Sequence record: OQ603353.1
Length of the DNA: 64,000 nucleotides
Strand: one strand, 5' to 3'
Of this stretch, positions 1-64,000 are shown piece after piece. How positions within the stretch are numbered: the stretch's first letter is position 1; every line of letters begins with the position of its first letter. Made by a program: the position numbers and the translations under genes. A model generated the notes under the pieces. The model saw only the letters and a list, made by a program, of their open reading frames with translations. It was not told where the DNA came from and did no database searches.

Positions 1-2
1 AC

Positions 3-566
3 AGCACTTCCGCTGCTGACCCTGCGAATGGCAAGATCACGTTCTCGGTAGAGCACATCTATCAGGCGTATCAGCAGAACATCGTTCCGGTCATCATGGA
101 ATACTCGAAGAACTGCACCATCGGACGTATCAACGCAGGACGCCCCACCTCTAGTCAGGAAGTGCTTGTCCGTATCTTCCGCGACTGCGAGGGTATTTCT
201 CTGACCGGTACACACTACACCGCTGTTCGTAGTCAGGCCCTGCGTACTCAGTTTGACGGACGCTTCGGCATGGTGGACGTGGTGCAGCAGAACTCTGCGA
301 TCTTCACGGATCTAAACACTGCGGCACTGACGTTCAAGTTTGACCTAATCTGCCTCACCTCCGCGTCTACTTACGCTTCGGGTTGGGCAGGCGCCAACGC
401 TCTCGATATTCCCACGTCGCTGACCAAGAATATCAACGTTGCCCAGGGTCCGCTGGAAGGAACGACCGGCCCTGAAAGCACCATCAGCATCAGTGCTGCG
501 GAAAACAAGTTCTTTGTGGAAAACCGAACCGGACAGAATCAGCTCGTTGCGGTTCTCATGTCCTAA
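3..566 (+). CDS. 3' part of a gene running off the left edge; probable virion fibre/spike C-terminus
   Basis: The frame of the listed ORF 96..566 is open back to position 3 (STSAADPANGKITFSVEHIYQAYQQNIVPVI-MEYS...), so the gene starts upstream of the window. Function is a guess from beta-rich composition and context. Confidence 0.6.
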   Translation, partial: STSAADPANGKITFSVEHIYQAYQQNIVPVIMEYSKNCTIGRINAGRPTSSQEVLVRIFRDCEGISLTGTHYTAVRSQALRTQFDGRFGMVDVVQQNSAIFTDLNTAALTFKFDLICLTSASTYASGWAGANALDIPTSLTKNINVAQGPLEGTTGPESTISISAAENKFFVENRTGQNQLVAVLMS

Positions 567-572
567 CGTGGT

Positions 573-597
573 GGTCACATGGACGTGACCCTTTCTT
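573..597 (+). terminator. Stem-loop GGTCAC-ATGGAC-GTGACC followed by CTTTCTT; terminator-like, with an ANGGAN loop
   Basis: Perfect 6-bp stem 7 nt after the stop at 566, with a pyrimidine tail. Confidence 0.55.
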
Positions 598-607
598 GAG
601 GTGCACA

Positions 608-751
608 ATGAAGCTATTGGTATTGATCGGAGTGCTAGCTCTGGCAGGCTGCAACTCGATGCCTACGCCGTCCAAGCCGCTGAACACTGGGGACGAAACG
701 CAACCTCCTCCGGGTTGTGTGGAACTACGTAAGCAAGGAGGCAAGTGCTAA
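608..751 (+). CDS. 47-aa lipoprotein (not in the ORF track)
   Basis: Translated by hand: MKLLVLIGVLALAGCNSMPTPSKPLNTGDETQPPPGCVELRKQGGKC*. It has a basic N-terminus, hydrophobic core and LAGC lipobox. GAGG lies upstream and the stop overlaps the next ATG (TAATG). Confidence 0.8.
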   Translation: MKLLVLIGVLALAGCNSMPTPSKPLNTGDETQPPPGCVELRKQGGKC

Positions 752-1173
752 TGGCCCTGTCGGTACAAGATTACACGGCACTGCGACGCATCCACTCCAA
801 GGCAATGTCTGCCTTCAAGTATGTGTCGGACAAAACCAAATGGGGACTGGTAGAGTATTGGGAACCCGAGGACGTACTGTTCCCCGTAGGTGCTAGGTTT
901 ACGGGAGATTGCGAAGAATTCGCTAGAGTGTGCATGCAGGAAAGCATCAAGGCCGGTTACAAAGCACGGCTCGTTGCATGCCTTACTGAAGGTGGCGAAG
1001 GCCACTGCATCTGTGAGGTGGCGGATGAGGAAGAAACGGGATCGTTCTTCTTAGACAACCGCAAGACCAACATCGTTACCAAACTGGGATTGACTGGCTA
1101 CAAGTTCTACAGCGTGTCGCCTTGGAATCCCCAATTTAGCGAGACTCGGCCGTGGAGGCTGGTCAAGGAGTAA
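751..1173 (+). CDS. Transglutaminase-like cysteine protease (BTLCP/LapG family), without signal peptide
   Basis: Motifs YVSD..WG..EYW.P, GDCEEF (Cys), EGH (His) and LDN (Asp). Strong SD AAGGAGG at 735-741 favours ATG 751 over GTG 745. Confidence 0.8.
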   Translation: MALSVQDYTALRRIHSKAMSAFKYVSDKTKWGLVEYWEPEDVLFPVGARFTGDCEEFARVCMQESIKAGYKARLVACLTEGGEGHCICEVADEEETGSFFLDNRKTNIVTKLGLTGYKFYSVSPWNPQFSETRPWRLVKE

Positions 1174-1176
1174 GGT

Positions 1177-1395
1177 ATGTCGCTGGTTCCAACCAACACA
1201 CCACGGCAAAAGATCGCTGCCAAATACAATCCTAGAATCACTAGGATTCGGAAGCAGAAAGCGCAACTGCGCAAGTCCTTGAAGAACGCCAATACGGCAC
1301 AGCGCAAGGTCATCGGTAACAAGATTCTGGCCATGAGTAATCAGATCGCTTTGCTTACGGTACAGCGCAACCGCGAGTTGCAGCGCCTCCGATAA
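1177..1395 (+). CDS. Small basic helical hypothetical protein
   Basis: 72-aa Lys/Arg-rich ORF, 3 nt after the upstream stop, preceded by AAGGAG. Confidence 0.65.
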   Translation: MSLVPTNTPRQKIAAKYNPRITRIRKQKAQLRKSLKNANTAQRKVIGNKILAMSNQIALLTVQRNRELQRLR

Positions 1396-1400
1396 GCCAA

Positions 1401-1440
1401 AAGAAAAGGGCCACCCCTTTCGGAGCGGCCCTTATGTTGT
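1401..1440. terminator. Bidirectional intrinsic terminator between convergent genes
   Basis: AAGGGCC...GGCCCTT stem with an A-tract on the left and a T-rich tail on the right. Confidence 0.7.
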
Positions 1441-1506
1441 TGGGTTGGACTGCAAGGATGCTAGTGTCCAGGAGTTAAGGGGAGCACGATGCTCCCCTTC
1501 TTTTTA

Positions 1507-2208
1507 TCAGCCCTCGTACTCGTCAGCGTCAACCGGAGACGACTGCTTACGCAGCATCTGGCGTTCAGCCCAGCGGGCCAGCTTATCGAAGTTCTTGATC
1601 TTGCTGGCTTCCTCGAAGACATAACGGTAGTCGGCCGCAGACAGACGTTCATCGCCACAGTTCTTGATGGACGCGTGCACTGCATCCATGTTCATATCCT
1701 TGGCCTGAACCATGATGTTCAAGATGACCGGATTGATCTGATTGGCGATCACCACGTCGTTCTCTGCATCCGGGTTGCGAATCGGCTTGCGGTTACGATC
1801 ACCCAGCGCTGCCGGGGTCTTGCCACTGCCACCGTTCTCAATGCCCATCGACGCATTGATGACCTCGTTACGGATGTTCTGAATACGTGCATGCTCCGCA
1901 CGTGCATCGCTGCGCTCCATGAACTTGTTGGCCGCTTCCGGGTCGATGATGAGCAGCAGACCGCTGTTGACCGCACGCTTGAACGGAGCCGAATTGACGA
2001 TCACGTCACGGTCGCCGATTTCAACAAGGTTCTGAGGAATGAAGGAAGCTTCAATCATCAGTCGGTTGTTGTCGTCGATGTGCAGGGACACGCGCGAGCT
2101 ATCCGAGTGTGCATTCACCGCCATGCGGTTTACGTTCAGCACCCACAGTTCGTCGTGCTCCGAACGAATGGCGTCCATGATGGTGATGGCGTGGTTTTCA
2201 AGACTCAT
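1507..2208 (-). CDS. Hypothetical protein
   Basis: 233-aa ORF with a 4-nt overlap to the upstream - strand gene; natural-looking composition. Confidence 0.7.
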   Translation of the reverse strand: MSLENHAITIMDAIRSEHDELWVLNVNRMAVNAHSDSSRVSLHIDDNNRLMIEASFIPQNLVEIGDRDVIVNSAPFKRAVNSGLLLIIDPEAANKFMERSDARAEHARIQNIRNEVINASMGIENGGSGKTPAALGDRNRKPIRNPDAENDVVIANQINPVILNIMVQAKDMNMDAVHASIKNCGDERLSAADYRYVFEEASKIKNFDKLARWAERQMLRKQSSPVDADEYEG

Positions 2209-2708
2209 GAGAAATCTCCGATGGGTTTAAGGATTTGATACTCCGCCTTTGTCAGGTTCAATACCCTGCGCAGGCGGTGATTGTGGGCATTGAGGAAAGC
2301 CAAGTCGCCTTCCTCTAACTTTTTGATTCCCGACAGGAATGCCTTCCAGTTCTTTCTAGACAAGGCAGCTATGAACTTGCTGACGGACCATTTCGATTGG
2401 CTAAACCAAGGCGAAGCTAGTTTGTCTCTGCACAGCTGCTCAATGTCATCCGGTAGCACTGTCGTGGCATACGGCACGCGCTCTAGGAATGTTGCATACT
2501 CATCGAGAATCAGGATGCGGGCTATTCTTAACTTACCTCTCTCCCGAGAGGTACGCAGGGCAGCTAACGTGATGCCCTTGGTGGTTGCAATGAGCTTCGG
2601 GGTAGTAACACCTTTGATGCACATTCCCTGAGCCCAATACATGCAGGAGAAGTTCCCACATGATCCTGTATAAGAAGTACCGATAAGTGGACAGCGAAGC
2701 TTTGTCAC
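2205..2708 (-). CDS. Hypothetical protein with N-terminal Cys cluster
   Basis: 167-aa ORF coupled to both neighbours by 4-nt overlaps; CPLIG..SCGNFSC....GMC. Confidence 0.65.
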   Translation of the reverse strand: MTKLRCPLIGTSYTGSCGNFSCMYWAQGMCIKGVTTPKLIATTKGITLAALRTSRERGKLRIARILILDEYATFLERVPYATTVLPDDIEQLCRDKLASPWFSQSKWSVSKFIAALSRKNWKAFLSGIKKLEEGDLAFLNAHNHRLRRVLNLTKAEYQILKPIGDFS

Positions 2709-3943
2709 TTTCTCCCTTTCCGACTAATAGCTTTGAGTAGCTTGTTCAAAGTTGCCTTGGTGAATTGGTAGTGGGGCAGGCTGTAATATAGCTCGGACGC
2801 ATACACACCAATAAGCATCGCATCAATAACGTGAGGCTCTTGATCCGTTTGCTTGTATACGTCCTCAAGGTTGAACTTGGCGTTGAATGCGTTTTTCCAC
2901 TGCGACGCAGGGAATACCACAGTCGGTTCTTTCGTTCGTACCATGAATGCCCCGATCATTGCGTTCACTGCTTCCATCGTGGTGCCGTTCAAGCCCATGC
3001 GATACATGAACCTTTCCGCCGCCCACGCAGAAGCACCGAACTCCTGACCTAGTGACTCAATCTCATTCAAGAAGCTCAATACTTGCATTCGATGTTCGCT
3101 TCCGACCATCGACTTAACTGTGCTGTTGATCTTCCCTGATCCACGTACTACTGGAAGTTTTCCATACTCCACGTTGAGGCATGCCCATGCACAGTTGGAC
3201 GTACCTGGGTCGAGACTGAGAATGGTCATCATTGGCCGCTCAACACGGCGAATGATTCCCGCAACCCAATCGAACCCTGATCTGAACCACCCTTCGGGAA
3301 GCTCATAGGCATTGCGTCCCTTGACCACAAAGACGCGCAGCTTTTTCTTCTTTCCAGCTTTAGCCAAACTGACGAACTTGTCCCATTCCGAGTACAGCTT
3401 GTTTACGCTCACTGCACAGATGGGGGCGCCGTTGGCCATAGCAGACGGAACATAGTGGCGGACGATCTTGTCAGTGGTAAAGGCGATGGAATCCCCATCC
3501 CTAGCCGCCGTGATCTTGCCACGTATACAATTAGTCGGAAGGCGTCCTGAGCGATATTTGGCAGGTGGGGCCTTGCATTTGGGGCAGCTGTCGAACTTGG
3601 TAGCCGTAGCCCAATTATGTGCCGCCACGAACTGCTTGTTGCACACCTTGCACAGGTAACGCCGTCCTTTAGCCTCAATCCGAATGGGTAGCACACGGTC
3701 GAATTTCTTGATGACCCGAGCTATCCATTCGGCTTGCTGCTGGCCTCCTGCATACATGCAAGCCTGACACTTGCCTGCACTCGACAACATAACCCGAGGG
3801 CTACGATTGAACGTCTTGCCACACCCCACGCACTTGTGGGCTATGGCTATGTCCCTGCCTCGATACTTACCCAGCATCAAGTTGGAACCAAATCGCTTAG
3901 TCAGCGCCGCAGTGTAGGCCGCTGCCTTAGCCCCTTTTGCCAC
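2705..3943 (-). CDS. ruvC: Zinc-ribbon repeats fused to a C-terminal RuvC-like Holliday junction resolvase
   Basis: C-terminal ~175 aa has LSLDPGT (D), AAERF (E) and HVIDA (D) in RuvC spacing. The N-terminus has four CxxC pairs (CVGC, CQAC, CKVC, CPKC). Confidence 0.7.
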   Translation of the reverse strand: MAKGAKAAAYTAALTKRFGSNLMLGKYRGRDIAIAHKCVGCGKTFNRSPRVMLSSAGKCQACMYAGGQQQAEWIARVIKKFDRVLPIRIEAKGRRYLCKVCNKQFVAAHNWATATKFDSCPKCKAPPAKYRSGRLPTNCIRGKITAARDGDSIAFTTDKIVRHYVPSAMANGAPICAVSVNKLYSEWDKFVSLAKAGKKKKLRVFVVKGRNAYELPEGWFRSGFDWVAGIIRRVERPMMTILSLDPGTSNCAWACLNVEYGKLPVVRGSGKINSTVKSMVGSEHRMQVLSFLNEIESLGQEFGASAWAAERFMYRMGLNGTTMEAVNAMIGAFMVRTKEPTVVFPASQWKNAFNAKFNLEDVYKQTDQEPHVIDAMLIGVYASELYYSLPHYQFTKATLNKLLKAISRKGRK

Positions 3944-4006
3944 AAATCCTCCGAAATTGGCGGTTAAACGTGCTATAGCTGGGATTGTCTAGATAGCCCC
4001 AGCAGT

Positions 4007-4014
4007 TAATTTTA
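4007..4014 (+). promoter_or_regulatory. Candidate late-promoter element TAATTTTA
   Basis: Intergenic, upstream of the structural block. The motif recurs at 15365, 17265, 50468 and, as a variant, 26185. Confidence 0.45.
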
Positions 4015-4064
4015 GATGACAGGCAAGCTCCCCTTGAACGTAGCGGGACGCTTCCTACGCCTAT

Positions 4065-4073
4065 TATTTACAG
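4065..4073 (-). promoter_or_regulatory. Candidate middle-promoter element CTGTAAATA for the - strand operon
   Basis: + strand TATTTACAG is the reverse complement of the core found upstream of five + strand non-structural genes. Confidence 0.5.
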
Positions 4074-4109
4074 TATTGCCCTGAACCGATTTCCTCATAA
4101 GAGTTGCTC

Positions 4110-5342
4110 ATGGCCACTAGAGTTTCACGGCCGAAAAGGCCATATCTACCTCCCAAGAATAATCGGTTGGTGAGTGTAGGGCAGCGTAATCTACAAGCCC
4201 TGCATCACAACAATCGACAGAACGTAATCAACGCCATCAGCGCTACCGGGTACCCCATCACCCTCTACAACACTCTGAGGACGGGCATCAAATGTAGCTG
4301 CATGTTCGTACAGCAACCTCCGAACCAACTCCTAGATCAAGAGGGGAAGCTTTCGGAAAGCAATATGAACGCGCTTCTTGAGCCTAGCTCTGGCCTACTT
4401 GATTACGGACAAGACACGCTACCCTCTGAGAACCTGCAATCGGTTCTTCCGGTGGAGCGAATCGCGCTCAACGATACTTCGCGTCCGATCCTGAATCCAT
4501 ACGAGCGCGCCGAACGCACTCAATTTGACCACATCGACACATCCACTGCACAGATGGATCGGATGGTGGACGATTGGGATACGCTCGAAATGGATACGGA
4601 GTTTGACGCAGTGCTGACCCCTGAACGCTTCATGGCTAATCAGGGACGCGCCTGCGCCGTGTGCTTCGGTACGGGTTACGTGGGTGGGTACGAACTGCTG
4701 CATGGCACTCGACTCATCCTGACGCCTCTGCATCCACATGAGCGCTCGGACACGATTGTACTTGATCGCAACGCCAGTCCTAACACGTTTGACAGCATGA
4801 CGGAAGGTTGGGTTCGTTTCCAAGTCACGCTGCCGCGAGGCACTGACTACGCCCTATTCCCCCGACTGTTCAACAACACGATCCCCATCCCCTACAAGGA
4901 ATGGAAGCTGTTGGATAACGAGGGCATTCGGATGGACCCTGCACGTATCAAGGAATTGTGCATTGGTAAACCGATCTTCATTGAGGTACACGTAGGTAAG
5001 CTAGTGTTCACCCATCTGGAGATTCTTCTCAGCGGTCGGCCTCAGAATCAGCCGCTCAAAGCAGACAGTCCTGAAATCCAGACGATCACTGACGTGAACC
5101 GAATGGACGCCAAGACGCCTGTTACGTGGATTCTCGGTGGCACCTACAATATCTCCAAGCGCGCTGTGGTGATTGACCACTTGCCGGGAATGAGTAGGCA
5201 CTGGCGAGTCAACGACATTCAAGCCCGTCGGGATAACCTCAACTGGATTTACGAAGAGACTCTATCGAGTCGATTGGTTGATCTGTACGAAATCACCCAA
5301 CTCCTACGTCCTGTCCGTTATGAAACGGCCCCACTAGACTAA
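4110..5342 (+). CDS. Probable virion protein with Cys motifs (CSC...CAVCFGTGYVGGY)
   Basis: Long ORF at the head of the structural block. I recall the CxC...CxxCxGTGxxGGY motif from large-myovirus virion proteins; not verified by search. Confidence 0.55.
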   Translation: MATRVSRPKRPYLPPKNNRLVSVGQRNLQALHHNNRQNVINAISATGYPITLYNTLRTGIKCSCMFVQQPPNQLLDQEGKLSESNMNALLEPSSGLLDYGQDTLPSENLQSVLPVERIALNDTSRPILNPYERAERTQFDHIDTSTAQMDRMVDDWDTLEMDTEFDAVLTPERFMANQGRACAVCFGTGYVGGYELLHGTRLILTPLHPHERSDTIVLDRNASPNTFDSMTEGWVRFQVTLPRGTDYALFPRLFNNTIPIPYKEWKLLDNEGIRMDPARIKELCIGKPIFIEVHVGKLVFTHLEILLSGRPQNQPLKADSPEIQTITDVNRMDAKTPVTWILGGTYNISKRAVVIDHLPGMSRHWRVNDIQARRDNLNWIYEETLSSRLVDLYEITQLLRPVRYETAPLD

Positions 5343-5350
5343 AACAACTT

Positions 5351-6658
5351 ATGAACAAGCTAAAGCGTCTCGGTCAGTCTACGGTGACTGCTCTCACTGA
5401 TTATCAGTTCCGCACTGTGGGTGAAGTGGAAAAGGTTCTGGCAAGCATGCCGCTGCCTACGATGGAAACTGCCACGTCCCTGCGTCGTCTCCCCATCTCC
5501 GACTCGAAGGAAGAAGTCCCCGTTGAGGACAACAAGCCAGAAGGTTGGACGCCGGGCCAGCGCCTGTCCACCAACAAGTTCAAGCATACTGGTGTTCCGG
5601 GTGAGCCGGTCAAGTTCAATCAGCGTGAATCGCGCGAGATTCGGGCCCTGACCAACCTGCACCACGACTTGGCGGATCAGGGCGAGAAGATCAACTCTCT
5701 CAAGGTCAACGCCCTAAATTCGTTCAAGGGTTCCAAGTTTGAATCTCAGATGGAACGCGCTCTTGGCCTGTTCGACAAGCGCGAGCGCGAACTGCTGGAA
5801 CACGAACTGGACGCACACGGTCGCCTGCACGAAATCGCAGAGAATGCGATCCCCGAGGACGCCCGTGTCACGTTCAACAAGACGGTCAACCCCATCGTCA
5901 AGAATCTGGCAGGCAAGTACAAGTCGCTGACCCGTCGCTACACCGTGACTCTGCTGCCGTCGGATCAGAATGTGGTGCAGTTCCAGCTGATCGTCTCGCT
6001 GGAGAAGCTCAAGAATGACAAGGGCTTTGTTTACCCGCACTTCTACATGATTGTCACCTGTATCATCGACAATCGGAATCATTACCACTACTACGTGGAC
6101 ACTTCGACGGCCAAGCCGGTTCCCAATGTGACTCCTATCGAGCACGAAAGCCGTGGCTTCTCCTTCACCAAGGCTGATGACGGTCGCCGCCTGCTGCAAT
6201 CGCACCTGCTGGTGGACGAAAGCATCGACCTGAGTATCCCGACTGAACTGCCGCGCAGTAAGGAAGAGATTGAGGGCACCAAGTTCCGTAACGACAACAT
6301 CCGCACGGTCAAGGTCAACGCTGACGATCACACGATCACGTTTACCACGGATAAGGATGTTGGTCCTAAGCTGGTGGACAAGGTGGTAAAGGACATTCTC
6401 GCCGATCTTGCTGGTCTGTTCCTGAGCAAGAACCTGCATGAGAAGATGAAGCACAAGGTAACCAAGCTGAGCACCGGCGGTTACAAGGTGGTGGTGTGGG
6501 TTGGTACTCCGACTGCTCGCATCGGTAAGGAGTATCAGGCAGACAGCCATCGTCTCGACGTGTTGCAGCACGATCTGGGTCTGGATGAAACTCAGGTCAA
6601 TCAGATTCGCCGCATGCTGCGTGGCCGCTCGCAGATTCGTATTCCGGATCATGAGTAA
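5351..6658 (+). CDS. Hypothetical protein, probable internal head protein
   Basis: 435-aa ORF with strong phage-like codon bias; N-terminal VTA/VLA/ETA motifs. Confidence 0.7.
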   Translation: MNKLKRLGQSTVTALTDYQFRTVGEVEKVLASMPLPTMETATSLRRLPISDSKEEVPVEDNKPEGWTPGQRLSTNKFKHTGVPGEPVKFNQRESREIRALTNLHHDLADQGEKINSLKVNALNSFKGSKFESQMERALGLFDKRERELLEHELDAHGRLHEIAENAIPEDARVTFNKTVNPIVKNLAGKYKSLTRRYTVTLLPSDQNVVQFQLIVSLEKLKNDKGFVYPHFYMIVTCIIDNRNHYHYYVDTSTAKPVPNVTPIEHESRGFSFTKADDGRRLLQSHLLVDESIDLSIPTELPRSKEEIEGTKFRNDNIRTVKVNADDHTITFTTDKDVGPKLVDKVVKDILADLAGLFLSKNLHEKMKHKVTKLSTGGYKVVVWVGTPTARIGKEYQADSHRLDVLQHDLGLDETQVNQIRRMLRGRSQIRIPDHE

Positions 6659-7889
6659 GCTTCGGCAGGTGCTGGTAGTGCAGGCGGACAAGGGCAACAA
6701 CGTAGATGACCCCAACATTACTCAGGACAGCACGGCGCTGGACAATCACGAACTGGCAATCTTCGGATTCGGCAAGAAGGCAGCGCATGAACGCAAGCGC
6801 ACTGCTTTCTACAAGCACCAAGACTCCGAAGTCGAGCACCTGAAAAATCACGCACGCTCTACCGGCTTCAACGGACACATCATGCGCGGTGGCAAGTTCA
6901 CCAAACGATACATCGCGCACATCAAGAAAGTGAATGACCCTGCCATCGCCCACCGGGTCATTCAATTCCATCACAAGAACCAGCTTGGTGTGAAGCATCG
7001 CCTTGGCTATCATCATGGCTTTACTACCGCAGTAGTAGACGCCGGACCTGATCCGCACACGGATGACTTCCACGATCTAAACGCGGAGCATTCCATGACT
7101 GAGAAGACTGAAAACGCTGCACTGTGGAACGGTGAAGCAACGCACACGATGGGTGACAACCTTGGCGAGATTATGGACGGTCGCCAGTTTGTTGGTACCT
7201 TGCTTGACTACGAGTTCAACGAAGTGCCCGTGTGGTATCAGCCGCGCAACAACACGCACTTCCGAGGTTCCTCCACACTGGTGATCCCTGATCGCACGGT
7301 GGCCTACGGTAACTGGAAGGTTCTGTCTACCAACGGCAAATTCCACGTGCGCAAGCTGCGTGCTTTCCTCGACAAGCAGCTGCCGCCCGACCGTCGTACG
7401 CCTGACTACAAGGCACTCAAGATCGAAATCAATCCGTCGGAGCTGGTCAAGTCCGTGGACACCACGATCCAGCCCAAGACTCAGGTGGACCTGACGGGTG
7501 GCACGATGAAGGTCACTCAGGATCGCCGCCTGTGGGACGATGAAACTTCGGTACTGGCGAACGAACAGATCGACATGCTGCTCACTCAGATGACGGCGGC
7601 CGGCTTCAATTTTGTACGTAGCTACTACAGCGTACACTACGCGTTCTACAACGCCAAGCTGGATAACCACGTTCTGTTCAACCTCACCACCTCTCGGACC
7701 AAGAGCATTCAGGAAATCGAGAATGCACTGAACGCAATCAGCTGGAACTTCCAGCCGTTGCCGTTCCAGTGGCCTGCGTACAACTACACCGCTCCCACGT
7801 GGCGCGCTATGGTGGAGTTGGATAACGGGCGTCGGCTTGTGATGGCATTGGACTACGCCAAGAGCACTTTGGTGTTCGACCTCCTGTAA
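6651..7889 (+). CDS. Hypothetical protein with His-rich N-terminal region, probable head protein
   Basis: ATG at 6651 (MSKLRQVLVV...) overlaps the upstream stop by 8 nt; the longer track start at 6501 is unlikely. Confidence 0.7.
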   Translation: MSKLRQVLVVQADKGNNVDDPNITQDSTALDNHELAIFGFGKKAAHERKRTAFYKHQDSEVEHLKNHARSTGFNGHIMRGGKFTKRYIAHIKKVNDPAIAHRVIQFHHKNQLGVKHRLGYHHGFTTAVVDAGPDPHTDDFHDLNAEHSMTEKTENAALWNGEATHTMGDNLGEIMDGRQFVGTLLDYEFNEVPVWYQPRNNTHFRGSSTLVIPDRTVAYGNWKVLSTNGKFHVRKLRAFLDKQLPPDRRTPDYKALKIEINPSELVKSVDTTIQPKTQVDLTGGTMKVTQDRRLWDDETSVLANEQIDMLLTQMTAAGFNFVRSYYSVHYAFYNAKLDNHVLFNLTTSRTKSIQEIENALNAISWNFQPLPFQWPAYNYTAPTWRAMVELDNGRRLVMALDYAKSTLVFDLL

Positions 7890-7899
7890 CGGAACTTAT

Positions 7900-9843
7900 A
7901 TGGACAGGGAAAAAGAGCACCCATTCGACTATCATCTTCGGATGACGAATCTTGCTGCCAAGAAGGCGCACGAAGCTACGGCCCAAGGGCAGCACAACGA
8001 AGCGCACAAGTGGCATCTGAAAGTCCTGCATCACATAGGCGAAGCGCGCAAGCACAAGCCACCCACCATTCCACCTTCCATTGCCTCCGAGCTCGCTAAA
8101 ATGGCACATAATTCCAAGATGCACACCGCATCTGCGAAGACTTCAACCCTACAGCATGCTCATCGCATCGTTAATGACCATGCTTCGGATATCCACGGTG
8201 GTGATTCGCACAGCGACGTTTCTAAGCGTCGCTTCACTCGTTATCAGCTCCGCGCTGGTGACCTTGAGAACGCTATGCACGAACTCAAGACCGCTGGTTT
8301 CAAGACTGCTACCAACCATGCCCCGAGAGCCAAGCATCACTTGGTAAACGGACGGACGCATGTTCTCATCAGTCATCCTGAAGGCAGGCACGAAACTCAC
8401 ATCGTCAACGTTCAGCACGCAAGTGTTGATTCTTCTGAGAACTCCAACATGGCACTATCTGCGCAGGCACTCGCCAACCTCAAGTCTATGAATGAAACTG
8501 CCCGTGAGGATCATGAAGATCATGAGCCCTACGGCATGGAGAACAAGCCCCGTCCTAAGAAGACTACTGCAACCACGGAATCTCCTGCCGAACTCGCGGC
8601 GTATGGCACCTATCGGGGTTATCACCCGCATCGCGCCCTACATGACGAAGCGCGCCATCTGTTGGAATCCCGAGGCCACCACGCTAGTCATAGCTCTGAC
8701 CGCCTAGGTGCTCTCTCCGGGGTTAGGGGCATGCGTGTTCAACATCAAGTTGGCAGTACCGCAACTAAACTGCCCCGCCCCGAACAGCACGCCGAGCACA
8801 TGGCTGCCACGCAAGAACTCCACAAGCTTGTTCAGAAGCATGGCTTCCAGCATACCTCTGGCGGTACATATCATCATCCTGAGACGGGCGCAAAGGTTCA
8901 TATCCATACCCCTCATGTAGGCAAGACGGGTGATAGTTATCTGGATCACTTCGATAATCATACCAATATGAGCATCACCCACAGCCTGAGTAAGCGAAAG
9001 GCTACGGCGGGTATGGAAGAAGAAGTCGCCCTGTTCAGCAAGGGTCCGAAGTTCGGCAAGAACTGGAAGGATCATGAGAGCGTGGACGATCACAACCATC
9101 ACATGCGCCATGCAGGTAAGCATCTTGCGGAGTACAACAAGTACGCTGCCAAGGTGAACGAAGCACGCGCCGCTGGTCGGGGCGACGAGGCTAACAAGTT
9201 GGCAGAGCGTGCTCAGCGCCACCTCGGGTGGAATCGCAACCACCTCGCACGCGCTCGCAAAATCTACCACAAGTCGATGGCCGCATTTGAGGCGGAAATT
9301 GCTTCCCTGACTGTTGAAGCAGCCACTGGTTCTCAAAAGGCAGCAGACGCACGCGCTGACGCACGTAGGATGGAAAAGTTCCACGGGTATCACCGCCGCG
9401 CCAACGACGCTCACTCCAAGCTTGGTCTTCCGGGTGATCACGCCCACGCTCACCGTAGTGCTTCCAAGGACTACGGTACTGCCTTGCTGAATCATGTTGG
9501 TGTGCACGCCCCCGGCACCATTGATAGTAGTCCGGGAGAACACAAGGTAGGTACCCATCGTCACATCAAGGGCTCCTCTGCTTCGCACATCAGCCTGCAC
9601 TCTGTCCATAACAAGTTGACGGACCTAGGCTACGAGCACAAGGGCAAGGTAAATCATGATGACAAGGAACTGGAACATCATGAGTACCACCACCCGGAGC
9701 ACAAGTTCACGGTGTCCCTGTATAAGCGTTCTACGCACGACGGCGGCAAGGCGCATCACAGTGTTGGCGCTATCGTACACCATGCACCTAATGGATACGA
9801 ACACCATGCCAAGGGCCTGACTGCTACTAAGCCCACCACGTAA
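7900..9843 (+). CDS. Very His-rich modular protein, probable internal head protein
   Basis: About 85 His in 647 aa by hand count; His-rich blocks separated by acidic/Ala linkers. Confidence 0.75.
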   Translation: MDREKEHPFDYHLRMTNLAAKKAHEATAQGQHNEAHKWHLKVLHHIGEARKHKPPTIPPSIASELAKMAHNSKMHTASAKTSTLQHAHRIVNDHASDIHGGDSHSDVSKRRFTRYQLRAGDLENAMHELKTAGFKTATNHAPRAKHHLVNGRTHVLISHPEGRHETHIVNVQHASVDSSENSNMALSAQALANLKSMNETAREDHEDHEPYGMENKPRPKKTTATTESPAELAAYGTYRGYHPHRALHDEARHLLESRGHHASHSSDRLGALSGVRGMRVQHQVGSTATKLPRPEQHAEHMAATQELHKLVQKHGFQHTSGGTYHHPETGAKVHIHTPHVGKTGDSYLDHFDNHTNMSITHSLSKRKATAGMEEEVALFSKGPKFGKNWKDHESVDDHNHHMRHAGKHLAEYNKYAAKVNEARAAGRGDEANKLAERAQRHLGWNRNHLARARKIYHKSMAAFEAEIASLTVEAATGSQKAADARADARRMEKFHGYHRRANDAHSKLGLPGDHAHAHRSASKDYGTALLNHVGVHAPGTIDSSPGEHKVGTHRHIKGSSASHISLHSVHNKLTDLGYEHKGKVNHDDKELEHHEYHHPEHKFTVSLYKRSTHDGGKAHHSVGAIVHHAPNGYEHHAKGLTATKPTT

Positions 9844-10682
9844 TGATCGGTGAACGTCTCGCGTACCCAACTGGATATGGTTTCCAGTTGGGTATTCGCA
9901 CAAGTGAACGTACCATGTGGTCAGATGACGGGCGCACTGTTCCTCTGGATCATAAGCCGCAGGTAGTTGCCAATCCTATCAACTGCCCGCATCCAATCCC
10001 CGAGGATCAATTGATCCCTGCTGATTGGCGCAATCTGCTCACGGCCAAGCTTCGGTGTCCTGCTTTTGGTACGCAACTTCTGTACGGCATGTGGGCGACC
10101 ATCGCTCACCTGAGCAACTTCAAAGCTGCACAGACGCCGTTGATCGAAATCACGGATGATCTACCTGCGCATAACCTTGGCAACTTCAACATTGTCCACG
10201 GTCGGCCTCGCATACAGGTAGCCAAGTCGCGCATCTACACTTACGCGGCGCTGGCGTCGATTATCGCTCACGAAACTGCGCACCAAATTCAACGCACCGT
10301 GTTCAACTCTTCGGAAGAGTCCCACGGCGAACTGTTCGACAAGATTTGTAGGGAGATTACCTCCCGGACTGGCATTGCGATCCATCGTAGTGTCGATTTT
10401 GTTGGGGACAGGTCATTCGCTGTTAGCGATCCCCTGCCTAGCAAGTACCCCATTTACTACATCATCGCTGATGGGCGGGTATCGTACACGGATAGTCATA
10501 GTGAAGTGACGGAAATAATCACTGCTCCTGACGCTATTGATGCAGACCTCCAAGTCTACAAGAGCCACGACATTAGCTTGATTGACTGGCTCCGTCCTGA
10601 AACTGACCTGAAACGATTTACCCGAGTTCGCCCGGACGTGCTAAAGGTCATCGCACACAGAGGCACACGCATTTACCCATGA
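9843..10682 (+). CDS. SprT-family zinc metalloprotease
   Basis: IIAHETAHQ (HExxH) followed by SHGELFDKICREI, the SprT HG..F motif. TAATG overlap with the upstream gene. Confidence 0.75.
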   Translation: MIGERLAYPTGYGFQLGIRTSERTMWSDDGRTVPLDHKPQVVANPINCPHPIPEDQLIPADWRNLLTAKLRCPAFGTQLLYGMWATIAHLSNFKAAQTPLIEITDDLPAHNLGNFNIVHGRPRIQVAKSRIYTYAALASIIAHETAHQIQRTVFNSSEESHGELFDKICREITSRTGIAIHRSVDFVGDRSFAVSDPLPSKYPIYYIIADGRVSYTDSHSEVTEIITAPDAIDADLQVYKSHDISLIDWLRPETDLKRFTRVRPDVLKVIAHRGTRIYP

Positions 10683-12685
10683 GCAACATTCACGATTTCA
10701 TCAAGACCCAGCTGCTGGCTGCTGCCCATTTCCAAGAAACGCTGGATGCGGGTGGCAAGAAGTGGCTCAAGAGTGGTGGTATCGCCGACGGTCGGAAGTT
10801 CCTAGAGGAACGCAAGTTCCCTAAATCGGTCATCAAGGCATACGATACTGCCATGAAGAACGTCCTTGCAGGTAAGGACTTTGAGGAAGACGTTGATCCG
10901 CATTTGCAGGAAGTACAGAATGCAGTGAAGGAGCGTCTGCCCAAGCTGACCAAGGACACTTCTATTCCGATCGCAGACATCAAGACTCTGAAAGACGTGA
11001 GTCTGATCCTGCGCACTGAATCGGACTCTGCATGGGCACGTGTCGAGAAGGACATTGGCCGACTGCGTGACGAAGACCTCAACCGCATCATCGCTCCTGC
11101 TGTGGAATCCTCCAGCAAGTACGTCAAAGACCTCAAGGCAGCGTTCAAGAAACTGACGGGCAAAGATGGTACTGACTTCCGTGACCTAGAAGAACTGGCT
11201 GATCTTGATACTGATGAGTATCGGGAAGCAGTCAAGAAGATCATGGGCAAGAAGCCGGCTGCTGCTAAGGAATTCACCAAGGCACGCAGCGAGTACACCA
11301 AGGCCAGCAAGAAGGCCCACATGGCTCATGTACGTGCTTCCGGCAGTCACCTGATGGACGTGGAGACGGCCAAGAAACACCTTGAGTCTAAGGGCTTCCG
11401 TCACTCCATCCCTGAAGGCTTCAAGGGCAAGCTTGATGAAAACGGACGTATCCACACTGAGCATGGTGAACCCATCGCCGGTGGTATCTCCGGCACCGTC
11501 AAGATGAATCCGAAGTACGAGAAGGGTTCTAGCGTCAATGTCCTGACCTACTATCCTCCGGGTGCGAAGACGCCGCAGTACCTGTTCACCGCAGGTGCCA
11601 AGGCTAACGCCATCCAGAAGAAGAGTCAGAAGGTTGACGAACTGTCCGACAAGATTGGTGACCTGCGTAAGAAGTGGGGCGCTGACCTGAACAGTAAGGA
11701 TCCGAGCACTCGCATTGCTGCTGCCATTCTCGAAGCCTGCTACCACACGTCTGCACGTATCGGTAATCTGAGCAACAAGAATGATGGCATGACGACCTTG
11801 AAGGGTAGGAATGTCAAGGTCAACGGGGATACGGTCACCTTCAGCTACACTGGCAAATCGGACCAGCAGCAGAAGCACGTCATGAAGGGCGACGATCCCA
11901 TTTCCAAGAAGGCTGTGGAAATCATCAAGGCCCTCAAGGAAAACGCGAAGCCTGACGACCTGCTTTTCCGCAACAAGAATCGCCGCGTCGGTAGCCGTCA
12001 GGTCAACGATTACTTCACCTCCCTCGGTTCCCCCACCACGGTGCACAAGATGCGCCACGTTCGCGGCAACGCGATCATGAAGGAAGAACTGAAGAAGAAG
12101 CCGAAGACTGACGACGACAAGAAGATCACGGCCTTCCTGACTGCGGCTCTGGCCAAGGTTGGTGAGCAGCTGGGTCACTTCAACAAGGGCGAGGTCACCT
12201 TCGCCACTGCCCTGCAATCCTACGTCTCTCCGTCAATCGTTGAGAAGTATTATGACAGCTACAACATTCGTCCGCCCGCACGCATTCAGAAGGTTATTGA
12301 CCAAGCCAAGAAGGACAATGGTGAACCGACTACTAAGTTGCAGGACTTGCCGCATCACGGCGACGTGGCGGAAAAGCCTAAGGTACCTCGGGCGGTTAAG
12401 CGTGTAGCAAAGGAAGAAAAGGAAGCACCGAAGCCGCGTGTAGTGAAAAAGGTGGAGAAGCCTGCACCGAAGCCGCTGCGTCAAGTCAAGAAGGTGGAGA
12501 AGCCTGAACCCAAGGAACGCAAGCCCACACGCACGGTCAAGCACATTGAGCTGGGTCCCCTGTCTGCACAGCCTGTGAAGACGCCAGCTTGGTTCCAGAA
12601 GTTGAGCGGTAACGCACAGCGGACTTACATCAAGGAAAATCCGCACACCAAGTTGAAGCCCACCAAGCTGCCGGGCTCGAAGTAA
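10679..12685 (+). CDS. DNA topoisomerase IB with long N-terminal and Lys/Pro-rich C-terminal extensions
   Basis: Catalytic pentad in order: SARIGN (R), YTGKS (K), HKMRH (R), LGH (H), QSYVSP (Y). ATGA overlap with the SprT gene. Confidence 0.8.
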   Translation: MSNIHDFIKTQLLAAAHFQETLDAGGKKWLKSGGIADGRKFLEERKFPKSVIKAYDTAMKNVLAGKDFEEDVDPHLQEVQNAVKERLPKLTKDTSIPIADIKTLKDVSLILRTESDSAWARVEKDIGRLRDEDLNRIIAPAVESSSKYVKDLKAAFKKLTGKDGTDFRDLEELADLDTDEYREAVKKIMGKKPAAAKEFTKARSEYTKASKKAHMAHVRASGSHLMDVETAKKHLESKGFRHSIPEGFKGKLDENGRIHTEHGEPIAGGISGTVKMNPKYEKGSSVNVLTYYPPGAKTPQYLFTAGAKANAIQKKSQKVDELSDKIGDLRKKWGADLNSKDPSTRIAAAILEACYHTSARIGNLSNKNDGMTTLKGRNVKVNGDTVTFSYTGKSDQQQKHVMKGDDPISKKAVEIIKALKENAKPDDLLFRNKNRRVGSRQVNDYFTSLGSPTTVHKMRHVRGNAIMKEELKKKPKTDDDKKITAFLTAALAKVGEQLGHFNKGEVTFATALQSYVSPSIVEKYYDSYNIRPPARIQKVIDQAKKDNGEPTTKLQDLPHHGDVAEKPKVPRAVKRVAKEEKEAPKPRVVKKVEKPAPKPLRQVKKVEKPEPKERKPTRTVKHIELGPLSAQPVKTPAWFQKLSGNAQRTYIKENPHTKLKPTKLPGSK

Positions 12686-12692
12686 GTAATAC

Positions 12693-12730
12693 CCCACCGA
12701 CTAACCCTCGGTGGGTTCTGTCTTTGCTTT
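12693..12730 (+). terminator. Intrinsic terminator
   Basis: CCCACCGA/TCGGTGGG 8-bp stem followed by TTCTGTCTTTGCTTT. Confidence 0.7.
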
Positions 12731-12745
12731 GTAGGAGAATCAACA

Positions 12746-13705
12746 ATGCCTGTTCGTATGCTGCAAGGTATCGCCAAGAAAGCGGGTACCACGCACGACC
12801 ACGCAGAGAAGATTTGGGACGATAGCAAGAAAATCGTTGATAAGAAGTTCTCGGAAGATGACCCGAGCTACTACCCATACCTGACAGGGATCGTCAAACG
12901 TCGCCTAGGCTTGTCGAAAGGTGAGAAGGCGATGTTCGACTCCCAAGACTCTACTAACGAGGAAGCTGACGTGGAAGAAACCGCAAAGAAGAATTGGAGT
13001 CAGGAAGTAACGGACAACGAAAAGTTCCATCCAAAGGAAGGTATCTTCAAGCAGAGCTCGGAGAAGATCGCCAAGTATCTGCTTAGTAAGGGTAAAGGAA
13101 AGGCCATGAGCCGCCTCACCTTCTACATCAACCGGGCTGGCAAGTCGCTGAGTCCCGAAGATCGTAATCGTCTTGAGCGTGCCAAGAAGATTATCTCCAA
13201 TGCTACTGGCAAGGAAACGGCCAAGGCGCACGACTATACCCCGCAGTACAAGACGCCTGAACAAATCGACAAGGGCCTGCGTATTACGGACAAGTTCTTC
13301 CGCACCATCTACTTCCCCAAGCTGGATAGCGACGGCAAGATCGTTGGCTACGATGAAGAACAAGTCAGTTCGGTGGACTTCGTGTTCCTGCAATCTGATC
13401 CCGACACTGATCCTGTGTGGACTGATCCCCACACCAGTGCGGTTGTCAAGGCGAGCACCCTGCATCACTACATGGTTCACCACGCAACCCCTAACGCACA
13501 GCGCCGTCGTCGGAACCTGCTGCAAGCTTACGCATCGGCAACCAACTTCAATGGCCCGATCATGAGCAACGGTTCTGTCACCGCTGAGTTCATGTGTCAC
13601 ATGCACGGCCATAGCAGCATTGCTATGGCCGAAGTAAGCCGCTCCTTTGAGTACCACAACCGAGTTCATGCTGGCGTGGATGACGATCTGATTGCCTCCA
13701 GCTGA
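12746..13705 (+). CDS. Modular protein containing a DUF3175-like domain, probable head protein
   Basis: KNWSQEVT...EGIF...KIA...AMSRLTFYINRAGKSL...LERAK resembles DUF3175 as I recall it. SD GGAG upstream. Confidence 0.65.
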   Translation: MPVRMLQGIAKKAGTTHDHAEKIWDDSKKIVDKKFSEDDPSYYPYLTGIVKRRLGLSKGEKAMFDSQDSTNEEADVEETAKKNWSQEVTDNEKFHPKEGIFKQSSEKIAKYLLSKGKGKAMSRLTFYINRAGKSLSPEDRNRLERAKKIISNATGKETAKAHDYTPQYKTPEQIDKGLRITDKFFRTIYFPKLDSDGKIVGYDEEQVSSVDFVFLQSDPDTDPVWTDPHTSAVVKASTLHHYMVHHATPNAQRRRRNLLQAYASATNFNGPIMSNGSVTAEFMCHMHGHSSIAMAEVSRSFEYHNRVHAGVDDDLIASS

Positions 13706-13762
13706 TACGGATGAATCCTCATAGTAGGGAGTGGCCAACCTAACTTTTTAATGAGGAGACCG

Positions 13763-14137
13763 ATGTTCGACCTGTCCATGATCGAAACGCTGAACAACTT
13801 CCTTGAGACGCCGACCGCTGCGCGCGCAATCGCCTTCGGTATGCTTATCTCTTGGGGTGGTACGCAACTCGTCAAGTTCAATCCGCTGGTTCGGAAGCTG
13901 CTGAATCATCTGCCGCCCGAAATGGGCCGGACGGTTGTGCAAGCAATCGCTTTCCTGCTGGCATTCATTCCTACGTTCCTGCTGTGGCCGGGTATGGGTA
14001 CGGTCAAGGTACTGGGTAGCATTGTTGTAGGCACGTGGTCCCCCAAGGCGTATCAAAAGGCGACGGTGGTTCTCTACCACTTCTTCCCTTACCTTGAGCC
14101 CAAGCTGAGTGCCACCCCTGTTCCGAAGGAGAAGTAA
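13763..14137 (+). CDS. Small multi-pass membrane protein, possible holin
   Basis: GAGGAG at 13753-13758 favours ATG 13763; two to three hydrophobic segments. Confidence 0.5.
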   Translation: MFDLSMIETLNNFLETPTAARAIAFGMLISWGGTQLVKFNPLVRKLLNHLPPEMGRTVVQAIAFLLAFIPTFLLWPGMGTVKVLGSIVVGTWSPKAYQKATVVLYHFFPYLEPKLSATPVPKEK

Positions 14138-14202
14138 TCCTACTTGGAAGGTAGGAGTAGCAACAACATGGATGTTCCACCTACTACTAATGGAGATTCG
14201 CC

Positions 14203-14457
14203 ATGTATAGCATCACCAATCTCGGCTTTGAACGTCTCGTTGTTGGCAGCCTGGGTTTCGAGCCGCAGGTTGCCCACCCGATCAGTGATCTGGACTTCGC
14301 CCGCCTGTCGGTAGAGGAAAAGTCCCTGATTAACGCCAAGGTTGCCGAGGGCACCTTCTCCGTGGTGCACACCGCTGAAAAGCAGCTGGTCTTCTCTCCG
14401 GCTCCCCTCTCGGCTGGCCTCGGTCCCATCGTTGCTGCGGAAAATCCGCAGGGCTGA
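14203..14457 (+). CDS. Small hypothetical virion protein, paralogous to the N-terminus of the next gene
   Basis: SD GGAG; shares MY.[IF]TN.....[LM].[VF]G.L.[FL].P with 14481. Confidence 0.65.
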   Translation: MYSITNLGFERLVVGSLGFEPQVAHPISDLDFARLSVEEKSLINAKVAEGTFSVVHTAEKQLVFSPAPLSAGLGPIVAAENPQG

Positions 14458-14480
14458 TCCACACTTAGAGGTTCTCCAGT

Positions 14481-15278
14481 ATGTATGTGTTTACCAACAC
14501 CTCAGCTAATCAGATGACGTTCGGCGACCTGACGCTGGCCCCGAACGCCACCACTGAATTCCCTGACGATCGGGTGGCTGCCCTGAGCACCCACAACCTG
14601 AAAGCGCTCAACGATTTTGCCAACGGCAATCCGCTGATCCTGAAGGTCGAGTATCAGGCTTCGGTTCCGCCGGTCACCATCGGTCCTGTATCCGCCGCTC
14701 CTGCCATTTCTACTCCGTTCGGTAACAAACTGATGCAGGCTGCTGATGCAGATGCTGCTAAGGAACTGCTCGGGGAAGGTCAAGGTAGTGGCTATACGTT
14801 GCCTGTCGCTACGGGCTCGGTCCTTGGTGGCGTCAAGATCGGTGCGGGCCTTAGTGCTACCGCCGATGGCACCCTGAGTCGCAGCGCCCTTGTTGCCGGA
14901 GACATTCCAGATTTGGACGCCGCCAAGATCGCCTCCGGCACTCTGGCGGTTGCGCGTTTGGGTACTGGCACTCCAAGTGCTGCTAACGTGCTTTTGGGTT
15001 CGGGCGCTTTTGGCGTACCTCCGACTGCTACTAAGGCAACCGCTCTGGCTACGGGCCGTACCTTCACTCTGAGTGGCGGGGCTTCCGGTACCACCGCCTC
15101 TCCGTTCGATGGCTCTGCTAACGCCACCCTCAACGTTACGCTGGCTACTCCGACAAGTGCTCTCCGTGGCGGTGTCCTCCAGCAGGCCGCCATTGCTGAC
15201 TTGACCGCCGCTCCTACCCAGCAGGATTTCAACGCCCTGCTGGCAGCCCTGCGTGCAGCCTCGGTAATCGCTTCCTGA
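14481..15278 (+). CDS. Head fibre / capsid decoration protein
   Basis: YTLPVAT..VLGGVKIGAGL...DGTLS repeat, and a C-terminus AAIADLTAAPTQQDFNALLAALRAASVIAS typical of phage head-fibre proteins. Confidence 0.7.
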   Translation: MYVFTNTSANQMTFGDLTLAPNATTEFPDDRVAALSTHNLKALNDFANGNPLILKVEYQASVPPVTIGPVSAAPAISTPFGNKLMQAADADAAKELLGEGQGSGYTLPVATGSVLGGVKIGAGLSATADGTLSRSALVAGDIPDLDAAKIASGTLAVARLGTGTPSAANVLLGSGAFGVPPTATKATALATGRTFTLSGGASGTTASPFDGSANATLNVTLATPTSALRGGVLQQAAIADLTAAPTQQDFNALLAALRAASVIAS

Positions 15279-15286
15279 CAACAACC

Positions 15287-15302
15287 GGGCCAAGGACGGC
15301 CC
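15287..15302 (+). promoter_or_regulatory. Hairpin GGGCC-AAGGAC-GGCCC (CsrA/RsmA-type loop)
   Basis: The 14-mer GGCCAAGGACGGCC recurs identically at 26171-26184; both copies follow a stop codon. Confidence 0.5.
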
Positions 15303-15364
15303 ACTAGTCGGGTAAACCTTTCAAATTAGCCGGGTAAGGGTGCCTCAAATACGGTACTTGGCAG

Positions 15365-15373
15365 CTAATTTTA
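15365..15373 (+). promoter_or_regulatory. Candidate late-promoter element CTAATTTTA
   Basis: Intergenic, ~37 nt upstream of the 15410 start. Confidence 0.5.
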
Positions 15374-15409
15374 CTGTGAAGGCGAGGGCTATTCCTCCGT
15401 GCTTTTCAG

Positions 15410-16756
15410 GTGCAGGGATTCACCACTTCCTATGGCCTCAACTCAATGTCAGCCTTTCCTAATGTAATCAATGACGCTGTTGTCGGACAACAAGTCGTAG
15501 CCAACGCGAGCTTCTTCATTGCTCCTAACACGGATACGACCGGATTGATTGCCCGGTACAGTATCGTAGACGCAGACGATGCGGAGTGGACTTCCGGCAT
15601 CGCCACAAACATTGTGGTGTCGCCTCTAGGTTCGCGCTCCAAGGTGAATGCCTCGGCTTCGGTCGATATTCCCTACACGCTACCTGTCGAGTTCTACGGT
15701 ACCAAGTATCAACTGGCGTGGACCCTTGAAACTCAAGATGGTACATTCGTTTCCAGTTATATCGAGTCGTTCAACGTCAAGCCTGTCATGCAGGGTGGCG
15801 TGTTCGGCGTACCGGACATCGTAGAAGCAGCAACAGACAAAACGATTCTCAAAGCGGTACTGCCTTCCAACGATCAAGTGGAAGTGCTGGTGTTCAAGGG
15901 CAACGCCTGCCTTAACAACGGCAGCCCTGTCATCCTGCAACCGGGTGACAAGGTATTCAACGGTACGCAGTATCTGGGTAGTTTCAACCATGCTACCCTG
16001 CGTAACCCCGGAGCGTCCCCTCCCCCGAATTCTGCGTTGGGGATCAACCAGCCGTCCCCTGCTCTCATACAAGCGATGGCAGCAGCGCGCGGCTTGAACC
16101 CCGCCGACATTACAGCCAGCAATGAATCGCTGACTCCTTCACTTGAGCCCTATAACTTGTGGTGGCAATACAAGGATGAGGATTCGGGTGAGGTAGTTGT
16201 CGAGGATAGCTATCTGTATCATGTGACTCCAATGATCCTACAGGCAGGACGGGAGCTACAACAGTTTGTGAACCGCGCTAACAACGAAGGCCGGTTGCAG
16301 GAACTGACCATCGACCTGAACGTAATCATTCACTTCCTGAAGCAAGGCGGCGACTACTTCAACAGTGTCGGTATGCCAACCTTCTTTGACTTCACCTGTG
16401 CTAATGGACCCTTCCGTCAATTCTGGGTCATGTGCAGTGCAGTGCGTCTCCTCCGTAGTCAGTACCTTCTGGAGGCCGAACGTAGTATGGTGATGCAGGG
16501 CCAGAGCGTTACACTGGACATTGACATTACTGCGTACTACGAAACTGCGGCATCGGATGCCCAAGCATTCGTTGACCAATACTTGCCGGAGTTCAAGCAG
16601 AATATCACACGCAAGGGTCTGCTGACCGGCGACGGTGACTACGGCAACGGCGGCATCATTTCGAGGAACGTGGGTGCTATGGGCATTCAGTTGTCCGCGA
16701 CCACCAACCTGTTCTTCGGTTGGCGTAATCAGTACGCACGCCGTGGCCTGTTCTAA
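15410..16756 (+). CDS. Probable virion neck/head-completion protein
   Basis: 448-aa ORF. The C-terminal GQSVTLDIDITAYY segment resembles large-phage neck/adaptor proteins from memory; structural context. Confidence 0.5.
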   Translation: MQGFTTSYGLNSMSAFPNVINDAVVGQQVVANASFFIAPNTDTTGLIARYSIVDADDAEWTSGIATNIVVSPLGSRSKVNASASVDIPYTLPVEFYGTKYQLAWTLETQDGTFVSSYIESFNVKPVMQGGVFGVPDIVEAATDKTILKAVLPSNDQVEVLVFKGNACLNNGSPVILQPGDKVFNGTQYLGSFNHATLRNPGASPPPNSALGINQPSPALIQAMAAARGLNPADITASNESLTPSLEPYNLWWQYKDEDSGEVVVEDSYLYHVTPMILQAGRELQQFVNRANNEGRLQELTIDLNVIIHFLKQGGDYFNSVGMPTFFDFTCANGPFRQFWVMCSAVRLLRSQYLLEAERSMVMQGQSVTLDIDITAYYETAASDAQAFVDQYLPEFKQNITRKGLLTGDGDYGNGGIISRNVGAMGIQLSATTNLFFGWRNQYARRGLF

Positions 16757-16770
16757 GGGAAGGGACGATA

Positions 16771-17268
16771 ATGGATAACACAACGGCCGACTACGCGCGC
16801 GCTGTGTTTGAGTACCTCATCCAGCGGTTTCCGAAGGTGTGGGGTAAATGCAAGTACAGCACGAACTTCCTTGGTGGAGGGGCCACTAGATACAGATTGT
16901 TTTCCTCTACTCCCGACACCTGCGTGACCTATGGCAGCAGTTACTTCCAAGGTTATGCCTACCATGAAGTCATCCTCGACCACACGGTAAAGGGTGATTG
17001 CGAATGCCTGCTTTACACAGCACGGTCTATTTACGAAGACACAGGAAATAACAGCAGCACCACCTATCCGGTAGACATCGCTGCTGTCAAGGTTGACATG
17101 AGCAAACCCAGTTCGGAAACGGCACAACAGATCGCTACCGAAATCTTGGAGTCTTTGCATGCCAATGCCGCACAGATTGAGGACGTGCCCAATGAAAGCT
17201 TTGTTCACGCCTGCGATTGGCACGCAAAGCAGTTGTATAGCGTGTCACCGGAGCAGACTGGTGGCTAA
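16771..17268 (+). CDS. Hypothetical protein
   Basis: 165-aa ORF with SD (AAGGGA) in the operon. Confidence 0.65.
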   Translation: MDNTTADYARAVFEYLIQRFPKVWGKCKYSTNFLGGGATRYRLFSSTPDTCVTYGSSYFQGYAYHEVILDHTVKGDCECLLYTARSIYEDTGNNSSTTYPVDIAAVKVDMSKPSSETAQQIATEILESLHANAAQIEDVPNESFVHACDWHAKQLYSVSPEQTGG

Positions 17269-17276
17269 TTTCAAAC

Positions 17277-17750
17277 ATGCCAAGACTTCAACTAATGTCC
17301 GAAGATGCTAACACTCGGACTGCTGTCGAGTTGGCGCAGGTACGCCGCGACCTTGATACCCTTCTCAAGATCGTTCGGGATGGCAACGGTACGGCGGCCC
17401 TCATCAACCGAATGCAGTCTGTAGAAAAAGACCTTACTCACCTTGTAGCCCGTGACAAGGAAGCAAAAGAAGAGCTTGAAAAGCTCAAGGTGCAGTACGC
17501 GGAGTTGTCAAAGACTCTAATTGACGTAAACCATTCTGTCGGCACCATCAGCGCAGATTTTGCTCGCTTTGTTCAGGAGTTCAAGATCAGCGAGGATGCA
17601 CGCGACAAGGCGCGCATCAAGAAGACCGATCTGCTGTGGGGCATGATTACCACGGTTGTCGTTTCCCTCGTTGTTAACTACGTGCTCAACCACAAGGTTG
17701 TTCCTTCCCAGCCCTCTGTTCCCACCACCGCTGAATCGCGGTCCAAGTAA
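17277..17750 (+). CDS. Coiled-coil protein with C-terminal transmembrane helix
   Basis: Heptad-rich body, GNG motif, then LLWGMITTVVVSLVVNYVL. Confidence 0.65.
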   Translation: MPRLQLMSEDANTRTAVELAQVRRDLDTLLKIVRDGNGTAALINRMQSVEKDLTHLVARDKEAKEELEKLKVQYAELSKTLIDVNHSVGTISADFARFVQEFKISEDARDKARIKKTDLLWGMITTVVVSLVVNYVLNHKVVPSQPSVPTTAESRSK

Positions 17751-17766
17751 TTCACTGGAGATAAAC

Positions 17767-18627
17767 ATGAACGCAAGCTTCAATGACCGCATCGGTGCTC
17801 GTCTGGCCCAGCGCACTAACGGCATCAAGCCGCACGCTGACATTCTGAGCTACGAACTGGTTAGCCCGACCGTGGCTAAGGTTGTCGTCGCCCACTCTCA
17901 CCGTGGCACCACTGCTGAGAATCGCGCCGCTCTGGCTTCGCTGCTGGAAGGCCGTGGCAACGTCATACCGCACAGCTTCCGCGAAATCGAAACGGACAAC
18001 GCCCACCAGCGCCGTATGCTGTCGGTCGGTTTCGTTGGCGCCAACGTCCTGTCTGAGGAACTGAGCGAAGAACGCGCCAGTCAGCTGAAGGAGATTGCCA
18101 AGAACGTGCTGATGGACGACACCGACAACAGCATGTGGCAGGTTACGCAGGCTTCGGACGGCCGCAAGTTCATCCGCCGTCAGCACAACGAAGACCTTGC
18201 GGAGCTGATGACCGCTACCGCTTCGGTGAACCCGGCCGCCATCGTGCCGAAGCACTTCACCGAAATCGCTGGCACCATCGTCGATACCTCGGGCCCGTTC
18301 ACCTATGCTGCTTACGTGGACGCTGACACCCATCAGGTGCGTTTCGGTTACGTGGTGGAACACGCTACCGTCTACAACGGCTACAAGCACACCATTCTGC
18401 CGCGTGACGCTTCGGAAGTCGAGTACGTGTCTGCCTCCCTGATCGTGGAAGCCGCCTACAACGTCGATCCGAACAACCGTCTGACCACCGCTCGCAACCG
18501 CTTGATGGAAACCGCCGGTATTCCGGACATTGATGCGGTCAAGAGCTACTTCCGTAAGGAATTCGGCTACGGCCCTGAGTTCCTGCGCGAACTGGAAGCC
18601 GAGATTGACGAGCACGCTGTCGCCTAA
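17767..18627 (+). CDS. Hypothetical protein, probably highly expressed head protein
   Basis: GGAG at 17757-17760 favours ATG 17767 (MNASFND...). Strongly biased codons; followed by a terminator. Confidence 0.75.
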   Translation: MNASFNDRIGARLAQRTNGIKPHADILSYELVSPTVAKVVVAHSHRGTTAENRAALASLLEGRGNVIPHSFREIETDNAHQRRMLSVGFVGANVLSEELSEERASQLKEIAKNVLMDDTDNSMWQVTQASDGRKFIRRQHNEDLAELMTATASVNPAAIVPKHFTEIAGTIVDTSGPFTYAAYVDADTHQVRFGYVVEHATVYNGYKHTILPRDASEVEYVSASLIVEAAYNVDPNNRLTTARNRLMETAGIPDIDAVKSYFRKEFGYGPEFLRELEAEIDEHAVA

Positions 18628-18634
18628 CGAGCCT

Positions 18635-18664
18635 AGCCGCCCCTGAAAGATGGGGCGGCTTTGT
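18635..18664 (+). terminator. Intrinsic terminator
   Basis: AGCCGCCCC/GGGGCGGCT 9-bp stem followed by TTGT. Confidence 0.7.
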
Positions 18665-18706
18665 GCCATCCACAACATTGATCCCAAGAAACACTGAGGA
18701 CTGCAC

Positions 18707-19195
18707 ATGCCTTCCATTACCACCAACCGTTCCAAGGCAACCCTGCTCGGTACCTACTTCCGCAAGGAAACGGTCATGGAGCCGAACGGTTTTTCGATTG
18801 CCCTCATCACTTCGGCTGGTGTCAGCACCAACCCGGGTGAGCAGGTTGCCCCCACTCCGTCGAACTGCCTGACTTGGTCCGACTGCTCGCAGAACGAAAT
18901 CCCGGCCGGTAACGGCTACGTGGCAGGCGGCATCGCCATTCAGCGTGGCACCGCCGACTGGACCTCGCTGACTGAGGACCCGACCAACAACCGTGCGTTC
19001 GTTACCCTCAAGAACGTTTCGTGGACTGCTACCGGCGGTAACCTGCCCGCCAGCGGCCCGGGTGCAGCCTATGCCGTGCTGATGGACGACACTGCGAATC
19101 GCAACGTGCTGATCGTGCTGGACCTCGGCGGTGCACGTACTGTTTCGGACACCCAGCAGCTGATCCTCCAGAACGTCCAGTACATCGCAACCTAA
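18707..19195 (+). CDS. Small tail/baseplate-associated virion protein
   Basis: EIPAGNGYVAGG...VSWTATGG motif seen in phage minor tail proteins; upstream of the fibre genes. Confidence 0.6.
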   Translation: MPSITTNRSKATLLGTYFRKETVMEPNGFSIALITSAGVSTNPGEQVAPTPSNCLTWSDCSQNEIPAGNGYVAGGIAIQRGTADWTSLTEDPTNNRAFVTLKNVSWTATGGNLPASGPGAAYAVLMDDTANRNVLIVLDLGGARTVSDTQQLILQNVQYIAT

Positions 19196-19207
19196 TAGGA
19201 GTAACGC

Positions 19208-19561
19208 ATGACCGAGATTACGACTACGTTTGATGCTGACGCCGAACTTCCGGTGTGGGCATCCATCGTGAACGACTCCGACGGTCTTACCAAGGTTCGT
19301 GTGGATAGCGAGAAGGCATTCCCTGCTACTCTCCGCGAGCTTGACGGTGCAGTGCGTGACCAGTATTGGGTTGCCATCGCTCGGTACGTTATCGGGGAAG
19401 ACCTCCGTCACCTCCTTGGTCCGGGTCTGAACATCGTCTTCTCTGCCGCGCCCCAGTATGCCAATGCGGCAATGCCGCGTGGTAAGGGTGAGGAACAAGG
19501 CCAGCAGGACGCCCCGTTCGCTTACATCCGCCTTCAGCAGAAGCGTGAAGGAACCAACTAA
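19208..19561 (+). CDS. Hypothetical protein
   Basis: 117-aa ORF with SD AGGAG. Confidence 0.65.
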   Translation: MTEITTTFDADAELPVWASIVNDSDGLTKVRVDSEKAFPATLRELDGAVRDQYWVAIARYVIGEDLRHLLGPGLNIVFSAAPQYANAAMPRGKGEEQGQQDAPFAYIRLQQKREGTN

Positions 19562-19573
19562 GAGTACCCCATA

Positions 19574-22051
19574 ATGAGCGTCCTGTTTTCTAACAACGCA
19601 TTGACGGTGTTGGCAGCAGCGGTCGGTCAGAACGAGGTTACCTCGACTATCACTGTAGCAACTGGTGCGGGGCAGCGTTTCGCTGCCCCCACCAACGGTG
19701 ACTATCAGGTCATTACGCTCTCCGATCCCCTGTATACCCGATTTGAAATCTGCCATCTAACTGCGCGCACGGGCGATACCCTCACTGTGTTGCGAGGGCA
19801 GGAAGGTACTACCAAGCAAGCGTGGGACGTTGGCGACCGCATTTATGCGTCCTTCACTGCGTCCACGGTCGGTCTCTTCCTGCGCGCTGACACTCCTGCG
19901 TCAATTAGCGGGCTGTGGGACTTCAGTACGCCGCCGCTAATCAATGGTAACAACATTTGGCATTCCGGCAACGTCACGCCTGCTGATCGTACCAAGGCGC
20001 AGACTATCTCCGGGCTCTGGACGTTCACGACGCTGCCCAAGTTCAACGCATTTAATTTCGTGACGACTCAGGGCGCAACTATGGTTGGGCCCTTTTTGCT
20101 TTATGGGTCCCCGACTCAGGACAATGAGGCTGCCACCAAGCTGTATGTGGACAACCTCGCCGCCGGTCTGCACGATAAGGAAGCAGTGGTCGCAGCCAGT
20201 ACTGATGCCGGTGGTAATGTCAATATCACCAGCGCTCCGAGTACGCTGGACGGTGTGACTCTTGTAGCAGGAAATCGCATTCTGCTCAAGAATCAGACGA
20301 ACAAGACCCAGAATTTGATCTACGTGTTCAACGCAGTTGGCCAGCCCCTTACCGCTGCCTCGGACAGCGATGAGACGGGTGATCTAAAGGCAGGTAGTAC
20401 CGTATTCGTCACAGGCGGTACCGTCAACAAGAACTCGCGTTGGACCGTCATCACCACTGACCCGATCACCATTGGCACCACTCCCATCGAGTGGACTCAG
20501 ACGTCGGGTGCTGGTCAGATTCGTTCTGGCCCCGGCATCAAGATCATTGGTGACCAAATCAGCGCAGACGTTCCTTCTGCTGGTGGCCTGACAGTATCGG
20601 TTGCAGATGGCATTGGCCTGTCTGTGATGCAAGACCTAGTGGTTAATACCGGGGCTGCCACCGCTGGAACCACGGGTGCCTCCCTGCGCTACAACAGCAT
20701 CACGGTGGATAAGTTTGGTCGGGTAGTTAACGCTACCAACCTACCTTATGCTCTGACCACTGGCGCAGTGTTTACGGGAGCCCTCACTCGCACTTCGACT
20801 CCTTCTTCCGGCAACGACATTACCACTGTAGACTTTGTGCAGAATGCCATCGTCTCTATCAGCACCATGCGTCAGCCGGTTGCTGCGGTGGCTACGTCCA
20901 ACGTTTCCCTAAGTGGCCTAGGCTTTATTGACGGGTATCAGGTCAAACTCGGCGAGCGTGTTCTCGTTGCAGGACAGACTACGCAGACTGCCAACGGTGT
21001 TTATGTCACCACGGCTAACGCGTGGGTGCGTGCTTCGGACTTTAACAGCACTTCGTCCCTCGCCGCTGGCGTCATGTTCCCGGTTCAGAACGGTACCACG
21101 TTCAAGAATCAGATATTCATGCTGTCCACTCAGGGCACCATCAGTATCGGTACTACCCCGATCACCTTCCAGCGTGTAACGGGTACGGGCCTGATTAACA
21201 AGGCTTCGGGTGGTGGCATTGATATTGTCAATGACTCTATCGGTCTCGAAACGCAGTCAGGACTGACCGCAGGCACCTACAACACTGCTCGCGTCACTGT
21301 GAACAGTAAGGGCATTATCACTGGCATCGAGGCAGGCTCCTCGGGCGTGACCTCGTTTAATGGCCGTAGTGGCGTTGTGATGCCCGCTACGAACGATTAC
21401 ACCTTCGCTATGTTGGGTGGCAAGCCCACCACCCTCGCAGGCTACGGCATTACCGACCCGGTCATGCTCCGCACTGGCGGCACGATCACTGGTGTTGTGT
21501 CCATTGACTACGGCAATCCAGCTGCAACGGACGGTCCGTACCCACTGCTGTTCATGCGTCTTACCGAAGGTGAGCGCAATACCAACAAGGTTGGTATGAA
21601 CATCATCAAGGAGGATCGCAATTCTTGGGCCATCGCTGCTGTAGCTGGTTCGGATGTAGTCAACATCACTAACGGCAGCAAGTTGAATCTGCGGTTCCAA
21701 ACCGCAATGGTTAACGACGCTGAGATTCTCACTGACGCCAACTTTGATGCGTGGACTGCCGTTGCGTTCTCTACGGGTAACACCACTCGTAACGCGGTCG
21801 CGCGTGGGTGCTACATGGTAGACACTACCTCCCTTGCTGGTACGCTGGTACTGCCCTCCAATCCTGCTCCGGGCACAGCTGTTCGTGTTCTCGATGCTGG
21901 TGGTACGTTCGGTACCAAGAACCTGACTATCTCGCGCAACAACGCTAGGATCGTAGGCGCGCTGGAAGACTTGGTTTTGGACAAGAATAACGGTGGCGTC
22001 ACGCTGGTTTACTACAACGCTGCACGTGGTTGGGTCCCGTTCTTTAGTTGA
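19574..22051 (+). CDS. Long tail fibre (proximal/adaptor-type)
   Basis: N-terminal fibre-anchor domain (LTVLRGQEGT), a WHSGN motif, two copies of a DG..L..G.R.L...QT repeat, and a C-terminal T4 gp34-like LP..P..G..V...D domain. Confidence 0.8.
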   Translation: MSVLFSNNALTVLAAAVGQNEVTSTITVATGAGQRFAAPTNGDYQVITLSDPLYTRFEICHLTARTGDTLTVLRGQEGTTKQAWDVGDRIYASFTASTVGLFLRADTPASISGLWDFSTPPLINGNNIWHSGNVTPADRTKAQTISGLWTFTTLPKFNAFNFVTTQGATMVGPFLLYGSPTQDNEAATKLYVDNLAAGLHDKEAVVAASTDAGGNVNITSAPSTLDGVTLVAGNRILLKNQTNKTQNLIYVFNAVGQPLTAASDSDETGDLKAGSTVFVTGGTVNKNSRWTVITTDPITIGTTPIEWTQTSGAGQIRSGPGIKIIGDQISADVPSAGGLTVSVADGIGLSVMQDLVVNTGAATAGTTGASLRYNSITVDKFGRVVNATNLPYALTTGAVFTGALTRTSTPSSGNDITTVDFVQNAIVSISTMRQPVAAVATSNVSLSGLGFIDGYQVKLGERVLVAGQTTQTANGVYVTTANAWVRASDFNSTSSLAAGVMFPVQNGTTFKNQIFMLSTQGTISIGTTPITFQRVTGTGLINKASGGGIDIVNDSIGLETQSGLTAGTYNTARVTVNSKGIITGIEAGSSGVTSFNGRSGVVMPATNDYTFAMLGGKPTTLAGYGITDPVMLRTGGTITGVVSIDYGNPAATDGPYPLLFMRLTEGERNTNKVGMNIIKEDRNSWAIAAVAGSDVVNITNGSKLNLRFQTAMVNDAEILTDANFDAWTAVAFSTGNTTRNAVARGCYMVDTTSLAGTLVLPSNPAPGTAVRVLDAGGTFGTKNLTISRNNARIVGALEDLVLDKNNGGVTLVYYNAARGWVPFFS

Positions 22052-22056
22052 TTCAC

Positions 22057-22088
22057 AGGCAGGTCCACCACGGGCCTGCCTTTCCTTT
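22057..22088 (+). terminator. Intrinsic terminator-like hairpin between fibre genes
   Basis: AGGCAGGTCC/GGGCCTGCCT stem followed by TTCCTTT. Confidence 0.6.
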
Positions 22089-22101
22089 GGTGGACTATCC
22101 A

Positions 22102-24039
22102 ATGACGATTCTTCAAACGCTGTACCCAATCCCGGATAACGTCCCACGAACTGATGCTTCGTTCAACACCTTCACTGGGGTCAACCGATTCACTAGGGTG
22201 GTGGCAGGTAATTCAACCCCGAACGAAGCATACGATCTATGTGCTGGGACTACAAAGATCGGAAGCACCCTAACCGTTATTGGCGATACTACGCTCAACA
22301 TTGCCAAAGCTGCGTTACTGACAATTACGGGTAGTAACGCCATGATCTTCCAAGGCTTTGGAAGCTCTCAGGGCCGTATCACCCTGTTCGGTTGGCTAGG
22401 TGTCGATTCCGGCGATACTCTGGCCATCATCGACCGCGTAGGTATGTCCAACTATCGCTGGGCGCTCAGTGCAAGTCAGATGACGCTCAACGATAATGCT
22501 GTGTGGCATGCAGGCAACTTCAATCCCGATCTGTACCTCAAGGTCGCTGACGCGTCTTCTACTTACGTCAAGCTTGCCAACAGTAACAACAACATCACGG
22601 GCACGGTGTGGGGACTTCGCTCGGTCACTGCATCGGGCTCCGACACCTTGTCCATACAGATTCAGTCGGGCGGTGCCTATCAGTACGGACGTGGCGCTGT
22701 ATTGGAATTGAATGGCAAGAACGCAACTGGCAGCAACGCTGGCGGCTTCCGTCTGCTCAGTGACGGTCCCTCGGCGATCAATTCGTACTCCGGCACTCTA
22801 TCCCTAGCTGCCTCGGGCGGTGGTCAGATTACGTTCAACAGCTCCGGCCTGTCTCTGCAAGGGGCCACGAGTGTTGCAGGTGCAACCACATTTGCCTCTA
22901 CGGTAGCAGTTACTGGCCTCATCACTGCCACTGGCCAACTAAAGGTTGGGCCTGCTTCCGGCGAAGCGCGTATCAACTTTGGTCTGGACACGGGCTACAT
23001 CTACAGTAGTGCCACCTCAATTGGCTACTATTGGCCCGGTAGTAGCGCTGTCAACTTGTGGCGTCTTATTAAACCGGGCCAAAGCGAAGGTGTTTACCCT
23101 GCCTTGTCTATGATCGTGTCGGGAGGGGGTTATTTCGACGGTATTGTTCGGGCTACCTCTAGTCTCATCAGCATCCACCCGGACGCCCTGCGTATGCGGC
23201 AATCCGCCCGCACCGTTATTCACCGCTTTGACGGCAACGCTTATTACTGGCTTCGTACTGCGGCTGACGACCCCGATGGTGTCTGGGATTCCGCACGTCC
23301 TATGACCTATAATGTTGGTGGGGACCAGTTGACGTTCAACCCTGCCGGTGGCATCACAGCACAAACCAAGCTGACTTTGAGTAACGCTGCTCCTCTGGGC
23401 TTTACCGGCTTCGGTGCAGCAGGCGCTATCTACATTCATGGTACTAATGGCGGTGGCGATGACGTTTGCACCATCCTACGCAACAATGCCAACTCTAACT
23501 ACACGCTGACATGGAACGGTGCTGTTACGATCACTGGTTCTCAGACAGTAGCAGGCGAAGCTTACTGCAATAATTGGTTCCGCAGCAATAGCTCCGGCAC
23601 TGGCTGGTATCATCAGGTACATGGCGGTGGTTGGTACATGTCGGATAACGATTACGTGCGTTCGTACAATCAGAAGGCAGTGGCTGGCTCTGATTTCGTG
23701 ATTTGGTCCGATCGCCGCTCTAAGACCGAAGATCGTGATCTTAGCATTGCTGACGTGCTTCCCAAGTTCATGGGACTTGCCCCCAAGTGGTATGTCAAGA
23801 ATGGCACGAAAGCGGAGTACGGCATGTTCGCACAGGACGTGCGCGCACTGTTCCCCGATATGGTCAGCCTGACCAACAACGAAGGATATGACGATTACCA
23901 CTTCCTCTGGATCAACATGCTTCATGCTCCCCACATTCTTGTGACCCAGGATAACGTGCGCCGCATCGAAGAACTGGAGGGTATCGTGGCCTCGCAGCAG
24001 CATCAGATCGCGCAGCTGCAATCTAGGCTTGAGGTGTAA
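22102..24039 (+). CDS. Tail fibre/receptor-binding protein 1 with C-terminal intramolecular chaperone (peptidase S74)
   Basis: WHAGNF repeat; SDRRSK cleavage motif followed by G..AQDV and a coiled coil. Start set at MTILQTLYP by homology to 24041. Confidence 0.85.
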   Translation: MTILQTLYPIPDNVPRTDASFNTFTGVNRFTRVVAGNSTPNEAYDLCAGTTKIGSTLTVIGDTTLNIAKAALLTITGSNAMIFQGFGSSQGRITLFGWLGVDSGDTLAIIDRVGMSNYRWALSASQMTLNDNAVWHAGNFNPDLYLKVADASSTYVKLANSNNNITGTVWGLRSVTASGSDTLSIQIQSGGAYQYGRGAVLELNGKNATGSNAGGFRLLSDGPSAINSYSGTLSLAASGGGQITFNSSGLSLQGATSVAGATTFASTVAVTGLITATGQLKVGPASGEARINFGLDTGYIYSSATSIGYYWPGSSAVNLWRLIKPGQSEGVYPALSMIVSGGGYFDGIVRATSSLISIHPDALRMRQSARTVIHRFDGNAYYWLRTAADDPDGVWDSARPMTYNVGGDQLTFNPAGGITAQTKLTLSNAAPLGFTGFGAAGAIYIHGTNGGGDDVCTILRNNANSNYTLTWNGAVTITGSQTVAGEAYCNNWFRSNSSGTGWYHQVHGGGWYMSDNDYVRSYNQKAVAGSDFVIWSDRRSKTEDRDLSIADVLPKFMGLAPKWYVKNGTKAEYGMFAQDVRALFPDMVSLTNNEGYDDYHFLWINMLHAPHILVTQDNVRRIEELEGIVASQQHQIAQLQSRLEV

Positions 24040-24040
24040 C

Positions 24041-26164
24041 ATGACGATTCTCCAGACTCTGTATCCCATTCCTGACAACGTGGCCACTCTGGACGCTCCG
24101 GGCGTCCAGACCTTTACTGGTATCCTCAAAGCAGGACGTATCCTAGCAGGCAACTCTGTAACGGATGAAAGCGGTTACGGATTCGTCGCATCTAACATCA
24201 AAGTCATTGGCACCTCCCTCATGCAAGGTGCCACCACTCTGTCCAGTACAGGCAACGTCTTTGGTGGATTCTCGGTAGCAGGTAATGCCATCTTTGGTGG
24301 CAGCAGCCTGTATATCCGAGGGGCTGGTAACACCTACATGACTTTTCAGAATGCTTCATCGCAGACTGATACCCAGCTGATTACTGATCGAGGCGCCAAG
24401 GGCTTCATCATTCGTAACTGGGTGACCCTTGGTACGGGTTCCTATACTGATTTTTCGTTGAACGCGGCAACGGGTGCTCTCAAGTGGGGTGCGCAGGACA
24501 TTTATCACTCCGGCACCTTCAACTGGACGACCTTTGCAGTCACGGGAAGCGCCGCTAGGTTCTCTGCATTGACATTGCACTCCAACGCTTCGGGCGGCGT
24601 GTTGCGATTCAATGATCCTGCTGATACTACCTCAGCAGGTATGCGGTACTTCTTTGTAAGCAATTCTACGTCCATCAATCTCAACACTGCAAACGATGAT
24701 GGAACATGGCGAAAGAACAGGTTCAATATTCCCCGAGATAGTGCGTTGCCCGTGCAGATCGACGGAGGTACAGTGTGGTTTTCAGGCAACCTCACTCCGG
24801 CGGACACGACCAAGGCTGCCATCATTGAAAGCAGTAGCTTCACTTGGGAGTTCCGGGCTGCTCCAGTACCCCAAGAAGTTAACAGCTGGCAGTGGGGCCC
24901 CTTCGTACTGCGAGGTTATGACTCCGCGGGCAATAACGTGCGTTCGTTTGCACGACGGGCGGAGGCGGGTACGGATGCGTCTTCCATCGCTACGGGTCTC
25001 CGAAGTCAGCTGGGTGGCGTCAACCGCGCATGGATTGAGTGGTATCTCAATTCCTTCCGTATCTGTGGTGCTGATGGTACGATTTCGGCTTCTTTTAGCG
25101 ACTCTGCCATCTGGCTACAGAAGCCGCTTACTTTCAGTTCTACTGCGCTGTTCAACGGCGTGGCCACCTTCTCCTCCGTCATAAGTTCACGCACCGGCAC
25201 TCCTAATACTCAAATGATTTTCCACTCGATCGGGTGGAATAATGGTGTGCAGCGTTGGGCGCAGGTGATGGAAGCGACGGGTGCTTATGTGTGGTACTGC
25301 TACAATGCCACTGGCGGTAATCCTACTTCTGTGTTGTCGATGACTAACCCCGCCAACGGGCTCGGGGGCAATAACCCCGGCATCGGCGTGGCAGGTTCGA
25401 TCTATGTAACCCAAGGCATCATTGCGCCTAACTGGGGCTTCACTACCAGCGCTGCCAACAAGGCATCATTTATCGCCACTGGTAGTTACGGTGGTGGTTT
25501 CATGTGTCAAGATAACGCAGGTGCTGGTATCTACTACGGAGGTATGTATGCTGCAAGCGGCTGGGTCGGTATTGGCCTAACCGCTGCCAACTCGGTTGGC
25601 CTTAACAAGATTCTACGACTTACGCAAGAACAGTACATGACGGTACAGACTGAAGGTGGCTTCGCCGCCCGAGGTGGCTCCGCTGTCATGGTTGTAGAGG
25701 AGCGCAGTAGCACCAACGTGCAGTTCCATATGTACGCTACAGGTGGTGCGTGGCGTGTTTGGGATAACGTTACCGGTGCCGACAACCTCACTTGCTATCG
25801 GACTACTGGTGACTTGTACATCCGTAGTTGGGGTTACGCTGCCAACTTTGCCATCAACTCAGATCGTAGAATCAAGACGTGGATTTCTGATCTGGACCCC
25901 GAGGAAGAACTGGACAAGGTGGTGACGCTGGTTCCACGCCTGTACCTCAAGGACAACAAGCTGGAATCTGGCGTGTACGCGCAGGACGTGCAGGAACGGT
26001 GGGCCCACATGGTTACCGTGAGCGAGTCAAATCCCTATGGCATTGACGGACTCCTGACTGTGGCCCACACCATGCTACACGCTCCACTGGTTGCGTCCAT
26101 CCAAGCCTTGCACGCTCGCATCGAAAAGCTGCAAGCCCGACTGCAAGAGCTTGAACCCCGATAA
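24041..26164 (+). CDS. Tail fibre/receptor-binding protein 2 with C-terminal intramolecular chaperone (peptidase S74)
   Basis: Same 14-aa N-terminus as 22102; SDRRIK, GVYAQDV and a terminal coiled coil. Confidence 0.85.
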   Translation: MTILQTLYPIPDNVATLDAPGVQTFTGILKAGRILAGNSVTDESGYGFVASNIKVIGTSLMQGATTLSSTGNVFGGFSVAGNAIFGGSSLYIRGAGNTYMTFQNASSQTDTQLITDRGAKGFIIRNWVTLGTGSYTDFSLNAATGALKWGAQDIYHSGTFNWTTFAVTGSAARFSALTLHSNASGGVLRFNDPADTTSAGMRYFFVSNSTSINLNTANDDGTWRKNRFNIPRDSALPVQIDGGTVWFSGNLTPADTTKAAIIESSSFTWEFRAAPVPQEVNSWQWGPFVLRGYDSAGNNVRSFARRAEAGTDASSIATGLRSQLGGVNRAWIEWYLNSFRICGADGTISASFSDSAIWLQKPLTFSSTALFNGVATFSSVISSRTGTPNTQMIFHSIGWNNGVQRWAQVMEATGAYVWYCYNATGGNPTSVLSMTNPANGLGGNNPGIGVAGSIYVTQGIIAPNWGFTTSAANKASFIATGSYGGGFMCQDNAGAGIYYGGMYAASGWVGIGLTAANSVGLNKILRLTQEQYMTVQTEGGFAARGGSAVMVVEERSSTNVQFHMYATGGAWRVWDNVTGADNLTCYRTTGDLYIRSWGYAANFAINSDRRIKTWISDLDPEEELDKVVTLVPRLYLKDNKLESGVYAQDVQERWAHMVTVSESNPYGIDGLLTVAHTMLHAPLVASIQALHARIEKLQARLQELEPR

Positions 26165-26170
26165 GGATAC

Positions 26171-26184
26171 GGCCAAGGACGGCC
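26171..26184 (+). promoter_or_regulatory. Hairpin GGCC-AAGGAC-GGCC, second copy
   Basis: Identical to 15288-15301; followed directly by TCAATTTTA. Confidence 0.5.
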
Positions 26185-26217
26185 TCAATTTTAGGGTAGC
26201 CCTATAGAGAGTATGAC

Positions 26218-27903
26218 ATGCTACTCAACGGTACTCCGTTTAACTTTGTTCCATTCAACCAGCCCGAGTTGGCGCCGTTGGGAGTTTTCATCAACGATAC
26301 CCAGCCGGTGCAAATGTCGGTGTCAGGCATTGGCTACCTGACAACCGCTATTATCCCGATTCAGGATAATCAGGCCATCCGCACCTCGACCACGTTCAAG
26401 CTGGTCATCCCGTATCACTTCACCACTGAATCTCCTGTTGTTGGTATCGGTCTGCTGCAAGGCACTACCATCAACTACGGCTGGAAGATGCCCACTGCTG
26501 ATCCGGTCCTTGGCGTCGGCCTGTTGCAGTACCCCAGCAACATCATCGGTCAGCACTTCGAGAGCCAAGGCGAAACGGGCATAGGCATCACGCAAGAAGC
26601 GACTGTTCGCATCAACTTCCACGAGGAAGCTGGATTCAGCGATTACGCCGTTGGTAAGCTGCAAATCTCTACAGTCAAGCTCGGCTACCGTGGCGAGTCT
26701 GACTACATGCAGGGCTATGGTATCACGCAGACTACATACACCTCTGTTGGTACGAACATTATCTCGTTTACGGGTGCTGGTCGCATCGTCACCAGTATCG
26801 GGCCTGTGTTCGCCGTGTTCTATAGCGGTATCCGAATCTCTCCTGATCCAGCATTCGTTAAGCTGACCACTATCGAGGACCAACCCCGTGTTATCCTTGG
26901 TACGGTCACGCCGCGTAACCTTACTCCACGCATCCACACGTCCACCTCGTTCAGTGCGAGTCCGGTACTGTCTACGGTGCGGCCGCGCCTCAAGCCTTCG
27001 CATATCATCACGAAGGCCGAGGCCTCCGTCAAAATCTACAAGCGCCCTGAGCCTCTAATCATCGCTGCTTCCGCTGGTCAGCATAGCGTGATTACGAAGG
27101 CGGGTAATGTGGTGGTGCATCAGGCTACGCTCAAGCTTTCTCCCCAGCAAGCCCCTGCCATCGCCACTGCCCCCTCGGGCGGTACGTTCTTCACTACAGC
27201 TATCGTCGAGCCTGCACCTGCAACGATGCACCTCAAGGCCCTGCGTGGTACGGAGTTCCAAGAAGTGGTTGTCGAAGGCGCTGCCTCCATGCAGACCTCG
27301 GCTTCCGCTGAAATCAAGTGGGCTCCTTACATTGTAGACCAGCAAGTCACCGTCCAGACTAACGCAAACTTCGGTCTGTACGTTGGCTCCATCGTGGTTG
27401 ATGTAGGTGTGATCCCCCCTGTCTCTATGAAGGTTGGGTTGGAAAAGGTGGTGCAGACCACGCTGACTATCGAAGACCACGTAACGTCCGCTACGTCGGC
27501 GTCGGGCGATGGCTTGATGGGAAGCATGGCGTTCTCTTACGAAGCGTCTGCGCAGGTATCGGTTGCTAACGATCCTGTGTTCCTGACTACGGCAGTTCTT
27601 AAGCCGGAGCCTGCTTCGATTACTACCAGTGCAGGTGGCCCCAAGATTCAGATGCCGCCCTTGGTTCTCGACAATGAGTTCCAAGGAAGCGTTCAAACTG
27701 ACTCCGAAGGCGATGTACTGCTCGGTACAATCAATGCAAGTTTCGTCTCTGCCAAGATCAAGACGACGGCCGAAGGTCAATTTAAGAGAGGAACGGCAAG
27801 CCCCTATAAGGGCGGTCCTGTTGTAGATACGGATGATCGACACATACTCAACGTTGAACCATTGAACAAACCCGGATTGAGAAGTATTAACATCCAGAAC
27901 TAG
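26218..27903 (+). CDS. Probable virion (tail/baseplate) protein, Thr/Ser/Val-rich
   Basis: 561-aa ORF; N-terminal FNF..FN motif, beta-strand-rich, follows the fibre genes. Confidence 0.6.
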   Translation: MLLNGTPFNFVPFNQPELAPLGVFINDTQPVQMSVSGIGYLTTAIIPIQDNQAIRTSTTFKLVIPYHFTTESPVVGIGLLQGTTINYGWKMPTADPVLGVGLLQYPSNIIGQHFESQGETGIGITQEATVRINFHEEAGFSDYAVGKLQISTVKLGYRGESDYMQGYGITQTTYTSVGTNIISFTGAGRIVTSIGPVFAVFYSGIRISPDPAFVKLTTIEDQPRVILGTVTPRNLTPRIHTSTSFSASPVLSTVRPRLKPSHIITKAEASVKIYKRPEPLIIAASAGQHSVITKAGNVVVHQATLKLSPQQAPAIATAPSGGTFFTTAIVEPAPATMHLKALRGTEFQEVVVEGAASMQTSASAEIKWAPYIVDQQVTVQTNANFGLYVGSIVVDVGVIPPVSMKVGLEKVVQTTLTIEDHVTSATSASGDGLMGSMAFSYEASAQVSVANDPVFLTTAVLKPEPASITTSAGGPKIQMPPLVLDNEFQGSVQTDSEGDVLLGTINASFVSAKIKTTAEGQFKRGTASPYKGGPVVDTDDRHILNVEPLNKPGLRSINIQN

Positions 27904-27915
27904 GACCATTGACTC

Positions 27916-28644
27916 ATGCGCGGCATCTACATTTCGACCTTCGCTACACAGAAGACGCAGGACCGTCTTTCCTATCTTCTCGCGCAGGCAGCCTCCGCTG
28001 GCATTCCCGCCCTGCTTCCGAACGATATTCACGTCACCCTAGCGCACGATAGGGATACCTTGCACACGCCGCCGGAGTTGTCCGCAGAGTCCGATCCTCT
28101 GCGCATCTACACTGCACGTGTGTTGATGGTGGAGCAATGGGAAACCGGAAACGGCAATCCCATTCTCGTCGCTTCACTGTTCTGCCCTGAACTGCACGAA
28201 CGTTGGGAATACTGGCGATCCCTCGGGTTGGAGTGGGACTTCCCCACCTTCCGTCCACACTTCAGTCTCACCGACGGAATCAAGGGTATTCCGCGAAAGG
28301 ATGTTGCCAAATGGTGCCGCATCTTCAACGAAGCCCTGCAAGATTTTGAGTTTGAATTCACCCACGAATACGTGCAATACATTCGTGCTGACGCCTTCAA
28401 GGACCCGACCGATGACGACGAGGAAGACCTTGACGGCGATGAGCATCCTGTAGAGTCGAGCACTTCGCACAAGACGAAAGGCGGTAAGAAGAGCACCATC
28501 CCGCTTGAGGGAGTGCCTGTTCACCGGCCCAAGTTGAGTGACCATGAAGCTCGCAGCATGAAGAAGTTTGGCTTCAACGCACACGGTATCATGGATCGTG
28601 TCCATGACCTAAGGAACGATGATGACGAAACCGAAGAAGAGTAA
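27916..28644 (+). CDS. acb1: Acb1-like (T4 gp57B-like) 2H phosphoesterase, anti-CBASS nuclease, with charged C-terminal extension
   Basis: GIY...IHVT...W.T.NG..ILV..L..PEL.ERW...RSLG...DF..F.PHFSL...EY aligns by eye along its length with T4 gp57B/Acb1. Both HxT/S motifs are present. Confidence 0.75.
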   Translation: MRGIYISTFATQKTQDRLSYLLAQAASAGIPALLPNDIHVTLAHDRDTLHTPPELSAESDPLRIYTARVLMVEQWETGNGNPILVASLFCPELHERWEYWRSLGLEWDFPTFRPHFSLTDGIKGIPRKDVAKWCRIFNEALQDFEFEFTHEYVQYIRADAFKDPTDDDEEDLDGDEHPVESSTSHKTKGGKKSTIPLEGVPVHRPKLSDHEARSMKKFGFNAHGIMDRVHDLRNDDDETEEE

Positions 28645-29419
28645 GCTCAAGAAAATTCCTCTTCTGCTGGGAACCGGAGAAGCACAGGTGAGTGCTTCTG
28701 CCTTCGACCTCGGGGCGCTTAAGCGCCCCGAGGTGGTAAAGAAGAAAAAGAAAAAGGAGGTTGCCGAGGAAGAGCCTGTCAAGAAGAAGCGGAAGAAGAA
28801 ATCGCAGGCCAATTTTGCTCCCGAAGAGAGTGCGATGGCTGAGGTGCGTGAACGCGCCGAGCAGCTGCCTGCCTTGAAGCACCACGAACCCAACGATCTT
28901 GAACTGCAAAAGCTGCGCGATGCTAAACGGTCTATGCGCAACCTTGAAGGCACGTTCAAGAAGTATTCACCCGAAGCTGCCATGCTCATTGAACGTGAGC
29001 AGATCGGTAGTAGCGCACAGCTGATTCAGCGAGGCATGCTGATGATGCTGCTAGACAGTATCCCGATTGCAGAAGACGCGTACCACTCGCGGCCTAGCCA
29101 GAGTAACGCCATTGCCTTGCAGGCCCTAATCAATACGGGTCGAGACGTGCTGGCTGAAATCGAGCAAACCAACGACGGTACGGAACTCCTGTCTGCTCTC
29201 ATGAACGAAGTGATGCTCCCCAACTTCCATGAGATTGCACACCACCTTGTTATGGCCCTGTTCCACCTACGTGAGCAGGTACAGAACGTGGTGCCGGACA
29301 ACATGCGGCGCGTGGTTGACGGAAAGTTCAACGACATTGCACAAGAGATCCGAGTCTACCTCAGTGAGAAATTCGTTGACCTGCGCGAGCGTACTATGGA
29401 ACGCTTGAAGGAAGGTTAA
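28619..29419 (+). CDS. Hypothetical protein with Lys-rich N-terminus and helical C-domain
   Basis: 266-aa ORF overlapping the previous gene by 26 nt. Confidence 0.7.
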   Translation: MMTKPKKSKLKKIPLLLGTGEAQVSASAFDLGALKRPEVVKKKKKKEVAEEEPVKKKRKKKSQANFAPEESAMAEVRERAEQLPALKHHEPNDLELQKLRDAKRSMRNLEGTFKKYSPEAAMLIEREQIGSSAQLIQRGMLMMLLDSIPIAEDAYHSRPSQSNAIALQALINTGRDVLAEIEQTNDGTELLSALMNEVMLPNFHEIAHHLVMALFHLREQVQNVVPDNMRRVVDGKFNDIAQEIRVYLSEKFVDLRERTMERLKEG

Positions 29420-29421
29420 GC

Positions 29422-29796
29422 ATGCCCATACGGAAAACGGGAACGGTCAAGGTCAACCGCCGCTCTGGAGGAACCCACCGAATCGTTCGGGGCAAGTACA
29501 CGGGCACTAAGGAAGGGTGGCGCTCCCTGTCGGACAAGATCAAGAAAAGAGACGGCTGGTGCTGCCGCAAATGTGGCAGGAACAAACTGGCTGTGCGCGC
29601 CCGAGGTGACTTCCTAGAGGTTGACCACATCATCCCGATTTCCAAGGGCGGCACTGATTCTCCCAGCAATCTATGGACGCTTTGTAGCACCTGCCACGGA
29701 AAGCGTCCCGGCCATAAACACCTGCAAAAACGTAGGCAACCAAATGCGAATTCTCCAAAACCTGCGCCATACCGGATCGGCTCCTACTCAGGATAG
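29422..29796 (+). CDS. HNH endonuclease
   Basis: RDGWCCRKCG...LEVDHIIPISKGGTD...NLWTLCSTCH. Confidence 0.9.
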   Translation: MPIRKTGTVKVNRRSGGTHRIVRGKYTGTKEGWRSLSDKIKKRDGWCCRKCGRNKLAVRARGDFLEVDHIIPISKGGTDSPSNLWTLCSTCHGKRPGHKHLQKRRQPNANSPKPAPYRIGSYSG

Positions 29797-30310
29797 CCCC
29801 GAAACCGCCTCCTTGCGCCGTCTCACCAATACTGTAAAGAAAGGGGAAGTGCAGAAAAACCCAATTTCGCCCAAGCAGCTAGAGGTTCTCTCCGTAGAGG
29901 CTCCAGTTGCTTTCGACGTTATCGAGCCTCCGGCATCTGACCTTACCCCGCTGCCTACTGTATATGGGCCGCCGGTCATCCCGGAAGGTGACGTGGTTCC
30001 TGTCTTCAAGAAGCGCAATCTTGCGAACGAGAATCGGAGAGAGATACGCCTGCTGAAAGAGCAGCTGCGTGACCTGTCTGAACCCTCCGAGGACGAACAG
30101 CTTGATCGTATCCTCGACTGGCTCAGTTCCAAGAATCTGGATGACGGATTCAACTACGCGCAGACGTTCTACAACACCACGTTCCTTGAGAGTCTGGACA
30201 AGAGCTTCGCCATCCGACTCGCTCAGAACCTATACGCCATGTTCGCCAGTCAGGGGCGCGTTTACGCTCCGTGGGCGGACTTCGTTTCACATACTCCGGT
30301 GCTGGCATGA
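29744..30310 (+). CDS. Hypothetical protein
   Basis: Likely start ATG 29744 (MRILQNL...). ATGA coupling to the helicase gene; contains ETASLRRL. Confidence 0.6.
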   Translation: MRILQNLRHTGSAPTQDSPETASLRRLTNTVKKGEVQKNPISPKQLEVLSVEAPVAFDVIEPPASDLTPLPTVYGPPVIPEGDVVPVFKKRNLANENRREIRLLKEQLRDLSEPSEDEQLDRILDWLSSKNLDDGFNYAQTFYNTTFLESLDKSFAIRLAQNLYAMFASQGRVYAPWADFVSHTPVLA

Positions 30311-33300
30311 AAGAGATAGCGGCAACGCTGACTAACAACCCCATTGAACGTCCGGAAGGCATTGACGAAACTTACCTGTATCCGCTGCTGCATGATGGCG
30401 AGGCGGTGCAGTCGGTCCTTGGCCTGCTGGTCGCCGGTTGGAAGGGCTACTTGGCGGAAAGCGCCAAGAAGACGGGTAAGTATGCAGTCAACCTTCTAGA
30501 TCGTAAGGACCCCGATCGCAGCCTGTTCATGCCTGATGAAGACTATCTGGCAGACTTGGGCGAGAACATCGGTAGCATCGAAAACTCTGCGCGCGTGCAG
30601 GTGCGTCGTGAGGGTAAGGGCTTCACGCTTTCCTTCCCGATCCTTGCTATGCACAAGGAAGACTACAAGAACAACACGCTCTCCCCGACCTCCCTGAGCA
30701 ACCTTGCCAAGACCTTTCCCGCTACGGGAGACACGGGTTCCGCGATGGTGTCTCATAGCTCGCCGGAGAGCTATCAGCATTTCTACGAACTGCTGACCAA
30801 GGTGATCCCGAAGGCTTCGCAGGCTCAGTTCTTCAACCCTGCTGAACCCATCGACATTTTCATCCCGGTTGACGTGACCAAGGAACACATTGGTTACACC
30901 CCGAAGCTGGAGGCGCAGTTCGTTAGCGCTGAAACTCTACGGGCTGCTGAGAAGTACATCAAGGGCTATCGTCTGATCGGCCCACCGATTCCTTCCCGTC
31001 ATCAGTACCTTGGCGAACTGTCGGTTACGCACGACGACGAAGAGACTCGCTACACCCCGACGTCCATCAAGGACGTGGTTAACAAGGGTGACTACGCAAC
31101 TTGGGTTGCGATGAATCGTGAAGTCTTTGTCTACGCCGATCTGCACCTGCCGGAAGACTTCGCCAAGTTTGTTGGCCAGAGCCACAACCCGTCGCCGTCC
31201 ATGATCTTTGTGTGGTTCATGGCGTGGATGCGTTATTGGGTTGGCGACAGCGCGAATGCTCACGTTGAGGCCGTCCGGCCCATGTCGTCCATTCGTGATG
31301 AGAACCTGCATCGTCCGAACAAGCCCAAAGTCAACAAAGACGGCTTGATGATTTCTCCGGATGGGTACATCTACTACATCCCGACCGTGGATAACGTAGA
31401 CCTATACGAGCAGGCATTCCACGAATTTGTGGAACGCGACGGTGGCGTGTTCACTCTTGCGGACATGCGTAGCACGGTCAAGCCGACCAAGAAGCTGCCT
31501 GCCAACAAGCTGATCTACACCGATTGGGAGAACAACAAGATCGCCTACTCCAACTCGGATGGTTTGGTCAACATCCTGAATCTGGACGGCTATCAGCCTG
31601 TGACTTCTACGCAGGCCCGCAACTTCCTCGACCTGCCGATCATGAAGGTGCAGCAGCGCACTCGCGTCAAGCATCTGGCTTCGGTACTTACCTACACCCT
31701 GCGCAACCGTGTGCCTGAGCGTCAGATCACGGATATGTCGGAGGAGACTCGCCGTGGGTTGGTCGCCCTGAACGTTAGCTCCCACCAAGTCGGTGGTGCC
31801 TACGTGAATGGCGAAGTCGGTCCGTTCATGGCCACCTTGGACAAGTCGGTAAAGGTGCTTGGCGAAATGTATGCACAGGCGCCTAACAGCGTTCCTGCTT
31901 TGTTCCGTGACTACGCTGACACCTACGGGCACGAACTACAGGACGTGAAGTTCCACAATCTGTTCGACTTTGCGCCTATCAAGTGGATCGGTAACGCTCT
32001 GCAAGGTGCCTTCCAAGCGGTTTCCCCGTCGCTTGTTCTGGCCGAACATGCCAGCGAGCACGATCAGGAAGCCATCGTCAACTTTATCGAGTCGCGCTAC
32101 CCGCTGTCGGGCATGGAAGAACTAGGCACCCTCATCGCCCTAGTCAAGTACGGCACGAACTACCCGAAGATCGTTTCCTACGATCTGGCACGTCGCCGCC
32201 AGTACCTTGAGCCTGTGATTCCGGGCTATGATTGGCAGCCCAAGCCACTTCCATACGTCGCTGAGAACCGAGCCCTGATGCCGCATCAGGCCCGCATCGA
32301 CGGCATCCTGACGCTGAACAAGCCGGACTGGACGATCCTTGACGTTGACGCGGGTGGTGGTAAGACGGGCATTGGCCTGCGTTACATCATCACCCTGCTG
32401 GAAGGTAAGGACGTGAAGCGGGCGTGTATCACCTGCCCCAGCTTCTTGGTGAAGAACTACATCGAAGAAAACGTGTACTTCTACGATGGCCGGATCAACA
32501 TGATCGTCATCAGCACGGACACCCTCAACACCTACGGTGAGGATGGCCTGCGCACGATGATTGAGAACTCGCCTCCGAACACCATCCTGCTGACTGACTT
32601 TGGGTTCCTGTCCAACCATCACCGCAACCGCGTCGTGTTCTACGGCAGCGGCGAAGTGACCATCAACCTCAATGCGGAATTCCTGACCACGCTGGGCATC
32701 GACTACATGATCGTAGACGAATCGCACGGCCTGCGCAACGAGGAAAGCAACAAGAGTCAAGCAGCCCGTAAGCTCGCCCTGACGATGGACAAGAAGGCCA
32801 TCGCTACGGGTACGTTCATCAACAACCAAATCAGTGACACCGCTGGTCAGTTCGCACTGTTTGACCCCTCGGTCTTCGGCAACAAGCAGGACTTCATTGA
32901 CGAATTCGCAGAAGTGATCGTCGGTGGCAAGGTGGTCAAGTGGAAGGACAACGCTGAGGCCGAGATTCGTAAGCGCATTGGTGTGCAGTCGTGTCTCATC
33001 AGCGCACGTCGTAAGGAATGGGGCGCAATGCTTCCGCATCTACGCGAGAGCATCATCCCTATCTATCAGGACGAACTGAACCCCGATTGGGTCGCTGCGT
33101 ATCAAGCCATTCTGGAAGAAACGATTGAGGCCATCAAGGCCAACAAGTCGTTGGTAAAGCAGCTGCAAGATGACAACGTAGACGAACTGGACTTGGCAGG
33201 TGCGCTGAATCCATACCTCGCACGCCTCGAAATGTTCATGACCGCTCCCGGGTCTGACCCGCTGGGCGCGAAGGTGCTAAAGGGTGACGCTTCTATCGGT

Positions 33301-35178
33301 CCCAAGGTCAAGGTGGTGGCTCAGATTGTTGATGAGCACGTGACTGATCCGGAGGCTAAGGACGGCAAAATCCTCATCATCACGAACTACCATGCGTCCG
33401 CAGATGCGCTCTACAACAACCTGCCTGCGCACCTCAAGTCCAAGTTTATCCGCTACCACGCGGAGAACAAGGATCGGGATATCAGCAAGTTCAAGCGTGA
33501 CCCAGACATCATCGGCATGATCGGTGTGGAAGACAGCCTCGGTACGGGCCACAACTTCCAGTTCTGCTCGCGCATCGTGCGTATCGAAACCAAGTGGAAC
33601 CCCGGTGATTTGGAGCAGGCCAACGCGCGTATCTGGCGTCCTGATCCGAAGAACATCGGCAGTGAAGCACGTACTGTGTTCATTGATTGGGTGGTGGTTG
33701 ATCGCACCATCGACGTGTGCAAGTTTGCTCGTCTGATTTCCAAGGTCATTTCCAAGGTCAAGTTTGACGAAGCAGACAATCCGAAGTACGACGATCTGGA
33801 AGCGCTCCCGATCATCAAGATGAACCTTGACACGATCCGGTCGCTCAACTCGATCACGAAGCATCTGGCCGCGTATCACCAAGAATACACGACGTACAAG
33901 AACATCTACAACAAGGAAATGAAGGAGTTCCGCGAGAAGCACAAGGATACCTTCAAGTTCAAGCCCATTGAGAACAGCGGTGAACCGCTGCCGGGCGGCG
34001 CAATGATGCGTCACGTTACCTATGTCCCTGAAATGCACCTGCCGGATACCAAGCAACTTGGCATCGTGCGCTACTCCGACTACGTGGATTCCCACGCGGG
34101 CGAGAATCAGGGCATCGTTGACTTTGACACCGTAGGCAAGTACGTCCACACGGAATTCGGTGACGGCAAGATCATCGGCATGAGCGGCTCGACCTTAAAG
34201 GTCAAGCTGAAAGATGGAACTATCATCAAGAGCATCAACAAGCTCAAGACGTTCATCATCCCCGACAAGAAGACCTATGACGCCGACGGAGACACCATCC
34301 GGGATCGCATGGCTCACTTGATCGGTGTGCCCATGAAGAAGGCGAAGAAGAAAAAGGAAGTGCCTGTCGAGGAAGCTCCGAAGCCTGTGCAGAAGGTCAA
34401 GCGACTCAAGACGGTTGAAGAACCTGTCGAAGAGAAGCCCAAGAAGGCCAAGAAGCAGGAAGAGGAAGCTCCTAAGCTGCGCACGCTCAAGCCTAAGAAG
34501 GCGCCGCCTGCCCCGAAGGTCAAGAAGAAGCCAGAGGTCGATGCTGAACTGGAGTTCTTTGTTGAGGTGGCCTACGATCAAGTCACCCTCGGTACGTACA
34601 AGGATGAAGCGGACGAGGATGAAGCCGCAGTTGGCGTGCTGGAGTCGCTTGGTTTCAAGGATACGGGTGCGTACTCCTTCGCTATCATCAAGACTCGGAA
34701 GCACTTGGTTAACTTCCTCGAAGTGCTGCAAAGTAAGTTCGTGGTGAAGCCGGACTTCCTTGAACGACTGGAAGACCTGCAAGCCTTCTTCAACAAGGGA
34801 CCGAAGAACGCATTCAACGCTCGCAGTGCGCTCAAGGCAATGGACGTGCGTAACTTCTGGCGCATGAAGCGCAACAAGGCGGGTGCCAACGAAGTCAGGC
34901 CGTATGCTGTCGTGCTCAACCACGAACTGCACATTGCCTTCGCGTTGTCTTCCAACCAGCCCGCAAATCGCAAGGTGGCACGTCAAGTGCGTGTACCGGG
35001 CGTCAAGTGGGATTCCTCGGATGGCGATTACATCAAATTCCTGCCCAACAAGGGCGCTGTAACTTCCACCCTTTCCGAACTGTCCAAGGCAGGCATCACT
35101 GTTGCCAACCTCAAGGACGTGAAGAAGGTACTCTCGGAGCTCAAGCTCCACACCCCAGCCAAGAAAGAAGAGGAGTAA
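30307..35178 (+). CDS. Giant SNF2-like (SF2) helicase/translocase, ~1620 aa
   Basis: LMPHQ (Q motif), DAGGGKT (I), IVDESH (II), ATGT (III), GTGHNFQ (V) and QANARIWRP (VI). Confidence 0.85.
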   Translation: MKEIAATLTNNPIERPEGIDETYLYPLLHDGEAVQSVLGLLVAGWKGYLAESAKKTGKYAVNLLDRKDPDRSLFMPDEDYLADLGENIGSIENSARVQVRREGKGFTLSFPILAMHKEDYKNNTLSPTSLSNLAKTFPATGDTGSAMVSHSSPESYQHFYELLTKVIPKASQAQFFNPAEPIDIFIPVDVTKEHIGYTPKLEAQFVSAETLRAAEKYIKGYRLIGPPIPSRHQYLGELSVTHDDEETRYTPTSIKDVVNKGDYATWVAMNREVFVYADLHLPEDFAKFVGQSHNPSPSMIFVWFMAWMRYWVGDSANAHVEAVRPMSSIRDENLHRPNKPKVNKDGLMISPDGYIYYIPTVDNVDLYEQAFHEFVERDGGVFTLADMRSTVKPTKKLPANKLIYTDWENNKIAYSNSDGLVNILNLDGYQPVTSTQARNFLDLPIMKVQQRTRVKHLASVLTYTLRNRVPERQITDMSEETRRGLVALNVSSHQVGGAYVNGEVGPFMATLDKSVKVLGEMYAQAPNSVPALFRDYADTYGHELQDVKFHNLFDFAPIKWIGNALQGAFQAVSPSLVLAEHASEHDQEAIVNFIESRYPLSGMEELGTLIALVKYGTNYPKIVSYDLARRRQYLEPVIPGYDWQPKPLPYVAENRALMPHQARIDGILTLNKPDWTILDVDAGGGKTGIGLRYIITLLEGKDVKRACITCPSFLVKNYIEENVYFYDGRINMIVISTDTLNTYGEDGLRTMIENSPPNTILLTDFGFLSNHHRNRVVFYGSGEVTINLNAEFLTTLGIDYMIVDESHGLRNEESNKSQAARKLALTMDKKAIATGTFINNQISDTAGQFALFDPSVFGNKQDFIDEFAEVIVGGKVVKWKDNAEAEIRKRIGVQSCLISARRKEWGAMLPHLRESIIPIYQDELNPDWVAAYQAILEETIEAIKANKSLVKQLQDDNVDELDLAGALNPYLARLEMFMTAPGSDPLGAKVLKGDASIGPKVKVVAQIVDEHVTDPEAKDGKILIITNYHASADALYNNLPAHLKSKFIRYHAENKDRDISKFKRDPDIIGMIGVEDSLGTGHNFQFCSRIVRIETKWNPGDLEQANARIWRPDPKNIGSEARTVFIDWVVVDRTIDVCKFARLISKVISKVKFDEADNPKYDDLEALPIIKMNLDTIRSLNSITKHLAAYHQEYTTYKNIYNKEMKEFREKHKDTFKFKPIENSGEPLPGGAMMRHVTYVPEMHLPDTKQLGIVRYSDYVDSHAGENQGIVDFDTVGKYVHTEFGDGKIIGMSGSTLKVKLKDGTIIKSINKLKTFIIPDKKTYDADGDTIRDRMAHLIGVPMKKAKKKKEVPVEEAPKPVQKVKRLKTVEEPVEEKPKKAKKQEEEAPKLRTLKPKKAPPAPKVKKKPEVDAELEFFVEVAYDQVTLGTYKDEADEDEAAVGVLESLGFKDTGAYSFAIIKTRKHLVNFLEVLQSKFVVKPDFLERLEDLQAFFNKGPKNAFNARSALKAMDVRNFWRMKRNKAGANEVRPYAVVLNHELHIAFALSSNQPANRKVARQVRVPGVKWDSSDGDYIKFLPNKGAVTSTLSELSKAGITVANLKDVKKVLSELKLHTPAKKEEE

Positions 35179-35183
35179 TACCA

Positions 35184-35822
35184 ATGCTGTCCAAATTCCA
35201 AGTTACCAAGGTGCAGCAGGCGCTGGTCAACCTCGGCCTTGTGGTCGAAGGCTACCTGCCGGAGGGTGAATGGGACGCTATGACCAACACCCTGTACTGG
35301 CGTTACGCCACCAACACCCCGCCTTTCGTGGCAGCCAACGCTATCGGCTTTGTGCCGGGTGACGTGTACCTGCTGCATCCGGGTGTCGTGGAAGCGGTAG
35401 GCGGTGCCGAGGCGTTCTACGATGAGAATTTCGTCGCTCCCGTCTCGGATGAGGAACTGGATGAAGAACTGGATGACACCCCGGCTCTCGATCCTGCCGT
35501 CTTCGCAGCCCTGAACGCCGCTGTGCCGGAAGCCACTGACCTGCCTCCGGCTGACGATCAGCTGACCGCATCGCAGACTGGCCTCATCAACGAAGCCCCG
35601 TCGAGCGCGGAGCCGGATGCTGCCCAGCCGTCGGTGAACGCTGCTGCACAGAACGCTGGCACCCAGCAGGAAGAGGCAGAGGAAGAAGAGTACGACGATG
35701 AATCGGATGATGAAGAGGAAGAGGACGAAGACGATTCGGAAGATGAAGGCAGCACCAAGGATGAGGTGACCGAGCCGGTTGCTCCGCCAACTGGTGCTAA
35801 GAAGAAAAAGAAGAAGCGCTAA
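35184..35822 (+). CDS. Acidic low-complexity protein; N-terminus resembles a peptidoglycan-binding helix pair
   Basis: GAGGAG upstream of ATG 35184; VTKVQQALVNLG...GEWDAMT; D/E-rich tail ending KKKKKKR. Confidence 0.65.
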   Translation: MLSKFQVTKVQQALVNLGLVVEGYLPEGEWDAMTNTLYWRYATNTPPFVAANAIGFVPGDVYLLHPGVVEAVGGAEAFYDENFVAPVSDEELDEELDDTPALDPAVFAALNAAVPEATDLPPADDQLTASQTGLINEAPSSAEPDAAQPSVNAAAQNAGTQQEEAEEEEYDDESDDEEEEDEDDSEDEGSTKDEVTEPVAPPTGAKKKKKKR

Positions 35823-35840
35823 CCCTTCGGGTTAAGCATT

Positions 35841-35870
35841 GAAAGGGGCGTCTTAGGGCGCCCCTTTCTC
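35841..35870. terminator. Intrinsic terminator closing the structural block
   Basis: GAAAGGGGCG/CGCCCCTTTC 10-bp stem. Confidence 0.75.
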
Positions 35871-35880
35871 GTTGCTGGAA

Positions 35881-35890
35881 TCCTGTAAAC
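35881..35890 (+). promoter_or_regulatory. Candidate middle promoter TCCTGTAAAC
   Basis: Intergenic, upstream of the DNA polymerase; recurrent motif. Confidence 0.55.
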
Positions 35891-35938
35891 GATAACTGTA
35901 GTGTGTATGCAAGCGTACCATCCTAACAGGAGTTTTGA

Positions 35939-38900
35939 ATGCCCTTTCAACGGGTGAAAACCACCAAGTTCAAGAACAAGGTTCCTTCGCATTTGCGGGA
36001 ACTGCATTGTTCACCGTTTGACCTGAGTGTTCCGTATGAGCCCTCGACCAAAGGCAAGCGGTGTCTGATTGTAACGGGTCACGTTTCAAGGCACGACCTT
36101 GAAGCGAATCGCTTGCTTTCCAGCGCTGAGGACAAGCACGCGCTGTCGGTAACTCTCGAAATGGCCCGCAAGTGGGCCAGGCACTTTGCCAAGGATGGGC
36201 AGTCGGTAGAGAACTACTCGTTCTCCACTATCAACTTCAACTACCACAAGAACTATCACCTGTCCTCCGAGCACCACGCTGAGTCTGTCCGCCTGTCGGT
36301 CAAGCGTGTGAAGGAGTACATCGAAGAGGTGAAGCCGGACATCATCTTGGTAATGGGCGACTCTGCATCGCGTCATCTACTCAAGACGAAGACCGGTCAC
36401 ATCAACCACGGCCTTGTCCACAAAATCTCTGTCGGGGATACTGACTACAAGGCGATCCCTACGATTGAACTGTCTACGCTCACTATGGATCCGTATATGG
36501 AGAATGGTGAGAAGTACGAGATTGCCAAAACCAATCTCTTCATGTACGCGGTTCGGACGATCTCCAGCATCTACCTCGGCAAGCCGTGCGTAAGCTTGAA
36601 GGGCGTGAAGCCCAACGCGGTATTCGTCAATACGATGAAGCGCTTCAAGAAGATGATGACCGAGGTGTCCGCAGCCTCTGCCGTCTCTGTCGATACTGAA
36701 ACCATCGGCTTGAAGGTGCTGGACAACGACATTCTGACCATCCAGTTTGCCACTAGCTCCGAGAAGGGTTACGTCCTCGCGCTCAAGCACAAGGACTGTC
36801 CGTTCAACGCCAAGGAACTGAAATACATCTACGCGGAGCTGCGCAAGTTCTTCTCGCAGAAGCGACTGCCGCATAAGAAGTGGAAGAAGCAGCCGTATCT
36901 CATCATGCAGAACGGCAAGTTTGACTTGCGCGTGCTCCGAGAAGACCTCAAGGTTCCCTGCATCCAGATGCCGGTATGGGACGTGCTCGCTGGCGAGTTC
37001 GTGCTGGATGAGAACCTCATCGACCTCCGAATCCACACTGACCTCAAGGGTGCGTGGGGCTTGGAAGTTATGTCGGCCCGATACAACAACACGTGGTATC
37101 AGACCGCTGAATTCGGTAAGGCAGATCGCGTCACCATCAAGGAAGTGTCGCTGAACCAAGCGGAACTTGACTACTGCGCAATGGACGTGCAGATGCCGTT
37201 CGCTATCCATCTGGCCCAGCAGAAGATCGCACAGGCAATGGAACACGAAGGCGGAAACTATCTGGCGGACTACCGCCGCATGATGCTTGTCCAGATGAGC
37301 AACATGGTGCACCAGCTTTCATCCATGAAGCAGCGTGGTATGCCGCTGGATATGAACTACCTCATGCTGCTGCGTAGCAAGGCCAGTCCGCTCCGCAAGA
37401 TGATTGTTGAGGTGGAGAAGAAGCTCAAGGAAATGCCGAACGTAAAGAAGGCCAACTCCATGTTGCTTTCGGAACGGGGCGCACCCTCCAAGGGCCTGTT
37501 TGGTGCAGTCACTAGCTGGATGTTCGACCTCGGCAAGTCTGCTCACAAGATTCTTCTCTTCATCGACTTGCTCAAGCTCAAGCCCGTCAACTATGGCAAG
37601 GATGGCACGACGCCTGCGATTGACAAGGTGTTCCAAGGTGTCTACGCCGACGTGCCGGAAGTCGCAGTGCTGACTGAACGCTCGAAGATCAAGAAGCTGG
37701 ATGACAGCTACGGTAAGGGCATCTGGAATCAGGTCAAGGCAGACCCTGACGTGAAGAAGGACGGACGTATTCGACCCGAGTACGGCTTCCTGCTGGTGAC
37801 TGGCCGTACTAATTGTACCGGTCCTAACCTACAGCAGATTCCGGAGCACGGTAAGCTGGCGCCAATCATCAAGCGCCTGTTCTACGCACCCGAGGGCACG
37901 CTGCGCATCAAGTTCGACTTCTCGGTGCACGAAGTTCGCGGCTGGGGTATCGTGGCTAACGATAACGTCCTCCTGAGCACCTTCAACAACATCAACGATC
38001 TTGTGCTGCGCTTCCGTAAAAAGAAGAATCCCACTGAGGCAGACAAGACCGAGGTGGAAGTCAAGGGCGACATGCACAAGCTGAACTACTCGGCGTTTAC
38101 TGGCGTGCCGGTGGAGAAGGTAACGAAGGAAGAACGTCAGGGCGCGAAGGGTATTACCTTCGGTTCGATTTACGGCCAGTCGGTGAAGGCTCTTGCCGAG
38201 ACGTTGAAGAAGACTGTCAAGGAAGCGCAGGAACTGACTGATCGGTTCTTCAAGAAGTTCAGCATGGCGAAGAAGTGGCTGGATCGAGTCGGTGAACAGG
38301 CGGTCAAGCGTGGTTACGTTACGAGTCCGCTGGGCCGTCGCCGTAACATGTGGGCAGGCATCCTCGGCTACGAGCGTCTGCACAATGCGTTGAAGCGTCG
38401 TGGTCAGAACAGCCCGATTCAGGGTATGTCGTCTGACATTGCAATTGACGCAGCCCGATTGATGGAAGAAGCGATCTACGATTTCCTGCTTGATATGGAT
38501 GAACTGCCGGAAGAGTGCAGCCGTCCGCCGATGGGTGTGTGCGCAATGGTGCATGACGCCACGGAAGCCGAAGCCCAGTATCGTCACGTGATGGCGCTGA
38601 TTTGGATGATGGAATACTTCGCCATCCACGGTGTCCGCAAGTTCCTCAAGGACGTGTTCGACCTTGAAACGCATGTGGACTTCGCAATCGAATTCGCTGT
38701 TGGCGCACTCGGTAGCGAAATGCGCAAGTGGGACTGGACCCAGGAGTGTCTGTACGACATTATCTATAAGGCATTGCAGGATCAGAAAAACGAACTCAAG
38801 TTCAAGGTCGATCCTGACACCGAGATTCTCAACATCTACAAGTGGGGTGCCAAGTATGCGCCAGAACTGCGCAAGCGCTTCCCCCTGCCTGTCGAACCGG

Positions 38901-39010
38901 ACTTCGATTATCCTGCCAAGCGTAAGGAAGCCAAGAAGGCTACCGACAAGCTGCTGGACAAGGTAAAGAAGAAGGGCAAGAAGGACAAAAAGAAGAAGGA
39001 GAAAGCATGA
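35939..39010 (+). CDS. polA: Family A DNA polymerase with N-terminal UDG-like domain and 3'-5' exonuclease
   Basis: Exonuclease motifs VDTET, NGKFD and YCAMD; polymerase motifs TGR..C..PNLQQIP, DFSVHEVR (A), RQGAKGITFGSIYG (B) and VHDA (C). Confidence 0.92.
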   Translation: MPFQRVKTTKFKNKVPSHLRELHCSPFDLSVPYEPSTKGKRCLIVTGHVSRHDLEANRLLSSAEDKHALSVTLEMARKWARHFAKDGQSVENYSFSTINFNYHKNYHLSSEHHAESVRLSVKRVKEYIEEVKPDIILVMGDSASRHLLKTKTGHINHGLVHKISVGDTDYKAIPTIELSTLTMDPYMENGEKYEIAKTNLFMYAVRTISSIYLGKPCVSLKGVKPNAVFVNTMKRFKKMMTEVSAASAVSVDTETIGLKVLDNDILTIQFATSSEKGYVLALKHKDCPFNAKELKYIYAELRKFFSQKRLPHKKWKKQPYLIMQNGKFDLRVLREDLKVPCIQMPVWDVLAGEFVLDENLIDLRIHTDLKGAWGLEVMSARYNNTWYQTAEFGKADRVTIKEVSLNQAELDYCAMDVQMPFAIHLAQQKIAQAMEHEGGNYLADYRRMMLVQMSNMVHQLSSMKQRGMPLDMNYLMLLRSKASPLRKMIVEVEKKLKEMPNVKKANSMLLSERGAPSKGLFGAVTSWMFDLGKSAHKILLFIDLLKLKPVNYGKDGTTPAIDKVFQGVYADVPEVAVLTERSKIKKLDDSYGKGIWNQVKADPDVKKDGRIRPEYGFLLVTGRTNCTGPNLQQIPEHGKLAPIIKRLFYAPEGTLRIKFDFSVHEVRGWGIVANDNVLLSTFNNINDLVLRFRKKKNPTEADKTEVEVKGDMHKLNYSAFTGVPVEKVTKEERQGAKGITFGSIYGQSVKALAETLKKTVKEAQELTDRFFKKFSMAKKWLDRVGEQAVKRGYVTSPLGRRRNMWAGILGYERLHNALKRRGQNSPIQGMSSDIAIDAARLMEEAIYDFLLDMDELPEECSRPPMGVCAMVHDATEAEAQYRHVMALIWMMEYFAIHGVRKFLKDVFDLETHVDFAIEFAVGALGSEMRKWDWTQECLYDIIYKALQDQKNELKFKVDPDTEILNIYKWGAKYAPELRKRFPLPVEPDFDYPAKRKEAKKATDKLLDKVKKKGKKDKKKKEKA

Positions 39011-39561
39011 TTGCTCCAATGACTGTGCGCGTAGGGGATGAGGAATTCCCTATGCGCGACCTGTTTGCCAGCGAACAGTCGGTGTTTCAGCAGCAGATTG
39101 ATGCAGTTACCTCAGCGTTGCAGGTCACGGAATTCGATCTGCTGCGCCGAGCAGAGACGCTATTCAATCAACGCTTGCAGCACCGATTCTCCAAGTCGCA
39201 GAACCTCAGCTACGAAAAGCGAGTCTACCCTGCTTTCGGTCCAGAAGAATTCATGAAGGTGGCGGCTACTGGCTGGGCAGAAGCAGACAAGTCCATGTGG
39301 ATGGAAGCCGCCCGAAGGGCTTATCTCAACGATGCCATCAATGCGCTCGGTGGGGTGAACTACTCCAACGTTCCTTGCCCGCACCCTGACCCATTCGTCA
39401 CCTACACGCACGGAGCGAACACGGGCGGATGGTCTACCAACGGTGACCGGTACTGGACAGACTTCCACTGCCATGCGTGCGTCAAGAGTTGGCGCATGGA
39501 GGAAACCTACAATCCGAATCGCCATTCGAGGTACGGCCTAGATGAAAGCGCAGCTGTCTGA
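39007..39561 (+). CDS. Hypothetical protein with Cys motifs
   Basis: ATGA overlap with the polymerase; CPHP...CHAC. Confidence 0.65.
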   Translation: MIAPMTVRVGDEEFPMRDLFASEQSVFQQQIDAVTSALQVTEFDLLRRAETLFNQRLQHRFSKSQNLSYEKRVYPAFGPEEFMKVAATGWAEADKSMWMEAARRAYLNDAINALGGVNYSNVPCPHPDPFVTYTHGANTGGWSTNGDRYWTDFHCHACVKSWRMEETYNPNRHSRYGLDESAAV

Positions 39562-40441
39562 AATCTTCCTGAGCGTTGAGGGCGAAGGCCCTTTGCTGGG
39601 ATGCCCCATGTTGTTCATTCGCATGTTCTCATGCAATTTGACGTGTCCTGGGTTCGGTGGGCACGCAGGTAAGCAGCAGTATGAAAGCGTTGCTTCGCTG
39701 AATGACGTGGTGCCTGCTGCTACCGGGTGTGATAGTGCGTATGCGTGGCATCCTTCCTTCAAGAATCTTCGGCAGCCCATCACTGTCGAGGACATGGTGC
39801 AGCAGATCATCGCTGCACTGCCGGGAGGCAAGTTCTTCTACCCAAGCGGCACTCCGATCGTTCTGTGCTGGACGGGCGGCGAGCCCCTCATGTGGCAGCC
39901 TTTCATTCAAGCAGTGATGACGCACCCAGATATGCCACCTGTGGATAGGGTGCTGTTTGAAACCAACGGTACGCTGCTGTGGTCGATGGATCACAACAAT
40001 TGGTCGGGATACCCCACTGTCCAACTCAGCATCAGCCCCAAGCTGACCAATAGTGGGGAGACGTGGGAACGTCGGTACAAGTACAAGGCGTTGATGAGTT
40101 ACGTTGAGCACATTCCGGCTAACGATATTTACCTCAAGTTCGTCAGCAATGGCAGTGAGGAATCCTTCGAGGAAATCAATCGTTGGCTGGATCAGGTCAA
40201 GACTGACGTGCATGCGCAGATGGATATTGCGGGCATTGACGAAGAACACGAAATGTATGATGACTTCCACACGCACATGCACGACCGCAGGATACTGCCC
40301 GTGTACGTGATGCCGGAAGGAGTCTACAAGGAGCAATGTAGGGAAGTGCAAGGCAAGGTTGTGCAAATGTGCATGCAGCACGGGTACAACTTCACCCCAC
40401 GCGCTCATCTTGAACTATTTTCAGAGCTAATTGGGACTTAG
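39542..40441 (+). CDS. queE: QueE-like radical SAM 7-carboxy-7-deazaguanine synthase
   Basis: EIFLSVEGEG..G....FIR...CNLTC...CDS..AW, WTGGEP, FETNGT, SISPKL. Confidence 0.8.
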   Translation: MKAQLSEIFLSVEGEGPLLGCPMLFIRMFSCNLTCPGFGGHAGKQQYESVASLNDVVPAATGCDSAYAWHPSFKNLRQPITVEDMVQQIIAALPGGKFFYPSGTPIVLCWTGGEPLMWQPFIQAVMTHPDMPPVDRVLFETNGTLLWSMDHNNWSGYPTVQLSISPKLTNSGETWERRYKYKALMSYVEHIPANDIYLKFVSNGSEESFEEINRWLDQVKTDVHAQMDIAGIDEEHEMYDDFHTHMHDRRILPVYVMPEGVYKEQCREVQGKVVQMCMQHGYNFTPRAHLELFSELIGT

Positions 40442-40442
40442 T

Positions 40443-40931
40443 ATGAAGCTGTCAATGATCGCCGCCGTGTCAAAGAACGATTGGGTTATCGGGCAGGATG
40501 GTCAGTTGCCTTGGCACATCCCCTCGGACCTTGAGTTCTTCAAGGAGTACACGCAAGGTAAGGCCGTAATCATGGGTAGGCGCACGGCTCAAAGCCTGCG
40601 CCGTGCATTGCCCAAGCGAACCAACGTCGTTATCTCTTCGGGATACGAACGTGAAGGATTCACTACGGTCCGTAATTTCCTTGCAGCCCTAGATGCTGTT
40701 CCTGCTGGTCAGGACGCAGTGATTATCGGTGGTCATCACGTGTACGCCACCGCGATGCCTGTGGTATCCGAAGTGTGCATCAGTTGGGTCCATCACGTTC
40801 GCCCGTCCGCGCCAGATGCTTTCTTCCCTGACACCTTCCGTGACTTCAAATGGAAGGCTATTTCTGAGGAACTCATCCGAGACACGCGTGACGAATTTCC
40901 GTACACTCGGACGATCTACCGCAAGGTGTGA
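40443..40931 (+). CDS. folA: Dihydrofolate reductase
   Basis: IAAV....VIG..G.LPWHIPSDL..FK..T.GK.VIMGR.T..SL..ALPKR.N.V, IIGG, D.FFP. Confidence 0.95.
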   Translation: MKLSMIAAVSKNDWVIGQDGQLPWHIPSDLEFFKEYTQGKAVIMGRRTAQSLRRALPKRTNVVISSGYEREGFTTVRNFLAALDAVPAGQDAVIIGGHHVYATAMPVVSEVCISWVHHVRPSAPDAFFPDTFRDFKWKAISEELIRDTRDEFPYTRTIYRKV

Positions 40932-40940
40932 CGTTCCCTG

Positions 40941-40951
40941 TCCTGTAAATA
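40941..40951 (+). promoter_or_regulatory. Candidate middle promoter TCCTGTAAATA
   Basis: Intergenic, 38 nt before the clamp gene start. Confidence 0.6.
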
Positions 40952-40978
40952 TAGATACACGCAATAACTGGAGAAGTC

Positions 40979-42046
40979 ATGCAGGCTACCGTCGGTGTAA
41001 AAGAACTCACCAAAGCAATCTCGCAAGTAAAGAACCTGACTGGCGCGGAACACATCAGCATGATCGCGGACCCCGCTGGTCTGCACGTGTGCGCGGCTGG
41101 TAACGGTGTCAACGTGTCACTGACGCTTGAAGCCGAAGTGCGTAACAATGGCAAGGTCACTCTGGATCACCTGCTGCTGTCGGGTGTCATCAAGGGACGC
41201 AAGAAGGTCGAAATGACCTTGAAGTCCAGCGACCTGAGCTTCAAGGAAGTGGATGGTCGGAAGTACAGCGGCAACATCGTCGTGCTGCCGTTTGAAGACG
41301 TGATGGTCAACGATGCGTCGAGCAAGCCGATCAAGATCAGTTCGGACGCACAGGCCACCCTGAATCAGGCAGTGGAGTTGGTCGGCCTGACCAACATCTA
41401 CACTGACGATCCGATGTATGTGTGGGTCATCAGCACGAAGAAGGCAACTACGGTTACTTGCTTCGATGACTTCCACATGGCGCATTACCACAACCCGAGC
41501 ATGTCGCTGGGTCAAGTGGAGTTCCAGCTGTCTCTCGCCACGTTCAAGACGCTCAACACCCTGAGCAACGGCAAGAGCTACAAGCTGGAATTGAACGATG
41601 GTACGCTGACGGCATACAACGATGCGTTCAAGGCCAACATGCCACTGACGCAGAGTGAATCGTCGCTGACCCCGGATCAGGTGAAGCAGCTGCTGTCGAA
41701 CCTCAAGACCGATGGTTACTTCGAGGTGGAGCGCGATACCTTCCAGACCATTCTGGAGAACGCCGCTAGTGCGTATGAAGGTAACAATACCCCGTTGACC
41801 ATTTCGTCTAACGCCAAGAAGAAGCTGGAGCTGGCGATCAAGGGCAACTACGTCAACATGCGGGAAGTGCTGCCGAACAAGCACAAGATCAAGAAGCCGC
41901 TACAGCTGGACCCGTCCCTGATGCTGGACATTATGGAGCATGTGGAAACCAAGGAAGTGAAGGTGGAAATCGTCACCGACAAATCGCTGTTCATTCGTCA
42001 AGAACTTGGTGCTGCTACCGTCGTGTACGCGGGCTCCCTGATCTAA
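40979..42046 (+). CDS. DNA polymerase sliding clamp (beta-clamp/DnaN-like)
   Basis: 355 aa with a three-domain beta-clamp-like pattern; TCFDDFHMA resembles the DnaN ATDGHRLA motif; replication context. Confidence 0.65.
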   Translation: MQATVGVKELTKAISQVKNLTGAEHISMIADPAGLHVCAAGNGVNVSLTLEAEVRNNGKVTLDHLLLSGVIKGRKKVEMTLKSSDLSFKEVDGRKYSGNIVVLPFEDVMVNDASSKPIKISSDAQATLNQAVELVGLTNIYTDDPMYVWVISTKKATTVTCFDDFHMAHYHNPSMSLGQVEFQLSLATFKTLNTLSNGKSYKLELNDGTLTAYNDAFKANMPLTQSESSLTPDQVKQLLSNLKTDGYFEVERDTFQTILENAASAYEGNNTPLTISSNAKKKLELAIKGNYVNMREVLPNKHKIKKPLQLDPSLMLDIMEHVETKEVKVEIVTDKSLFIRQELGAATVVYAGSLI

Positions 42047-42047
42047 G

Positions 42048-42449
42048 ATGATAGACCTGTCAGTTGCTACATTCCAAACTGACTGCTTCTATAGGATCGG
42101 TGCTTACTACGTCCTCCTTAACGTACCTTGCGCGCTACCTGTCCACGTCCAACCCAGCCCGCATTTGCAGCTGGGTTGGGTTCGTGTGAATACGCTGCAC
42201 CTCGGTGAAGGCGGGATGCAGGTAGGGTATGCCATCGAGGCTACGGGTAAGGTAAAGCGAGACACCTATTTCCTTTTGGCGGCTAGAAAGTCAGTAGCTA
42301 AGGTTCCGATCAAGGAACTAGAGAAGCAGAAAGGATACCCGGAGCTACGTTACAAGCTACCCGGCATCAAGATTCTGACCACACCCCATACAGTGCTTTT
42401 CCTGAGCACAAAACCTTTAGACATTACGGAACATTTGGACAACCCATGA
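42048..42449 (+). CDS. Hypothetical protein
   Basis: 133-aa ORF tightly packed in the operon. Confidence 0.6.
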   Translation: MIDLSVATFQTDCFYRIGAYYVLLNVPCALPVHVQPSPHLQLGWVRVNTLHLGEGGMQVGYAIEATGKVKRDTYFLLAARKSVAKVPIKELEKQKGYPELRYKLPGIKILTTPHTVLFLSTKPLDITEHLDNP

Positions 42450-43126
42450 GCAAGACTCTTGCTGGAATTCCAGCTACGAAGGAACAGTTGAAGGATGCGT
42501 ACACGGTGATCGTCAATCACCTGCGCAGTAACACCAAGAATCCGGAACTGCTGGCGAATTTTGTTGGCACCGAAGATCGCGCTGTACGCGCTCTGATTGA
42601 AACCTGTCTGAGCGATGATGAAATCTCCAAGCTGCTCGCTCCGATCGTGGCTGTGGAATTCCCGGTCAGCCGTCATAAGCCCAAGGCACGTGGTCAGCGT
42701 GTCCCCGCCGGTTCCGTTACTCAGGGCCCGATCACTGTCAACTCCTGCTGCCCGCACCACCTGATGCCGGTTCGATACCATGCACACGTGGCGTACATTC
42801 CGGGTGACAATGGCGGCGTGCTTGGGCTGTCCAAGCTTGCTCGCATCTGCAAGCTGCTGGGTCGCCGCCCCGTCCTGCAAGAACAGCTTGCCGAAGACAT
42901 TGCGGATGTGCTGTTTCTGACTAACGGCGAAGGCGCATTCCCCTCCCTCGCAAGTGCTGGCGCGGCTGTGTCACTGGTCGGTATGCACACCTGCATGGCC
43001 TGCCGTGGCGTTGAAGAGAACGCGCTCACCTCGGTCACTGCTCTGCGCGGCGACTATTGGGAGCCTGAAATGGAACAGAAGTTCCAGAACTCGGTGCAAG
43101 GTATCAAGACCACCAATCTGCGGTGA
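42446..43126 (+). CDS. folE: GTP cyclohydrolase I
   Basis: SCCPHHLMP, VAYIP, GLSKLAR, RRP.LQE.L, HTCMACRGV. Confidence 0.92.
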   Translation: MSKTLAGIPATKEQLKDAYTVIVNHLRSNTKNPELLANFVGTEDRAVRALIETCLSDDEISKLLAPIVAVEFPVSRHKPKARGQRVPAGSVTQGPITVNSCCPHHLMPVRYHAHVAYIPGDNGGVLGLSKLARICKLLGRRPVLQEQLAEDIADVLFLTNGEGAFPSLASAGAAVSLVGMHTCMACRGVEENALTSVTALRGDYWEPEMEQKFQNSVQGIKTTNLR

Positions 43127-43680
43127 CCAACATGGCCGGTAAGCGCAAGAGCACGAAAGGCATCAAGTTCAAGCCGCAGCCCGTGGCGAAAGCCCCTGCT
43201 GGGTTGGAGGACGATGCAACGTATCAGAAGTACACCCGAGTCGTTAAGAATTGCACCCTTGACATTCCGGCCCTGTACGCCGAGTTGACCACCATCCACT
43301 CCTCGCGTCCCATGCGTACTGCTACTACGCCGGGACCGAAGAAGGCTGCCAAGTTCTCCATGCAAGAGACGGCCCATCGTAGCCGTCTCGTTGAAATGCG
43401 TCAGCTGGCTGCATACGAATTCGCGGTCCTTGATATGGGCCACGGCGCAATTCAGGATCACATTACCCACAAGCACCCCGACCTGATCGGTGGGCGCACT
43501 GTGGATGATCGGAATCGCGCTATGCGTCGTCTGCTACACAAGGGCGAGCGCAGATTGAAGGAATTGGAAGCAGTCATCGAAGCCATTGATTTTGTGATCG
43601 AAGACATTGATAAGGCCGGCTTCTCCTTGCATCGGACCATCGAGGCTTTGGCCATCACCAATAAGGGGGAATACACCTAA
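43123..43680 (+). CDS. Hypothetical protein, possibly UvsY-like recombination mediator
   Basis: Helical; C-terminal IEDIDKAGFSLHRTIE resembles the UvsY C-terminus; adjacent to a UvsW-like helicase. Start could be ATG 43132. Confidence 0.5.
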   Translation: MTNMAGKRKSTKGIKFKPQPVAKAPAGLEDDATYQKYTRVVKNCTLDIPALYAELTTIHSSRPMRTATTPGPKKAAKFSMQETAHRSRLVEMRQLAAYEFAVLDMGHGAIQDHITHKHPDLIGGRTVDDRNRAMRRLLHKGERRLKELEAVIEAIDFVIEDIDKAGFSLHRTIEALAITNKGEYT

Positions 43681-45293
43681 TGGGTAAGAAGATTCCCTCG
43701 GTAACTGTAGTGGCGCTCGACCGCTTCTACGTGCCGGAGAATCGGGTTGATCCTGAGAAGCTAGAGAGGCTGTACCACAAGACGGTGTTCAACGACAACG
43801 GGTGTCGAAAGTGTGAGTTCCGCGAGGAACGACTCACTGACGAATGCCTTGAGTGTGAGAACCTCGTTGGCGACTTCACTTTCTGGAATACCAAAGAAAT
43901 TGATGGGAAGCCGCACATCGGACTTCCTGTTGGGCACCACAAGGCCCTGAGTGAGTTGATGGATGGGTACCGCCTCATCCTAGACGAACGACGTGCCAAG
44001 GGGCGTAAGCTACATCCCGATCTTAGCTTCGACTACAAGCTGCTGCACAAGTTCCAGAAGGGTGCTATCAAAGACCTGAAAAGCACAGGGCACGGTCAGC
44101 TGGAGAGTCCGCCGCGTTCGGGCAAGACGGTCATGGGCACTGCGCTGATTTTCAAGAAGGGCCGAAAGGCCCTAATCCTCGTTCATCAAGAGGATTTGGC
44201 AGAGCAGTTCATCGAAACGTTCCGCAGCAAGAAGCCGAAGTTCACCAACATCGCTGACATTGAGAAGATGGAGAAGCGGGAGTTGGTGGGTATCGCACGT
44301 AAATACGAACAGTTCAAGCAGTACGACATTGCGGTAGCTACCTATCAGACGTTCCTGTCTCCGGGTGGCCGCAAGCTGCTGCGGAAGATTCGCCGCCTGT
44401 TCGGCATTATCATGGTGGATGAGGTGCACCGTGCAGGTGCATCAGGTTACGCCAAGGTCATCAACTCGTTTGAGTCTCGCAGCCGCTACGGACTGTCGGG
44501 TACGATTGAGCGAAAGGATGGCCGTCACGTGCTGCCTCGTTATATCATCGGTCCTGTCGCGCACAAGACTGAGGTGGAGACGATGGCACCGAAGATCGAC
44601 GTGATGGATTCGGGCTTCTCAAGCAACAAGAACTACAATCTCTGGACCTACGCCATGAAGGCGTTGGAAAAGGATGCGAAGCGGCAAGCCTTGATTGTGA
44701 ACGAGGCGATTGCGATGATGAAGTCCGATGGTGGGCGTAGCATCCTGATCCCGGTCACGTTTGTCAATCAGGCAATCCAGATTCGTGATGCGATCAATCG
44801 TAAAATGGGTAAGAAGGTCGCAATCGAATTCACGGGGCGACAGGGCAAGAAGCAACGTCGTCAGATCATTCTGGATGCCCGAGAGGGTAAGTACAAGTGT
44901 GTCATTGCGATGCGCCAGCTGCTTACGGGTGTGAACGTTCCCATCTGGAGTGGCCTGCTAGAGTGCATGCCTATGAACAATCCTCCGAACTTCGTGCAGG
45001 AGTTCAATCGAGTTTGTACGCCGCACCCAAGCAAGCCTGCCCCGGTTGTCAAGTTCCTCATTGATGACTTCTCGCCGTCTCGGAATTGCGTCATCAACAT
45101 GTTTGACGTTCTTGTAAACTACAGTCAGCAACGGAAGGCTAAGAAACAAAAGCCGCTTGACTTCACGCCGCAGGGCCTTGACGTGATCGCACGTCATCGG
45201 GCACTGAAAGGCAACAGGTATCAAGCCAAGTTGAAGAGAGCGGGCCAATGGGATCAGGTAGACAACCCACGCCCGTACCGTACCGATTACTAG
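43680..45293 (+). CDS. SF2 DNA helicase (UvsW-like)
   Basis: SPPRSGKT, MVDEVH, GLSGT, LTGVNVP, QEFNRV. Confidence 0.85.
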   Translation: MGKKIPSVTVVALDRFYVPENRVDPEKLERLYHKTVFNDNGCRKCEFREERLTDECLECENLVGDFTFWNTKEIDGKPHIGLPVGHHKALSELMDGYRLILDERRAKGRKLHPDLSFDYKLLHKFQKGAIKDLKSTGHGQLESPPRSGKTVMGTALIFKKGRKALILVHQEDLAEQFIETFRSKKPKFTNIADIEKMEKRELVGIARKYEQFKQYDIAVATYQTFLSPGGRKLLRKIRRLFGIIMVDEVHRAGASGYAKVINSFESRSRYGLSGTIERKDGRHVLPRYIIGPVAHKTEVETMAPKIDVMDSGFSSNKNYNLWTYAMKALEKDAKRQALIVNEAIAMMKSDGGRSILIPVTFVNQAIQIRDAINRKMGKKVAIEFTGRQGKKQRRQIILDAREGKYKCVIAMRQLLTGVNVPIWSGLLECMPMNNPPNFVQEFNRVCTPHPSKPAPVVKFLIDDFSPSRNCVINMFDVLVNYSQQRKAKKQKPLDFTPQGLDVIARHRALKGNRYQAKLKRAGQWDQVDNPRPYRTDY

Positions 45294-45300
45294 GTGACAA

Positions 45301-45906
45301 GTGAAGCTAACCCTAAAGAAAAGTGAGCTTCGGAATCTGCGGCTGGAGCGAGTGCCCCTGCCGCAGTTCTCCACCCTCGACGTAGACGCGGAACGCATCG
45401 TCTCCAAGTCAGGAAATGGCAAGGTTCGTACCATCAAGCCAAAGGCACAGTTGGACGCGCTCGCCAAATTCGCTCCGCAACTAATTTCAAACTATACGTT
45501 CTGCATCAGCGGCACTGGCACCGACAGCACTGCCAAGTTCGTTGCTGCATGGATGTACGCCCAGCTTCTGACCGCCTACAAAGAGCTTGCCTCCAAAGAG
45601 GCGTTCGCCTTTGGCAAGCCGGTGTGGCACACCCTGACAGGCAGCTTTAAGGATGAGTACCGTGATGAGCGTAGGCATGGCAAATCCAAGCCAAGTGCTT
45701 TCATCCTGACCAACGTTCCATCCGACAGTAGCCAGATCAAGATCGAGAAGCTGCGAGACATTCTGGAACTGTATAACGACGTGCCTCGCATTGTCGTTAC
45801 AACGGGTATGGACCCCGTTGAATTCTTCACCAACAAATTGCACTTCCCCTTGAATGGCGGCATCATGGTTGCCAACAAGAGCCGGCGTGTTACTGAGTCT
45901 ATCTAA
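45301..45906 (+). CDS. Possible degenerate DnaC-like helicase loader
   Basis: GTG start; eroded P-loop (CISGTGTDS) and the ILTNV...LRDILE...IVVTT pattern; directly upstream of DnaB. Confidence 0.45.
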   Translation: MKLTLKKSELRNLRLERVPLPQFSTLDVDAERIVSKSGNGKVRTIKPKAQLDALAKFAPQLISNYTFCISGTGTDSTAKFVAAWMYAQLLTAYKELASKEAFAFGKPVWHTLTGSFKDEYRDERRHGKSKPSAFILTNVPSDSSQIKIEKLRDILELYNDVPRIVVTTGMDPVEFFTNKLHFPLNGGIMVANKSRRVTESI

Positions 45907-45927
45907 GTAGACTCACAGGAGATTCCA

Positions 45928-47313
45928 TTGAGACTTTTGACGTTGATCGGTGAGAAGCAGGCATTGAAAGGCATCTGCTCGGATAATGAGAAGGTGTCGA
46001 GTCAGCTGCTCGGTACACTACGTGAGGAACACTTTCACAGTGGCCCATGCAAGGAAGCGTTTAAGCGAGTGCTGAACGTTGTCCGTAAGAAGGGTGAAGT
46101 GCCTGAGTTCGGTGAACTGTGCACTGACCCAGCCCTGTCGGAGAACACACGCAAGATTCTGACGAAGGAACTGAACAACAAGAAGAGCAAGATACCGAAG
46201 GACAAAGCTGCTGCACGCAACTTGATCGCTACGCTGGATCAGTATCGCAAGATGCGCGGCCTGTACTTCAATGCCAAGGAAGTGCTGGAGAAGCTGGACG
46301 GCGACAAGGTTGACATTGACGAAATGATCGACTCGTCTGCCGACGTTATCACCGGGCTGCGTAGTAGCGCAGGTGCCACGGCCAAGGTGTACCACCTTGG
46401 TGTCGGTAACAACATGGATCGCCTCATCAAGAACATCCTGTACGGTGAGAAGGCGTCCATCATTCCGACTGGCTACCGTGCATGGGATGACGTGAACGGC
46501 GGCATCCTGCGTGGTTCGTTCTTTGTTATGTCGGCAACTACGGGTGGTGGTAAATCGACCGTAGCCAATCAGACCTTGATGAACATGGCCGAACGCGGTC
46601 ATCGCGTCTGCCTCGTCGCGCTGGAAATGACCAGCGAGCAAACGATGATGCGAACGATTGCGGCAGAGACCGGCATCGAAGTCAACAAGATCGCCCAGCA
46701 GAAGCTATCGAAGGGCGAGAAGAAGAAGATCGAAAAGGCGTACAAGAAGAAGCGCGGTCACTTCAAGGAAATCAATGCTCGGTACAGTATCTTCTCTCCC
46801 GAAGAGGATATGTCACTGGAAGAGATTCTGTTCACGCTCAAGCCGCACAAGTTCGACGTTATCTGTATCGACTATATCTCCCTGTTGAAGGGCGTGGATG
46901 CAGATGAGAACTCGGTCAAGCAGCTGGGTGCTATCTCGCGTGCGGGCAAGATTTGGGCGAACAACACTGAGACTGTGCTCATCATGCTGGCGCAGCTTTC
47001 GGAAGAAGGCAAGATCAAGTACGCACGATCCATCGCAGAAAACGCTGACGTTGCATGGCTGTGGGTGTACACCGATGAGTCGCGTGAGACAGGCATCATC
47101 GACATCCGAACTACCAAATCTCGAAACCTTACCCCAATCAACTTCCAGCTGCTCACCGACTACAGCATCATGAAGGTTACAGACCTTGAGGATGCAGATG
47201 GTAATCGGGATGAGCGTGCGCCTGAGCCTACCAAGAAGGGCGACAAGCGACGTGCAGAACTGGATCGTCTGACGGAAGAGATTAACCTTCCCGACGATGG
47301 AGACGACGACTAA
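45928..47313 (+). CDS. dnaB: Replicative DnaB-like helicase
   Basis: SATTGGGKST, ALEM, ICIDYISLL, LAQL, SIAENAD. Confidence 0.88.
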   Translation: MRLLTLIGEKQALKGICSDNEKVSSQLLGTLREEHFHSGPCKEAFKRVLNVVRKKGEVPEFGELCTDPALSENTRKILTKELNNKKSKIPKDKAAARNLIATLDQYRKMRGLYFNAKEVLEKLDGDKVDIDEMIDSSADVITGLRSSAGATAKVYHLGVGNNMDRLIKNILYGEKASIIPTGYRAWDDVNGGILRGSFFVMSATTGGGKSTVANQTLMNMAERGHRVCLVALEMTSEQTMMRTIAAETGIEVNKIAQQKLSKGEKKKIEKAYKKKRGHFKEINARYSIFSPEEDMSLEEILFTLKPHKFDVICIDYISLLKGVDADENSVKQLGAISRAGKIWANNTETVLIMLAQLSEEGKIKYARSIAENADVAWLWVYTDESRETGIIDIRTTKSRNLTPINFQLLTDYSIMKVTDLEDADGNRDERAPEPTKKGDKRRAELDRLTEEINLPDDGDDD

Positions 47314-47324
47314 CCGGAGCCAAC

Positions 47325-47591
47325 ATGAAAGTACGAGCCGAAGTAATTACCCGTGAGAACGTTGATGTTGAAATCAACGTCAACGACGTGTTCACCAACA
47401 TCCTGTCCAAGCTGCGTACCGAGAGTAACGTTCCCTCTGACGCCTATATCAACAACAATGGGGAGTGGGAATCTTGGGATGACCTTGGGGGCCGTGGCAG
47501 TGGTCTTACCACCGTACACCGTCCGGCGACCGCTACTGAGCGCTCCCTGTACGAATCCATTGCACAGGTTCGGTCCTACACTAACGCATGA
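47325..47591 (+). CDS. Hypothetical protein
   Basis: 88-aa ORF with GGAG SD; ATGA coupling downstream. Confidence 0.65.
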   Translation: MKVRAEVITRENVDVEINVNDVFTNILSKLRTESNVPSDAYINNNGEWESWDDLGGRGSGLTTVHRPATATERSLYESIAQVRSYTNA

Positions 47592-48286
47592 GTACCGAAG
47601 CGGGCGGCGAGGTTACACCGTTTCAGCCTCGTGACCATTCGCCCCTCCTAGCGGAACTAGGAAGTCTGGACGCAGCCGCTCTCATGGAGCGGTTGGGTTC
47701 GGGAAGCATGGTGCGGGCAGATGAGGATGAATACAAGACGCAGAGCAAGCCAGTTCGGTCTCCCAACGTCTACTGGCAGGCTCCAACCGATTGTTGGATT
47801 TTCCTTTCCGGAAAAGCCGCCGATCAATTTGATGTAACAGGGCAGCGCGTCTGGAAGACTGAGGAAGAACGCCAGCAGGCCCTCATGCGCGAGCTAGTCA
47901 TTGACGAACTGGATGTCTCTGACGAAGACAAGGAATCATTTACCAAGACGTTGGAGCAAAGCTCCAACGCGTTCTACAGGGAGCTACTGCGACTGTGTGC
48001 GGTCCAACTCGGATACAACTCCGCGACGGACAAGATCATGCAGACGATGCAACTGCTCCTTGACGATCCGCATTTCACATTGAAGGACGTACAGATCAAG
48101 TCTACCCTACGCGACCTCGTAGACCTCAAGTTCACGGAAGCTATAGCCAAGCAGCTTAGGCTAGGCGACGTTAACGGGGTTTTGAACGCACGCATGGCAG
48201 CCTTGGCTCAATTCATTCCAAGAAATCCTGATGACTCAAAACTGTCTGAGTTGCGCGCACTACTTCAAATGCGCGGACCCGAATAA
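47588..48286 (+). CDS. Hypothetical helical protein, possible terminase small subunit
   Basis: Position directly upstream of TerL only; no diagnostic motif. Confidence 0.5.
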   Translation: MSTEAGGEVTPFQPRDHSPLLAELGSLDAAALMERLGSGSMVRADEDEYKTQSKPVRSPNVYWQAPTDCWIFLSGKAADQFDVTGQRVWKTEEERQQALMRELVIDELDVSDEDKESFTKTLEQSSNAFYRELLRLCAVQLGYNSATDKIMQTMQLLLDDPHFTLKDVQIKSTLRDLVDLKFTEAIAKQLRLGDVNGVLNARMAALAQFIPRNPDDSKLSELRALLQMRGPE

Positions 48287-50471
48287 GCAGGCGCGTGGCA
48301 GGGAATATTCCTGCCACGCTTGGACAGGTATCGACTTCTCATCGTCGGGCCTGAGTCTAGAAGCAACGAACGAGTACAAGTCTAAACAAATAGCCTCCAC
48401 TCTCATTGAGCCTTCGGCCATTGACGAGACGGAGGCTTTTGCTGCTGAACTCGGCCTAGAAAAGATGTGGGACGAGGTGCTGAACTCCAAGTCTCCGGTC
48501 CCGCCCGATCTTGTGGTGGACGACCGTGACTTCAAGGAATTCGGTAACTTCTTCGACTTCTGTATGGCGAAGGACGGCCTGACCGCAGGCACTCCCTTCC
48601 CGAGGCAGCTGTGGCTAATTGCCAATCTCCTAGGCGATGCTTGCGGCAACCCAAAGTGTACGGACCCAAAGTGGTTCGATGTAAACAACATTCCTGTCGG
48701 GTTGAAGAACATCTACGACCTGCTGGAAATGGTGACGTTCTATCAGAACGGTGTCTGTCCGAAGTGTAAGCAGACGCGAGCACAGCAGATTCGCAAGAAG
48801 ATTGTACGCCGACCTAACGAAGGTTACGCGTGCGTCGGTCAGCGTGCGGGTAAGTCTACCACGCTGTCCATGCTGTCCAGCTATATCCTGCACAAGTACC
48901 TCAAGTTGCAGAACCCCACTGCGGTGTTCGGTCTGTTCAAGGGCTCAATCCTGACGGCATCGTTCGTGGCGCTAACCTTCGGTCGTGCGCAAAACCTGCT
49001 CTGGAATCCAATCCAGAACATGCTGATGAACTCCGAGTGGTTCAACAACTACCACTCCATGCTGGATGATGTGAGTGCACGCAAGGGCATCGAACTCTAC
49101 AAGAAGCCCGGCGGTATCATGTTGCAGTATCGCCATCGTGACCTTTACCTCGCACCCTCGGGTCCGTCTAAGCGAACGCTGCGTGGTGATACGCGATTCT
49201 TCTACGTGGTGGACGAGGCCGGTCTGTTCCCAATTGACGGTAACGTGGACGACAAGGAACGTATGTCGATCTTTGAAACCCACACGTCGCTAAAGAACTC
49301 GACCCTGACCCTCCGAGAAGCCGCACGTCGTCAGCTGCGCAAGGGCTACAGCAACATCCCGACCGCGTTGGGTGTCTACATTTCCTCGCCAATGTCGCAC
49401 CGCGATTTCATCATGCGTGGCGTCAAGGAAAACGTCAGCAACAAGCGCGCGCTGGTTATGCACCTGCCGTCGTGGAAGTTCAACCCCGACCTTAGCGAGA
49501 AGTCGCTGCGCCGGGAATTCAAGAACGAGCCTGTCAAGTTTGAACGAGATTTCGGCGCTAACCCACCGCTGTCTGAGAACCCGTTCTTCGACATTGGCGA
49601 GCACCTGCAATCGACGTTTGCCCTCCCGGCCAACAAGATCGAGTACAAGTACAAGACGTTGAAGGACCCGCGGGCTGCCCTAAAGCAGAAGTGGGCAGAA
49701 ATCATTACCACACGCAACGTCGGTATGGTGCCTGTCAGTGCTATGGCACTCGACGCAGGCGAAGTGAACAACTCGTTCTCTATGGCAATCGGGCACGTGG
49801 AAACAACGCGAGAGCCGCGACTAGGTTTCGTGCGTACCGTCAAGGTCACGGGCATCATCGAGGTGGCGCCAAAGGTTCGTGTCTCTGCGATCAACTACAA
49901 CAGGATCGCCGAGCGCACTCTGTACCCGCTCATCCAGAAGTTCAACGTAGCCGCGCTGGTTTCGGATAGATGGCAGAACAAGAAGTTCCTGCACGATGCT
50001 ATGGCGAAGTTCCCCAACTTGTATACGGAGAACTACAGCCTGACCTATGAGGACATTGTGGAGTTCCGCGATCACCTCATGGACGAACGCCCCGGCATCC
50101 TCCTACCTCACCCTGAAATTTCCTTCGAGGAAATCGACAGGATGGAGACGGCGACGGACTACCCGCACTGCTTCAAGTACAAGCCGGTAGCCCATACGTT
50201 CTTCCAGATGCAGACGGTGCAGGATGCTGGTAACCAAGTGTCCAAGGGCTCAGGTTTCACTGACGATAATCTTCGGGCAGTGTTCCTCCTGTGCAAGTTC
50301 CTCCTTGACCCAGTATGGTGTAAGGCCCACATGAAGGGAACCTCCATCCGAGGCTCTGGCGGCATTGGTGCCGTGGCAGGCCGTTCGGGTGCTGTGGCAC
50401 TCCCTAGAGGGTCCATTATGCAAGCTGGGGCCTACGCCGCGCTAGGTTCTCGCGGCTTCAAGTTAGGCTAA
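48231..50471 (+). CDS. terL: Terminase large subunit
   Basis: VGQRAGKST (Walker A), YVVDEAG (Walker B), ISSP, nuclease ALDAG and FTDD; followed by the portal. Confidence 0.85.
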   Translation: MTQNCLSCAHYFKCADPNKQARGREYSCHAWTGIDFSSSGLSLEATNEYKSKQIASTLIEPSAIDETEAFAAELGLEKMWDEVLNSKSPVPPDLVVDDRDFKEFGNFFDFCMAKDGLTAGTPFPRQLWLIANLLGDACGNPKCTDPKWFDVNNIPVGLKNIYDLLEMVTFYQNGVCPKCKQTRAQQIRKKIVRRPNEGYACVGQRAGKSTTLSMLSSYILHKYLKLQNPTAVFGLFKGSILTASFVALTFGRAQNLLWNPIQNMLMNSEWFNNYHSMLDDVSARKGIELYKKPGGIMLQYRHRDLYLAPSGPSKRTLRGDTRFFYVVDEAGLFPIDGNVDDKERMSIFETHTSLKNSTLTLREAARRQLRKGYSNIPTALGVYISSPMSHRDFIMRGVKENVSNKRALVMHLPSWKFNPDLSEKSLRREFKNEPVKFERDFGANPPLSENPFFDIGEHLQSTFALPANKIEYKYKTLKDPRAALKQKWAEIITTRNVGMVPVSAMALDAGEVNNSFSMAIGHVETTREPRLGFVRTVKVTGIIEVAPKVRVSAINYNRIAERTLYPLIQKFNVAALVSDRWQNKKFLHDAMAKFPNLYTENYSLTYEDIVEFRDHLMDERPGILLPHPEISFEEIDRMETATDYPHCFKYKPVAHTFFQMQTVQDAGNQVSKGSGFTDDNLRAVFLLCKFLLDPVWCKAHMKGTSIRGSGGIGAVAGRSGAVALPRGSIMQAGAYAALGSRGFKLG

Positions 50472-50476
50472 TTTTA
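50468..50476 (+). promoter_or_regulatory. Candidate late-promoter element CTAATTTTA
   Basis: Upstream of the small Zn protein-portal-protease genes; overlaps the TerL stop codon, which weakens it. Confidence 0.45.
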
Positions 50477-50498
50477 CTCAGTAAACGAGGACAGTTCC

Positions 50499-50759
50499 AT
50501 GACCAAAACGATCAATCCTTTCTCCGACCTTCCTGTGGTCGCTCCTGCGGCTCCGGCTGCTGAAACTGCCACCACCGCGCCGGTCGAGGAAACTGCCACC
50601 ATCCGCCCCAACAAGCTGGAGACCACCAACAGGTGTCCGGTTGATGGGCGTCCTATGCAGCGAGTCATGTGTGGCGTGAAGGGCACCGATACGGAAACTC
50701 ACGCCTACGCCTGCCTTGAACATCGCGTGTGCCTGCCGGTACCCAACAGCGAACTCTGA
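50499..50759 (+). CDS. Small protein with C-terminal zinc-finger motif
   Basis: GAGG SD; CPVDGRPM...C...YACLEHRVCLP. Confidence 0.7.
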   Translation: MTKTINPFSDLPVVAPAAPAAETATTAPVEETATIRPNKLETTNRCPVDGRPMQRVMCGVKGTDTETHAYACLEHRVCLPVPNSEL

Positions 50760-50761
50760 CC

Positions 50762-52600
50762 ATGTTTGATTCCACCAAGCGCATTTCAGTTAAGCGGGGC
50801 AGGGGCCTCGTCACTGCTGCGCAGATGCCCCTGATGGGTTCGGGTGGCTTGAGTACCAGCATGGGTACTTACAGCAACCTCAACGTAAGTGCGATCAGCA
50901 CTTTCTTCCAACGAAGTGAAACCCTGCTCCGAGGCATTGCTGACGAGCAGGAATTGGCGTTCCGTACTTTCTACCGCGACATATACAGGTACGACGTTGT
51001 TGCCGGTACCGCTGTCGAAATGATGAGCGTGCTTCCGTTCTCGGACTTCACCTTGCAGGGTGGTACGCCGAAACAACTGGAGGTATTCAACCGCAACATC
51101 GACAACCTCGGTATGCGCACACTCTTCCCACAGCTGAGTGTGGACTACTATGTCTCCGGGCGTAGCATTTCGAGCATGCTGTACGACAACGACAAGAAGG
51201 TCTTCACCGATCTAATGTCGCACAATCCTGACAGCGCAGAGATTACCCCGAATCCTCTGTACGATCAGGAGCCTCGTATCAAGTGTCGTGTCGACCCCGA
51301 GCTACGCCAGTTCCTAGACTCCCGTGATCCTTACTTCACGAAGCTCAAGGAGCGCATGCCGGAGAGTGTGTTGCATGCACTCAAGAACAGCCATGTGGTT
51401 CTCGATCCGCTGACTACCTTGTTCCTGCCGCGTGCTCTGACCCCTCGGTCTACTGGTACGTCGCTGTACCGCCGCCTGATTCCGATCTACCTGCTGGAGA
51501 AGGTGCTGTATCGCGGTACCATCACTGAGGCGGCTCGCCGTCAGCGTGCTATCGGTCACATCATGGCAGGCTCGCAGTATTGGGAACCACAGGACGCTGA
51601 CTTGCAGAACCTGCTGGCCATGTTCCAGCAAGCGGACCTCGACCCTAACGGTGCCATGATCGCTACGCGTAACGACGTGCAGTATCAGGACATTCGACCG
51701 GGTGGCGACTTCTGGAAGTGGACGGACACTGCGGAGCAGCTGACGCCGTTCAAGATGCGCGCACTGGGAATCAATGACGCGCTGCTGTCGGGTGAAGCGA
51801 ACATCAGCACACAGGAAGCATCGCTGTCTCTGTTCCTTGAACAGTTGCGTACCTACCGAGACTACGCTACTCGCCGCACGTTCTACGACCGCATCTTCCC
51901 GATGATTAGTATCGTCAATGGGTTCAAGCCGTCCAAGCATGAAGAGTCCAAGATTCTGACCGAGACGGCCAATGGCAACATTGACCAGCTGGACGAAGAG
52001 ACGGAAGACGCAATCATCTTCCACCAGCTGGGCGACCATAACGTGCTGATTCCCCAAGTGCGTTGGCACAAGCAGCTGCGCCCCGAGGCTGACCGTGAGC
52101 ACCTTGACGTGCTGAACACGATGGCTGAACGTGGCGTGCCTGTGGGCCTTCGGACTTGGGCTGCTGCCGGTGGCCTCGACCTCGACAAGGAAGTGAAGGA
52201 ACTGGAGAACGACATTCAGATCCGAAAGAAGATTCAGTCGATTACGGGTGTGCTAGGCAACCAAGGTCAGCAGCAGGATGAAGGCCCTGACGACAGCTAT
52301 CAAGGTTCGGAAGCACAGGCACATGTCGCTGCTATCGTGGATAGTATGAGTGATACCGAAATCGCTGCTGCCGTTCGCATGCAGACTGGCCAGTATCGGG
52401 TACCCATCCTCGCACGTGACTTCGGCGGTGCATCTGAGATTATCGGCACCAGCCGTACTGGCAAGCCCAAGGCAGTGCTTAATCAGGCTCGGGCCAACCG
52501 CCAGTACAACGAACAGATGGCAACTGTTATTGGACGCCTTACCAACGCGGATCATTTCGCAAAGGTGCTGGCAGATGCAAAGACTAAGGGAGTCCCCTAA
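50762..52600 (+). CDS. Portal protein
   Basis: ~612 aa between TerL and the protease; YRDIYRYD..AGTAV...PFSDF and GTSLYRR motifs as in large-phage portals. Confidence 0.75.
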   Translation: MFDSTKRISVKRGRGLVTAAQMPLMGSGGLSTSMGTYSNLNVSAISTFFQRSETLLRGIADEQELAFRTFYRDIYRYDVVAGTAVEMMSVLPFSDFTLQGGTPKQLEVFNRNIDNLGMRTLFPQLSVDYYVSGRSISSMLYDNDKKVFTDLMSHNPDSAEITPNPLYDQEPRIKCRVDPELRQFLDSRDPYFTKLKERMPESVLHALKNSHVVLDPLTTLFLPRALTPRSTGTSLYRRLIPIYLLEKVLYRGTITEAARRQRAIGHIMAGSQYWEPQDADLQNLLAMFQQADLDPNGAMIATRNDVQYQDIRPGGDFWKWTDTAEQLTPFKMRALGINDALLSGEANISTQEASLSLFLEQLRTYRDYATRRTFYDRIFPMISIVNGFKPSKHEESKILTETANGNIDQLDEETEDAIIFHQLGDHNVLIPQVRWHKQLRPEADREHLDVLNTMAERGVPVGLRTWAAAGGLDLDKEVKELENDIQIRKKIQSITGVLGNQGQQQDEGPDDSYQGSEAQAHVAAIVDSMSDTEIAAAVRMQTGQYRVPILARDFGGASEIIGTSRTGKPKAVLNQARANRQYNEQMATVIGRLTNADHFAKVLADAKTKGVP

Positions 52601-52629
52601 CCGGGCTCCCTACTATTGAGGTATCACAG

Positions 52630-53436
52630 ATGAGTAACCGCATTCTACTGGAAACGGCAGGCATCGAGCACATCGACCTGACTCCGACTACGATCAATCC
52701 ACTTGACATGCACAAGATGCTCAAGCGGAAAGACATTGTGAACAACGGCGCTAACGGCCTTGTGGTCGCCTCGGCCATTAGCTCGGACGTTCCGCAGGGT
52801 GAGACGCTGGACGTTACCAACTGGCTGCCGAGCGCTGCCAAGGTATACAACATCAGCCCGAACATCGACGACTACCTGATGGTCCCTGTGTTCACCATTC
52901 CCTCGGAGTTGCCGAACCGTAACGGTGTTGGCTTCCCGCTGGAAGAACTGGTAGCGTTCTCTCCCGAAGACGGCATGCAGTATTACAAGACGTTCAAGGG
53001 CAAGCCGACTCACTACGAGCACGCCAACAAGGACTACACGATTGCCAAGGGCGTGATCGCAGACGTGTACCTGCGCCGACTGGATGGCTGGAGCGAGAAC
53101 AAAATCTACAAGATGGTCGAGCTACTCATGTTTGACCGCACCCGTGACGTTGACCTGTGCAACGACATTCTCAAGGGTCGGATCAACGCCTACTCGATGG
53201 GCGCGTACGTGGGCGGTTACACCTGCTCCATGTGTGGCAGCTTGATGGGTACGTGCAGCCATCTGCACCCGGACAAGAAGCTCGACTTCTACAAGCTGGG
53301 CAATCACCTTGTCTACCGCCGCGTCAAGAAGCCGCGAGGTTTTGAGACGAGCGCTGTCGGAACCCCTGCGTACAGCGTAGCAGCACAGGATACTGTGATC
53401 CCCATCAACAATTCCGAAACACTGATTACGCGATAA
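52630..53436 (+). CDS. Prohead (capsid maturation) protease
   Basis: PNRNG..FP..EL, F.GKP...EH.N, KG.I.D, YSMG (catalytic Ser), CS.CG...C.H, FETS.V..PA. Confidence 0.75.
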   Translation: MSNRILLETAGIEHIDLTPTTINPLDMHKMLKRKDIVNNGANGLVVASAISSDVPQGETLDVTNWLPSAAKVYNISPNIDDYLMVPVFTIPSELPNRNGVGFPLEELVAFSPEDGMQYYKTFKGKPTHYEHANKDYTIAKGVIADVYLRRLDGWSENKIYKMVELLMFDRTRDVDLCNDILKGRINAYSMGAYVGGYTCSMCGSLMGTCSHLHPDKKLDFYKLGNHLVYRRVKKPRGFETSAVGTPAYSVAAQDTVIPINNSETLITR

Positions 53437-53437
53437 C

Positions 53438-53474
53438 AAAGAGGGGCGTCTGCTTACGGGCAGCGCCCCTCTTT
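53438..53474. terminator. Intrinsic terminator
   Basis: AAAGAGGGGCG...CGCCCCTCTTT long stem. Confidence 0.75.
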
Positions 53475-53485
53475 GCGTTTTGGCA

Positions 53486-53496
53486 TCCTGTAAATA
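53486..53496 (+). promoter_or_regulatory. Candidate middle promoter TCCTGTAAATA
   Basis: Just after the terminator, 40 nt before the 53526 start. Confidence 0.6.
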
Positions 53497-53525
53497 ACCC
53501 CTGACGACCTAGGGATTTTTCTACT

Positions 53526-53933
53526 ATGGATTTGACTGTCGAACTTACTACTGAGCCCTCCCGAAAACCATTCAACGGACCTGTCCAAACGGAGACGTGG
53601 TGCTCAGATGGAGTTCCGGTGGTAGTGGTTTGGTACGCCACCCACCAATATGACGGGAAGTGGTGGGCAATCGTGACGGACATTGAACTTCCGAAACGAT
53701 TCAAGCGCTTCCCTCGCGCAGTCCTGCACGAACTACTGCGCCATGCTATCAACGCGCTAGGCACCGAGTACACTGTGCTCTACCCCTGCGCCCGTAAATT
53801 GCTGCGCCGCGTTGAACCGCTCTACATGCGCAGTCTCATTCAAGGCTACAAGCTCGGCATGCAGCACCTCAAGTTCTCGCCGAATGGTAGCAAGCACCCA
53901 TTTATGATTCTGAGAGAAGCCAATGATTCGTAA
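53526..53933 (+). CDS. Hypothetical protein
   Basis: 135-aa ORF downstream of the promoter motif. Confidence 0.6.
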   Translation: MDLTVELTTEPSRKPFNGPVQTETWCSDGVPVVVVWYATHQYDGKWWAIVTDIELPKRFKRFPRAVLHELLRHAINALGTEYTVLYPCARKLLRRVEPLYMRSLIQGYKLGMQHLKFSPNGSKHPFMILREANDS

Positions 53934-54435
53934 TCCAGTGTTTGACTTGTTCGATCTTGCTCCACACCACTCCACGCTCAAGTGGCTTGAAGAAGAACTG
54001 GAAGTCAGCGAAGCGACTGCTGACGATACCGATGAGTTCGATCAGAAGCGCTTGATCCATCTACGTCGCCTGCGCGATTTGGTTGCAGCCCTCCCGCTGG
54101 CAGCTACCCGCTATCAGCAGTCCCTGCGAGAAATGGAAGCTGCGCACTCGGAAGCAGTGTCCCTCAACAAGGTTGTGATGGATGGCCTTGCGAACACGCC
54201 GGGTGTTAGCTATGAGTTCGTGATCCACAATGGAGAGCCAGTGTTGAAGGTGGTGCCGCGTGCTCTTGAGTACACCGTGGCGATGGGCGAAGCAGGCGAC
54301 AACTACATTCGGTCTGTGGCTTTCCAAGGCAAGTTCACCCTGCCTCACTCTTTCCGGTGGCATGCTCTTTGGGAAGTCATGCAGACCGCAGCCTTGAACC
54401 CAACTGTTGAGTACACTGATGGCCAAACAGCCTGA
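53923..54435 (+). CDS. Hypothetical protein
   Basis: 170-aa ORF overlapping its neighbours. Confidence 0.65.
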   Translation: MIRNPVFDLFDLAPHHSTLKWLEEELEVSEATADDTDEFDQKRLIHLRRLRDLVAALPLAATRYQQSLREMEAAHSEAVSLNKVVMDGLANTPGVSYEFVIHNGEPVLKVVPRALEYTVAMGEAGDNYIRSVAFQGKFTLPHSFRWHALWEVMQTAALNPTVEYTDGQTA

Positions 54436-55012
54436 ACCGGCCAAGCCGGAAGTAGACATTACCCCAACGGACGCCACGAAGTATCCTGGTACGTGGCCGT
54501 GTACGATCCCTGCGCCTCGCCATTACCCGTTCTCCAAGCACGCCAAGTTGAGCACGAAGATGCGCGTGCTGATCCTGCCCGGTCGCATAGAGTATGATCC
54601 TGCAATGGCGGACATCGAAGCTGAGGTCAGCGGCCTTGCACGCAAGAACGACGTAACGTTGGTGGCTCACGACTACTACCGAGGTGCTTGCGAAATCATG
54701 GCACGTCGCCTCGGGCTAGACTACATGGTCATCAACGTGGACAACGACGATGGTAGGACTCTGCCCACCCCGGTAGCCCGGGACACGCTCAACACTAGCG
54801 TATCTGCGCGCCGCCGTGTCCTGAGCAAATCCGATCTTGTGCTAGCGGTCACGGATAGTCCGTTCCTCACCGCCCTTAGCAAGACCAATGCCAAGCGCAA
54901 GTCTCCTCTAACGATCAAGACCTTCCGGGCCAAGTACCACGATTACATTGACGCGAAGGTTAACGCCGTACCTACCACAACTCCCAAGAAGAAGCGTAAG
55001 AAAAAGTCATGA
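54419..55012 (+). CDS. Divergent SLOG/YspA-like protein with basic tail
   Basis: RVLILPGR...RGAC...SDLVLAVTD...KSPLTI follows the SLOG pattern by eye. Confidence 0.45.
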   Translation: MAKQPEPAKPEVDITPTDATKYPGTWPCTIPAPRHYPFSKHAKLSTKMRVLILPGRIEYDPAMADIEAEVSGLARKNDVTLVAHDYYRGACEIMARRLGLDYMVINVDNDDGRTLPTPVARDTLNTSVSARRRVLSKSDLVLAVTDSPFLTALSKTNAKRKSPLTIKTFRAKYHDYIDAKVNAVPTTTPKKKRKKKS

Positions 55013-55209
55013 GCGATTCCGAACTGTCTCCGTTCTTGGCCCGCAACAGGCCGTACACACCCACCCCTGACCAGCGGGCAGCGATGGATCGCAGCAAGAA
55101 ATTCCATGATCCCCTCCGAGTGCAGAATGGCGCTCTGATTGGTGAAGGCTCTACCAGTCAGCGCTTGGACGAACTCTTACCCTACGGGTCTAGACTCATA
55201 AAGGCATAG
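55009..55209 (+). CDS. Small hypothetical protein
   Basis: ATGA coupling; 66 aa. Confidence 0.55.
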   Translation: MSDSELSPFLARNRPYTPTPDQRAAMDRSKKFHDPLRVQNGALIGEGSTSQRLDELLPYGSRLIKA

Positions 55210-55469
55210 TGATGACGATCCCACACCACACTAGGAAAGACCCTCCCTCGTACAACCCGGTTCTGATCGTGCTGATCTTGGCTCTAATCGCAGTCATCGT
55301 TTACGGCACCTTCATCAAGGAACGTAACGAGGCGCGTCTCAACGAGCACAACAGCCAGCTGTATTCGGAGCTGTGTAAGAAGCAGGGTGGCAACCCTCTG
55401 TACGCAAACGACCCTGACCATCGTACTTGCTTGGTCGGCAACACTCCCATCAACGTAATCCAGCCATGA
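55209..55469 (+). CDS. Small single-pass membrane protein
   Basis: VLIVLILALIAVIVYGTFI helix; C-terminal C..QGG...C motif. Confidence 0.65.
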   Translation: MMTIPHHTRKDPPSYNPVLIVLILALIAVIVYGTFIKERNEARLNEHNSQLYSELCKKQGGNPLYANDPDHRTCLVGNTPINVIQP

Positions 55470-56401
55470 CTCTCGACCTGACCTACCCCAAGTGGTTCGC
55501 TCCCATTGAGGAGCAGATTCGTCACGAACGTGACACCTTCCGATACGATCAATGCGTGGCCGTTCGCAGCCCCTTCGGCGAATACGAGCGCGGCCTCGCC
55601 AGCATCTTCGGGCACGGCGATCCTGTTCCTGACCGTACTGGCACCGGCACCCTGTCGCAGTTCTGCCATCAGATGCGATTCAACATGCACCCGCATACGG
55701 TGCTCGATAGCAGCAGTCCTTACTTCGGACAGAGCCTGCCGGTGTACCCGCTGGTCACCACGAAGAAGGTGCACTTCAAATCGGTGTTCCACGAACTGAT
55801 TTGGATGCTCAAGGGCCTGACCAACATCAAGTACCTGACCGACAACAAGATCACGATTTGGGACGAGTGGGCAGATGAGAATGGCGACCTCGGCCCCGTG
55901 TACGGTAAGCAGTGGCGCGACTTTGCAGGCGTGGATCAGATCACGGAAGTACTGGCGGAAATGAAGCGCAACCCGTACAGCCGCCGTTTGGTCATCAGCG
56001 CGTGGAATCCGCAGGACTTGCCGGAAATGAAGTTGCAGCCGTGCCACATCCTGTTCCAGTTCATCGTGCGCAACGGTCGAATGAACTGCCACTTCTTCAT
56101 GAGGTCGAATGACGCCTTCCTTGGAACGCCCTTCAACATCGCACAGTATGCGATGTTGAATGCGCTGGTCGCCAAGACTGTCGGTGTGCAGCCGGGCGAG
56201 CTTGTGTTGTCGGTAACTGACTTCCACCTGTACTCGAACCATCTGTCTCTGGCCAAGATGCAGCTGACCCGAGAACCGTACCCATATCCCTTCATCAACA
56301 TCAAGACCGCTCGGGACAACCTGTGGGATTACAAGTTTGATGACGTGGAAATCATCGGCTACAAGTCGCACCCTGCAATCAAGGCGGACGTTGCGGTATG
56401 A
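55466..56401 (+). CDS. thyA: Thymidylate synthase
   Basis: DRTGTGT, PLVTTKK, ELIW, LGPVYGKQWR, SRR, LQPCH, RSND.FLG.PFN, HLYSNH. Confidence 0.95.
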   Translation: MTLDLTYPKWFAPIEEQIRHERDTFRYDQCVAVRSPFGEYERGLASIFGHGDPVPDRTGTGTLSQFCHQMRFNMHPHTVLDSSSPYFGQSLPVYPLVTTKKVHFKSVFHELIWMLKGLTNIKYLTDNKITIWDEWADENGDLGPVYGKQWRDFAGVDQITEVLAEMKRNPYSRRLVISAWNPQDLPEMKLQPCHILFQFIVRNGRMNCHFFMRSNDAFLGTPFNIAQYAMLNALVAKTVGVQPGELVLSVTDFHLYSNHLSLAKMQLTREPYPYPFINIKTARDNLWDYKFDDVEIIGYKSHPAIKADVAV

Positions 56402-56712
56402 CGGCAGTTCTCACTGAACTGGACACCCGACTGGCTGAGGCAGGAATCACCCTGTCTCAGTTCGCACAGCGCATTGGCATTCCCGAGCAGGCTATCCATG
56501 CCAACATCGGGAAGGGCTGGTGCATGATTGACCCCTTGATGGCCGCTGCCTTCGCCCGATATTGGGGAACCACCCCTGACTTCTGGCTCGGTATCAGTCA
56601 TCAGCAGAACGTAGAGCGTGCTCGGGAAATCCTCCCGAGGATGACCTTCCCTGACCACACAACTTTGTTGAACGGGCCGCCATGCGATTTCGTAGACATC
56701 AAGATCGGTTAA
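56398..56712 (+). CDS. XRE-family HTH protein resembling HigA antitoxin
   Basis: GITLSQFAQRIGI...GK...I...MA..FARYWGTTPDFWL pattern; no toxin gene adjacent. Confidence 0.65.
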   Translation: MTAVLTELDTRLAEAGITLSQFAQRIGIPEQAIHANIGKGWCMIDPLMAAAFARYWGTTPDFWLGISHQQNVERAREILPRMTFPDHTTLLNGPPCDFVDIKIG

Positions 56713-57044
56713 CTGCGGAAGTCCCTTGTCCAACCACCCACGATGGATTCGCCCGTGTATTCAGCGAGTTCATGCACGAAAGCCTCAAACATTACCTTCG
56801 GGAAGTCGCATTTCCTGCCGCCAATTTCAGTATGCGCAACCGTGTGTTTGCCAACGAGCATGACGCCCTTGGCAACTCCGCGAATCTACAACGAACATTG
56901 ATTCAGACAGTGACCTACGAGTGCCAATCCCTATCGGCCTCAACAGTCATCTACGAATTGGTCCTTATCCCCACTGGCAAGAAAGCGGGATGGAAAGGAT
57001 GGTTGTATGATCGCACCCATAAAGGAGAAACGGTAGCCGCATAA
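56682..57044 (+). CDS. Hypothetical protein (start uncertain, possibly 56772)
   Basis: Fills the gap between the HTH and nuclease genes. Confidence 0.45.
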   Translation: MRFRRHQDRLTAEVPCPTTHDGFARVFSEFMHESLKHYLREVAFPAANFSMRNRVFANEHDALGNSANLQRTLIQTVTYECQSLSASTVIYELVLIPTGKKAGWKGWLYDRTHKGETVAA

Positions 57045-57078
57045 CTCCAGACAGGATTGTCGCTAACCGGTACCCATA

Positions 57079-58074
57079 ATGAAAAAATTCACCGCACCTC
57101 CTGACAATACTTGGGTGCAGCGACAGTTGTTCTCTTGGTGGAAGGAAGCAATCGACCACGGTGGCATGGACCCCGTGGATCAATCACGTAACGAATTCCT
57201 GCGACCTTCCGCCCTCCCTTTCTGTCCCCTCAAAGTCGGCTACAATCGTGTGGTCAATGGCGTGGAGACAGAGCGCTACTCCAGCTTCAACGAAAGCTTC
57301 TACACCTCCATCGGTACAGCGGTTCACGAACTCTTGCAGAACTTCGTGGGCCGCTTGGCCGTTTCCAAAGGCGTAGAACTCAAGGTCGAGACACTCGGCC
57401 ATTGGCACTGCAAGGCATGTGGGCGGAAGCGTAGATTTACCATCTACAAGCCATGCAAGTGCGGAGGCACGCCCGAGTACGAGGAAATTTCTATCCACTG
57501 GCGTACCACCGTTGGCCACATCGACAAGGTGATCCGGGTGGGCAACTGCCTCTTCATTCTTGACTACAAGACCACGGGCTCTATGGCGATTCGCAAGCAT
57601 CGCGCTGGCGCTCCTGCGGGCGAACCTTACTTTCCATATCCAGCCAACCGTGCGCAGATCATGCGTTACGTCGGTCTGTTTGAGAAAGTGTTCGCCAAGG
57701 AGTTTGAACCCGGAGGCCGCTTCGAGGGCACCGTAGTCATGGGCGCAATCTTGGCTTACGTGAGCCGCGAAACTGTCCGTGACGTGGCGTTCGTGTATCT
57801 GCCCGCTACGCGCAAGCGCAAGAAGAAGGAATATCGGAAGGCAGTGCGGGATGACGCCCTGTTTGTCACGATGAAGGAAGCGGTAGCCAAGCGTTCCAAG
57901 AAACTCTTCATTGAGTTGATCGAGGAAAAGCCCTGCGCTGATCGGGATGACTACGATCAGAAGATGCACAGCAGATACGATGAGTGCCCGTTAGTCAACG
58001 TATGCTTTAGACGCCGACAATTACTCAAACAAATCGACAAGGCCCTAAAGGGTCAGATCAAACCCAAGGACTAA
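57079..58074 (+). CDS. Cas4-like PD-(D/E)XK exonuclease
   Basis: RPSALPFCP, GTAVH, GHID, ILDYKT, Q..RY, and C-terminal C...C....C, an Fe-S-like arrangement. Confidence 0.75.
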   Translation: MKKFTAPPDNTWVQRQLFSWWKEAIDHGGMDPVDQSRNEFLRPSALPFCPLKVGYNRVVNGVETERYSSFNESFYTSIGTAVHELLQNFVGRLAVSKGVELKVETLGHWHCKACGRKRRFTIYKPCKCGGTPEYEEISIHWRTTVGHIDKVIRVGNCLFILDYKTTGSMAIRKHRAGAPAGEPYFPYPANRAQIMRYVGLFEKVFAKEFEPGGRFEGTVVMGAILAYVSRETVRDVAFVYLPATRKRKKKEYRKAVRDDALFVTMKEAVAKRSKKLFIELIEEKPCADRDDYDQKMHSRYDECPLVNVCFRRRQLLKQIDKALKGQIKPKD

Positions 58075-58076
58075 CA

Positions 58077-58664
58077 GTGACTAATCCCATCCGCATCGCA
58101 CTCTGCGGCTTGCCGCACTCGGGCAAGGATACCAGCGCAGATATTCTCGTTGATCGCTTCGACTTTGTACGCCTTCGGTTCGCTACTCCAGTCAAGATGG
58201 CTGCCGCAGAAATGTTCGGATGGGATGCTAACGATGAGGAGGACAAGGACAGTCCTCTGATCCGTAACATCGCAGGGGACTACCTGAGCAAGCGCGACAT
58301 TTGGCGCGATATGGCGGAGAACTACATCAAGCCACGTTTCGGGCAGGACTTCTTTGCGCGCGCCCTGACTAAGGAAGCATCGGTCCACTATCACTCTGAC
58401 AACATTGTAGTGACGGACCTGCGCTTCCCCATCGAGGCTATGGTGTTGCGACGTGCTGGCTTTACCGTCATCGAAGTGCAGCGCGAAGACCAGCCCATTG
58501 TGGACGGCCTCCACAATCATCGGGTCGAAATCCAAGACCTTAGCAACTACATCGACTACCAAATTTCCGCACCCTCGGGCTTGCCTCTGGAGAACCTCCA
58601 AGACAAGCTGGGGCAGGCGTTGCAGGGAATCCTCGTAAAGATCAATCCTGTAAATAAACGCTGA
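58077..58664 (+). CDS. Deoxynucleoside monophosphate kinase
   Basis: IALCGLPHSGKDT, FATPVK, VVTDLRFPIE. Confidence 0.85.
   Translation: MTNPIRIALCGLPHSGKDTSADILVDRFDFVRLRFATPVKMAAAEMFGWDANDEEDKDSPLIRNIAGDYLSKRDIWRDMAENYIKPRFGQDFFARALTKEASVHYHSDNIVVTDLRFPIEAMVLRRAGFTVIEVQREDQPIVDGLHNHRVEIQDLSNYIDYQISAPSGLPLENLQDKLGQALQGILVKINPVNKR
58646..58656 (+). promoter_or_regulatory. Candidate middle promoter TCCTGTAAATA
   Basis: Exact third copy, inside the 3' end of the kinase gene, 47 nt before the next start. Confidence 0.55.
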
Positions 58665-58692
58665 GTATTGAAACGTCCCGCTGGAGACATTT

Positions 58693-59637
58693 GTGCATCA
58701 AGGTGATTTTCTGATTATCAAAAACGGGCGCAAAAATGCGCTCGTCAAGATCGTCTCTATCCCGAATGAAGGCGAGTTGGTCGTCCGTCGAGAAGAGAGC
58801 AAGGTTGAAGGTCGTCGGATCACAGAAACGGTGTCCACTGAATCTGTAATTCTCAACCTCGGTCAAAACCCACAGCCGGGATTAGTGTACGGCTGCAAGA
58901 TCGAACCCTACGTTAGCTCCGCCGAGATTGACGGATGGGGCCATATCCATTACTACCGCGACCTAGAGCGTGACGAAAAGAAGACGATCAAACGGGCAGC
59001 TGCGAAGTCGTGGAAGCACCTAAAGAAGTTGGGATTGGTTGCGTTCGCACCCCTGACCATTGAAGTGCGATTGGCGAAGGGTAGCGAAATCGGCTACTAC
59101 AAGATTCACAAGGCACAGGAAACTGACGTGCTGTGCCTCAAGCCCCGTGAGTTCCACTACGATGAACTGGTCCGTCTGTTCTACCATGAGGCAGGCCACG
59201 GCATCCTTGATCGCATGATGCCTGTCGAGTATCGCGCTCGCTGGATCAAGGCGTACACCCACTACACCACGTTGAGCAAATTGGACCCTGACGAAATCCG
59301 TGCCATTCGGGCGCTGGTGGAAGGGACAGGATCGCTCAATGGTGTTGACGGTGTGGACCCTGAGAAGCTCGACCTCTGCATCGACTCGATTCATTCCAAC
59401 TACGGCCTCAAGAAGCGTGACATTGAGGAACTGCTGGAACAGGGATACACACTTGAGGATTACTGGCCGACGCACCCGCTGGACCTAGCGGACAACGAAG
59501 TGCCCCTCACTGATTACGCCAACAAGAACTGGAACGAATTCTTCTGCGAAGCTCTGGCGATGCACATGACGGGCATCCAACTTCCCAAGCGCATTCGGAC
59601 CCTCCTACTCAAAACCATTGAAGCTACCAAGGAGTAA
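58693..59637 (+). CDS. Zincin-type metallopeptidase domain protein
   Basis: FYHEAGHG (HExxH) and distal YANKNWNEFFCE. Confidence 0.65.
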   Translation: MHQGDFLIIKNGRKNALVKIVSIPNEGELVVRREESKVEGRRITETVSTESVILNLGQNPQPGLVYGCKIEPYVSSAEIDGWGHIHYYRDLERDEKKTIKRAAAKSWKHLKKLGLVAFAPLTIEVRLAKGSEIGYYKIHKAQETDVLCLKPREFHYDELVRLFYHEAGHGILDRMMPVEYRARWIKAYTHYTTLSKLDPDEIRAIRALVEGTGSLNGVDGVDPEKLDLCIDSIHSNYGLKKRDIEELLEQGYTLEDYWPTHPLDLADNEVPLTDYANKNWNEFFCEALAMHMTGIQLPKRIRTLLLKTIEATKE

Positions 59638-59641
59638 CGCC

Positions 59642-59857
59642 ATGACCGGGCATCAGTCAAAGCCTGTCGCAACTGCGCTGGACGTGCACCACACTGTCAA
59701 CGCCAAGCTGACCACCACTGCGGAACCGGGTACCATTATTTGGAGTCCGAGGGAAGTCACCCTGAGCCCTACGTTACAGCGTCAGATGGACAACGCCATT
59801 GTGCGCTATCATCAGCTTCCTGAGTGGTACCGACAGGCCGCTGAGAAGAAGGATTGA
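59642..59857 (+). CDS. Small hypothetical protein
   Basis: AAGGAG SD before ATG 59642. Confidence 0.55.
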   Translation: MTGHQSKPVATALDVHHTVNAKLTTTAEPGTIIWSPREVTLSPTLQRQMDNAIVRYHQLPEWYRQAAEKKD

Positions 59858-59859
59858 GA

Positions 59860-61566
59860 ATGAGCAAGAAGAAAACGGGAGGGGCACCGTGGGGAGGGTG
59901 GACTCCCGCCTCTGACTTCCGAAGCGGAGCCAGCTACAACTTTGTTCCTGCGGCAAGTGAGTATTCAAAGCGCGGAGGCGTGCATATCTATGTGCGCTAT
60001 GGTCGAGGTCCGAGCCACGTAACTGTGGTGGATCATGATAGCGACTTCATGCGTATCAAGTGTCCTGACCGGGAACTGCTGATCGTAGCCAATGGTCAGC
60101 GTGCCCATATCTACCGGCCCATGCAGGGCACCTACGACGAGTTCTACAACTTCTCGCCGTTCTGGGAACATTCGTCCGCCGACCTTGAATATGGTTGCGT
60201 GATGACGAACTACACCAGCTACATCGGTAAGGAGAAACGCTCTTCGGGCATCCGTCGCAAGGACTTCCGCTACGGGATCGACCAGCATACCAAGATCATC
60301 GCAGACTCCGGTGGCTTCCAGTTGGTCAAGGGTACGGTGGACTACATCGACCCGAAGGAACTGGTCACGTGGTACAACGACAATGTGGATTGGGGCATGG
60401 TGCTGGATACGCCACTGGCGTCCAACGGCCTTGAAATCTACACTCGGTCCGCCAAGGTGCAGGCTGAGAACACACGCATCATGATGGACAACAAGCGGCC
60501 GGGTCTGGAACTGCTGAACATCATCCACGGTGCGGTCGGCAAGGAAATGGACACCTTCCGCAAGATCGTTGAACGCCCTGACATTGATCGCCTTGCAGTC
60601 GGTGGTATCTACTTCGGTTCCATCCTGTCGAGTATCGACCGCCTGTGCGCCATCATGACAGGTGGGCAGCGATACAAGCACTATCACGCGCTGGGTATCG
60701 CCAACATCACGCAGACGATTCCCTTGATGCGTTTGAGTGGTAGCGACATTGCGCCCCTCATCACCTCGGATAGTAGCTCGCACCTACAGGCAGCTAACGG
60801 GCGTAAGTATTACAAGCCCAACGGCACCGAAGCGCTCCCGGAAGTGCTGTTCTATGCTGACGCAGGTGGCTATCATCCGGGCGGCAATCAGCTGCTCAAC
60901 TGCACGTGCCCCATCTGCTCAGTAGTGAAGTACACCGACGTTCTAAGCATGGTCAACAGCAACACGATCACGCTGCTGCTGGTGTACCACAATCTGTTCT
61001 CGATCCAAATGTTCCAGAAGTCCCTGTACGATCGGGTGGCGGGTGTGCCTGTCGGCGAAGCAAAGGATGCTTTGCGCACCTTGTTCGGTAACTCCAAGGC
61101 CAAGCGCAAGCAGCTGCAAGAGTTCTTCCACACGTTGGACTTTGTTGATATGGTCAAGACCTCGGGCTTGGCTGATGCGCGAAAGGAATTCGCGTTCTAC
61201 TTGCCGAAGACGGACAGTGACACAGGTGCTACCAAGACTCTGTTCTCGGGCATCGAAATGGAAGAGACGGCTGATCCCACCCGAGACTTGGCGATCCTCA
61301 AGAAGTATGAAGACGCCCAGGCTGGTAGGCTCAAGTTGTCCTCTACCCCTGAACGCAAGCCTGCCCCACCGAAGAAAAAGAAGGTGAAGCTGGAAGCTGA
61401 GGAAGGCGCGGCTCCTGAGCCCGAGGTTGTCGAACCTGTCAAGTTGGACAAGGCAGGCCGCAAGAAGAAGAACATCGCCAGCGCGACCAAGATCGGTAAC
61501 AAGGCGATGGGTGTGACTCGAAGCAAACGCCCCGGTAAGCAGAAGGTCAAGAAGAAAAAGAAGTGA
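59860..61566 (+). CDS. tRNA/DNA-guanine transglycosylase-fold protein (aTGT/DpdA-like)
   Basis: ADSGGFQ, MVLD, IHG, AVGG, HALG, SDSSS, and Zn site CTCPIC...HN. Confidence 0.8.
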   Translation: MSKKKTGGAPWGGWTPASDFRSGASYNFVPAASEYSKRGGVHIYVRYGRGPSHVTVVDHDSDFMRIKCPDRELLIVANGQRAHIYRPMQGTYDEFYNFSPFWEHSSADLEYGCVMTNYTSYIGKEKRSSGIRRKDFRYGIDQHTKIIADSGGFQLVKGTVDYIDPKELVTWYNDNVDWGMVLDTPLASNGLEIYTRSAKVQAENTRIMMDNKRPGLELLNIIHGAVGKEMDTFRKIVERPDIDRLAVGGIYFGSILSSIDRLCAIMTGGQRYKHYHALGIANITQTIPLMRLSGSDIAPLITSDSSSHLQAANGRKYYKPNGTEALPEVLFYADAGGYHPGGNQLLNCTCPICSVVKYTDVLSMVNSNTITLLLVYHNLFSIQMFQKSLYDRVAGVPVGEAKDALRTLFGNSKAKRKQLQEFFHTLDFVDMVKTSGLADARKEFAFYLPKTDSDTGATKTLFSGIEMEETADPTRDLAILKKYEDAQAGRLKLSSTPERKPAPPKKKKVKLEAEEGAAPEPEVVEPVKLDKAGRKKKNIASATKIGNKAMGVTRSKRPGKQKVKKKKK

Positions 61567-61967
61567 AGACCATCACAGACTTGATGGCGCTTTGCCCGAA
61601 GGTTCAGTACGAGAAGGCACGAGAGACTCGCATCTTGAATGCCAGCGCCGGACTGAGCCGTTCGGGCCTTCGCACCATCAGAGCCGTAGTACAGCGCGTC
61701 AGCGACAAGGGCGCGCATGACAAGCATCGGGTAGAGATTCAGTGCGTAGAGCCTGACACTCTACTCGGTGAGGGCTACGTAAAGGTGTGGTGTGACTGCG
61801 GATTCCAAGTCTTCTACGGACAGGAAGTGCTGCTGACTAAGCAGGGTGCCAGTAGCATTCGGTACTCTGACGGCAGCATGCCTAACATTCGCAATCCGGG
61901 CGGAGTCATGATGCTCTGCCACCACACTCTGCGCATCGCCTTAGCAATACGATCCAAGAAGCTATGA
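61563..61967 (+). CDS. SWIM-like zinc-finger protein
   Basis: VWCDCGF...P..RNP.....LCHH. Confidence 0.6.
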   Translation: MKTITDLMALCPKVQYEKARETRILNASAGLSRSGLRTIRAVVQRVSDKGAHDKHRVEIQCVEPDTLLGEGYVKVWCDCGFQVFYGQEVLLTKQGASSIRYSDGSMPNIRNPGGVMMLCHHTLRIALAIRSKKL

Positions 61968-62980
61968 GTCGCAACTCTGCATCTATCCAAGCTACAAAGA
62001 CAGTCAAGGAAACGATGCAGGGACGCTGGAATGATAGTCAGATGATGACTGCATTGGACCAGCTTCTCATGCTGGCCGTGGAGCCTATCATCAGGCACAC
62101 GGAGTTCTTTGATAGAAACATGCCAGCGATGCTTTGCTGGTACGCAACAAACACAGGACGCAAGATTAGTTCGGTTGACAAGCCCAAGGTTCTGCACCTC
62201 ATGAACCTGTACTTGTTGGCCGACAAGGCTCAGGATAAGGTGCGCTTGGTGCGCCGAATGAAGCTGGAGAGAAACATCCTCTTCTTCATCATCAAGCGCT
62301 TCTGCACGTTGGCCAAGGACTATCCGAAATTGGAGGTGCTTTACGCTCAGAAGCGCCTGCCGTCGCGTCGGATAGCTATGGAGAGAATTGAGCAGCTAGT
62401 CGGTGCGGGTAAGAACCTAGGTCGCGTGCTTCAACGCGTCAAGTCATGGGAAACCGAAGCTACCAAATTCAGGAATCAGATTCTTGAACGGTTCATGCGG
62501 CACGCCATGATGCAAGCGGTGAAGTTCAACCGGGAGAATCCACGCACTGACCTTGAAGACGTAACGCAAAACTTTGTGCTGGCGGTGAACAAAGCGGTGA
62601 ACAAGATGAACCCCGATAAGGGAACGCTCGCTCCTTATACTCAGAACTGGATCACGAATGCCAAGCATTCGCCTACACAGTCTCATGAGTACGGGATCGC
62701 ATACTCCCTGTCTCCGCATGCAAAGCGGGCTGTGGCTAGGGGCGATCTACAACTGGTGAATATTTCTTCGGACTTTGAGACTGAGGAAGTGTTCAACCAA
62801 CCGGATAGCACAGATGAGTTTGAGAAACTCACCGAGGAAGATCGGGCACAGCGGGTACGCCTGCTGGCAAAGATTGCTGACCCGGATGGTTTTGCGCGCC
62901 AAGAGTTGGGCATTGAGGAACTGCTGCTTCCGCATGAAGTGGTACGCATCGACGCCAAACGACATTCTTGTAAACAATAA
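61964..62980 (+). CDS. Phage RNA polymerase sigma factor (sigma70-like region 2)
   Basis: DLEDVTQNFVLAVNKAVNKMNPDKG.LAPYTQNWI matches the region-2 pattern DLIQEG.IGL.KAV.KFD..RG..FSTYA.WWI. Confidence 0.75.
   Translation: MSRNSASIQATKTVKETMQGRWNDSQMMTALDQLLMLAVEPIIRHTEFFDRNMPAMLCWYATNTGRKISSVDKPKVLHLMNLYLLADKAQDKVRLVRRMKLERNILFFIIKRFCTLAKDYPKLEVLYAQKRLPSRRIAMERIEQLVGAGKNLGRVLQRVKSWETEATKFRNQILERFMRHAMMQAVKFNRENPRTDLEDVTQNFVLAVNKAVNKMNPDKGTLAPYTQNWITNAKHSPTQSHEYGIAYSLSPHAKRAVARGDLQLVNISSDFETEEVFNQPDSTDEFEKLTEEDRAQRVRLLAKIADPDGFARQELGIEELLLPHEVVRIDAKRHSCKQ
62965..62976 (+). promoter_or_regulatory. Variant middle promoter TTCTTGTAAACA
   Basis: 39 nt before the SSB start; similar to the TCCTGTAAA[T/C] family. 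Confidence 0.4.
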
Positions 62981-63003
62981 GTGATTCAACAGGAGACCCA
63001 ACT

Positions 63004-64000
63004 GTGGGCAGTAAGTTCAAGCGAGAAAGTAAAAACGCAATTCAGGGTGGCTTCGGTGGTGCCCGCAAGTCTAAGGATTCGCAGAAGCGTTTCTCCGACC
63101 TTGTGGAGTTCCACACGTGGCCACCGAAGAAGTGGTCCGCGATTCGTTTCGTCGGCCCGCTGGTGTGCGAAGGTCTGCACTGGATTGAAATCAAGAAGCA
63201 GGACGGCAGCAAGACTTCGATTCCGAAGAAGTGCTTGGCGTTCGATCCCCTGACGCAGCAGCGCGACAGCACGAAGAAGTGCCCATACTGCATCAATCTG
63301 CCGCGCAAGACGGAGAAGGATCGTCAGAAGTATCGCTTCACGATCAACTACTACCGGAACGCCATCATCCGCACGCTGGCTGATAAGGCACCGCGCAAGA
63401 TCAAGATGACCGAGGCTGAGAAGTCGTGTGGTTACAAGGACAAGGAAAGCGACAGCTGGACTCCTTGCCGTGTGATTCGCATGTCTCCGTCGCTGGTGGG
63501 CAAGGTTGCACGTCTGGAAGAACTGAACATCCACAAGGTTAAGGATAAGAAGTCCGGCACCAAGAAGTCCAAGAGCTTCGACATTGGTGATGACCAGTAC
63601 GGTCTGGACCTGACCATCCAGTTTGACAAGGATCGTCCGGGCACGGATATGTACGACGTGCAGAAGGGTGAGAAGTCGCCGCTGACCGAGGAAGAGCAGG
63701 GCTACCTGCTGTGGGATTTGGATCAGATGCCGGAAGCGGAAGACCTCAAGAGCGCTGAGGAAGAAGTCATCAAGCTGGGCTTCGGCAAGAAGCCGGACGC
63801 TGACGAAGACGAAGACGACGATGATGACAAGCCCAAGAAGGGTAAGGGCAAGTCGAAGGGTAAGTCGAAGTCGGATGACGATGATGACGATGATGACGAT
63901 GATGACGATGATGACGATGATGACGATGATGACGATGATGACGATGATGACGATGATGACGATGATGACGATGATGACGATGATGACGATGATGACGATG
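63004..64000 (+). CDS. T4 gp32-like single-stranded DNA-binding protein, truncated by the right edge (not in the ORF track)
   Basis: AGGAG SD, GTG 63004. Hand translation gives MGSKFKRES...IRFVG...HWI...KKC...KKCPYC...NYY.NAIIR...YGLDLTI...YDVQKGEKSPL followed by an acidic tail, open to the window end. Confidence 0.75.
   Translation, partial: MGSKFKRESKNAIQGGFGGARKSKDSQKRFSDLVEFHTWPPKKWSAIRFVGPLVCEGLHWIEIKKQDGSKTSIPKKCLAFDPLTQQRDSTKKCPYCINLPRKTEKDRQKYRFTINYYRNAIIRTLADKAPRKIKMTEAEKSCGYKDKESDSWTPCRVIRMSPSLVGKVARLEELNIHKVKDKKSGTKKSKSFDIGDDQYGLDLTIQFDKDRPGTDMYDVQKGEKSPLTEEEQGYLLWDLDQMPEAEDLKSAEEEVIKLGFGKKPDADEDEDDDDDKPKKGKGKSKGKSKSDDDDDDDDDDDDDDDDDDDDDDDDDDDDDDDDDDDDDDDDDD
63874..64000 (+). repeat. 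Perfect 9-bp tandem repeat (GATGACGAT)n, 14 copies to the edge, encoding poly-Asp
   Basis: Read directly from the sequence; in frame with the SSB gene. Confidence 0.95.

Follow-up and report, generated by a model that had tools for sequence, protein, structure and literature searches.

Why should a jumbo phage carry the gene for a SprT-family protease directly in front of, and overlapping, the gene for a type IB topoisomerase (Topo IB)? Topo IB acts through a covalent 3'-phosphotyrosyl-DNA intermediate, and if a nick, an abasic site or another lesion prevents religation, this intermediate becomes a bulky DNA-protein crosslink. In eukaryotes, the proteases SPRTN and Wss1 proteolyse Top1-DNA adducts. 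SprT-family proteins are common in bacteria and phages; to our knowledge none of them has an established substrate there, and DNA-protein-crosslink proteolysis is well documented in eukaryotes only. A first-pass annotation of the window analyzed here, a 64,000-nucleotide stretch of record OQ603353.1, proposed that the phage pair is an adduct-forming enzyme with the protease that clears it, and considered this to be without earlier description in a phage; in agreement with this, we found no paper linking a SprT protease and Topo IB in phages.

The protease and topoisomerase genes lie at the end of a tightly packed block

The window comes from a ~227-kb Xanthomonas jumbo phage, with 100% identity to Ep026 and 99.9% to PhiXhv-16. 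All of the sequence features listed in the first-pass annotation were recovered at their positions, and the three plus-strand reading frames at 7900-9843, 9843-10682 and 10679-12685 were confirmed to be open. The block to which they belong (4110-12685) starts with three orphan genes on the same strand, A (4110-5342), B (5351-6658) and C (~6585-7889), which have no family in Pfam, PADLOC or NCBIfam; the sole match of orphan A is phrog_21298, of unknown function. These orphans are syntenic with SprT and Topo IB at the related phage loci L002, L016, L017, L018, L020 and L028. They are followed by a His-rich reading frame (7900-9843, plus strand; 647 aa, 85 His or 13%, pI 9.5), which found no family match in profile searches. 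Its proposed coupling to the SprT gene stands as far as the junction is concerned, the stop and start codons overlapping by 1 nt in TAATG, but conservation does not extend to this gene: a homologue is present in L006 only and absent from L002, L016, L017, L018 and L028-30, and we therefore regard it as accessory. The block is closed, as had been suggested, by a terminator-like hairpin with a T-rich tail (12693-12730, plus strand); in the hairpin itself (12693-12715), 6 of the 8 stem pairs are G-C and the folding energy is -16.7 kcal/mol (z -2.4), and 8 nt before the gene that follows (12746) there is a separate AGGAG.

The reported overlap of the SprT stop with the Topo IB start is present as a 4-nt ATGA (10679-10682, plus strand). 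The same ATGA junction is seen in L002 and L006 and a TGATG or TAATG in L028-30, while the two genes are separated by 2-4 nt in L016 and L018. The sole Shine-Dalgarno (SD)-like motif before the Topo IB start lies 15 nt upstream, and the genes downstream of the block have theirs at 6-9 nt. Judged from this arrangement, SprT and Topo IB are made from one message, with SprT immediately before, and are probably translationally coupled. An SD motif at working distance is missing from all six genes in 4110-12685, orphans A-C included, and is present in 8 of the next 13 genes; tight coupling is thus a trait of the whole six-gene block and extends beyond the SprT/Topo IB pair.

The protease has a predicted SPRTN-like fold and an intact active site

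The SprT-family zinc metalloprotease gene (9843-10682, plus strand; 279 aa) was assigned by Pfam family PF10263 (SprT-like) and by fold. The reading-frame product scores 25.0 bits against PF10263 (E 1.8e-5), just short of the gathering cut-off of 25.6 bits, a six-frame reading of this gene from PhiXhv-16 reaches 26.7 bits and passes the cut-off, and all seven members of the family match (best E 2.8e-7). The active site, encoded at 10269-10325 (plus strand), consists of H143-E144-x-x-H147 and the third zinc ligand H161, within the motifs HETAH (143-147) and HG (161-162). These four residues are invariant in seven sequences sharing 20-84% identity, and are also present in L028-30, which argues that SprT catalysis is under selection. 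The signature HExxH-x(6-30)-H[GDNA]xx[FWY] occurs once among the six-frame reading frames of at least 80 aa in the 64-kb window. Membership in the WLM family of Wss1 (PF08325) was considered and rejected, with one of the seven SprT members matching at E 0.045.

The AF2 model (pLDDT 76.9) comprises a small beta domain (residues 1-45), a protease core (~60-190) and an alpha/beta domain (199-279). Alignment to residues 29-158 of human SPRTN (6mdw) with VIA-align gave Z 14.3 and an rmsd of 2.6 Å over 124 residues, with the next folds far behind at Z 8-9. Foldseek supported the SprT/SPRTN fold at E about 1e-5, and placed SPRTN, GCNA and dvc-1 at the top of the AlphaFold Swiss-Prot matches, with bacterial SprT proteins after them. 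The initial identification of a SprT-type HExxH...HG protease is borne out by these results: on sequence and model, the 279-aa product is an active-looking zinc protease of the SprT/SPRTN fold.

The likeness to SPRTN and GCNA lies in the core, with the same fold and the same zinc site of HExxH and a downstream His, whereas sequence identity is only 14-18%. The alignment stops at SPRTN residue 158, and the zinc-binding, ssDNA-binding subdomain of SPRTN is absent from the phage protein. This counts against a role on DNA adducts, as does its charge, with a near-neutral pI of 6.6 overall and an acidic C-terminal domain of pI 5.8. The phage protein also lacks the basic region and the SHP, PIP and UBZ motifs of SPRTN, the last three of which serve eukaryotic partners, and ends at residue 279 after its second domain; in contrast to SPRTN, it begins with the small beta domain and finishes with a novel alpha/beta domain. 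Bacterial SprT proteins (E. coli SprT, Bacillus YdcK-type) belong to the same Pfam family but ranked below SPRTN in the structure search, and differ in their size of 145-170 aa and in a C-terminal Cys zinc ribbon; no such ribbon exists in the phage protein, which has three Cys in all and none in residues 195-279.

The downstream gene encodes a phage-type topoisomerase IB

The 668-aa product of 10679-12685 (plus strand) matches PF01028 (E 1.6e-19; 70.6 bits against a cut-off of 23.7) and phrog_23460 (E 1.4e-89), the family to which Iyer et al. 2021 (PMC7824862) drew attention as a phage-specific Topo I. The product comprises a helical extension (1-221), a beta N-domain (225-302), a catalytic domain (305-546), a disordered Lys/Pro-rich linker (553-633) and a short conserved C-terminal motif. 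The claim that all five catalytic residues are retained proved correct: R360, K393, R459, H500 and Y515 align to the catalytic positions of Deinococcus Topo IB (2f4q) and are invariant in 13 phage sequences, the codon of the catalytic tyrosine Y515 (12221-12223, plus strand) falling in the active-site Tyr region of 2f4q. The top 22 Foldseek matches of the model are all Topo IB (E 1.8e-9 to 3.2e-4), the best being archaeal, human, variola and Deinococcus enzymes. Topo IB and tyrosine recombinases have only a superfamily fold in common, and assignment as a tyrosine recombinase or phage integrase was rejected, PF00589 scoring 20.2 bits (threshold 27.1) and XerH ranking after every Topo IB match. 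Catalytic domain, pentad and fold are thus those of the poxvirus, Deinococcus and archaeal enzymes, to which the phage enzyme adds the 220-aa helical N-terminal extension and, in the window's clade, the disordered tail with its terminal motif. This motif, P-x-W-F...Q-R-x-Y-[IL]-K-x-[HN]-P-x-[ST]-K-L (12578-12682, plus strand), is conserved in the Topo IB of L002, L006, L016 and L017.

Linkage of the two genes across phages

Topo IB is accompanied by a SprT gene within 6 kb at 16 of 21 phage loci, representing every one of the three Topo IB clades, and at none of five cellular plasmid-borne Topo IB loci. Loss of adjacency in relatives had been named beforehand as a ground for refuting the proposal, and it did not refute it, as the pair was found adjacent or overlapping in eight relatives with SprT identities of 21-84%. 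The window, L006, L002, L016, L018 and L028-30 show this arrangement, whereas L017 has one gene between the two and L020 has five. Beyond the overlapping upstream position, two further layouts occur in other Topo IB clades. In PaBG, Lu11, HRDY3 and L031, the gene for a larger KMPT-N+SprT protein is found 3-9 genes upstream of Topo IB, with genes for an MmcB-like repair nuclease and a thymidylate kinase between them, and in BCSR5 the SprT gene is 2 genes downstream. When the window is compared with loci of the PaBG, RSL1 and Rhizobium types, Topo IB and SprT (by profile) are essentially the sole neighbours still in common, tblastn adding one weakly matched gene in each of RSL1, Motura and NCTB; the flanks of the pair vary among relatives. 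A tblastn search of 50,697 phage records found each of three SprT subtypes only in phages that carry Topo IB.

The KMPT-N+SprT proteins are related to the window protein at the profile level (96% probability, E 2.4e-9, 178 columns), and the aligned region includes a special post-protease domain common to both types (hhalign, 96%). They differ in their length of 440-500 aa, their KMPT-N N-terminal domain and long C-terminal region, their marginal BLASTP similarity (E 0.046), and a gene position near Topo IB without overlap. Since the post-protease domain is held in common, the linkage may be one ancestral arrangement and not several independent ones, which weakens it as evidence for a functional partnership. 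Further points on that side are that RSL1 and NCTB have Topo IB and no detectable SprT, that the SprT genes of Motura and the Rhizobium phages lie 11-25 kb from Topo IB, and that within the window's superclade orphans B and C match SprT in synteny.

Candidate roles of the protease

We tentatively favor SprT as a safeguard of Topo IB, a reading to which we give a real but less than even chance. By analogy with the action of SPRTN and Wss1 on eukaryotic Top1 complexes, phage Topo IB trapped covalently on DNA would be degraded by the SprT protease to a peptide stub, which nucleases would then remove; in PaBG-type phages, a gene for an MmcB-like nuclease lies between SprT and Topo IB. A dedicated tyrosyl-DNA phosphodiesterase is not expected in the host. 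This role as a protease of Topo IB adducts is plausible given the SPRTN-like fold, the invariant active site and the intact Topo IB pentad, together with the linkage at 16 of 21 loci in all three clades, its persistence at depth amid variable flanks, the restriction to Topo IB phages and the eukaryotic precedent. DNA-dependent proteolysis of trapped Topo IB by the phage enzyme is itself conjecture on our part, and the near-equimolar synthesis that coupling implies is unusual for a repair protease. A slightly more doubtful proposition is that an 'enzyme plus safeguard' cassette, complete in itself, exists in this group of jumbo phages, its SPRTN-like protease degrading Topo IB trapped covalently on phage DNA.

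Iyer et al. 2021 (PMC7824862) listed SprT-like peptidase and Topo I genes separately, and favored host targets for the jumbo-phage peptidases because these are patchily distributed and number 1-3 in a genome. A general DNA-associated or host-directed protease, acting on host nucleoid or defence proteins or on any DNA-protein crosslink and paired with Topo IB as part of a common DNA-handling block, would also suit the two SprT copies of Rhizobium phages at a distance from Topo IB, the equal synteny of B and C, and the surroundings of Topo IB in relatives, where its neighbours serve repair and nucleotide metabolism (MmcB-like, Tmk, NUDIX, a glycosylase). We consider this unlikely, though it deserves attention, as linkage to Topo IB outlives the linkage of all other neighbours when the three clades are compared, the start-stop overlap is a repeated feature (the window, L002, L006 and L028-30) that gives way only to short gaps in L016 and L018, and the subtypes are confined to Topo IB phages. 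The same depth bears on inherited synteny, in which proximity would reflect a slowly rearranging part of related genomes and no functional link at all. All of the loci do belong to a single broad group of jumbo phages (subgroup 2.2 in Iyer et al., PMC7824862), the SprT subtypes are probably one lineage, and several Topo IB phages have no linkage; nevertheless, Topo IB diverges by up to 70-75% between clades with hardly any other neighbour kept, and SprT has changed position, from overlapping to distant upstream to downstream, while staying close, so that we find this explanation rather improbable.

Two further alternatives, which we rate alike and a shade lower again, take coupled expression or genome position as their starting point. 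A processing or regulatory partner acting off DNA, trimming the helical extension or the Lys/Pro-rich tail or limiting free Topo IB, would account for a coupled synthesis in which the protease is translated first and the amounts are probably near-equimolar, and for the targets on offer, the 220-aa extension and, in the window's clade, a predicted 80-aa disordered tail that should be easily cut. The tail is absent, however, in L018, L020 and the PaBG and RSL1 clades despite their SprT linkage, SprT-family maturation proteases have no precedent that we know of, and complex prediction, itself uninformative, showed no interface. Packaging of both proteins in the head, for injection with the DNA and action on that DNA as it enters, or on host proteins that bind it, is suggested by the position of the block just upstream of head-fibre-like, connector and tail-fibre genes, by an Alt-like ADP-ribosyltransferase gene after Topo IB in L002, and by the occurrence of the Topo IB C-terminal motif in unrelated proteins of related phages, small basic ones among them. 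In PaBG, the gene adjoining Topo IB encodes a virion protein, gp83, and the virions hold a 221-kDa helicase-like protein, probably the 1972-aa ORF matched by the window's 1635-aa helicase. Against this, Motura, RSL1 and Lu11 have their Topo IB gene in a neighbourhood of metabolism and repair, and the co-packaging raised in the first-pass annotation gained no support from the PaBG virion proteome, a survey of low sensitivity whose 14 bands include neither protein.

If SprT does act as the safeguard of Topo IB, bacterial viruses would gain their first dedicated protease pathway against DNA-protein crosslinks, and SprT proteins of the prokaryotic world their first defined substrate; the SprT-Top1 partnership would not be a eukaryotic invention, and it would be clear how phages afford Topo IB in hosts probably without a tyrosyl-DNA phosphodiesterase. 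The proposed substrate is that of SPRTN, but the phage protease shares an operon with it, which is not so in eukaryotes. The logic proposed here, a protease route for trapped Topo IB, is also that of yeast Wss1 (WLM family) acting with Tdp1 on Top1 complexes; no Tdp1-like gene was detected in five of the Topo IB phages by a search whose control was silent. A protease hard-wired to one adduct-forming enzyme would make a simple two-protein system, in which to ask whether a SprT domain reduced to its minimum, with no help from ubiquitin, PCNA or p97 adaptors, can recognise and clear a topoisomerase adduct. Such a pairing would bear on the origin of the SPRTN/Wss1-Top1 repair axis and would guide the annotation of SprT-like genes, among which the KMPT-N+SprT protein of PaBG is already annotated 'SprT-like/Spartan'.

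Organization of the gene block

All of the open reading frames, overlaps, proteins and the hairpin described in the first-pass annotation were observed. A His-rich ORF (7900-9843, + strand; 647 aa, 13% His) is joined through a TAATG junction to the SprT protease ORF (9843-10682, + strand; 279 aa), which in turn overlaps the topoisomerase IB (Topo IB) ORF (10679-12685, + strand; 668 aa) at an ATGA junction. A terminator-like hairpin with a GC-rich 8-bp stem and a T-rich tail lies 3' of the topoisomerase gene (12693-12715, + strand), and the gene downstream of it is preceded by an AGGAG of its own. In the block at 4110-12685, a Shine-Dalgarno sequence at working distance (5-10 nt) is missing from each of the six genes; such a sequence is found at 6-9 nt in 8 of the next 13 genes (12746-24041). 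Taken together with the overlapping junctions, this makes the entire block, beyond the SprT/Topo IB pair, appear translationally chained, and suggests that translation either starts there in another way or proceeds by chained re-initiation.

The orphan genes A (4110-5342), B (5351-6658) and C (~6585-7889) and the His-rich gene encode proteins that could not be assigned to any family of Pfam, PADLOC or NCBIfam; gene A alone has a PHROG match, to a family of unknown function, and a search of the ESM Atlas with gene C returned no match. The His-rich gene was rejected as a conserved member of the unit, as its only homolog outside the window is in the related locus L006. His-rich segments do recur around the pair, in the 7900-9843 ORF, in L006 and in a second related locus, L017. 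The DUF3175-containing protein (12746-13705) has its first ~58 residues in common with the products of L017:6875-7741, the His-rich gene that separates SprT from Topo IB in that locus, and L006:10864-11424, a shorter protein. Divergent from the block, on the - strand, 2705-3943 encodes a 412-aa protein with an HNH-like N-terminal region and a RuvC-like Holliday-junction resolvase domain.

Over the 2.8 kb spanning the pair, identity is 100% to the unannotated records of Xanthomonas phage Ep026 and Erwinia phage Ep032, and 98.8-99.9% to PhiXhv-12, -15 and -16, which are jumbo phages of 227-229 kb. In the PhiXhv records the second gene of the pair is annotated as 'topoisomerase' and the first as 'hypothetical protein'; the publication on these phages mentions neither. 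In public sequencing runs the phage is present only as contigs of flat depth, which are probably virion DNA and are silent on transcripts and operon structure.

Structure of the topoisomerase and the protease

The Topo IB ORF matches PF01028 (E 1.6e-19) and phrog_23460, a family confined to phages (E 1.4e-89), and the pentad R360, K393, R459, H500 and Y515, aligned to the Deinococcus enzyme, is unchanged in 13 phage sequences. The structural model comprises, in order, a 220-aa helical extension, the usual beta N-domain, the catalytic domain, a disordered Lys/Pro-rich linker of ~80 aa and a short conserved terminal motif; all 22 top matches in a structural search with this model were type IB topoisomerases. 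In the window's clade the C-terminus (12578-12682) carries the motif W-F/W ... Q-[RK]-x-Y-[IL]-K-x-H-P-x-[ST]-K-[LYF]. This motif is also found, at N-terminal or internal positions, in proteins of related jumbo phages that share no other relationship and are often rich in Lys (L016:1373-2512, L017:10613-11449, L018:2295-2531, L020:150-524, L015:8923-9231 and L032:4623-6074), and may be a common targeting or partner-binding peptide.

The 279-aa protease scores 25.0 bits against the Pfam SprT-like profile, under the threshold of 25.6, and a six-frame read scores slightly over it at 26.7 bits; the profile matches seven of seven members of the protease family. Exhaustive searches returned few relatives, with 20-84% identity, across which H143, E144, H147 and H161 are unchanged. 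The AlphaFold model (pLDDT 76.9) has three parts: a small beta N-terminal domain (residues 1-45), a SPRTN-like core (residues 61-190) and an alpha/beta C-terminal domain (residues 199-279) with no significant structural match. The core superposes on the protease subdomain of human SPRTN with a Z-score of 14.3 and an rmsd of 2.6 Å, clearly above its match to the minigluzincins (Z 8-9), and a search of Swiss-Prot models ranked SPRTN, GCNA and dvc-1 first, with bacterial SprT below. Structural alignment found no counterpart of the SPRTN zinc-binding subdomain, on which ground SPRTN proper was rejected, and the C-terminal domain contains no Cys, on which ground a bacterial zinc-ribbon SprT was rejected; WLM was rejected as well, since it matches only one of seven family members (E 0.045). 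These features together identify the protein as a member of the SprT protease family that carries new accessory domains and is an ortholog of neither Spartan nor E. coli SprT. Several nucleocapsid cap and plug proteins of the baculovirus AcMNPV also match the core of the model (Z 5.5-6.7), a weak hint that SprT-like folds occur among viral capsid-associated proteins as well.

Linkage of SprT and Topo IB across phages

Wherever a relative of the 279-aa protease was detectable, a Topo IB gene was adjacent or close by. The ATGA overlap is kept in L006 (84% SprT identity) and L002 (50%); a gap of 2-4 nt separates the genes in L016 (38%) and L018 (about 21-27%), one gene is inserted in L017 (about 28-30%), and five genes lie between them in L020 (about 20-27%). 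In three further contigs, found via Topo IB (L028-30), the gene for a 294-aa SprT has a one-base overlap with the Topo IB gene. In a second Topo IB clade (PaBG, Lu11, HRDY3 and L031), a larger KMPT-N+SprT protein is encoded 3-9 genes upstream, with genes for an MmcB-like repair nuclease and a thymidylate kinase intervening in the PaBG-type layout. In the third, SprT lies two genes downstream in BCSR5 and 25 kb away in Motura, and none was detected in RSL1. Rhizobium phages carry two SprT copies 11-17 kb from Topo IB, and no SprT was detected in NCTB. Overall, a strict signature scan placed SprT within 6 kb of Topo IB at 16 of 21 loci, linkage is present in all three clades of the Topo IB tree, and among 50,697 phage records tblastn found each SprT subtype in Topo IB phages alone.

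The linkage gains weight from this restriction of the SprT subtypes and from the genes flanking the pair, which differ among relatives. It also gains weight from a comparison of the window with loci of the PaBG, RSL1 and Rhizobium types: essentially only Topo IB and, on profile evidence, SprT are kept near each other, with isolated weak tblastn matches of three other genes. On the opposite side, orphan genes B and C show synteny equal to that of SprT within the window's superclade, some Topo IB phages lack SprT, and the window-type and KMPT-N-type proteases have a distinctive post-protease domain in common (hhalign 96%), so the linkage across layouts may be one ancestral event. Scans of viral contigs with a single Topo protein or alignment A3 gave no confirmed relatives, and a metagenome scan gave one 3.6-kb contig (L027), of insufficient length to show the gene neighborhood. 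At five cellular loci with a plasmid-borne Topo IB, no SprT is nearby, which also counts in favor of the linkage; in one of these (L042, Rhizorhabdus wittichii pSWIT01, 2237-6729), Topo IB lies directly 3' of LigD, exonuclease III and a small hypothetical gene, a repair-type neighborhood unlike that in phages. We found no paper that brings together SprT and topoisomerase IB in phages. For subgroup 2.2 jumbo phages, Iyer et al. (2021; PMC7824862) describe the SprT-like peptidases in one section and the phage-specific Topo I in another, and they suggest that the peptidase has targets in the host.

Proposed function of the pair

The first-pass annotation had proposed that the phage co-expresses, and perhaps co-packages, a topoisomerase with a protease that clears its adducts. 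The conserved linkage, the SPRTN-like, active-looking protease and the intact Topo IB are established and support this proposal in part; the reading with most support is one in which the protease would serve the topoisomerase. In eukaryotes, SPRTN and Wss1 degrade trapped Top1-DNA complexes, and by extension from this biology the phage protease would most likely degrade trapped covalent Topo IB-DNA complexes in the same fashion; the protease would be translated first and Topo IB re-initiated at its stop. The gene order and the MmcB-like nuclease of the PaBG layout are consistent with a repair cassette. This phage does have an MmcB-like nuclease gene, but at a distance of about 170 kb from the pair, which excludes it from this locus. 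Against adduct degradation stand the missing SPRTN DNA-binding subdomain, the neutral to acidic charge of the protease, its coupled, near-equimolar synthesis with Topo IB, and the existence of Topo IB phages without SprT. Prediction of a SprT-Topo IB complex (score 0.00) was uninformative either way, as was a search for PF06087 (Tdp1-like), which gave no match in five phages and was equally silent in control genomes.

Packaging of both proteins in the virion is speculation: the block adjoins head, connector and tail-fiber genes, one relative has an Alt-like ADP-ribosyltransferase gene at the corresponding place, and the PaBG virion holds a giant helicase-like protein whose probable ORF is homologous to a helicase of the window, but the bands of the PaBG virion include neither SprT nor Topo IB, which leaves this part of the earlier proposal unsupported. 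Identity between the window helicase (30271-35178; 1635 aa, phrog_21391) and its 1972-aa PaBG counterpart is 30% across about 900 aa; the PaBG ORF probably corresponds to gp202, which forms the 221-kDa band listed as 'RuvB helicase-like' in the PaBG virion proteome. The 378-aa ADP-ribosyltransferase (Pfam ADPrib_exo_Tox, weak ART) is encoded at L002:11033-12169 and L003:7741-8877; in L002, the relative with 50% identity, it is inserted two genes 3' of Topo IB, whereas in the window the DUF3175 gene lies directly 3' of Topo IB.

What the first reader, a model, noticed from the sequence alone, without database searches (positions are those of the whole stretch)
39542..61566. Dispersed 7-deazaguanine modification system (QueE, FolE, TGT/DpdA-like)
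Seen: queE (39542), folE (42446) and a TGT-fold gene (59860), interleaved with polymerase, clamp and helicase genes rather than clustered. Known: FolE, QueD, QueE and QueC make preQ0, and phage DpdA enzymes exchange it for guanine in DNA to block restriction. QueD and QueC are not in this window. Inference: this phage has hypermodified DNA (dPreQ0, dG+ or a related base) installed at the replisome. Caveat: FolE could instead feed folate synthesis for DHFR/ThyA.
Basis: partly seen in the sequence, partly recalled or inferred. Interest (0 to 1): 0.72.

Follow-up and report, generated by a model that had tools for sequence, protein, structure and literature searches.

The report
Phage 7-deazaguanine DNA-modification gene set
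This giant Xanthomonas virus carries all five genes needed to swap guanine in its DNA for an archaeosine-type 7-deazaguanine. The base-swapping enzyme comes from a large, unstudied branch of its family. The result is a predicted, not yet measured, anti-restriction DNA modification of a known kind.

Summary
The window is the last 64 kb of jumbo Xanthomonas phage Ep026. It encodes FolE, a divergent but motif-complete QueE, and a 568-aa TGT-fold enzyme with intact catalytic Asp residues and zinc site. A QueD-like gene lies 5 kb past the window end, across the junction of the circular record. A Gat-QueC fusion, 34% identical over its full length to the dG+ enzyme of phage 9g, lies 88 kb away.

The pathway is therefore complete, and FolE is not there only for folate. 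The transglycosylase does not belong to the named phage subfamilies DpdA1-4. It belongs to a large family (273 clusters at E<=1e-30) found in jumbo phages that all carry deazaguanine precursor genes. In phages Motura and BCSR5 it lies inside that gene cluster.

The most likely product is dG+ (or a further decorated form) inserted into DNA after replication. "At the replisome" is unsupported. The DNA target is inferred, not shown. Iyer et al. 2021 already predicted such systems in jumbo phages. This scan had already noted the glycosyltransferase beside Gat-QueC in this genome.

The parts
39542..40441 (+). QueE-like radical-SAM enzyme (7-carboxy-7-deazaguanine synthase). Its cluster motif is CX3CX27C, with a ~25-aa insertion between the second and third Cys.
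   Evidence: PHROG 2076 at E 1.4e-40 over the full length. Weak NCBIfam QueE hits. 28% identity to the functional 9g QueE, with the insertion visible. Conserved columns in alignment A2.
42446..43126 (+). GTP cyclohydrolase I (FolE), the first step of the preQ0 pathway
   Evidence: PF01227 at E 1.9e-27, above the cut-off. PHROG 2197 at 9e-30. Zinc and catalytic motifs present.
59860..61566 (+). TGT-superfamily guanine transglycosylase, DpdA-like, 568 aa. It has an N-terminal beta domain (~26-97), a TIM-barrel core with a zinc subdomain (~110-390), a helical C-terminal domain, and a disordered Lys-rich tail (~495-568).
   Evidence: Invariant D149-S-G-G-x-Q, D183, T302-S-D304, C348/C350/C353/H377. 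Profile against PDB: ArcTGT 6e-10. Foldseek against TGT structures, E 3e-11. Structure model. Basic tail conserved across the family.
40431..40931 (+). Dihydrofolate reductase. This is context only (thymidylate cycle with ThyA at 55427-56401), not part of the deazaguanine pathway.
   Evidence: PF00186 at 1.6e-40; ThyA PF00303 at 1.1e-96

Best explanation
Phage Ep026 and its near-identical relatives PhiXhv-12/-15/-16 and Ep032 encode a complete route from GTP to an archaeosine-type 7-deazaguanine. They also encode an enzyme to put that base into DNA.

The proposed steps are:
1. FolE (window) makes dihydroneopterin triphosphate.
2. The QueD-like T-fold enzyme (5 kb beyond the window end) makes CPH4.
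3. QueE (window) makes 7-carboxy-7-deazaguanine.
4. Gat-QueC (88 kb away) makes preQ0 and amidates it to the G+ base.
5. The 568-aa TGT-fold protein (window) excises guanine from double-stranded phage DNA after replication. It does this through a covalent Asp304-deoxyribose intermediate and inserts the deazaguanine.

The expected result is dG+ or a close derivative in DNA, which blunts restriction enzymes. A glycosyltransferase and a PIG-L-type deacetylase are coupled to Gat-QueC, so the final base may carry a further group.

Shown here: the genes, their family membership, intact active-site motifs, and co-occurrence across phages. Inferred: DNA as the target, the identity of the base, timing after replication, and the anti-restriction role.
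For: - Family assignments and motifs for FolE, QueE and TGT.
- Same-genome QueD-like and Gat-QueC. Gat-QueC keeps the N-terminal Cys (MCSIFG), the PP-loop (SGGMDST) and the C-terminal CGNCGPC.
- No QueF in the genome. The pathway therefore ends at preQ0/G+, not preQ1/queuosine.
- In phage 9g the same four biosynthetic genes plus DpdA give dG+ in DNA. Replacing QueC by Gat-QueC gives dG+ (PMC6884629).
- Six phage records carry this TGT family (Ep026, Illi-2, GR7B, NCTB, Motura, BCSR5). All the relatives have FolE and four of five have QueC.
- In Motura the gene order is QueC-AsnB-like-TGT-x-QueE-x-FolE. In BCSR5 the TGT is two genes from QueE and eight from FolE.
- Relatives with the same TGT carry no tRNA gene (Illi-2, NCTB) or only Met/Arg tRNAs.
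- No PUA or other tRNA-binding C-terminal domain is seen. Instead there is a conserved Lys/Arg-rich tail: 12-25 K+R in the last 60 residues of all 24 members.
- The gene sits in a conserved block with a nuclease, a dNMP kinase, a sigma factor and a recombinase in GR7B and Illi-2.
Against: - No measurement of any modified base exists for this phage lineage. The PhiXhv paper does not mention one.
- By sequence the enzyme is closer to tRNA-acting ArcTGT (6e-10) than to bacterial DpdA (0.29).
- It keeps the CxCxxC...H zinc site, which the reference DpdA1, DpdA2 and DpdA3 sequences lack.
- Ep026's only tRNA gene is tRNA-Asn(GUU), one of the four queuosine-type tRNAs.
- The QueD-like protein has HGY where QueD has HGH. 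In my alignment it also has Arg at the first zinc-ligand position. It may not be a standard CPH4 synthase; the host QueD could substitute.
- Gat-QueC is not adjacent to the other genes.
Confidence: 0.72

Rival explanations
1. The TGT-fold enzyme modifies tRNA, not DNA. It would insert preQ0/G+ into host tRNAs or into the phage's own tRNA-Asn(GUU), for example at position 34, to tune translation.
For: Best PDB sequence match is archaeosine tRNA-guanine transglycosylase, and the fold matches are all tRNA TGTs. The zinc site is retained as in tRNA TGTs. Ep026's single tRNA is Asn(GUU).
Against: Close and distant relatives with the same enzyme have no tRNA genes or only Met/Arg tRNAs. There is no PUA or C-terminal tRNA-binding domain. 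No QueF, so no preQ1 for a bacterial-type Q34 route. The host already has its own queuosine machinery (general knowledge). The 2023 survey reports a DpdA-family protein in every phage known to carry a 7-deazaguanine in its DNA (PMC10516641), and 9g DpdA did not complement E. coli tgt (PMC6884629).
Confidence: 0.1
2. The modified base is made as a nucleotide and incorporated by the phage polymerase during replication, which is the reader's 'at the replisome'. The TGT-fold protein would act on a free nucleotide or have another role.
For: A dNMP kinase (58077-58664; PF21448, PHROG 139) lies two genes upstream of the TGT, and a family-A polymerase lies next to QueE.
Against: dNMP kinases are ordinary in large lytic phages. 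No phosphoribosyl- or deoxyribosyl-transferase for the free base was found in the window. The TGT keeps the nucleophile and pocket residues of polymer-acting transglycosylases. The literature places all known deazaguanine DNA modifications after replication (PMC10516641).
Confidence: 0.06
3. FolE and the QueD-like T-fold enzyme serve pterin/folate supply for the phage DHFR-ThyA cycle, and the deazaguanine genes are relics.
For: DHFR lies between QueE and FolE, and ThyA is nearby. The QueD-like protein has non-canonical metal ligands.
Against: QueE, Gat-QueC and TGT all keep their catalytic motifs and are conserved at 97-100% among five isolates and across genera. FolE and QueD alone do not make folate. 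In Motura and BCSR5, FolE sits in the deazaguanine cluster.
Confidence: 0.03

Closest known systems
Enterobacteria phage 9g dG+ system (DpdA1 + FolE, QueD, QueE, Gat-QueC; Hutinet et al. 2019, PMC6884629)
   Same: The same five functions. Gat-QueC is 34% identical over its full length. QueE and FolE fall in the same PHROGs as the 9g genes. In 9g the genes also lie next to the DNA polymerase and clamp.
   Different: 9g has one compact operon; here the genes are spread over three places. The 9g DpdA1 is 317 aa, lacks the CxCxxC zinc motif, and is not detectably related at profile level (hhalign probability 5%; 1.6 bits with the A1 profile). QueE here has a 25-aa insertion inside the Cys motif.
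Vibrio phage nt-1 DpdA2 (inserts preQ0 into DNA; PMC10516641)
   Same: Closest named DpdA subfamily: hhalign probability 94%, E 9e-8 over the barrel; Foldseek E 1e-10. Similar length (464 aa).
   Different: Similarity stops before the zinc subdomain, which nt-1 DpdA2 lacks. It belongs to a different PHROG (10773, no hit for the window protein). Only 18.8 bits with the family profile, against 112-611 bits for true family members.
Achromobacter phage Motura 'tRNA guanine transglycosylase' cluster, predicted by Iyer et al. 2021 (PMC7824862) to put a deazaguanine into jumbo-phage DNA
   Same: Same transglycosylase family: 27% identity, E 3e-21; 191 bits with the A1 profile; TM 0.78. QueD-like is 75% identical. 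Also a ~220 kb jumbo phage.
   Different: Motura has a compact QueC-AsnB-like-TGT-QueE-FolE cluster with a separate QueC and amidotransferase. Ep026 has a fused Gat-QueC far from the rest, coupled to a deacetylase and a glycosyltransferase. Neither phage has been tested experimentally, as far as the library searched shows.
Archaeosine tRNA-guanine transglycosylase (ArcTGT, PDB 1IQ8/1J2B)
   Same: Best solved-structure relative by sequence profile (6e-10). DSGxFQ, LDxP, DS(A/S)S and CxCxxC...H(N)L motifs align.
   Different: ArcTGT has C-terminal C1-C3/PUA domains that hold tRNA. This protein instead has a helical domain plus a Lys-rich tail, and an extra N-terminal beta domain.
Bacterial DpdA of the Dpd restriction-modification system (PDB 7UI4; Pfam PF23859)
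   Same: TGT fold, zinc site, DNA as substrate.
   Different: Barely detectable by sequence: E 0.29, and no PF23859 hit in Ep026. No DpdB/DpdC partners were seen.

Membership tests
TGT superfamily (tRNA/DNA guanine transglycosylases) | TIM-barrel TGT fold | tested here: met
   AlphaFold model with pLDDT 76. Foldseek top 50 hits are all TGT/ArcTGT structures, E 3e-11 to 5e-8.
TGT superfamily (tRNA/DNA guanine transglycosylases) | Substrate-binding Asp in DSGGFQ, second Asp in LD, nucleophile Asp in (T/S)SD, and zinc site CxCxxC...H | tested here: met
   D149, D183, D304, C348, C350, C353 and H377 are invariant in 24 homologues. They align to the ArcTGT motifs.
Phage DpdA1 (9g/CAjan type) | Sequence membership (PHROG 887/7068; detectable similarity to 9g DpdA) | tested here: not met
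   No PHROG hit at 1e-3. hhalign probability 5%. 1.6 bits with the A1 profile.
Phage DpdA2 (nt-1/VH7D type) | Sequence membership (PHROG 10773) | tested here: not met
   No PHROG hit. Remote homology only: probability 94% over the barrel, 18.8 bits. The zinc motif is present here and absent in nt-1 DpdA2.
Phage DpdA3 (phiST/CP220 type) | Sequence membership (PHROG 20335/19058; ~260 aa) | tested here: not met
   The PHROG 19058 search finds CP220 at 7e-183 but nothing in Ep026, NCTB or BCSR5. hhalign probability 12%. Negative bit scores.
Archaeal-virus DpdA4 (DUF6610, PF20314) | Match to PF20314 | tested here: not met
   A Pfam scan of all 24 family members returned only PF01702.
DpdA in the functional sense (DNA-guanine transglycosylase for 7-deazaguanines) | Co-occurrence and clustering with preQ0-pathway genes in viral genomes | tested here: met
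   All five relatives have FolE and four of five have QueC. Motura and BCSR5 have the gene inside the cluster.
DpdA in the functional sense (DNA-guanine transglycosylase for 7-deazaguanines) | Exchanges guanine in DNA, not tRNA | not testable with these tools
   Needs an enzyme assay or nucleoside mass spectrometry. Public runs holding the phage are kept as contigs only, so no base-calling signature could be read.
QueE (7-carboxy-7-deazaguanine synthase) | Radical-SAM three-Cys cluster motif and QueE-type N-terminal and TGGEP/ETNG motifs | tested here: met
   C31, C35 and C63 (CX3CX27C) are conserved. F25, R27, T111-P115, E140, N142, S165 and K167 are invariant. PHROG 2076 at 1.4e-40. The scores are below the NCBIfam equivalog cut-offs and there is no Pfam Radical_SAM hit for this copy.
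Gat-QueC (G+ synthase fusion) | N-terminal class-II amidotransferase with Cys2, fused to a QueC PP-loop domain with a C-terminal Cys cluster | tested here: met
   GATase_7 6e-8 plus QueC 4e-49 in one 507-aa ORF. MCSIFG, SGGMDST and CGNCGPC align with the validated 9g Gat-QueC at E 2e-75. The gene lies outside the window (Ep026 91552-93075, minus strand).
QueD (CPH4 synthase) | PTPS T-fold with CxxxHGH and three zinc-ligand His | tested here: inconclusive
   PF01242 at 4e-16, above the cut-off. Best PDB match is a CPH4 synthase at 5e-5. The motif is CxxxHGY, and the first His aligns to Arg. The score is below the NCBIfam QueD cut-off.
FolE (GTP cyclohydrolase I) | PF01227 above threshold with the Cys/His zinc site | tested here: met
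   96 bits against a cut-off of 27. CCPHH and HTCMAC present. The N-terminal ~90 aa are divergent.

The most novel reading that the evidence does not exclude
The 568-aa enzyme represents a further, zinc-retaining clade of viral DNA-guanine transglycosylases, outside DpdA1-4 and with hundreds of members in uncultured large phages. In Ep026 the inserted G+/preQ0-type base would then be extended by the glycosyltransferase and PIG-L-type deacetylase that are translationally coupled to Gat-QueC. That would give an amino-sugar-bearing 7-deazaguanine, a DNA base not yet described.
Probability: 0.3. Interest if true: 0.85.

Novelty: new variant of a known kind. Interest (0 to 1): 0.5.

Why it matters
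[quoted passage not shown] A deazaguanine genome would explain resistance to host restriction. It would also affect cloning, restriction mapping and nanopore sequencing of these phages.

The GenBank annotations hide the system. QueE is labelled GTP 3',8-cyclase or PFL-activating enzyme, Gat-QueC is labelled a GlmS-like aminotransferase, and the transglycosylase is labelled hypothetical.

The transglycosylase family is large (273 clusters at 50% identity with E<=1e-30) and untested. It lies structurally between tRNA TGTs and the named DpdA subfamilies. It is therefore a good case for asking how these enzymes switched from tRNA to DNA.

Tried and rejected
- **SWIM-like protein as a TGT partner.** I tested whether the small SWIM-like protein just downstream (61563-61967) is a subunit of the transglycosylase. 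Complex prediction gave 'no answer'. In Motura and BCSR5 its homologue sits beside the sigma-factor gene, not beside the TGT. I dropped the idea.
- **tRNA-Asn(GUU) as a clue to a tRNA target.** Ep026's single tRNA is Asn(GUU), but relatives with the same enzyme lack such tRNAs. I treat it as a coincidence and keep it as evidence for the rival.
- **Split terminase.** I suspected the large terminase was split. It is intact here (746 aa). PhiXhv-16 has a 443-aa insertion instead.
- **Base-calling signature of modification.** I looked for one in public reads. All holders are kept as assembled contigs.
- **Published DpdA subfamily tables.** The supplement of the 2023 paper is not held or has no entry for NCTB, GR7B or Motura. 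The 2019 table lists phage NCTB with FolE, QueD, QueE and QueC but no DpdA.
- **Pfam DpdA (PF23859).** It does not detect even 9g or nt-1 DpdA, so its silence here is uninformative.
- **Protein atlas search on the glycosyltransferase.** I sent that protein to no other remote tool. I used only local alignment and the relatives' annotation for it.


Full report
**What the window is.** The 5 kb stretch of the window that I queried (39000-44000) is 100% identical to Xanthomonas phage Ep026 (OQ603353.1; 227,420 bp; circular; unannotated, 'unverified') and to Erwinia phage Ep032. It is 96-97% identical to the jumbo phages PhiXhv-12, -15 and -16 of Xanthomonas hortorum pv. vitians. After assembling the record from fetched pieces, the window equals record positions 163421-227420 exactly. 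The window therefore ends at the arbitrary end of a circular record, and genes 'after' it lie at the record's start.

**Check of the observation.** All three genes are real ORFs on the + strand.
- FolE (42446-43126) passes Pfam's threshold: PF01227, 1.9e-27. It shows the Cys/His zinc motifs.
- The putative queE (39542-40441) has no Pfam hit. It matches PHROG 2076 'QueE-like radical SAM' at 1.4e-40 end to end and several NCBIfam QueE models weakly.
  - It has more than 2200 full-length homologues, many named 7-carboxy-7-deazaguanine synthase by their sources.
  - In an alignment with 19 of these and the QueE proteins of 9g, Motura and BCSR5, C31 and C63 are invariant and C35 nearly so. The TGGEP, ETNG and SPK motifs are invariant.
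  - Against 9g QueE, which restores queuosine in E. coli delta-queE (PMC6884629), the only oddity is a ~25-residue insertion between the second and third cluster cysteines, CX3CX27C instead of CX3CX2C. The insertion is typical of this large subfamily.
- The TGT-fold gene (ATG at 59860) has no Pfam or PHROG hit of its own.
  - NCBIfam gives weak ArcTGT/TGT hits.
  - 17 of 24 homologues hit PF01702.
  - A profile of the family finds ArcTGT at 6e-10 and bacterial TGTs at about 1e-3 in the PDB.
  - The AlphaFold model (pLDDT 76) matches only TGT structures (E 3e-11 onward).
  - The DSGGFQ Asp, the LD Asp, the TSD nucleophile Asp304 and the CxCxxC...H zinc site are invariant in the family.

**The missing genes.**
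- In Ep026 a PTPS/QueD-family gene lies at record 2618-3082 (PF01242 4e-16). That is 5.05 kb downstream of the TGT gene across the record junction.
- A 507-aa ORF at 91552-93075 on the minus strand joins a class-II glutamine amidotransferase to QueC (4e-49). It aligns over its whole length with Gat-QueC of phage 9g (34% identity, E 2e-75). It keeps the N-terminal Cys, the PP-loop and the C-terminal Cys cluster.
- No QueF is present, so the pathway does not continue to preQ1 or queuosine.
- The same genes are in PhiXhv-16. There they are annotated as 'QueD-like', 'L-glutamine-D-fructose-6-phosphate aminotransferase' (the label that 9g Gat-QueC also carries), and 'hypothetical protein'.
- The PhiXhv paper does not mention deazaguanine.

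**Caveat on QueD.** The QueD-like protein has HGY where QueD has HGH. In my four-sequence alignment it has Arg at the first zinc-ligand position. Motura has the same variant (75% identity). I score QueD membership as inconclusive. The host's QueD could also supply CPH4.

**Which transglycosylase?**
- The protein is not DpdA1. There is no PHROG 887/7068 hit, the hhalign probability against 9g is 5%, and the family profile gives 1.6 bits.
- It is not DpdA3. PHROG 19058 finds CP220 at 7e-183 but nothing in Ep026, NCTB or BCSR5, and the hhalign probability against phiST is 12%.
- It is not DpdA4: no family member hits PF20314.
- It is only a remote relative of DpdA2. Against nt-1 the probability is 94% over the barrel and the profile score 18.8 bits. 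Foldseek gives E 1e-10, ranked below all family members.
- All members I checked keep the CxCxxC motif. The 9g, nt-1, phiST and CP220 reference proteins do not.
- True family members score 112-611 bits. They come from Vibrio phages GR7B and GR11A, nine Pseudomonas putida vB_PpuM phages, phage NCTB, Achromobacter phage Motura and Burkholderia phage BCSR5, all 195-258 kb.
- A profile search of 1.84 billion cluster representatives finds 273 clusters at E<=1e-30, mostly full-length proteins of 450-600 aa.
- Family-specific features are an N-terminal beta domain, a C-terminal helical domain, and a disordered Lys/Arg-rich tail conserved in all 24 aligned members.

**Link to the deazaguanine pathway.**
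- Every relative examined has FolE, and four of five have one or two QueC genes. BCSR5 has none, so it may stop at CDG.
- In Motura the order is QueC, AsnB-like amidotransferase, TGT, x, QueE, x, FolE. In BCSR5 the TGT is followed by QueE and FolE within 5 kb.
- Hutinet's 2019 table lists NCTB with FolE, QueD, QueE and QueC and no DpdA. The NCTB member of this family (E 2e-111 with the profile) fills that gap.
- Iyer et al. 2021 had already stated that a few jumbo phages such as Motura hold a deazaguanine synthesis system and a transglycosylase for its incorporation into DNA. The kind of system is therefore predicted in the literature, but I found no experimental work on this clade.

**DNA or tRNA?**
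- For DNA:
  - The precedent of all tested phage systems.
  - The absence of tRNA genes, or of GUN tRNAs, in relatives.
  - No PUA-type domain.
  - The basic tail.
  - Conserved placement among nuclease, dNMP kinase, sigma factor and recombinase genes.
- For tRNA:
  - Greater similarity to ArcTGT than to bacterial DpdA.
  - The retained zinc site.
  - Ep026's single tRNA being Asn(GUU).
- I put DNA at roughly 0.8 of the total, with about 0.72 for the full statement.

**Surroundings of Gat-QueC (outside the window).**
- Gat-QueC overlaps by 4 nt a PIG-L-family deacetylase (PF02585, above threshold). That in turn overlaps a 369-aa protein annotated 'glycoside transferase' in PhiXhv-16, and a GFO/IDH/MocA oxidoreductase follows.
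- The 369-aa protein has a homologue in BCSR5 directly upstream of that phage's TGT gene. Both carry an EX7E/EX7D motif of GT-B type.
- Two unknown proteins upstream of Gat-QueC have homologues flanking the QueC pair of GR7B.
- Earlier notes of this scan (s1-156292 on this very gene; s1-158499 and others on PA5oct-type phages) propose a sugar-bearing deazaguanine. My two observations agree with that lead but do not prove it.

**Verdict.** The system is a new variant of the known phage 7-deazaguanine DNA-modification kind. It has the same biosynthetic enzymes as 9g, scattered over the genome, and a transglycosylase from a large uncharacterised zinc-retaining clade.

Noticed in passing
Ep026 record 129733-129808 (outside the window): The phage's only tRNA gene is tRNA-Asn(GUU), one of the four queuosine-type tRNAs. 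Relatives with the same TGT family have no tRNA or only Met/Arg tRNAs.
   Followed up: yes
Ep026 record 2618-3082 (L017:1465-1929): The QueD-like T-fold protein has CxxxHGY instead of CxxxHGH, and Arg aligns to the first zinc-ligand His. Motura's protein (75% identical) shares the same variant motif.
   Followed up: partly
Ep026 record 88989-93075, minus strand (L018:4990-9076): Gat-QueC is translationally coupled to a PIG-L-type deacetylase, a 369-aa GT-B-like putative glycosyltransferase and a GFO/IDH/MocA oxidoreductase. The glycosyltransferase has a homologue directly upstream of the TGT-like gene of Burkholderia phage BCSR5. This scan noted the gene before (s1-156292).
   Followed up: partly
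Ep026 record 93868-95789, minus strand (L018:9869-11790): Two proteins of unknown family (347 and 291 aa) upstream of Gat-QueC have homologues (GR7B_00115 and GR7B_00119) flanking the tandem QueC genes of Vibrio phage GR7B. GR7B and Illi-2 follow their QueC pairs with several unknown enzymes, including in GR7B a lysine-2,3-aminomutase-like radical-SAM protein.
   Followed up: partly
Ep026 record 95779-98246, minus strand (L018:11780-14247): In the same minus-strand gene run there is a 545-aa double GNAT/FemAB-like acyltransferase and a leucyl/phenylalanyl-tRNA-protein-transferase-like gene (PF03588, 1.9e-30). Their role is unknown.
   Followed up: no
window 61563-61967: A small protein with a SWIM-like CxC...CxH motif overlaps the end of the TGT gene by 4 nt. 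It is conserved in GR7B, Illi-2, NCTB, Motura and BCSR5. In Motura and BCSR5 it lies next to the sigma-factor gene (window 61964-62980 here), so it probably goes with sigma rather than with the TGT.
   Followed up: yes
window 58077-58664: A T4 gp1-like deoxynucleoside monophosphate kinase (PF21448; PHROG 139 at 1e-37) lies two genes upstream of the transglycosylase.
   Followed up: no
window 48231-50471 versus L001:1-3582: The large terminase is 746 aa here. PhiXhv-16's copy is 1193 aa because of a 443-aa insertion between residues 202 and 646, probably an intein or homing element.
   Followed up: partly
GenBank records PV764601-PV764603: QueE is annotated as 'GTP 3',8-cyclase' or 'pyruvate formate-lyase-activating enzyme', Gat-QueC as 'L-glutamine-D-fructose-6-phosphate aminotransferase', and the transglycosylase as 'hypothetical protein'. 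The modification system is therefore invisible in the public annotation.
   Followed up: yes
window 57000-62000: Near-identical sequence (40-76% of sampled words) stands in many public runs of varied origin: honey, drinking water, wastewater and sediment metagenomes, and several organism-labelled RNA and DNA runs. This phage lineage is therefore widespread.
   Followed up: no
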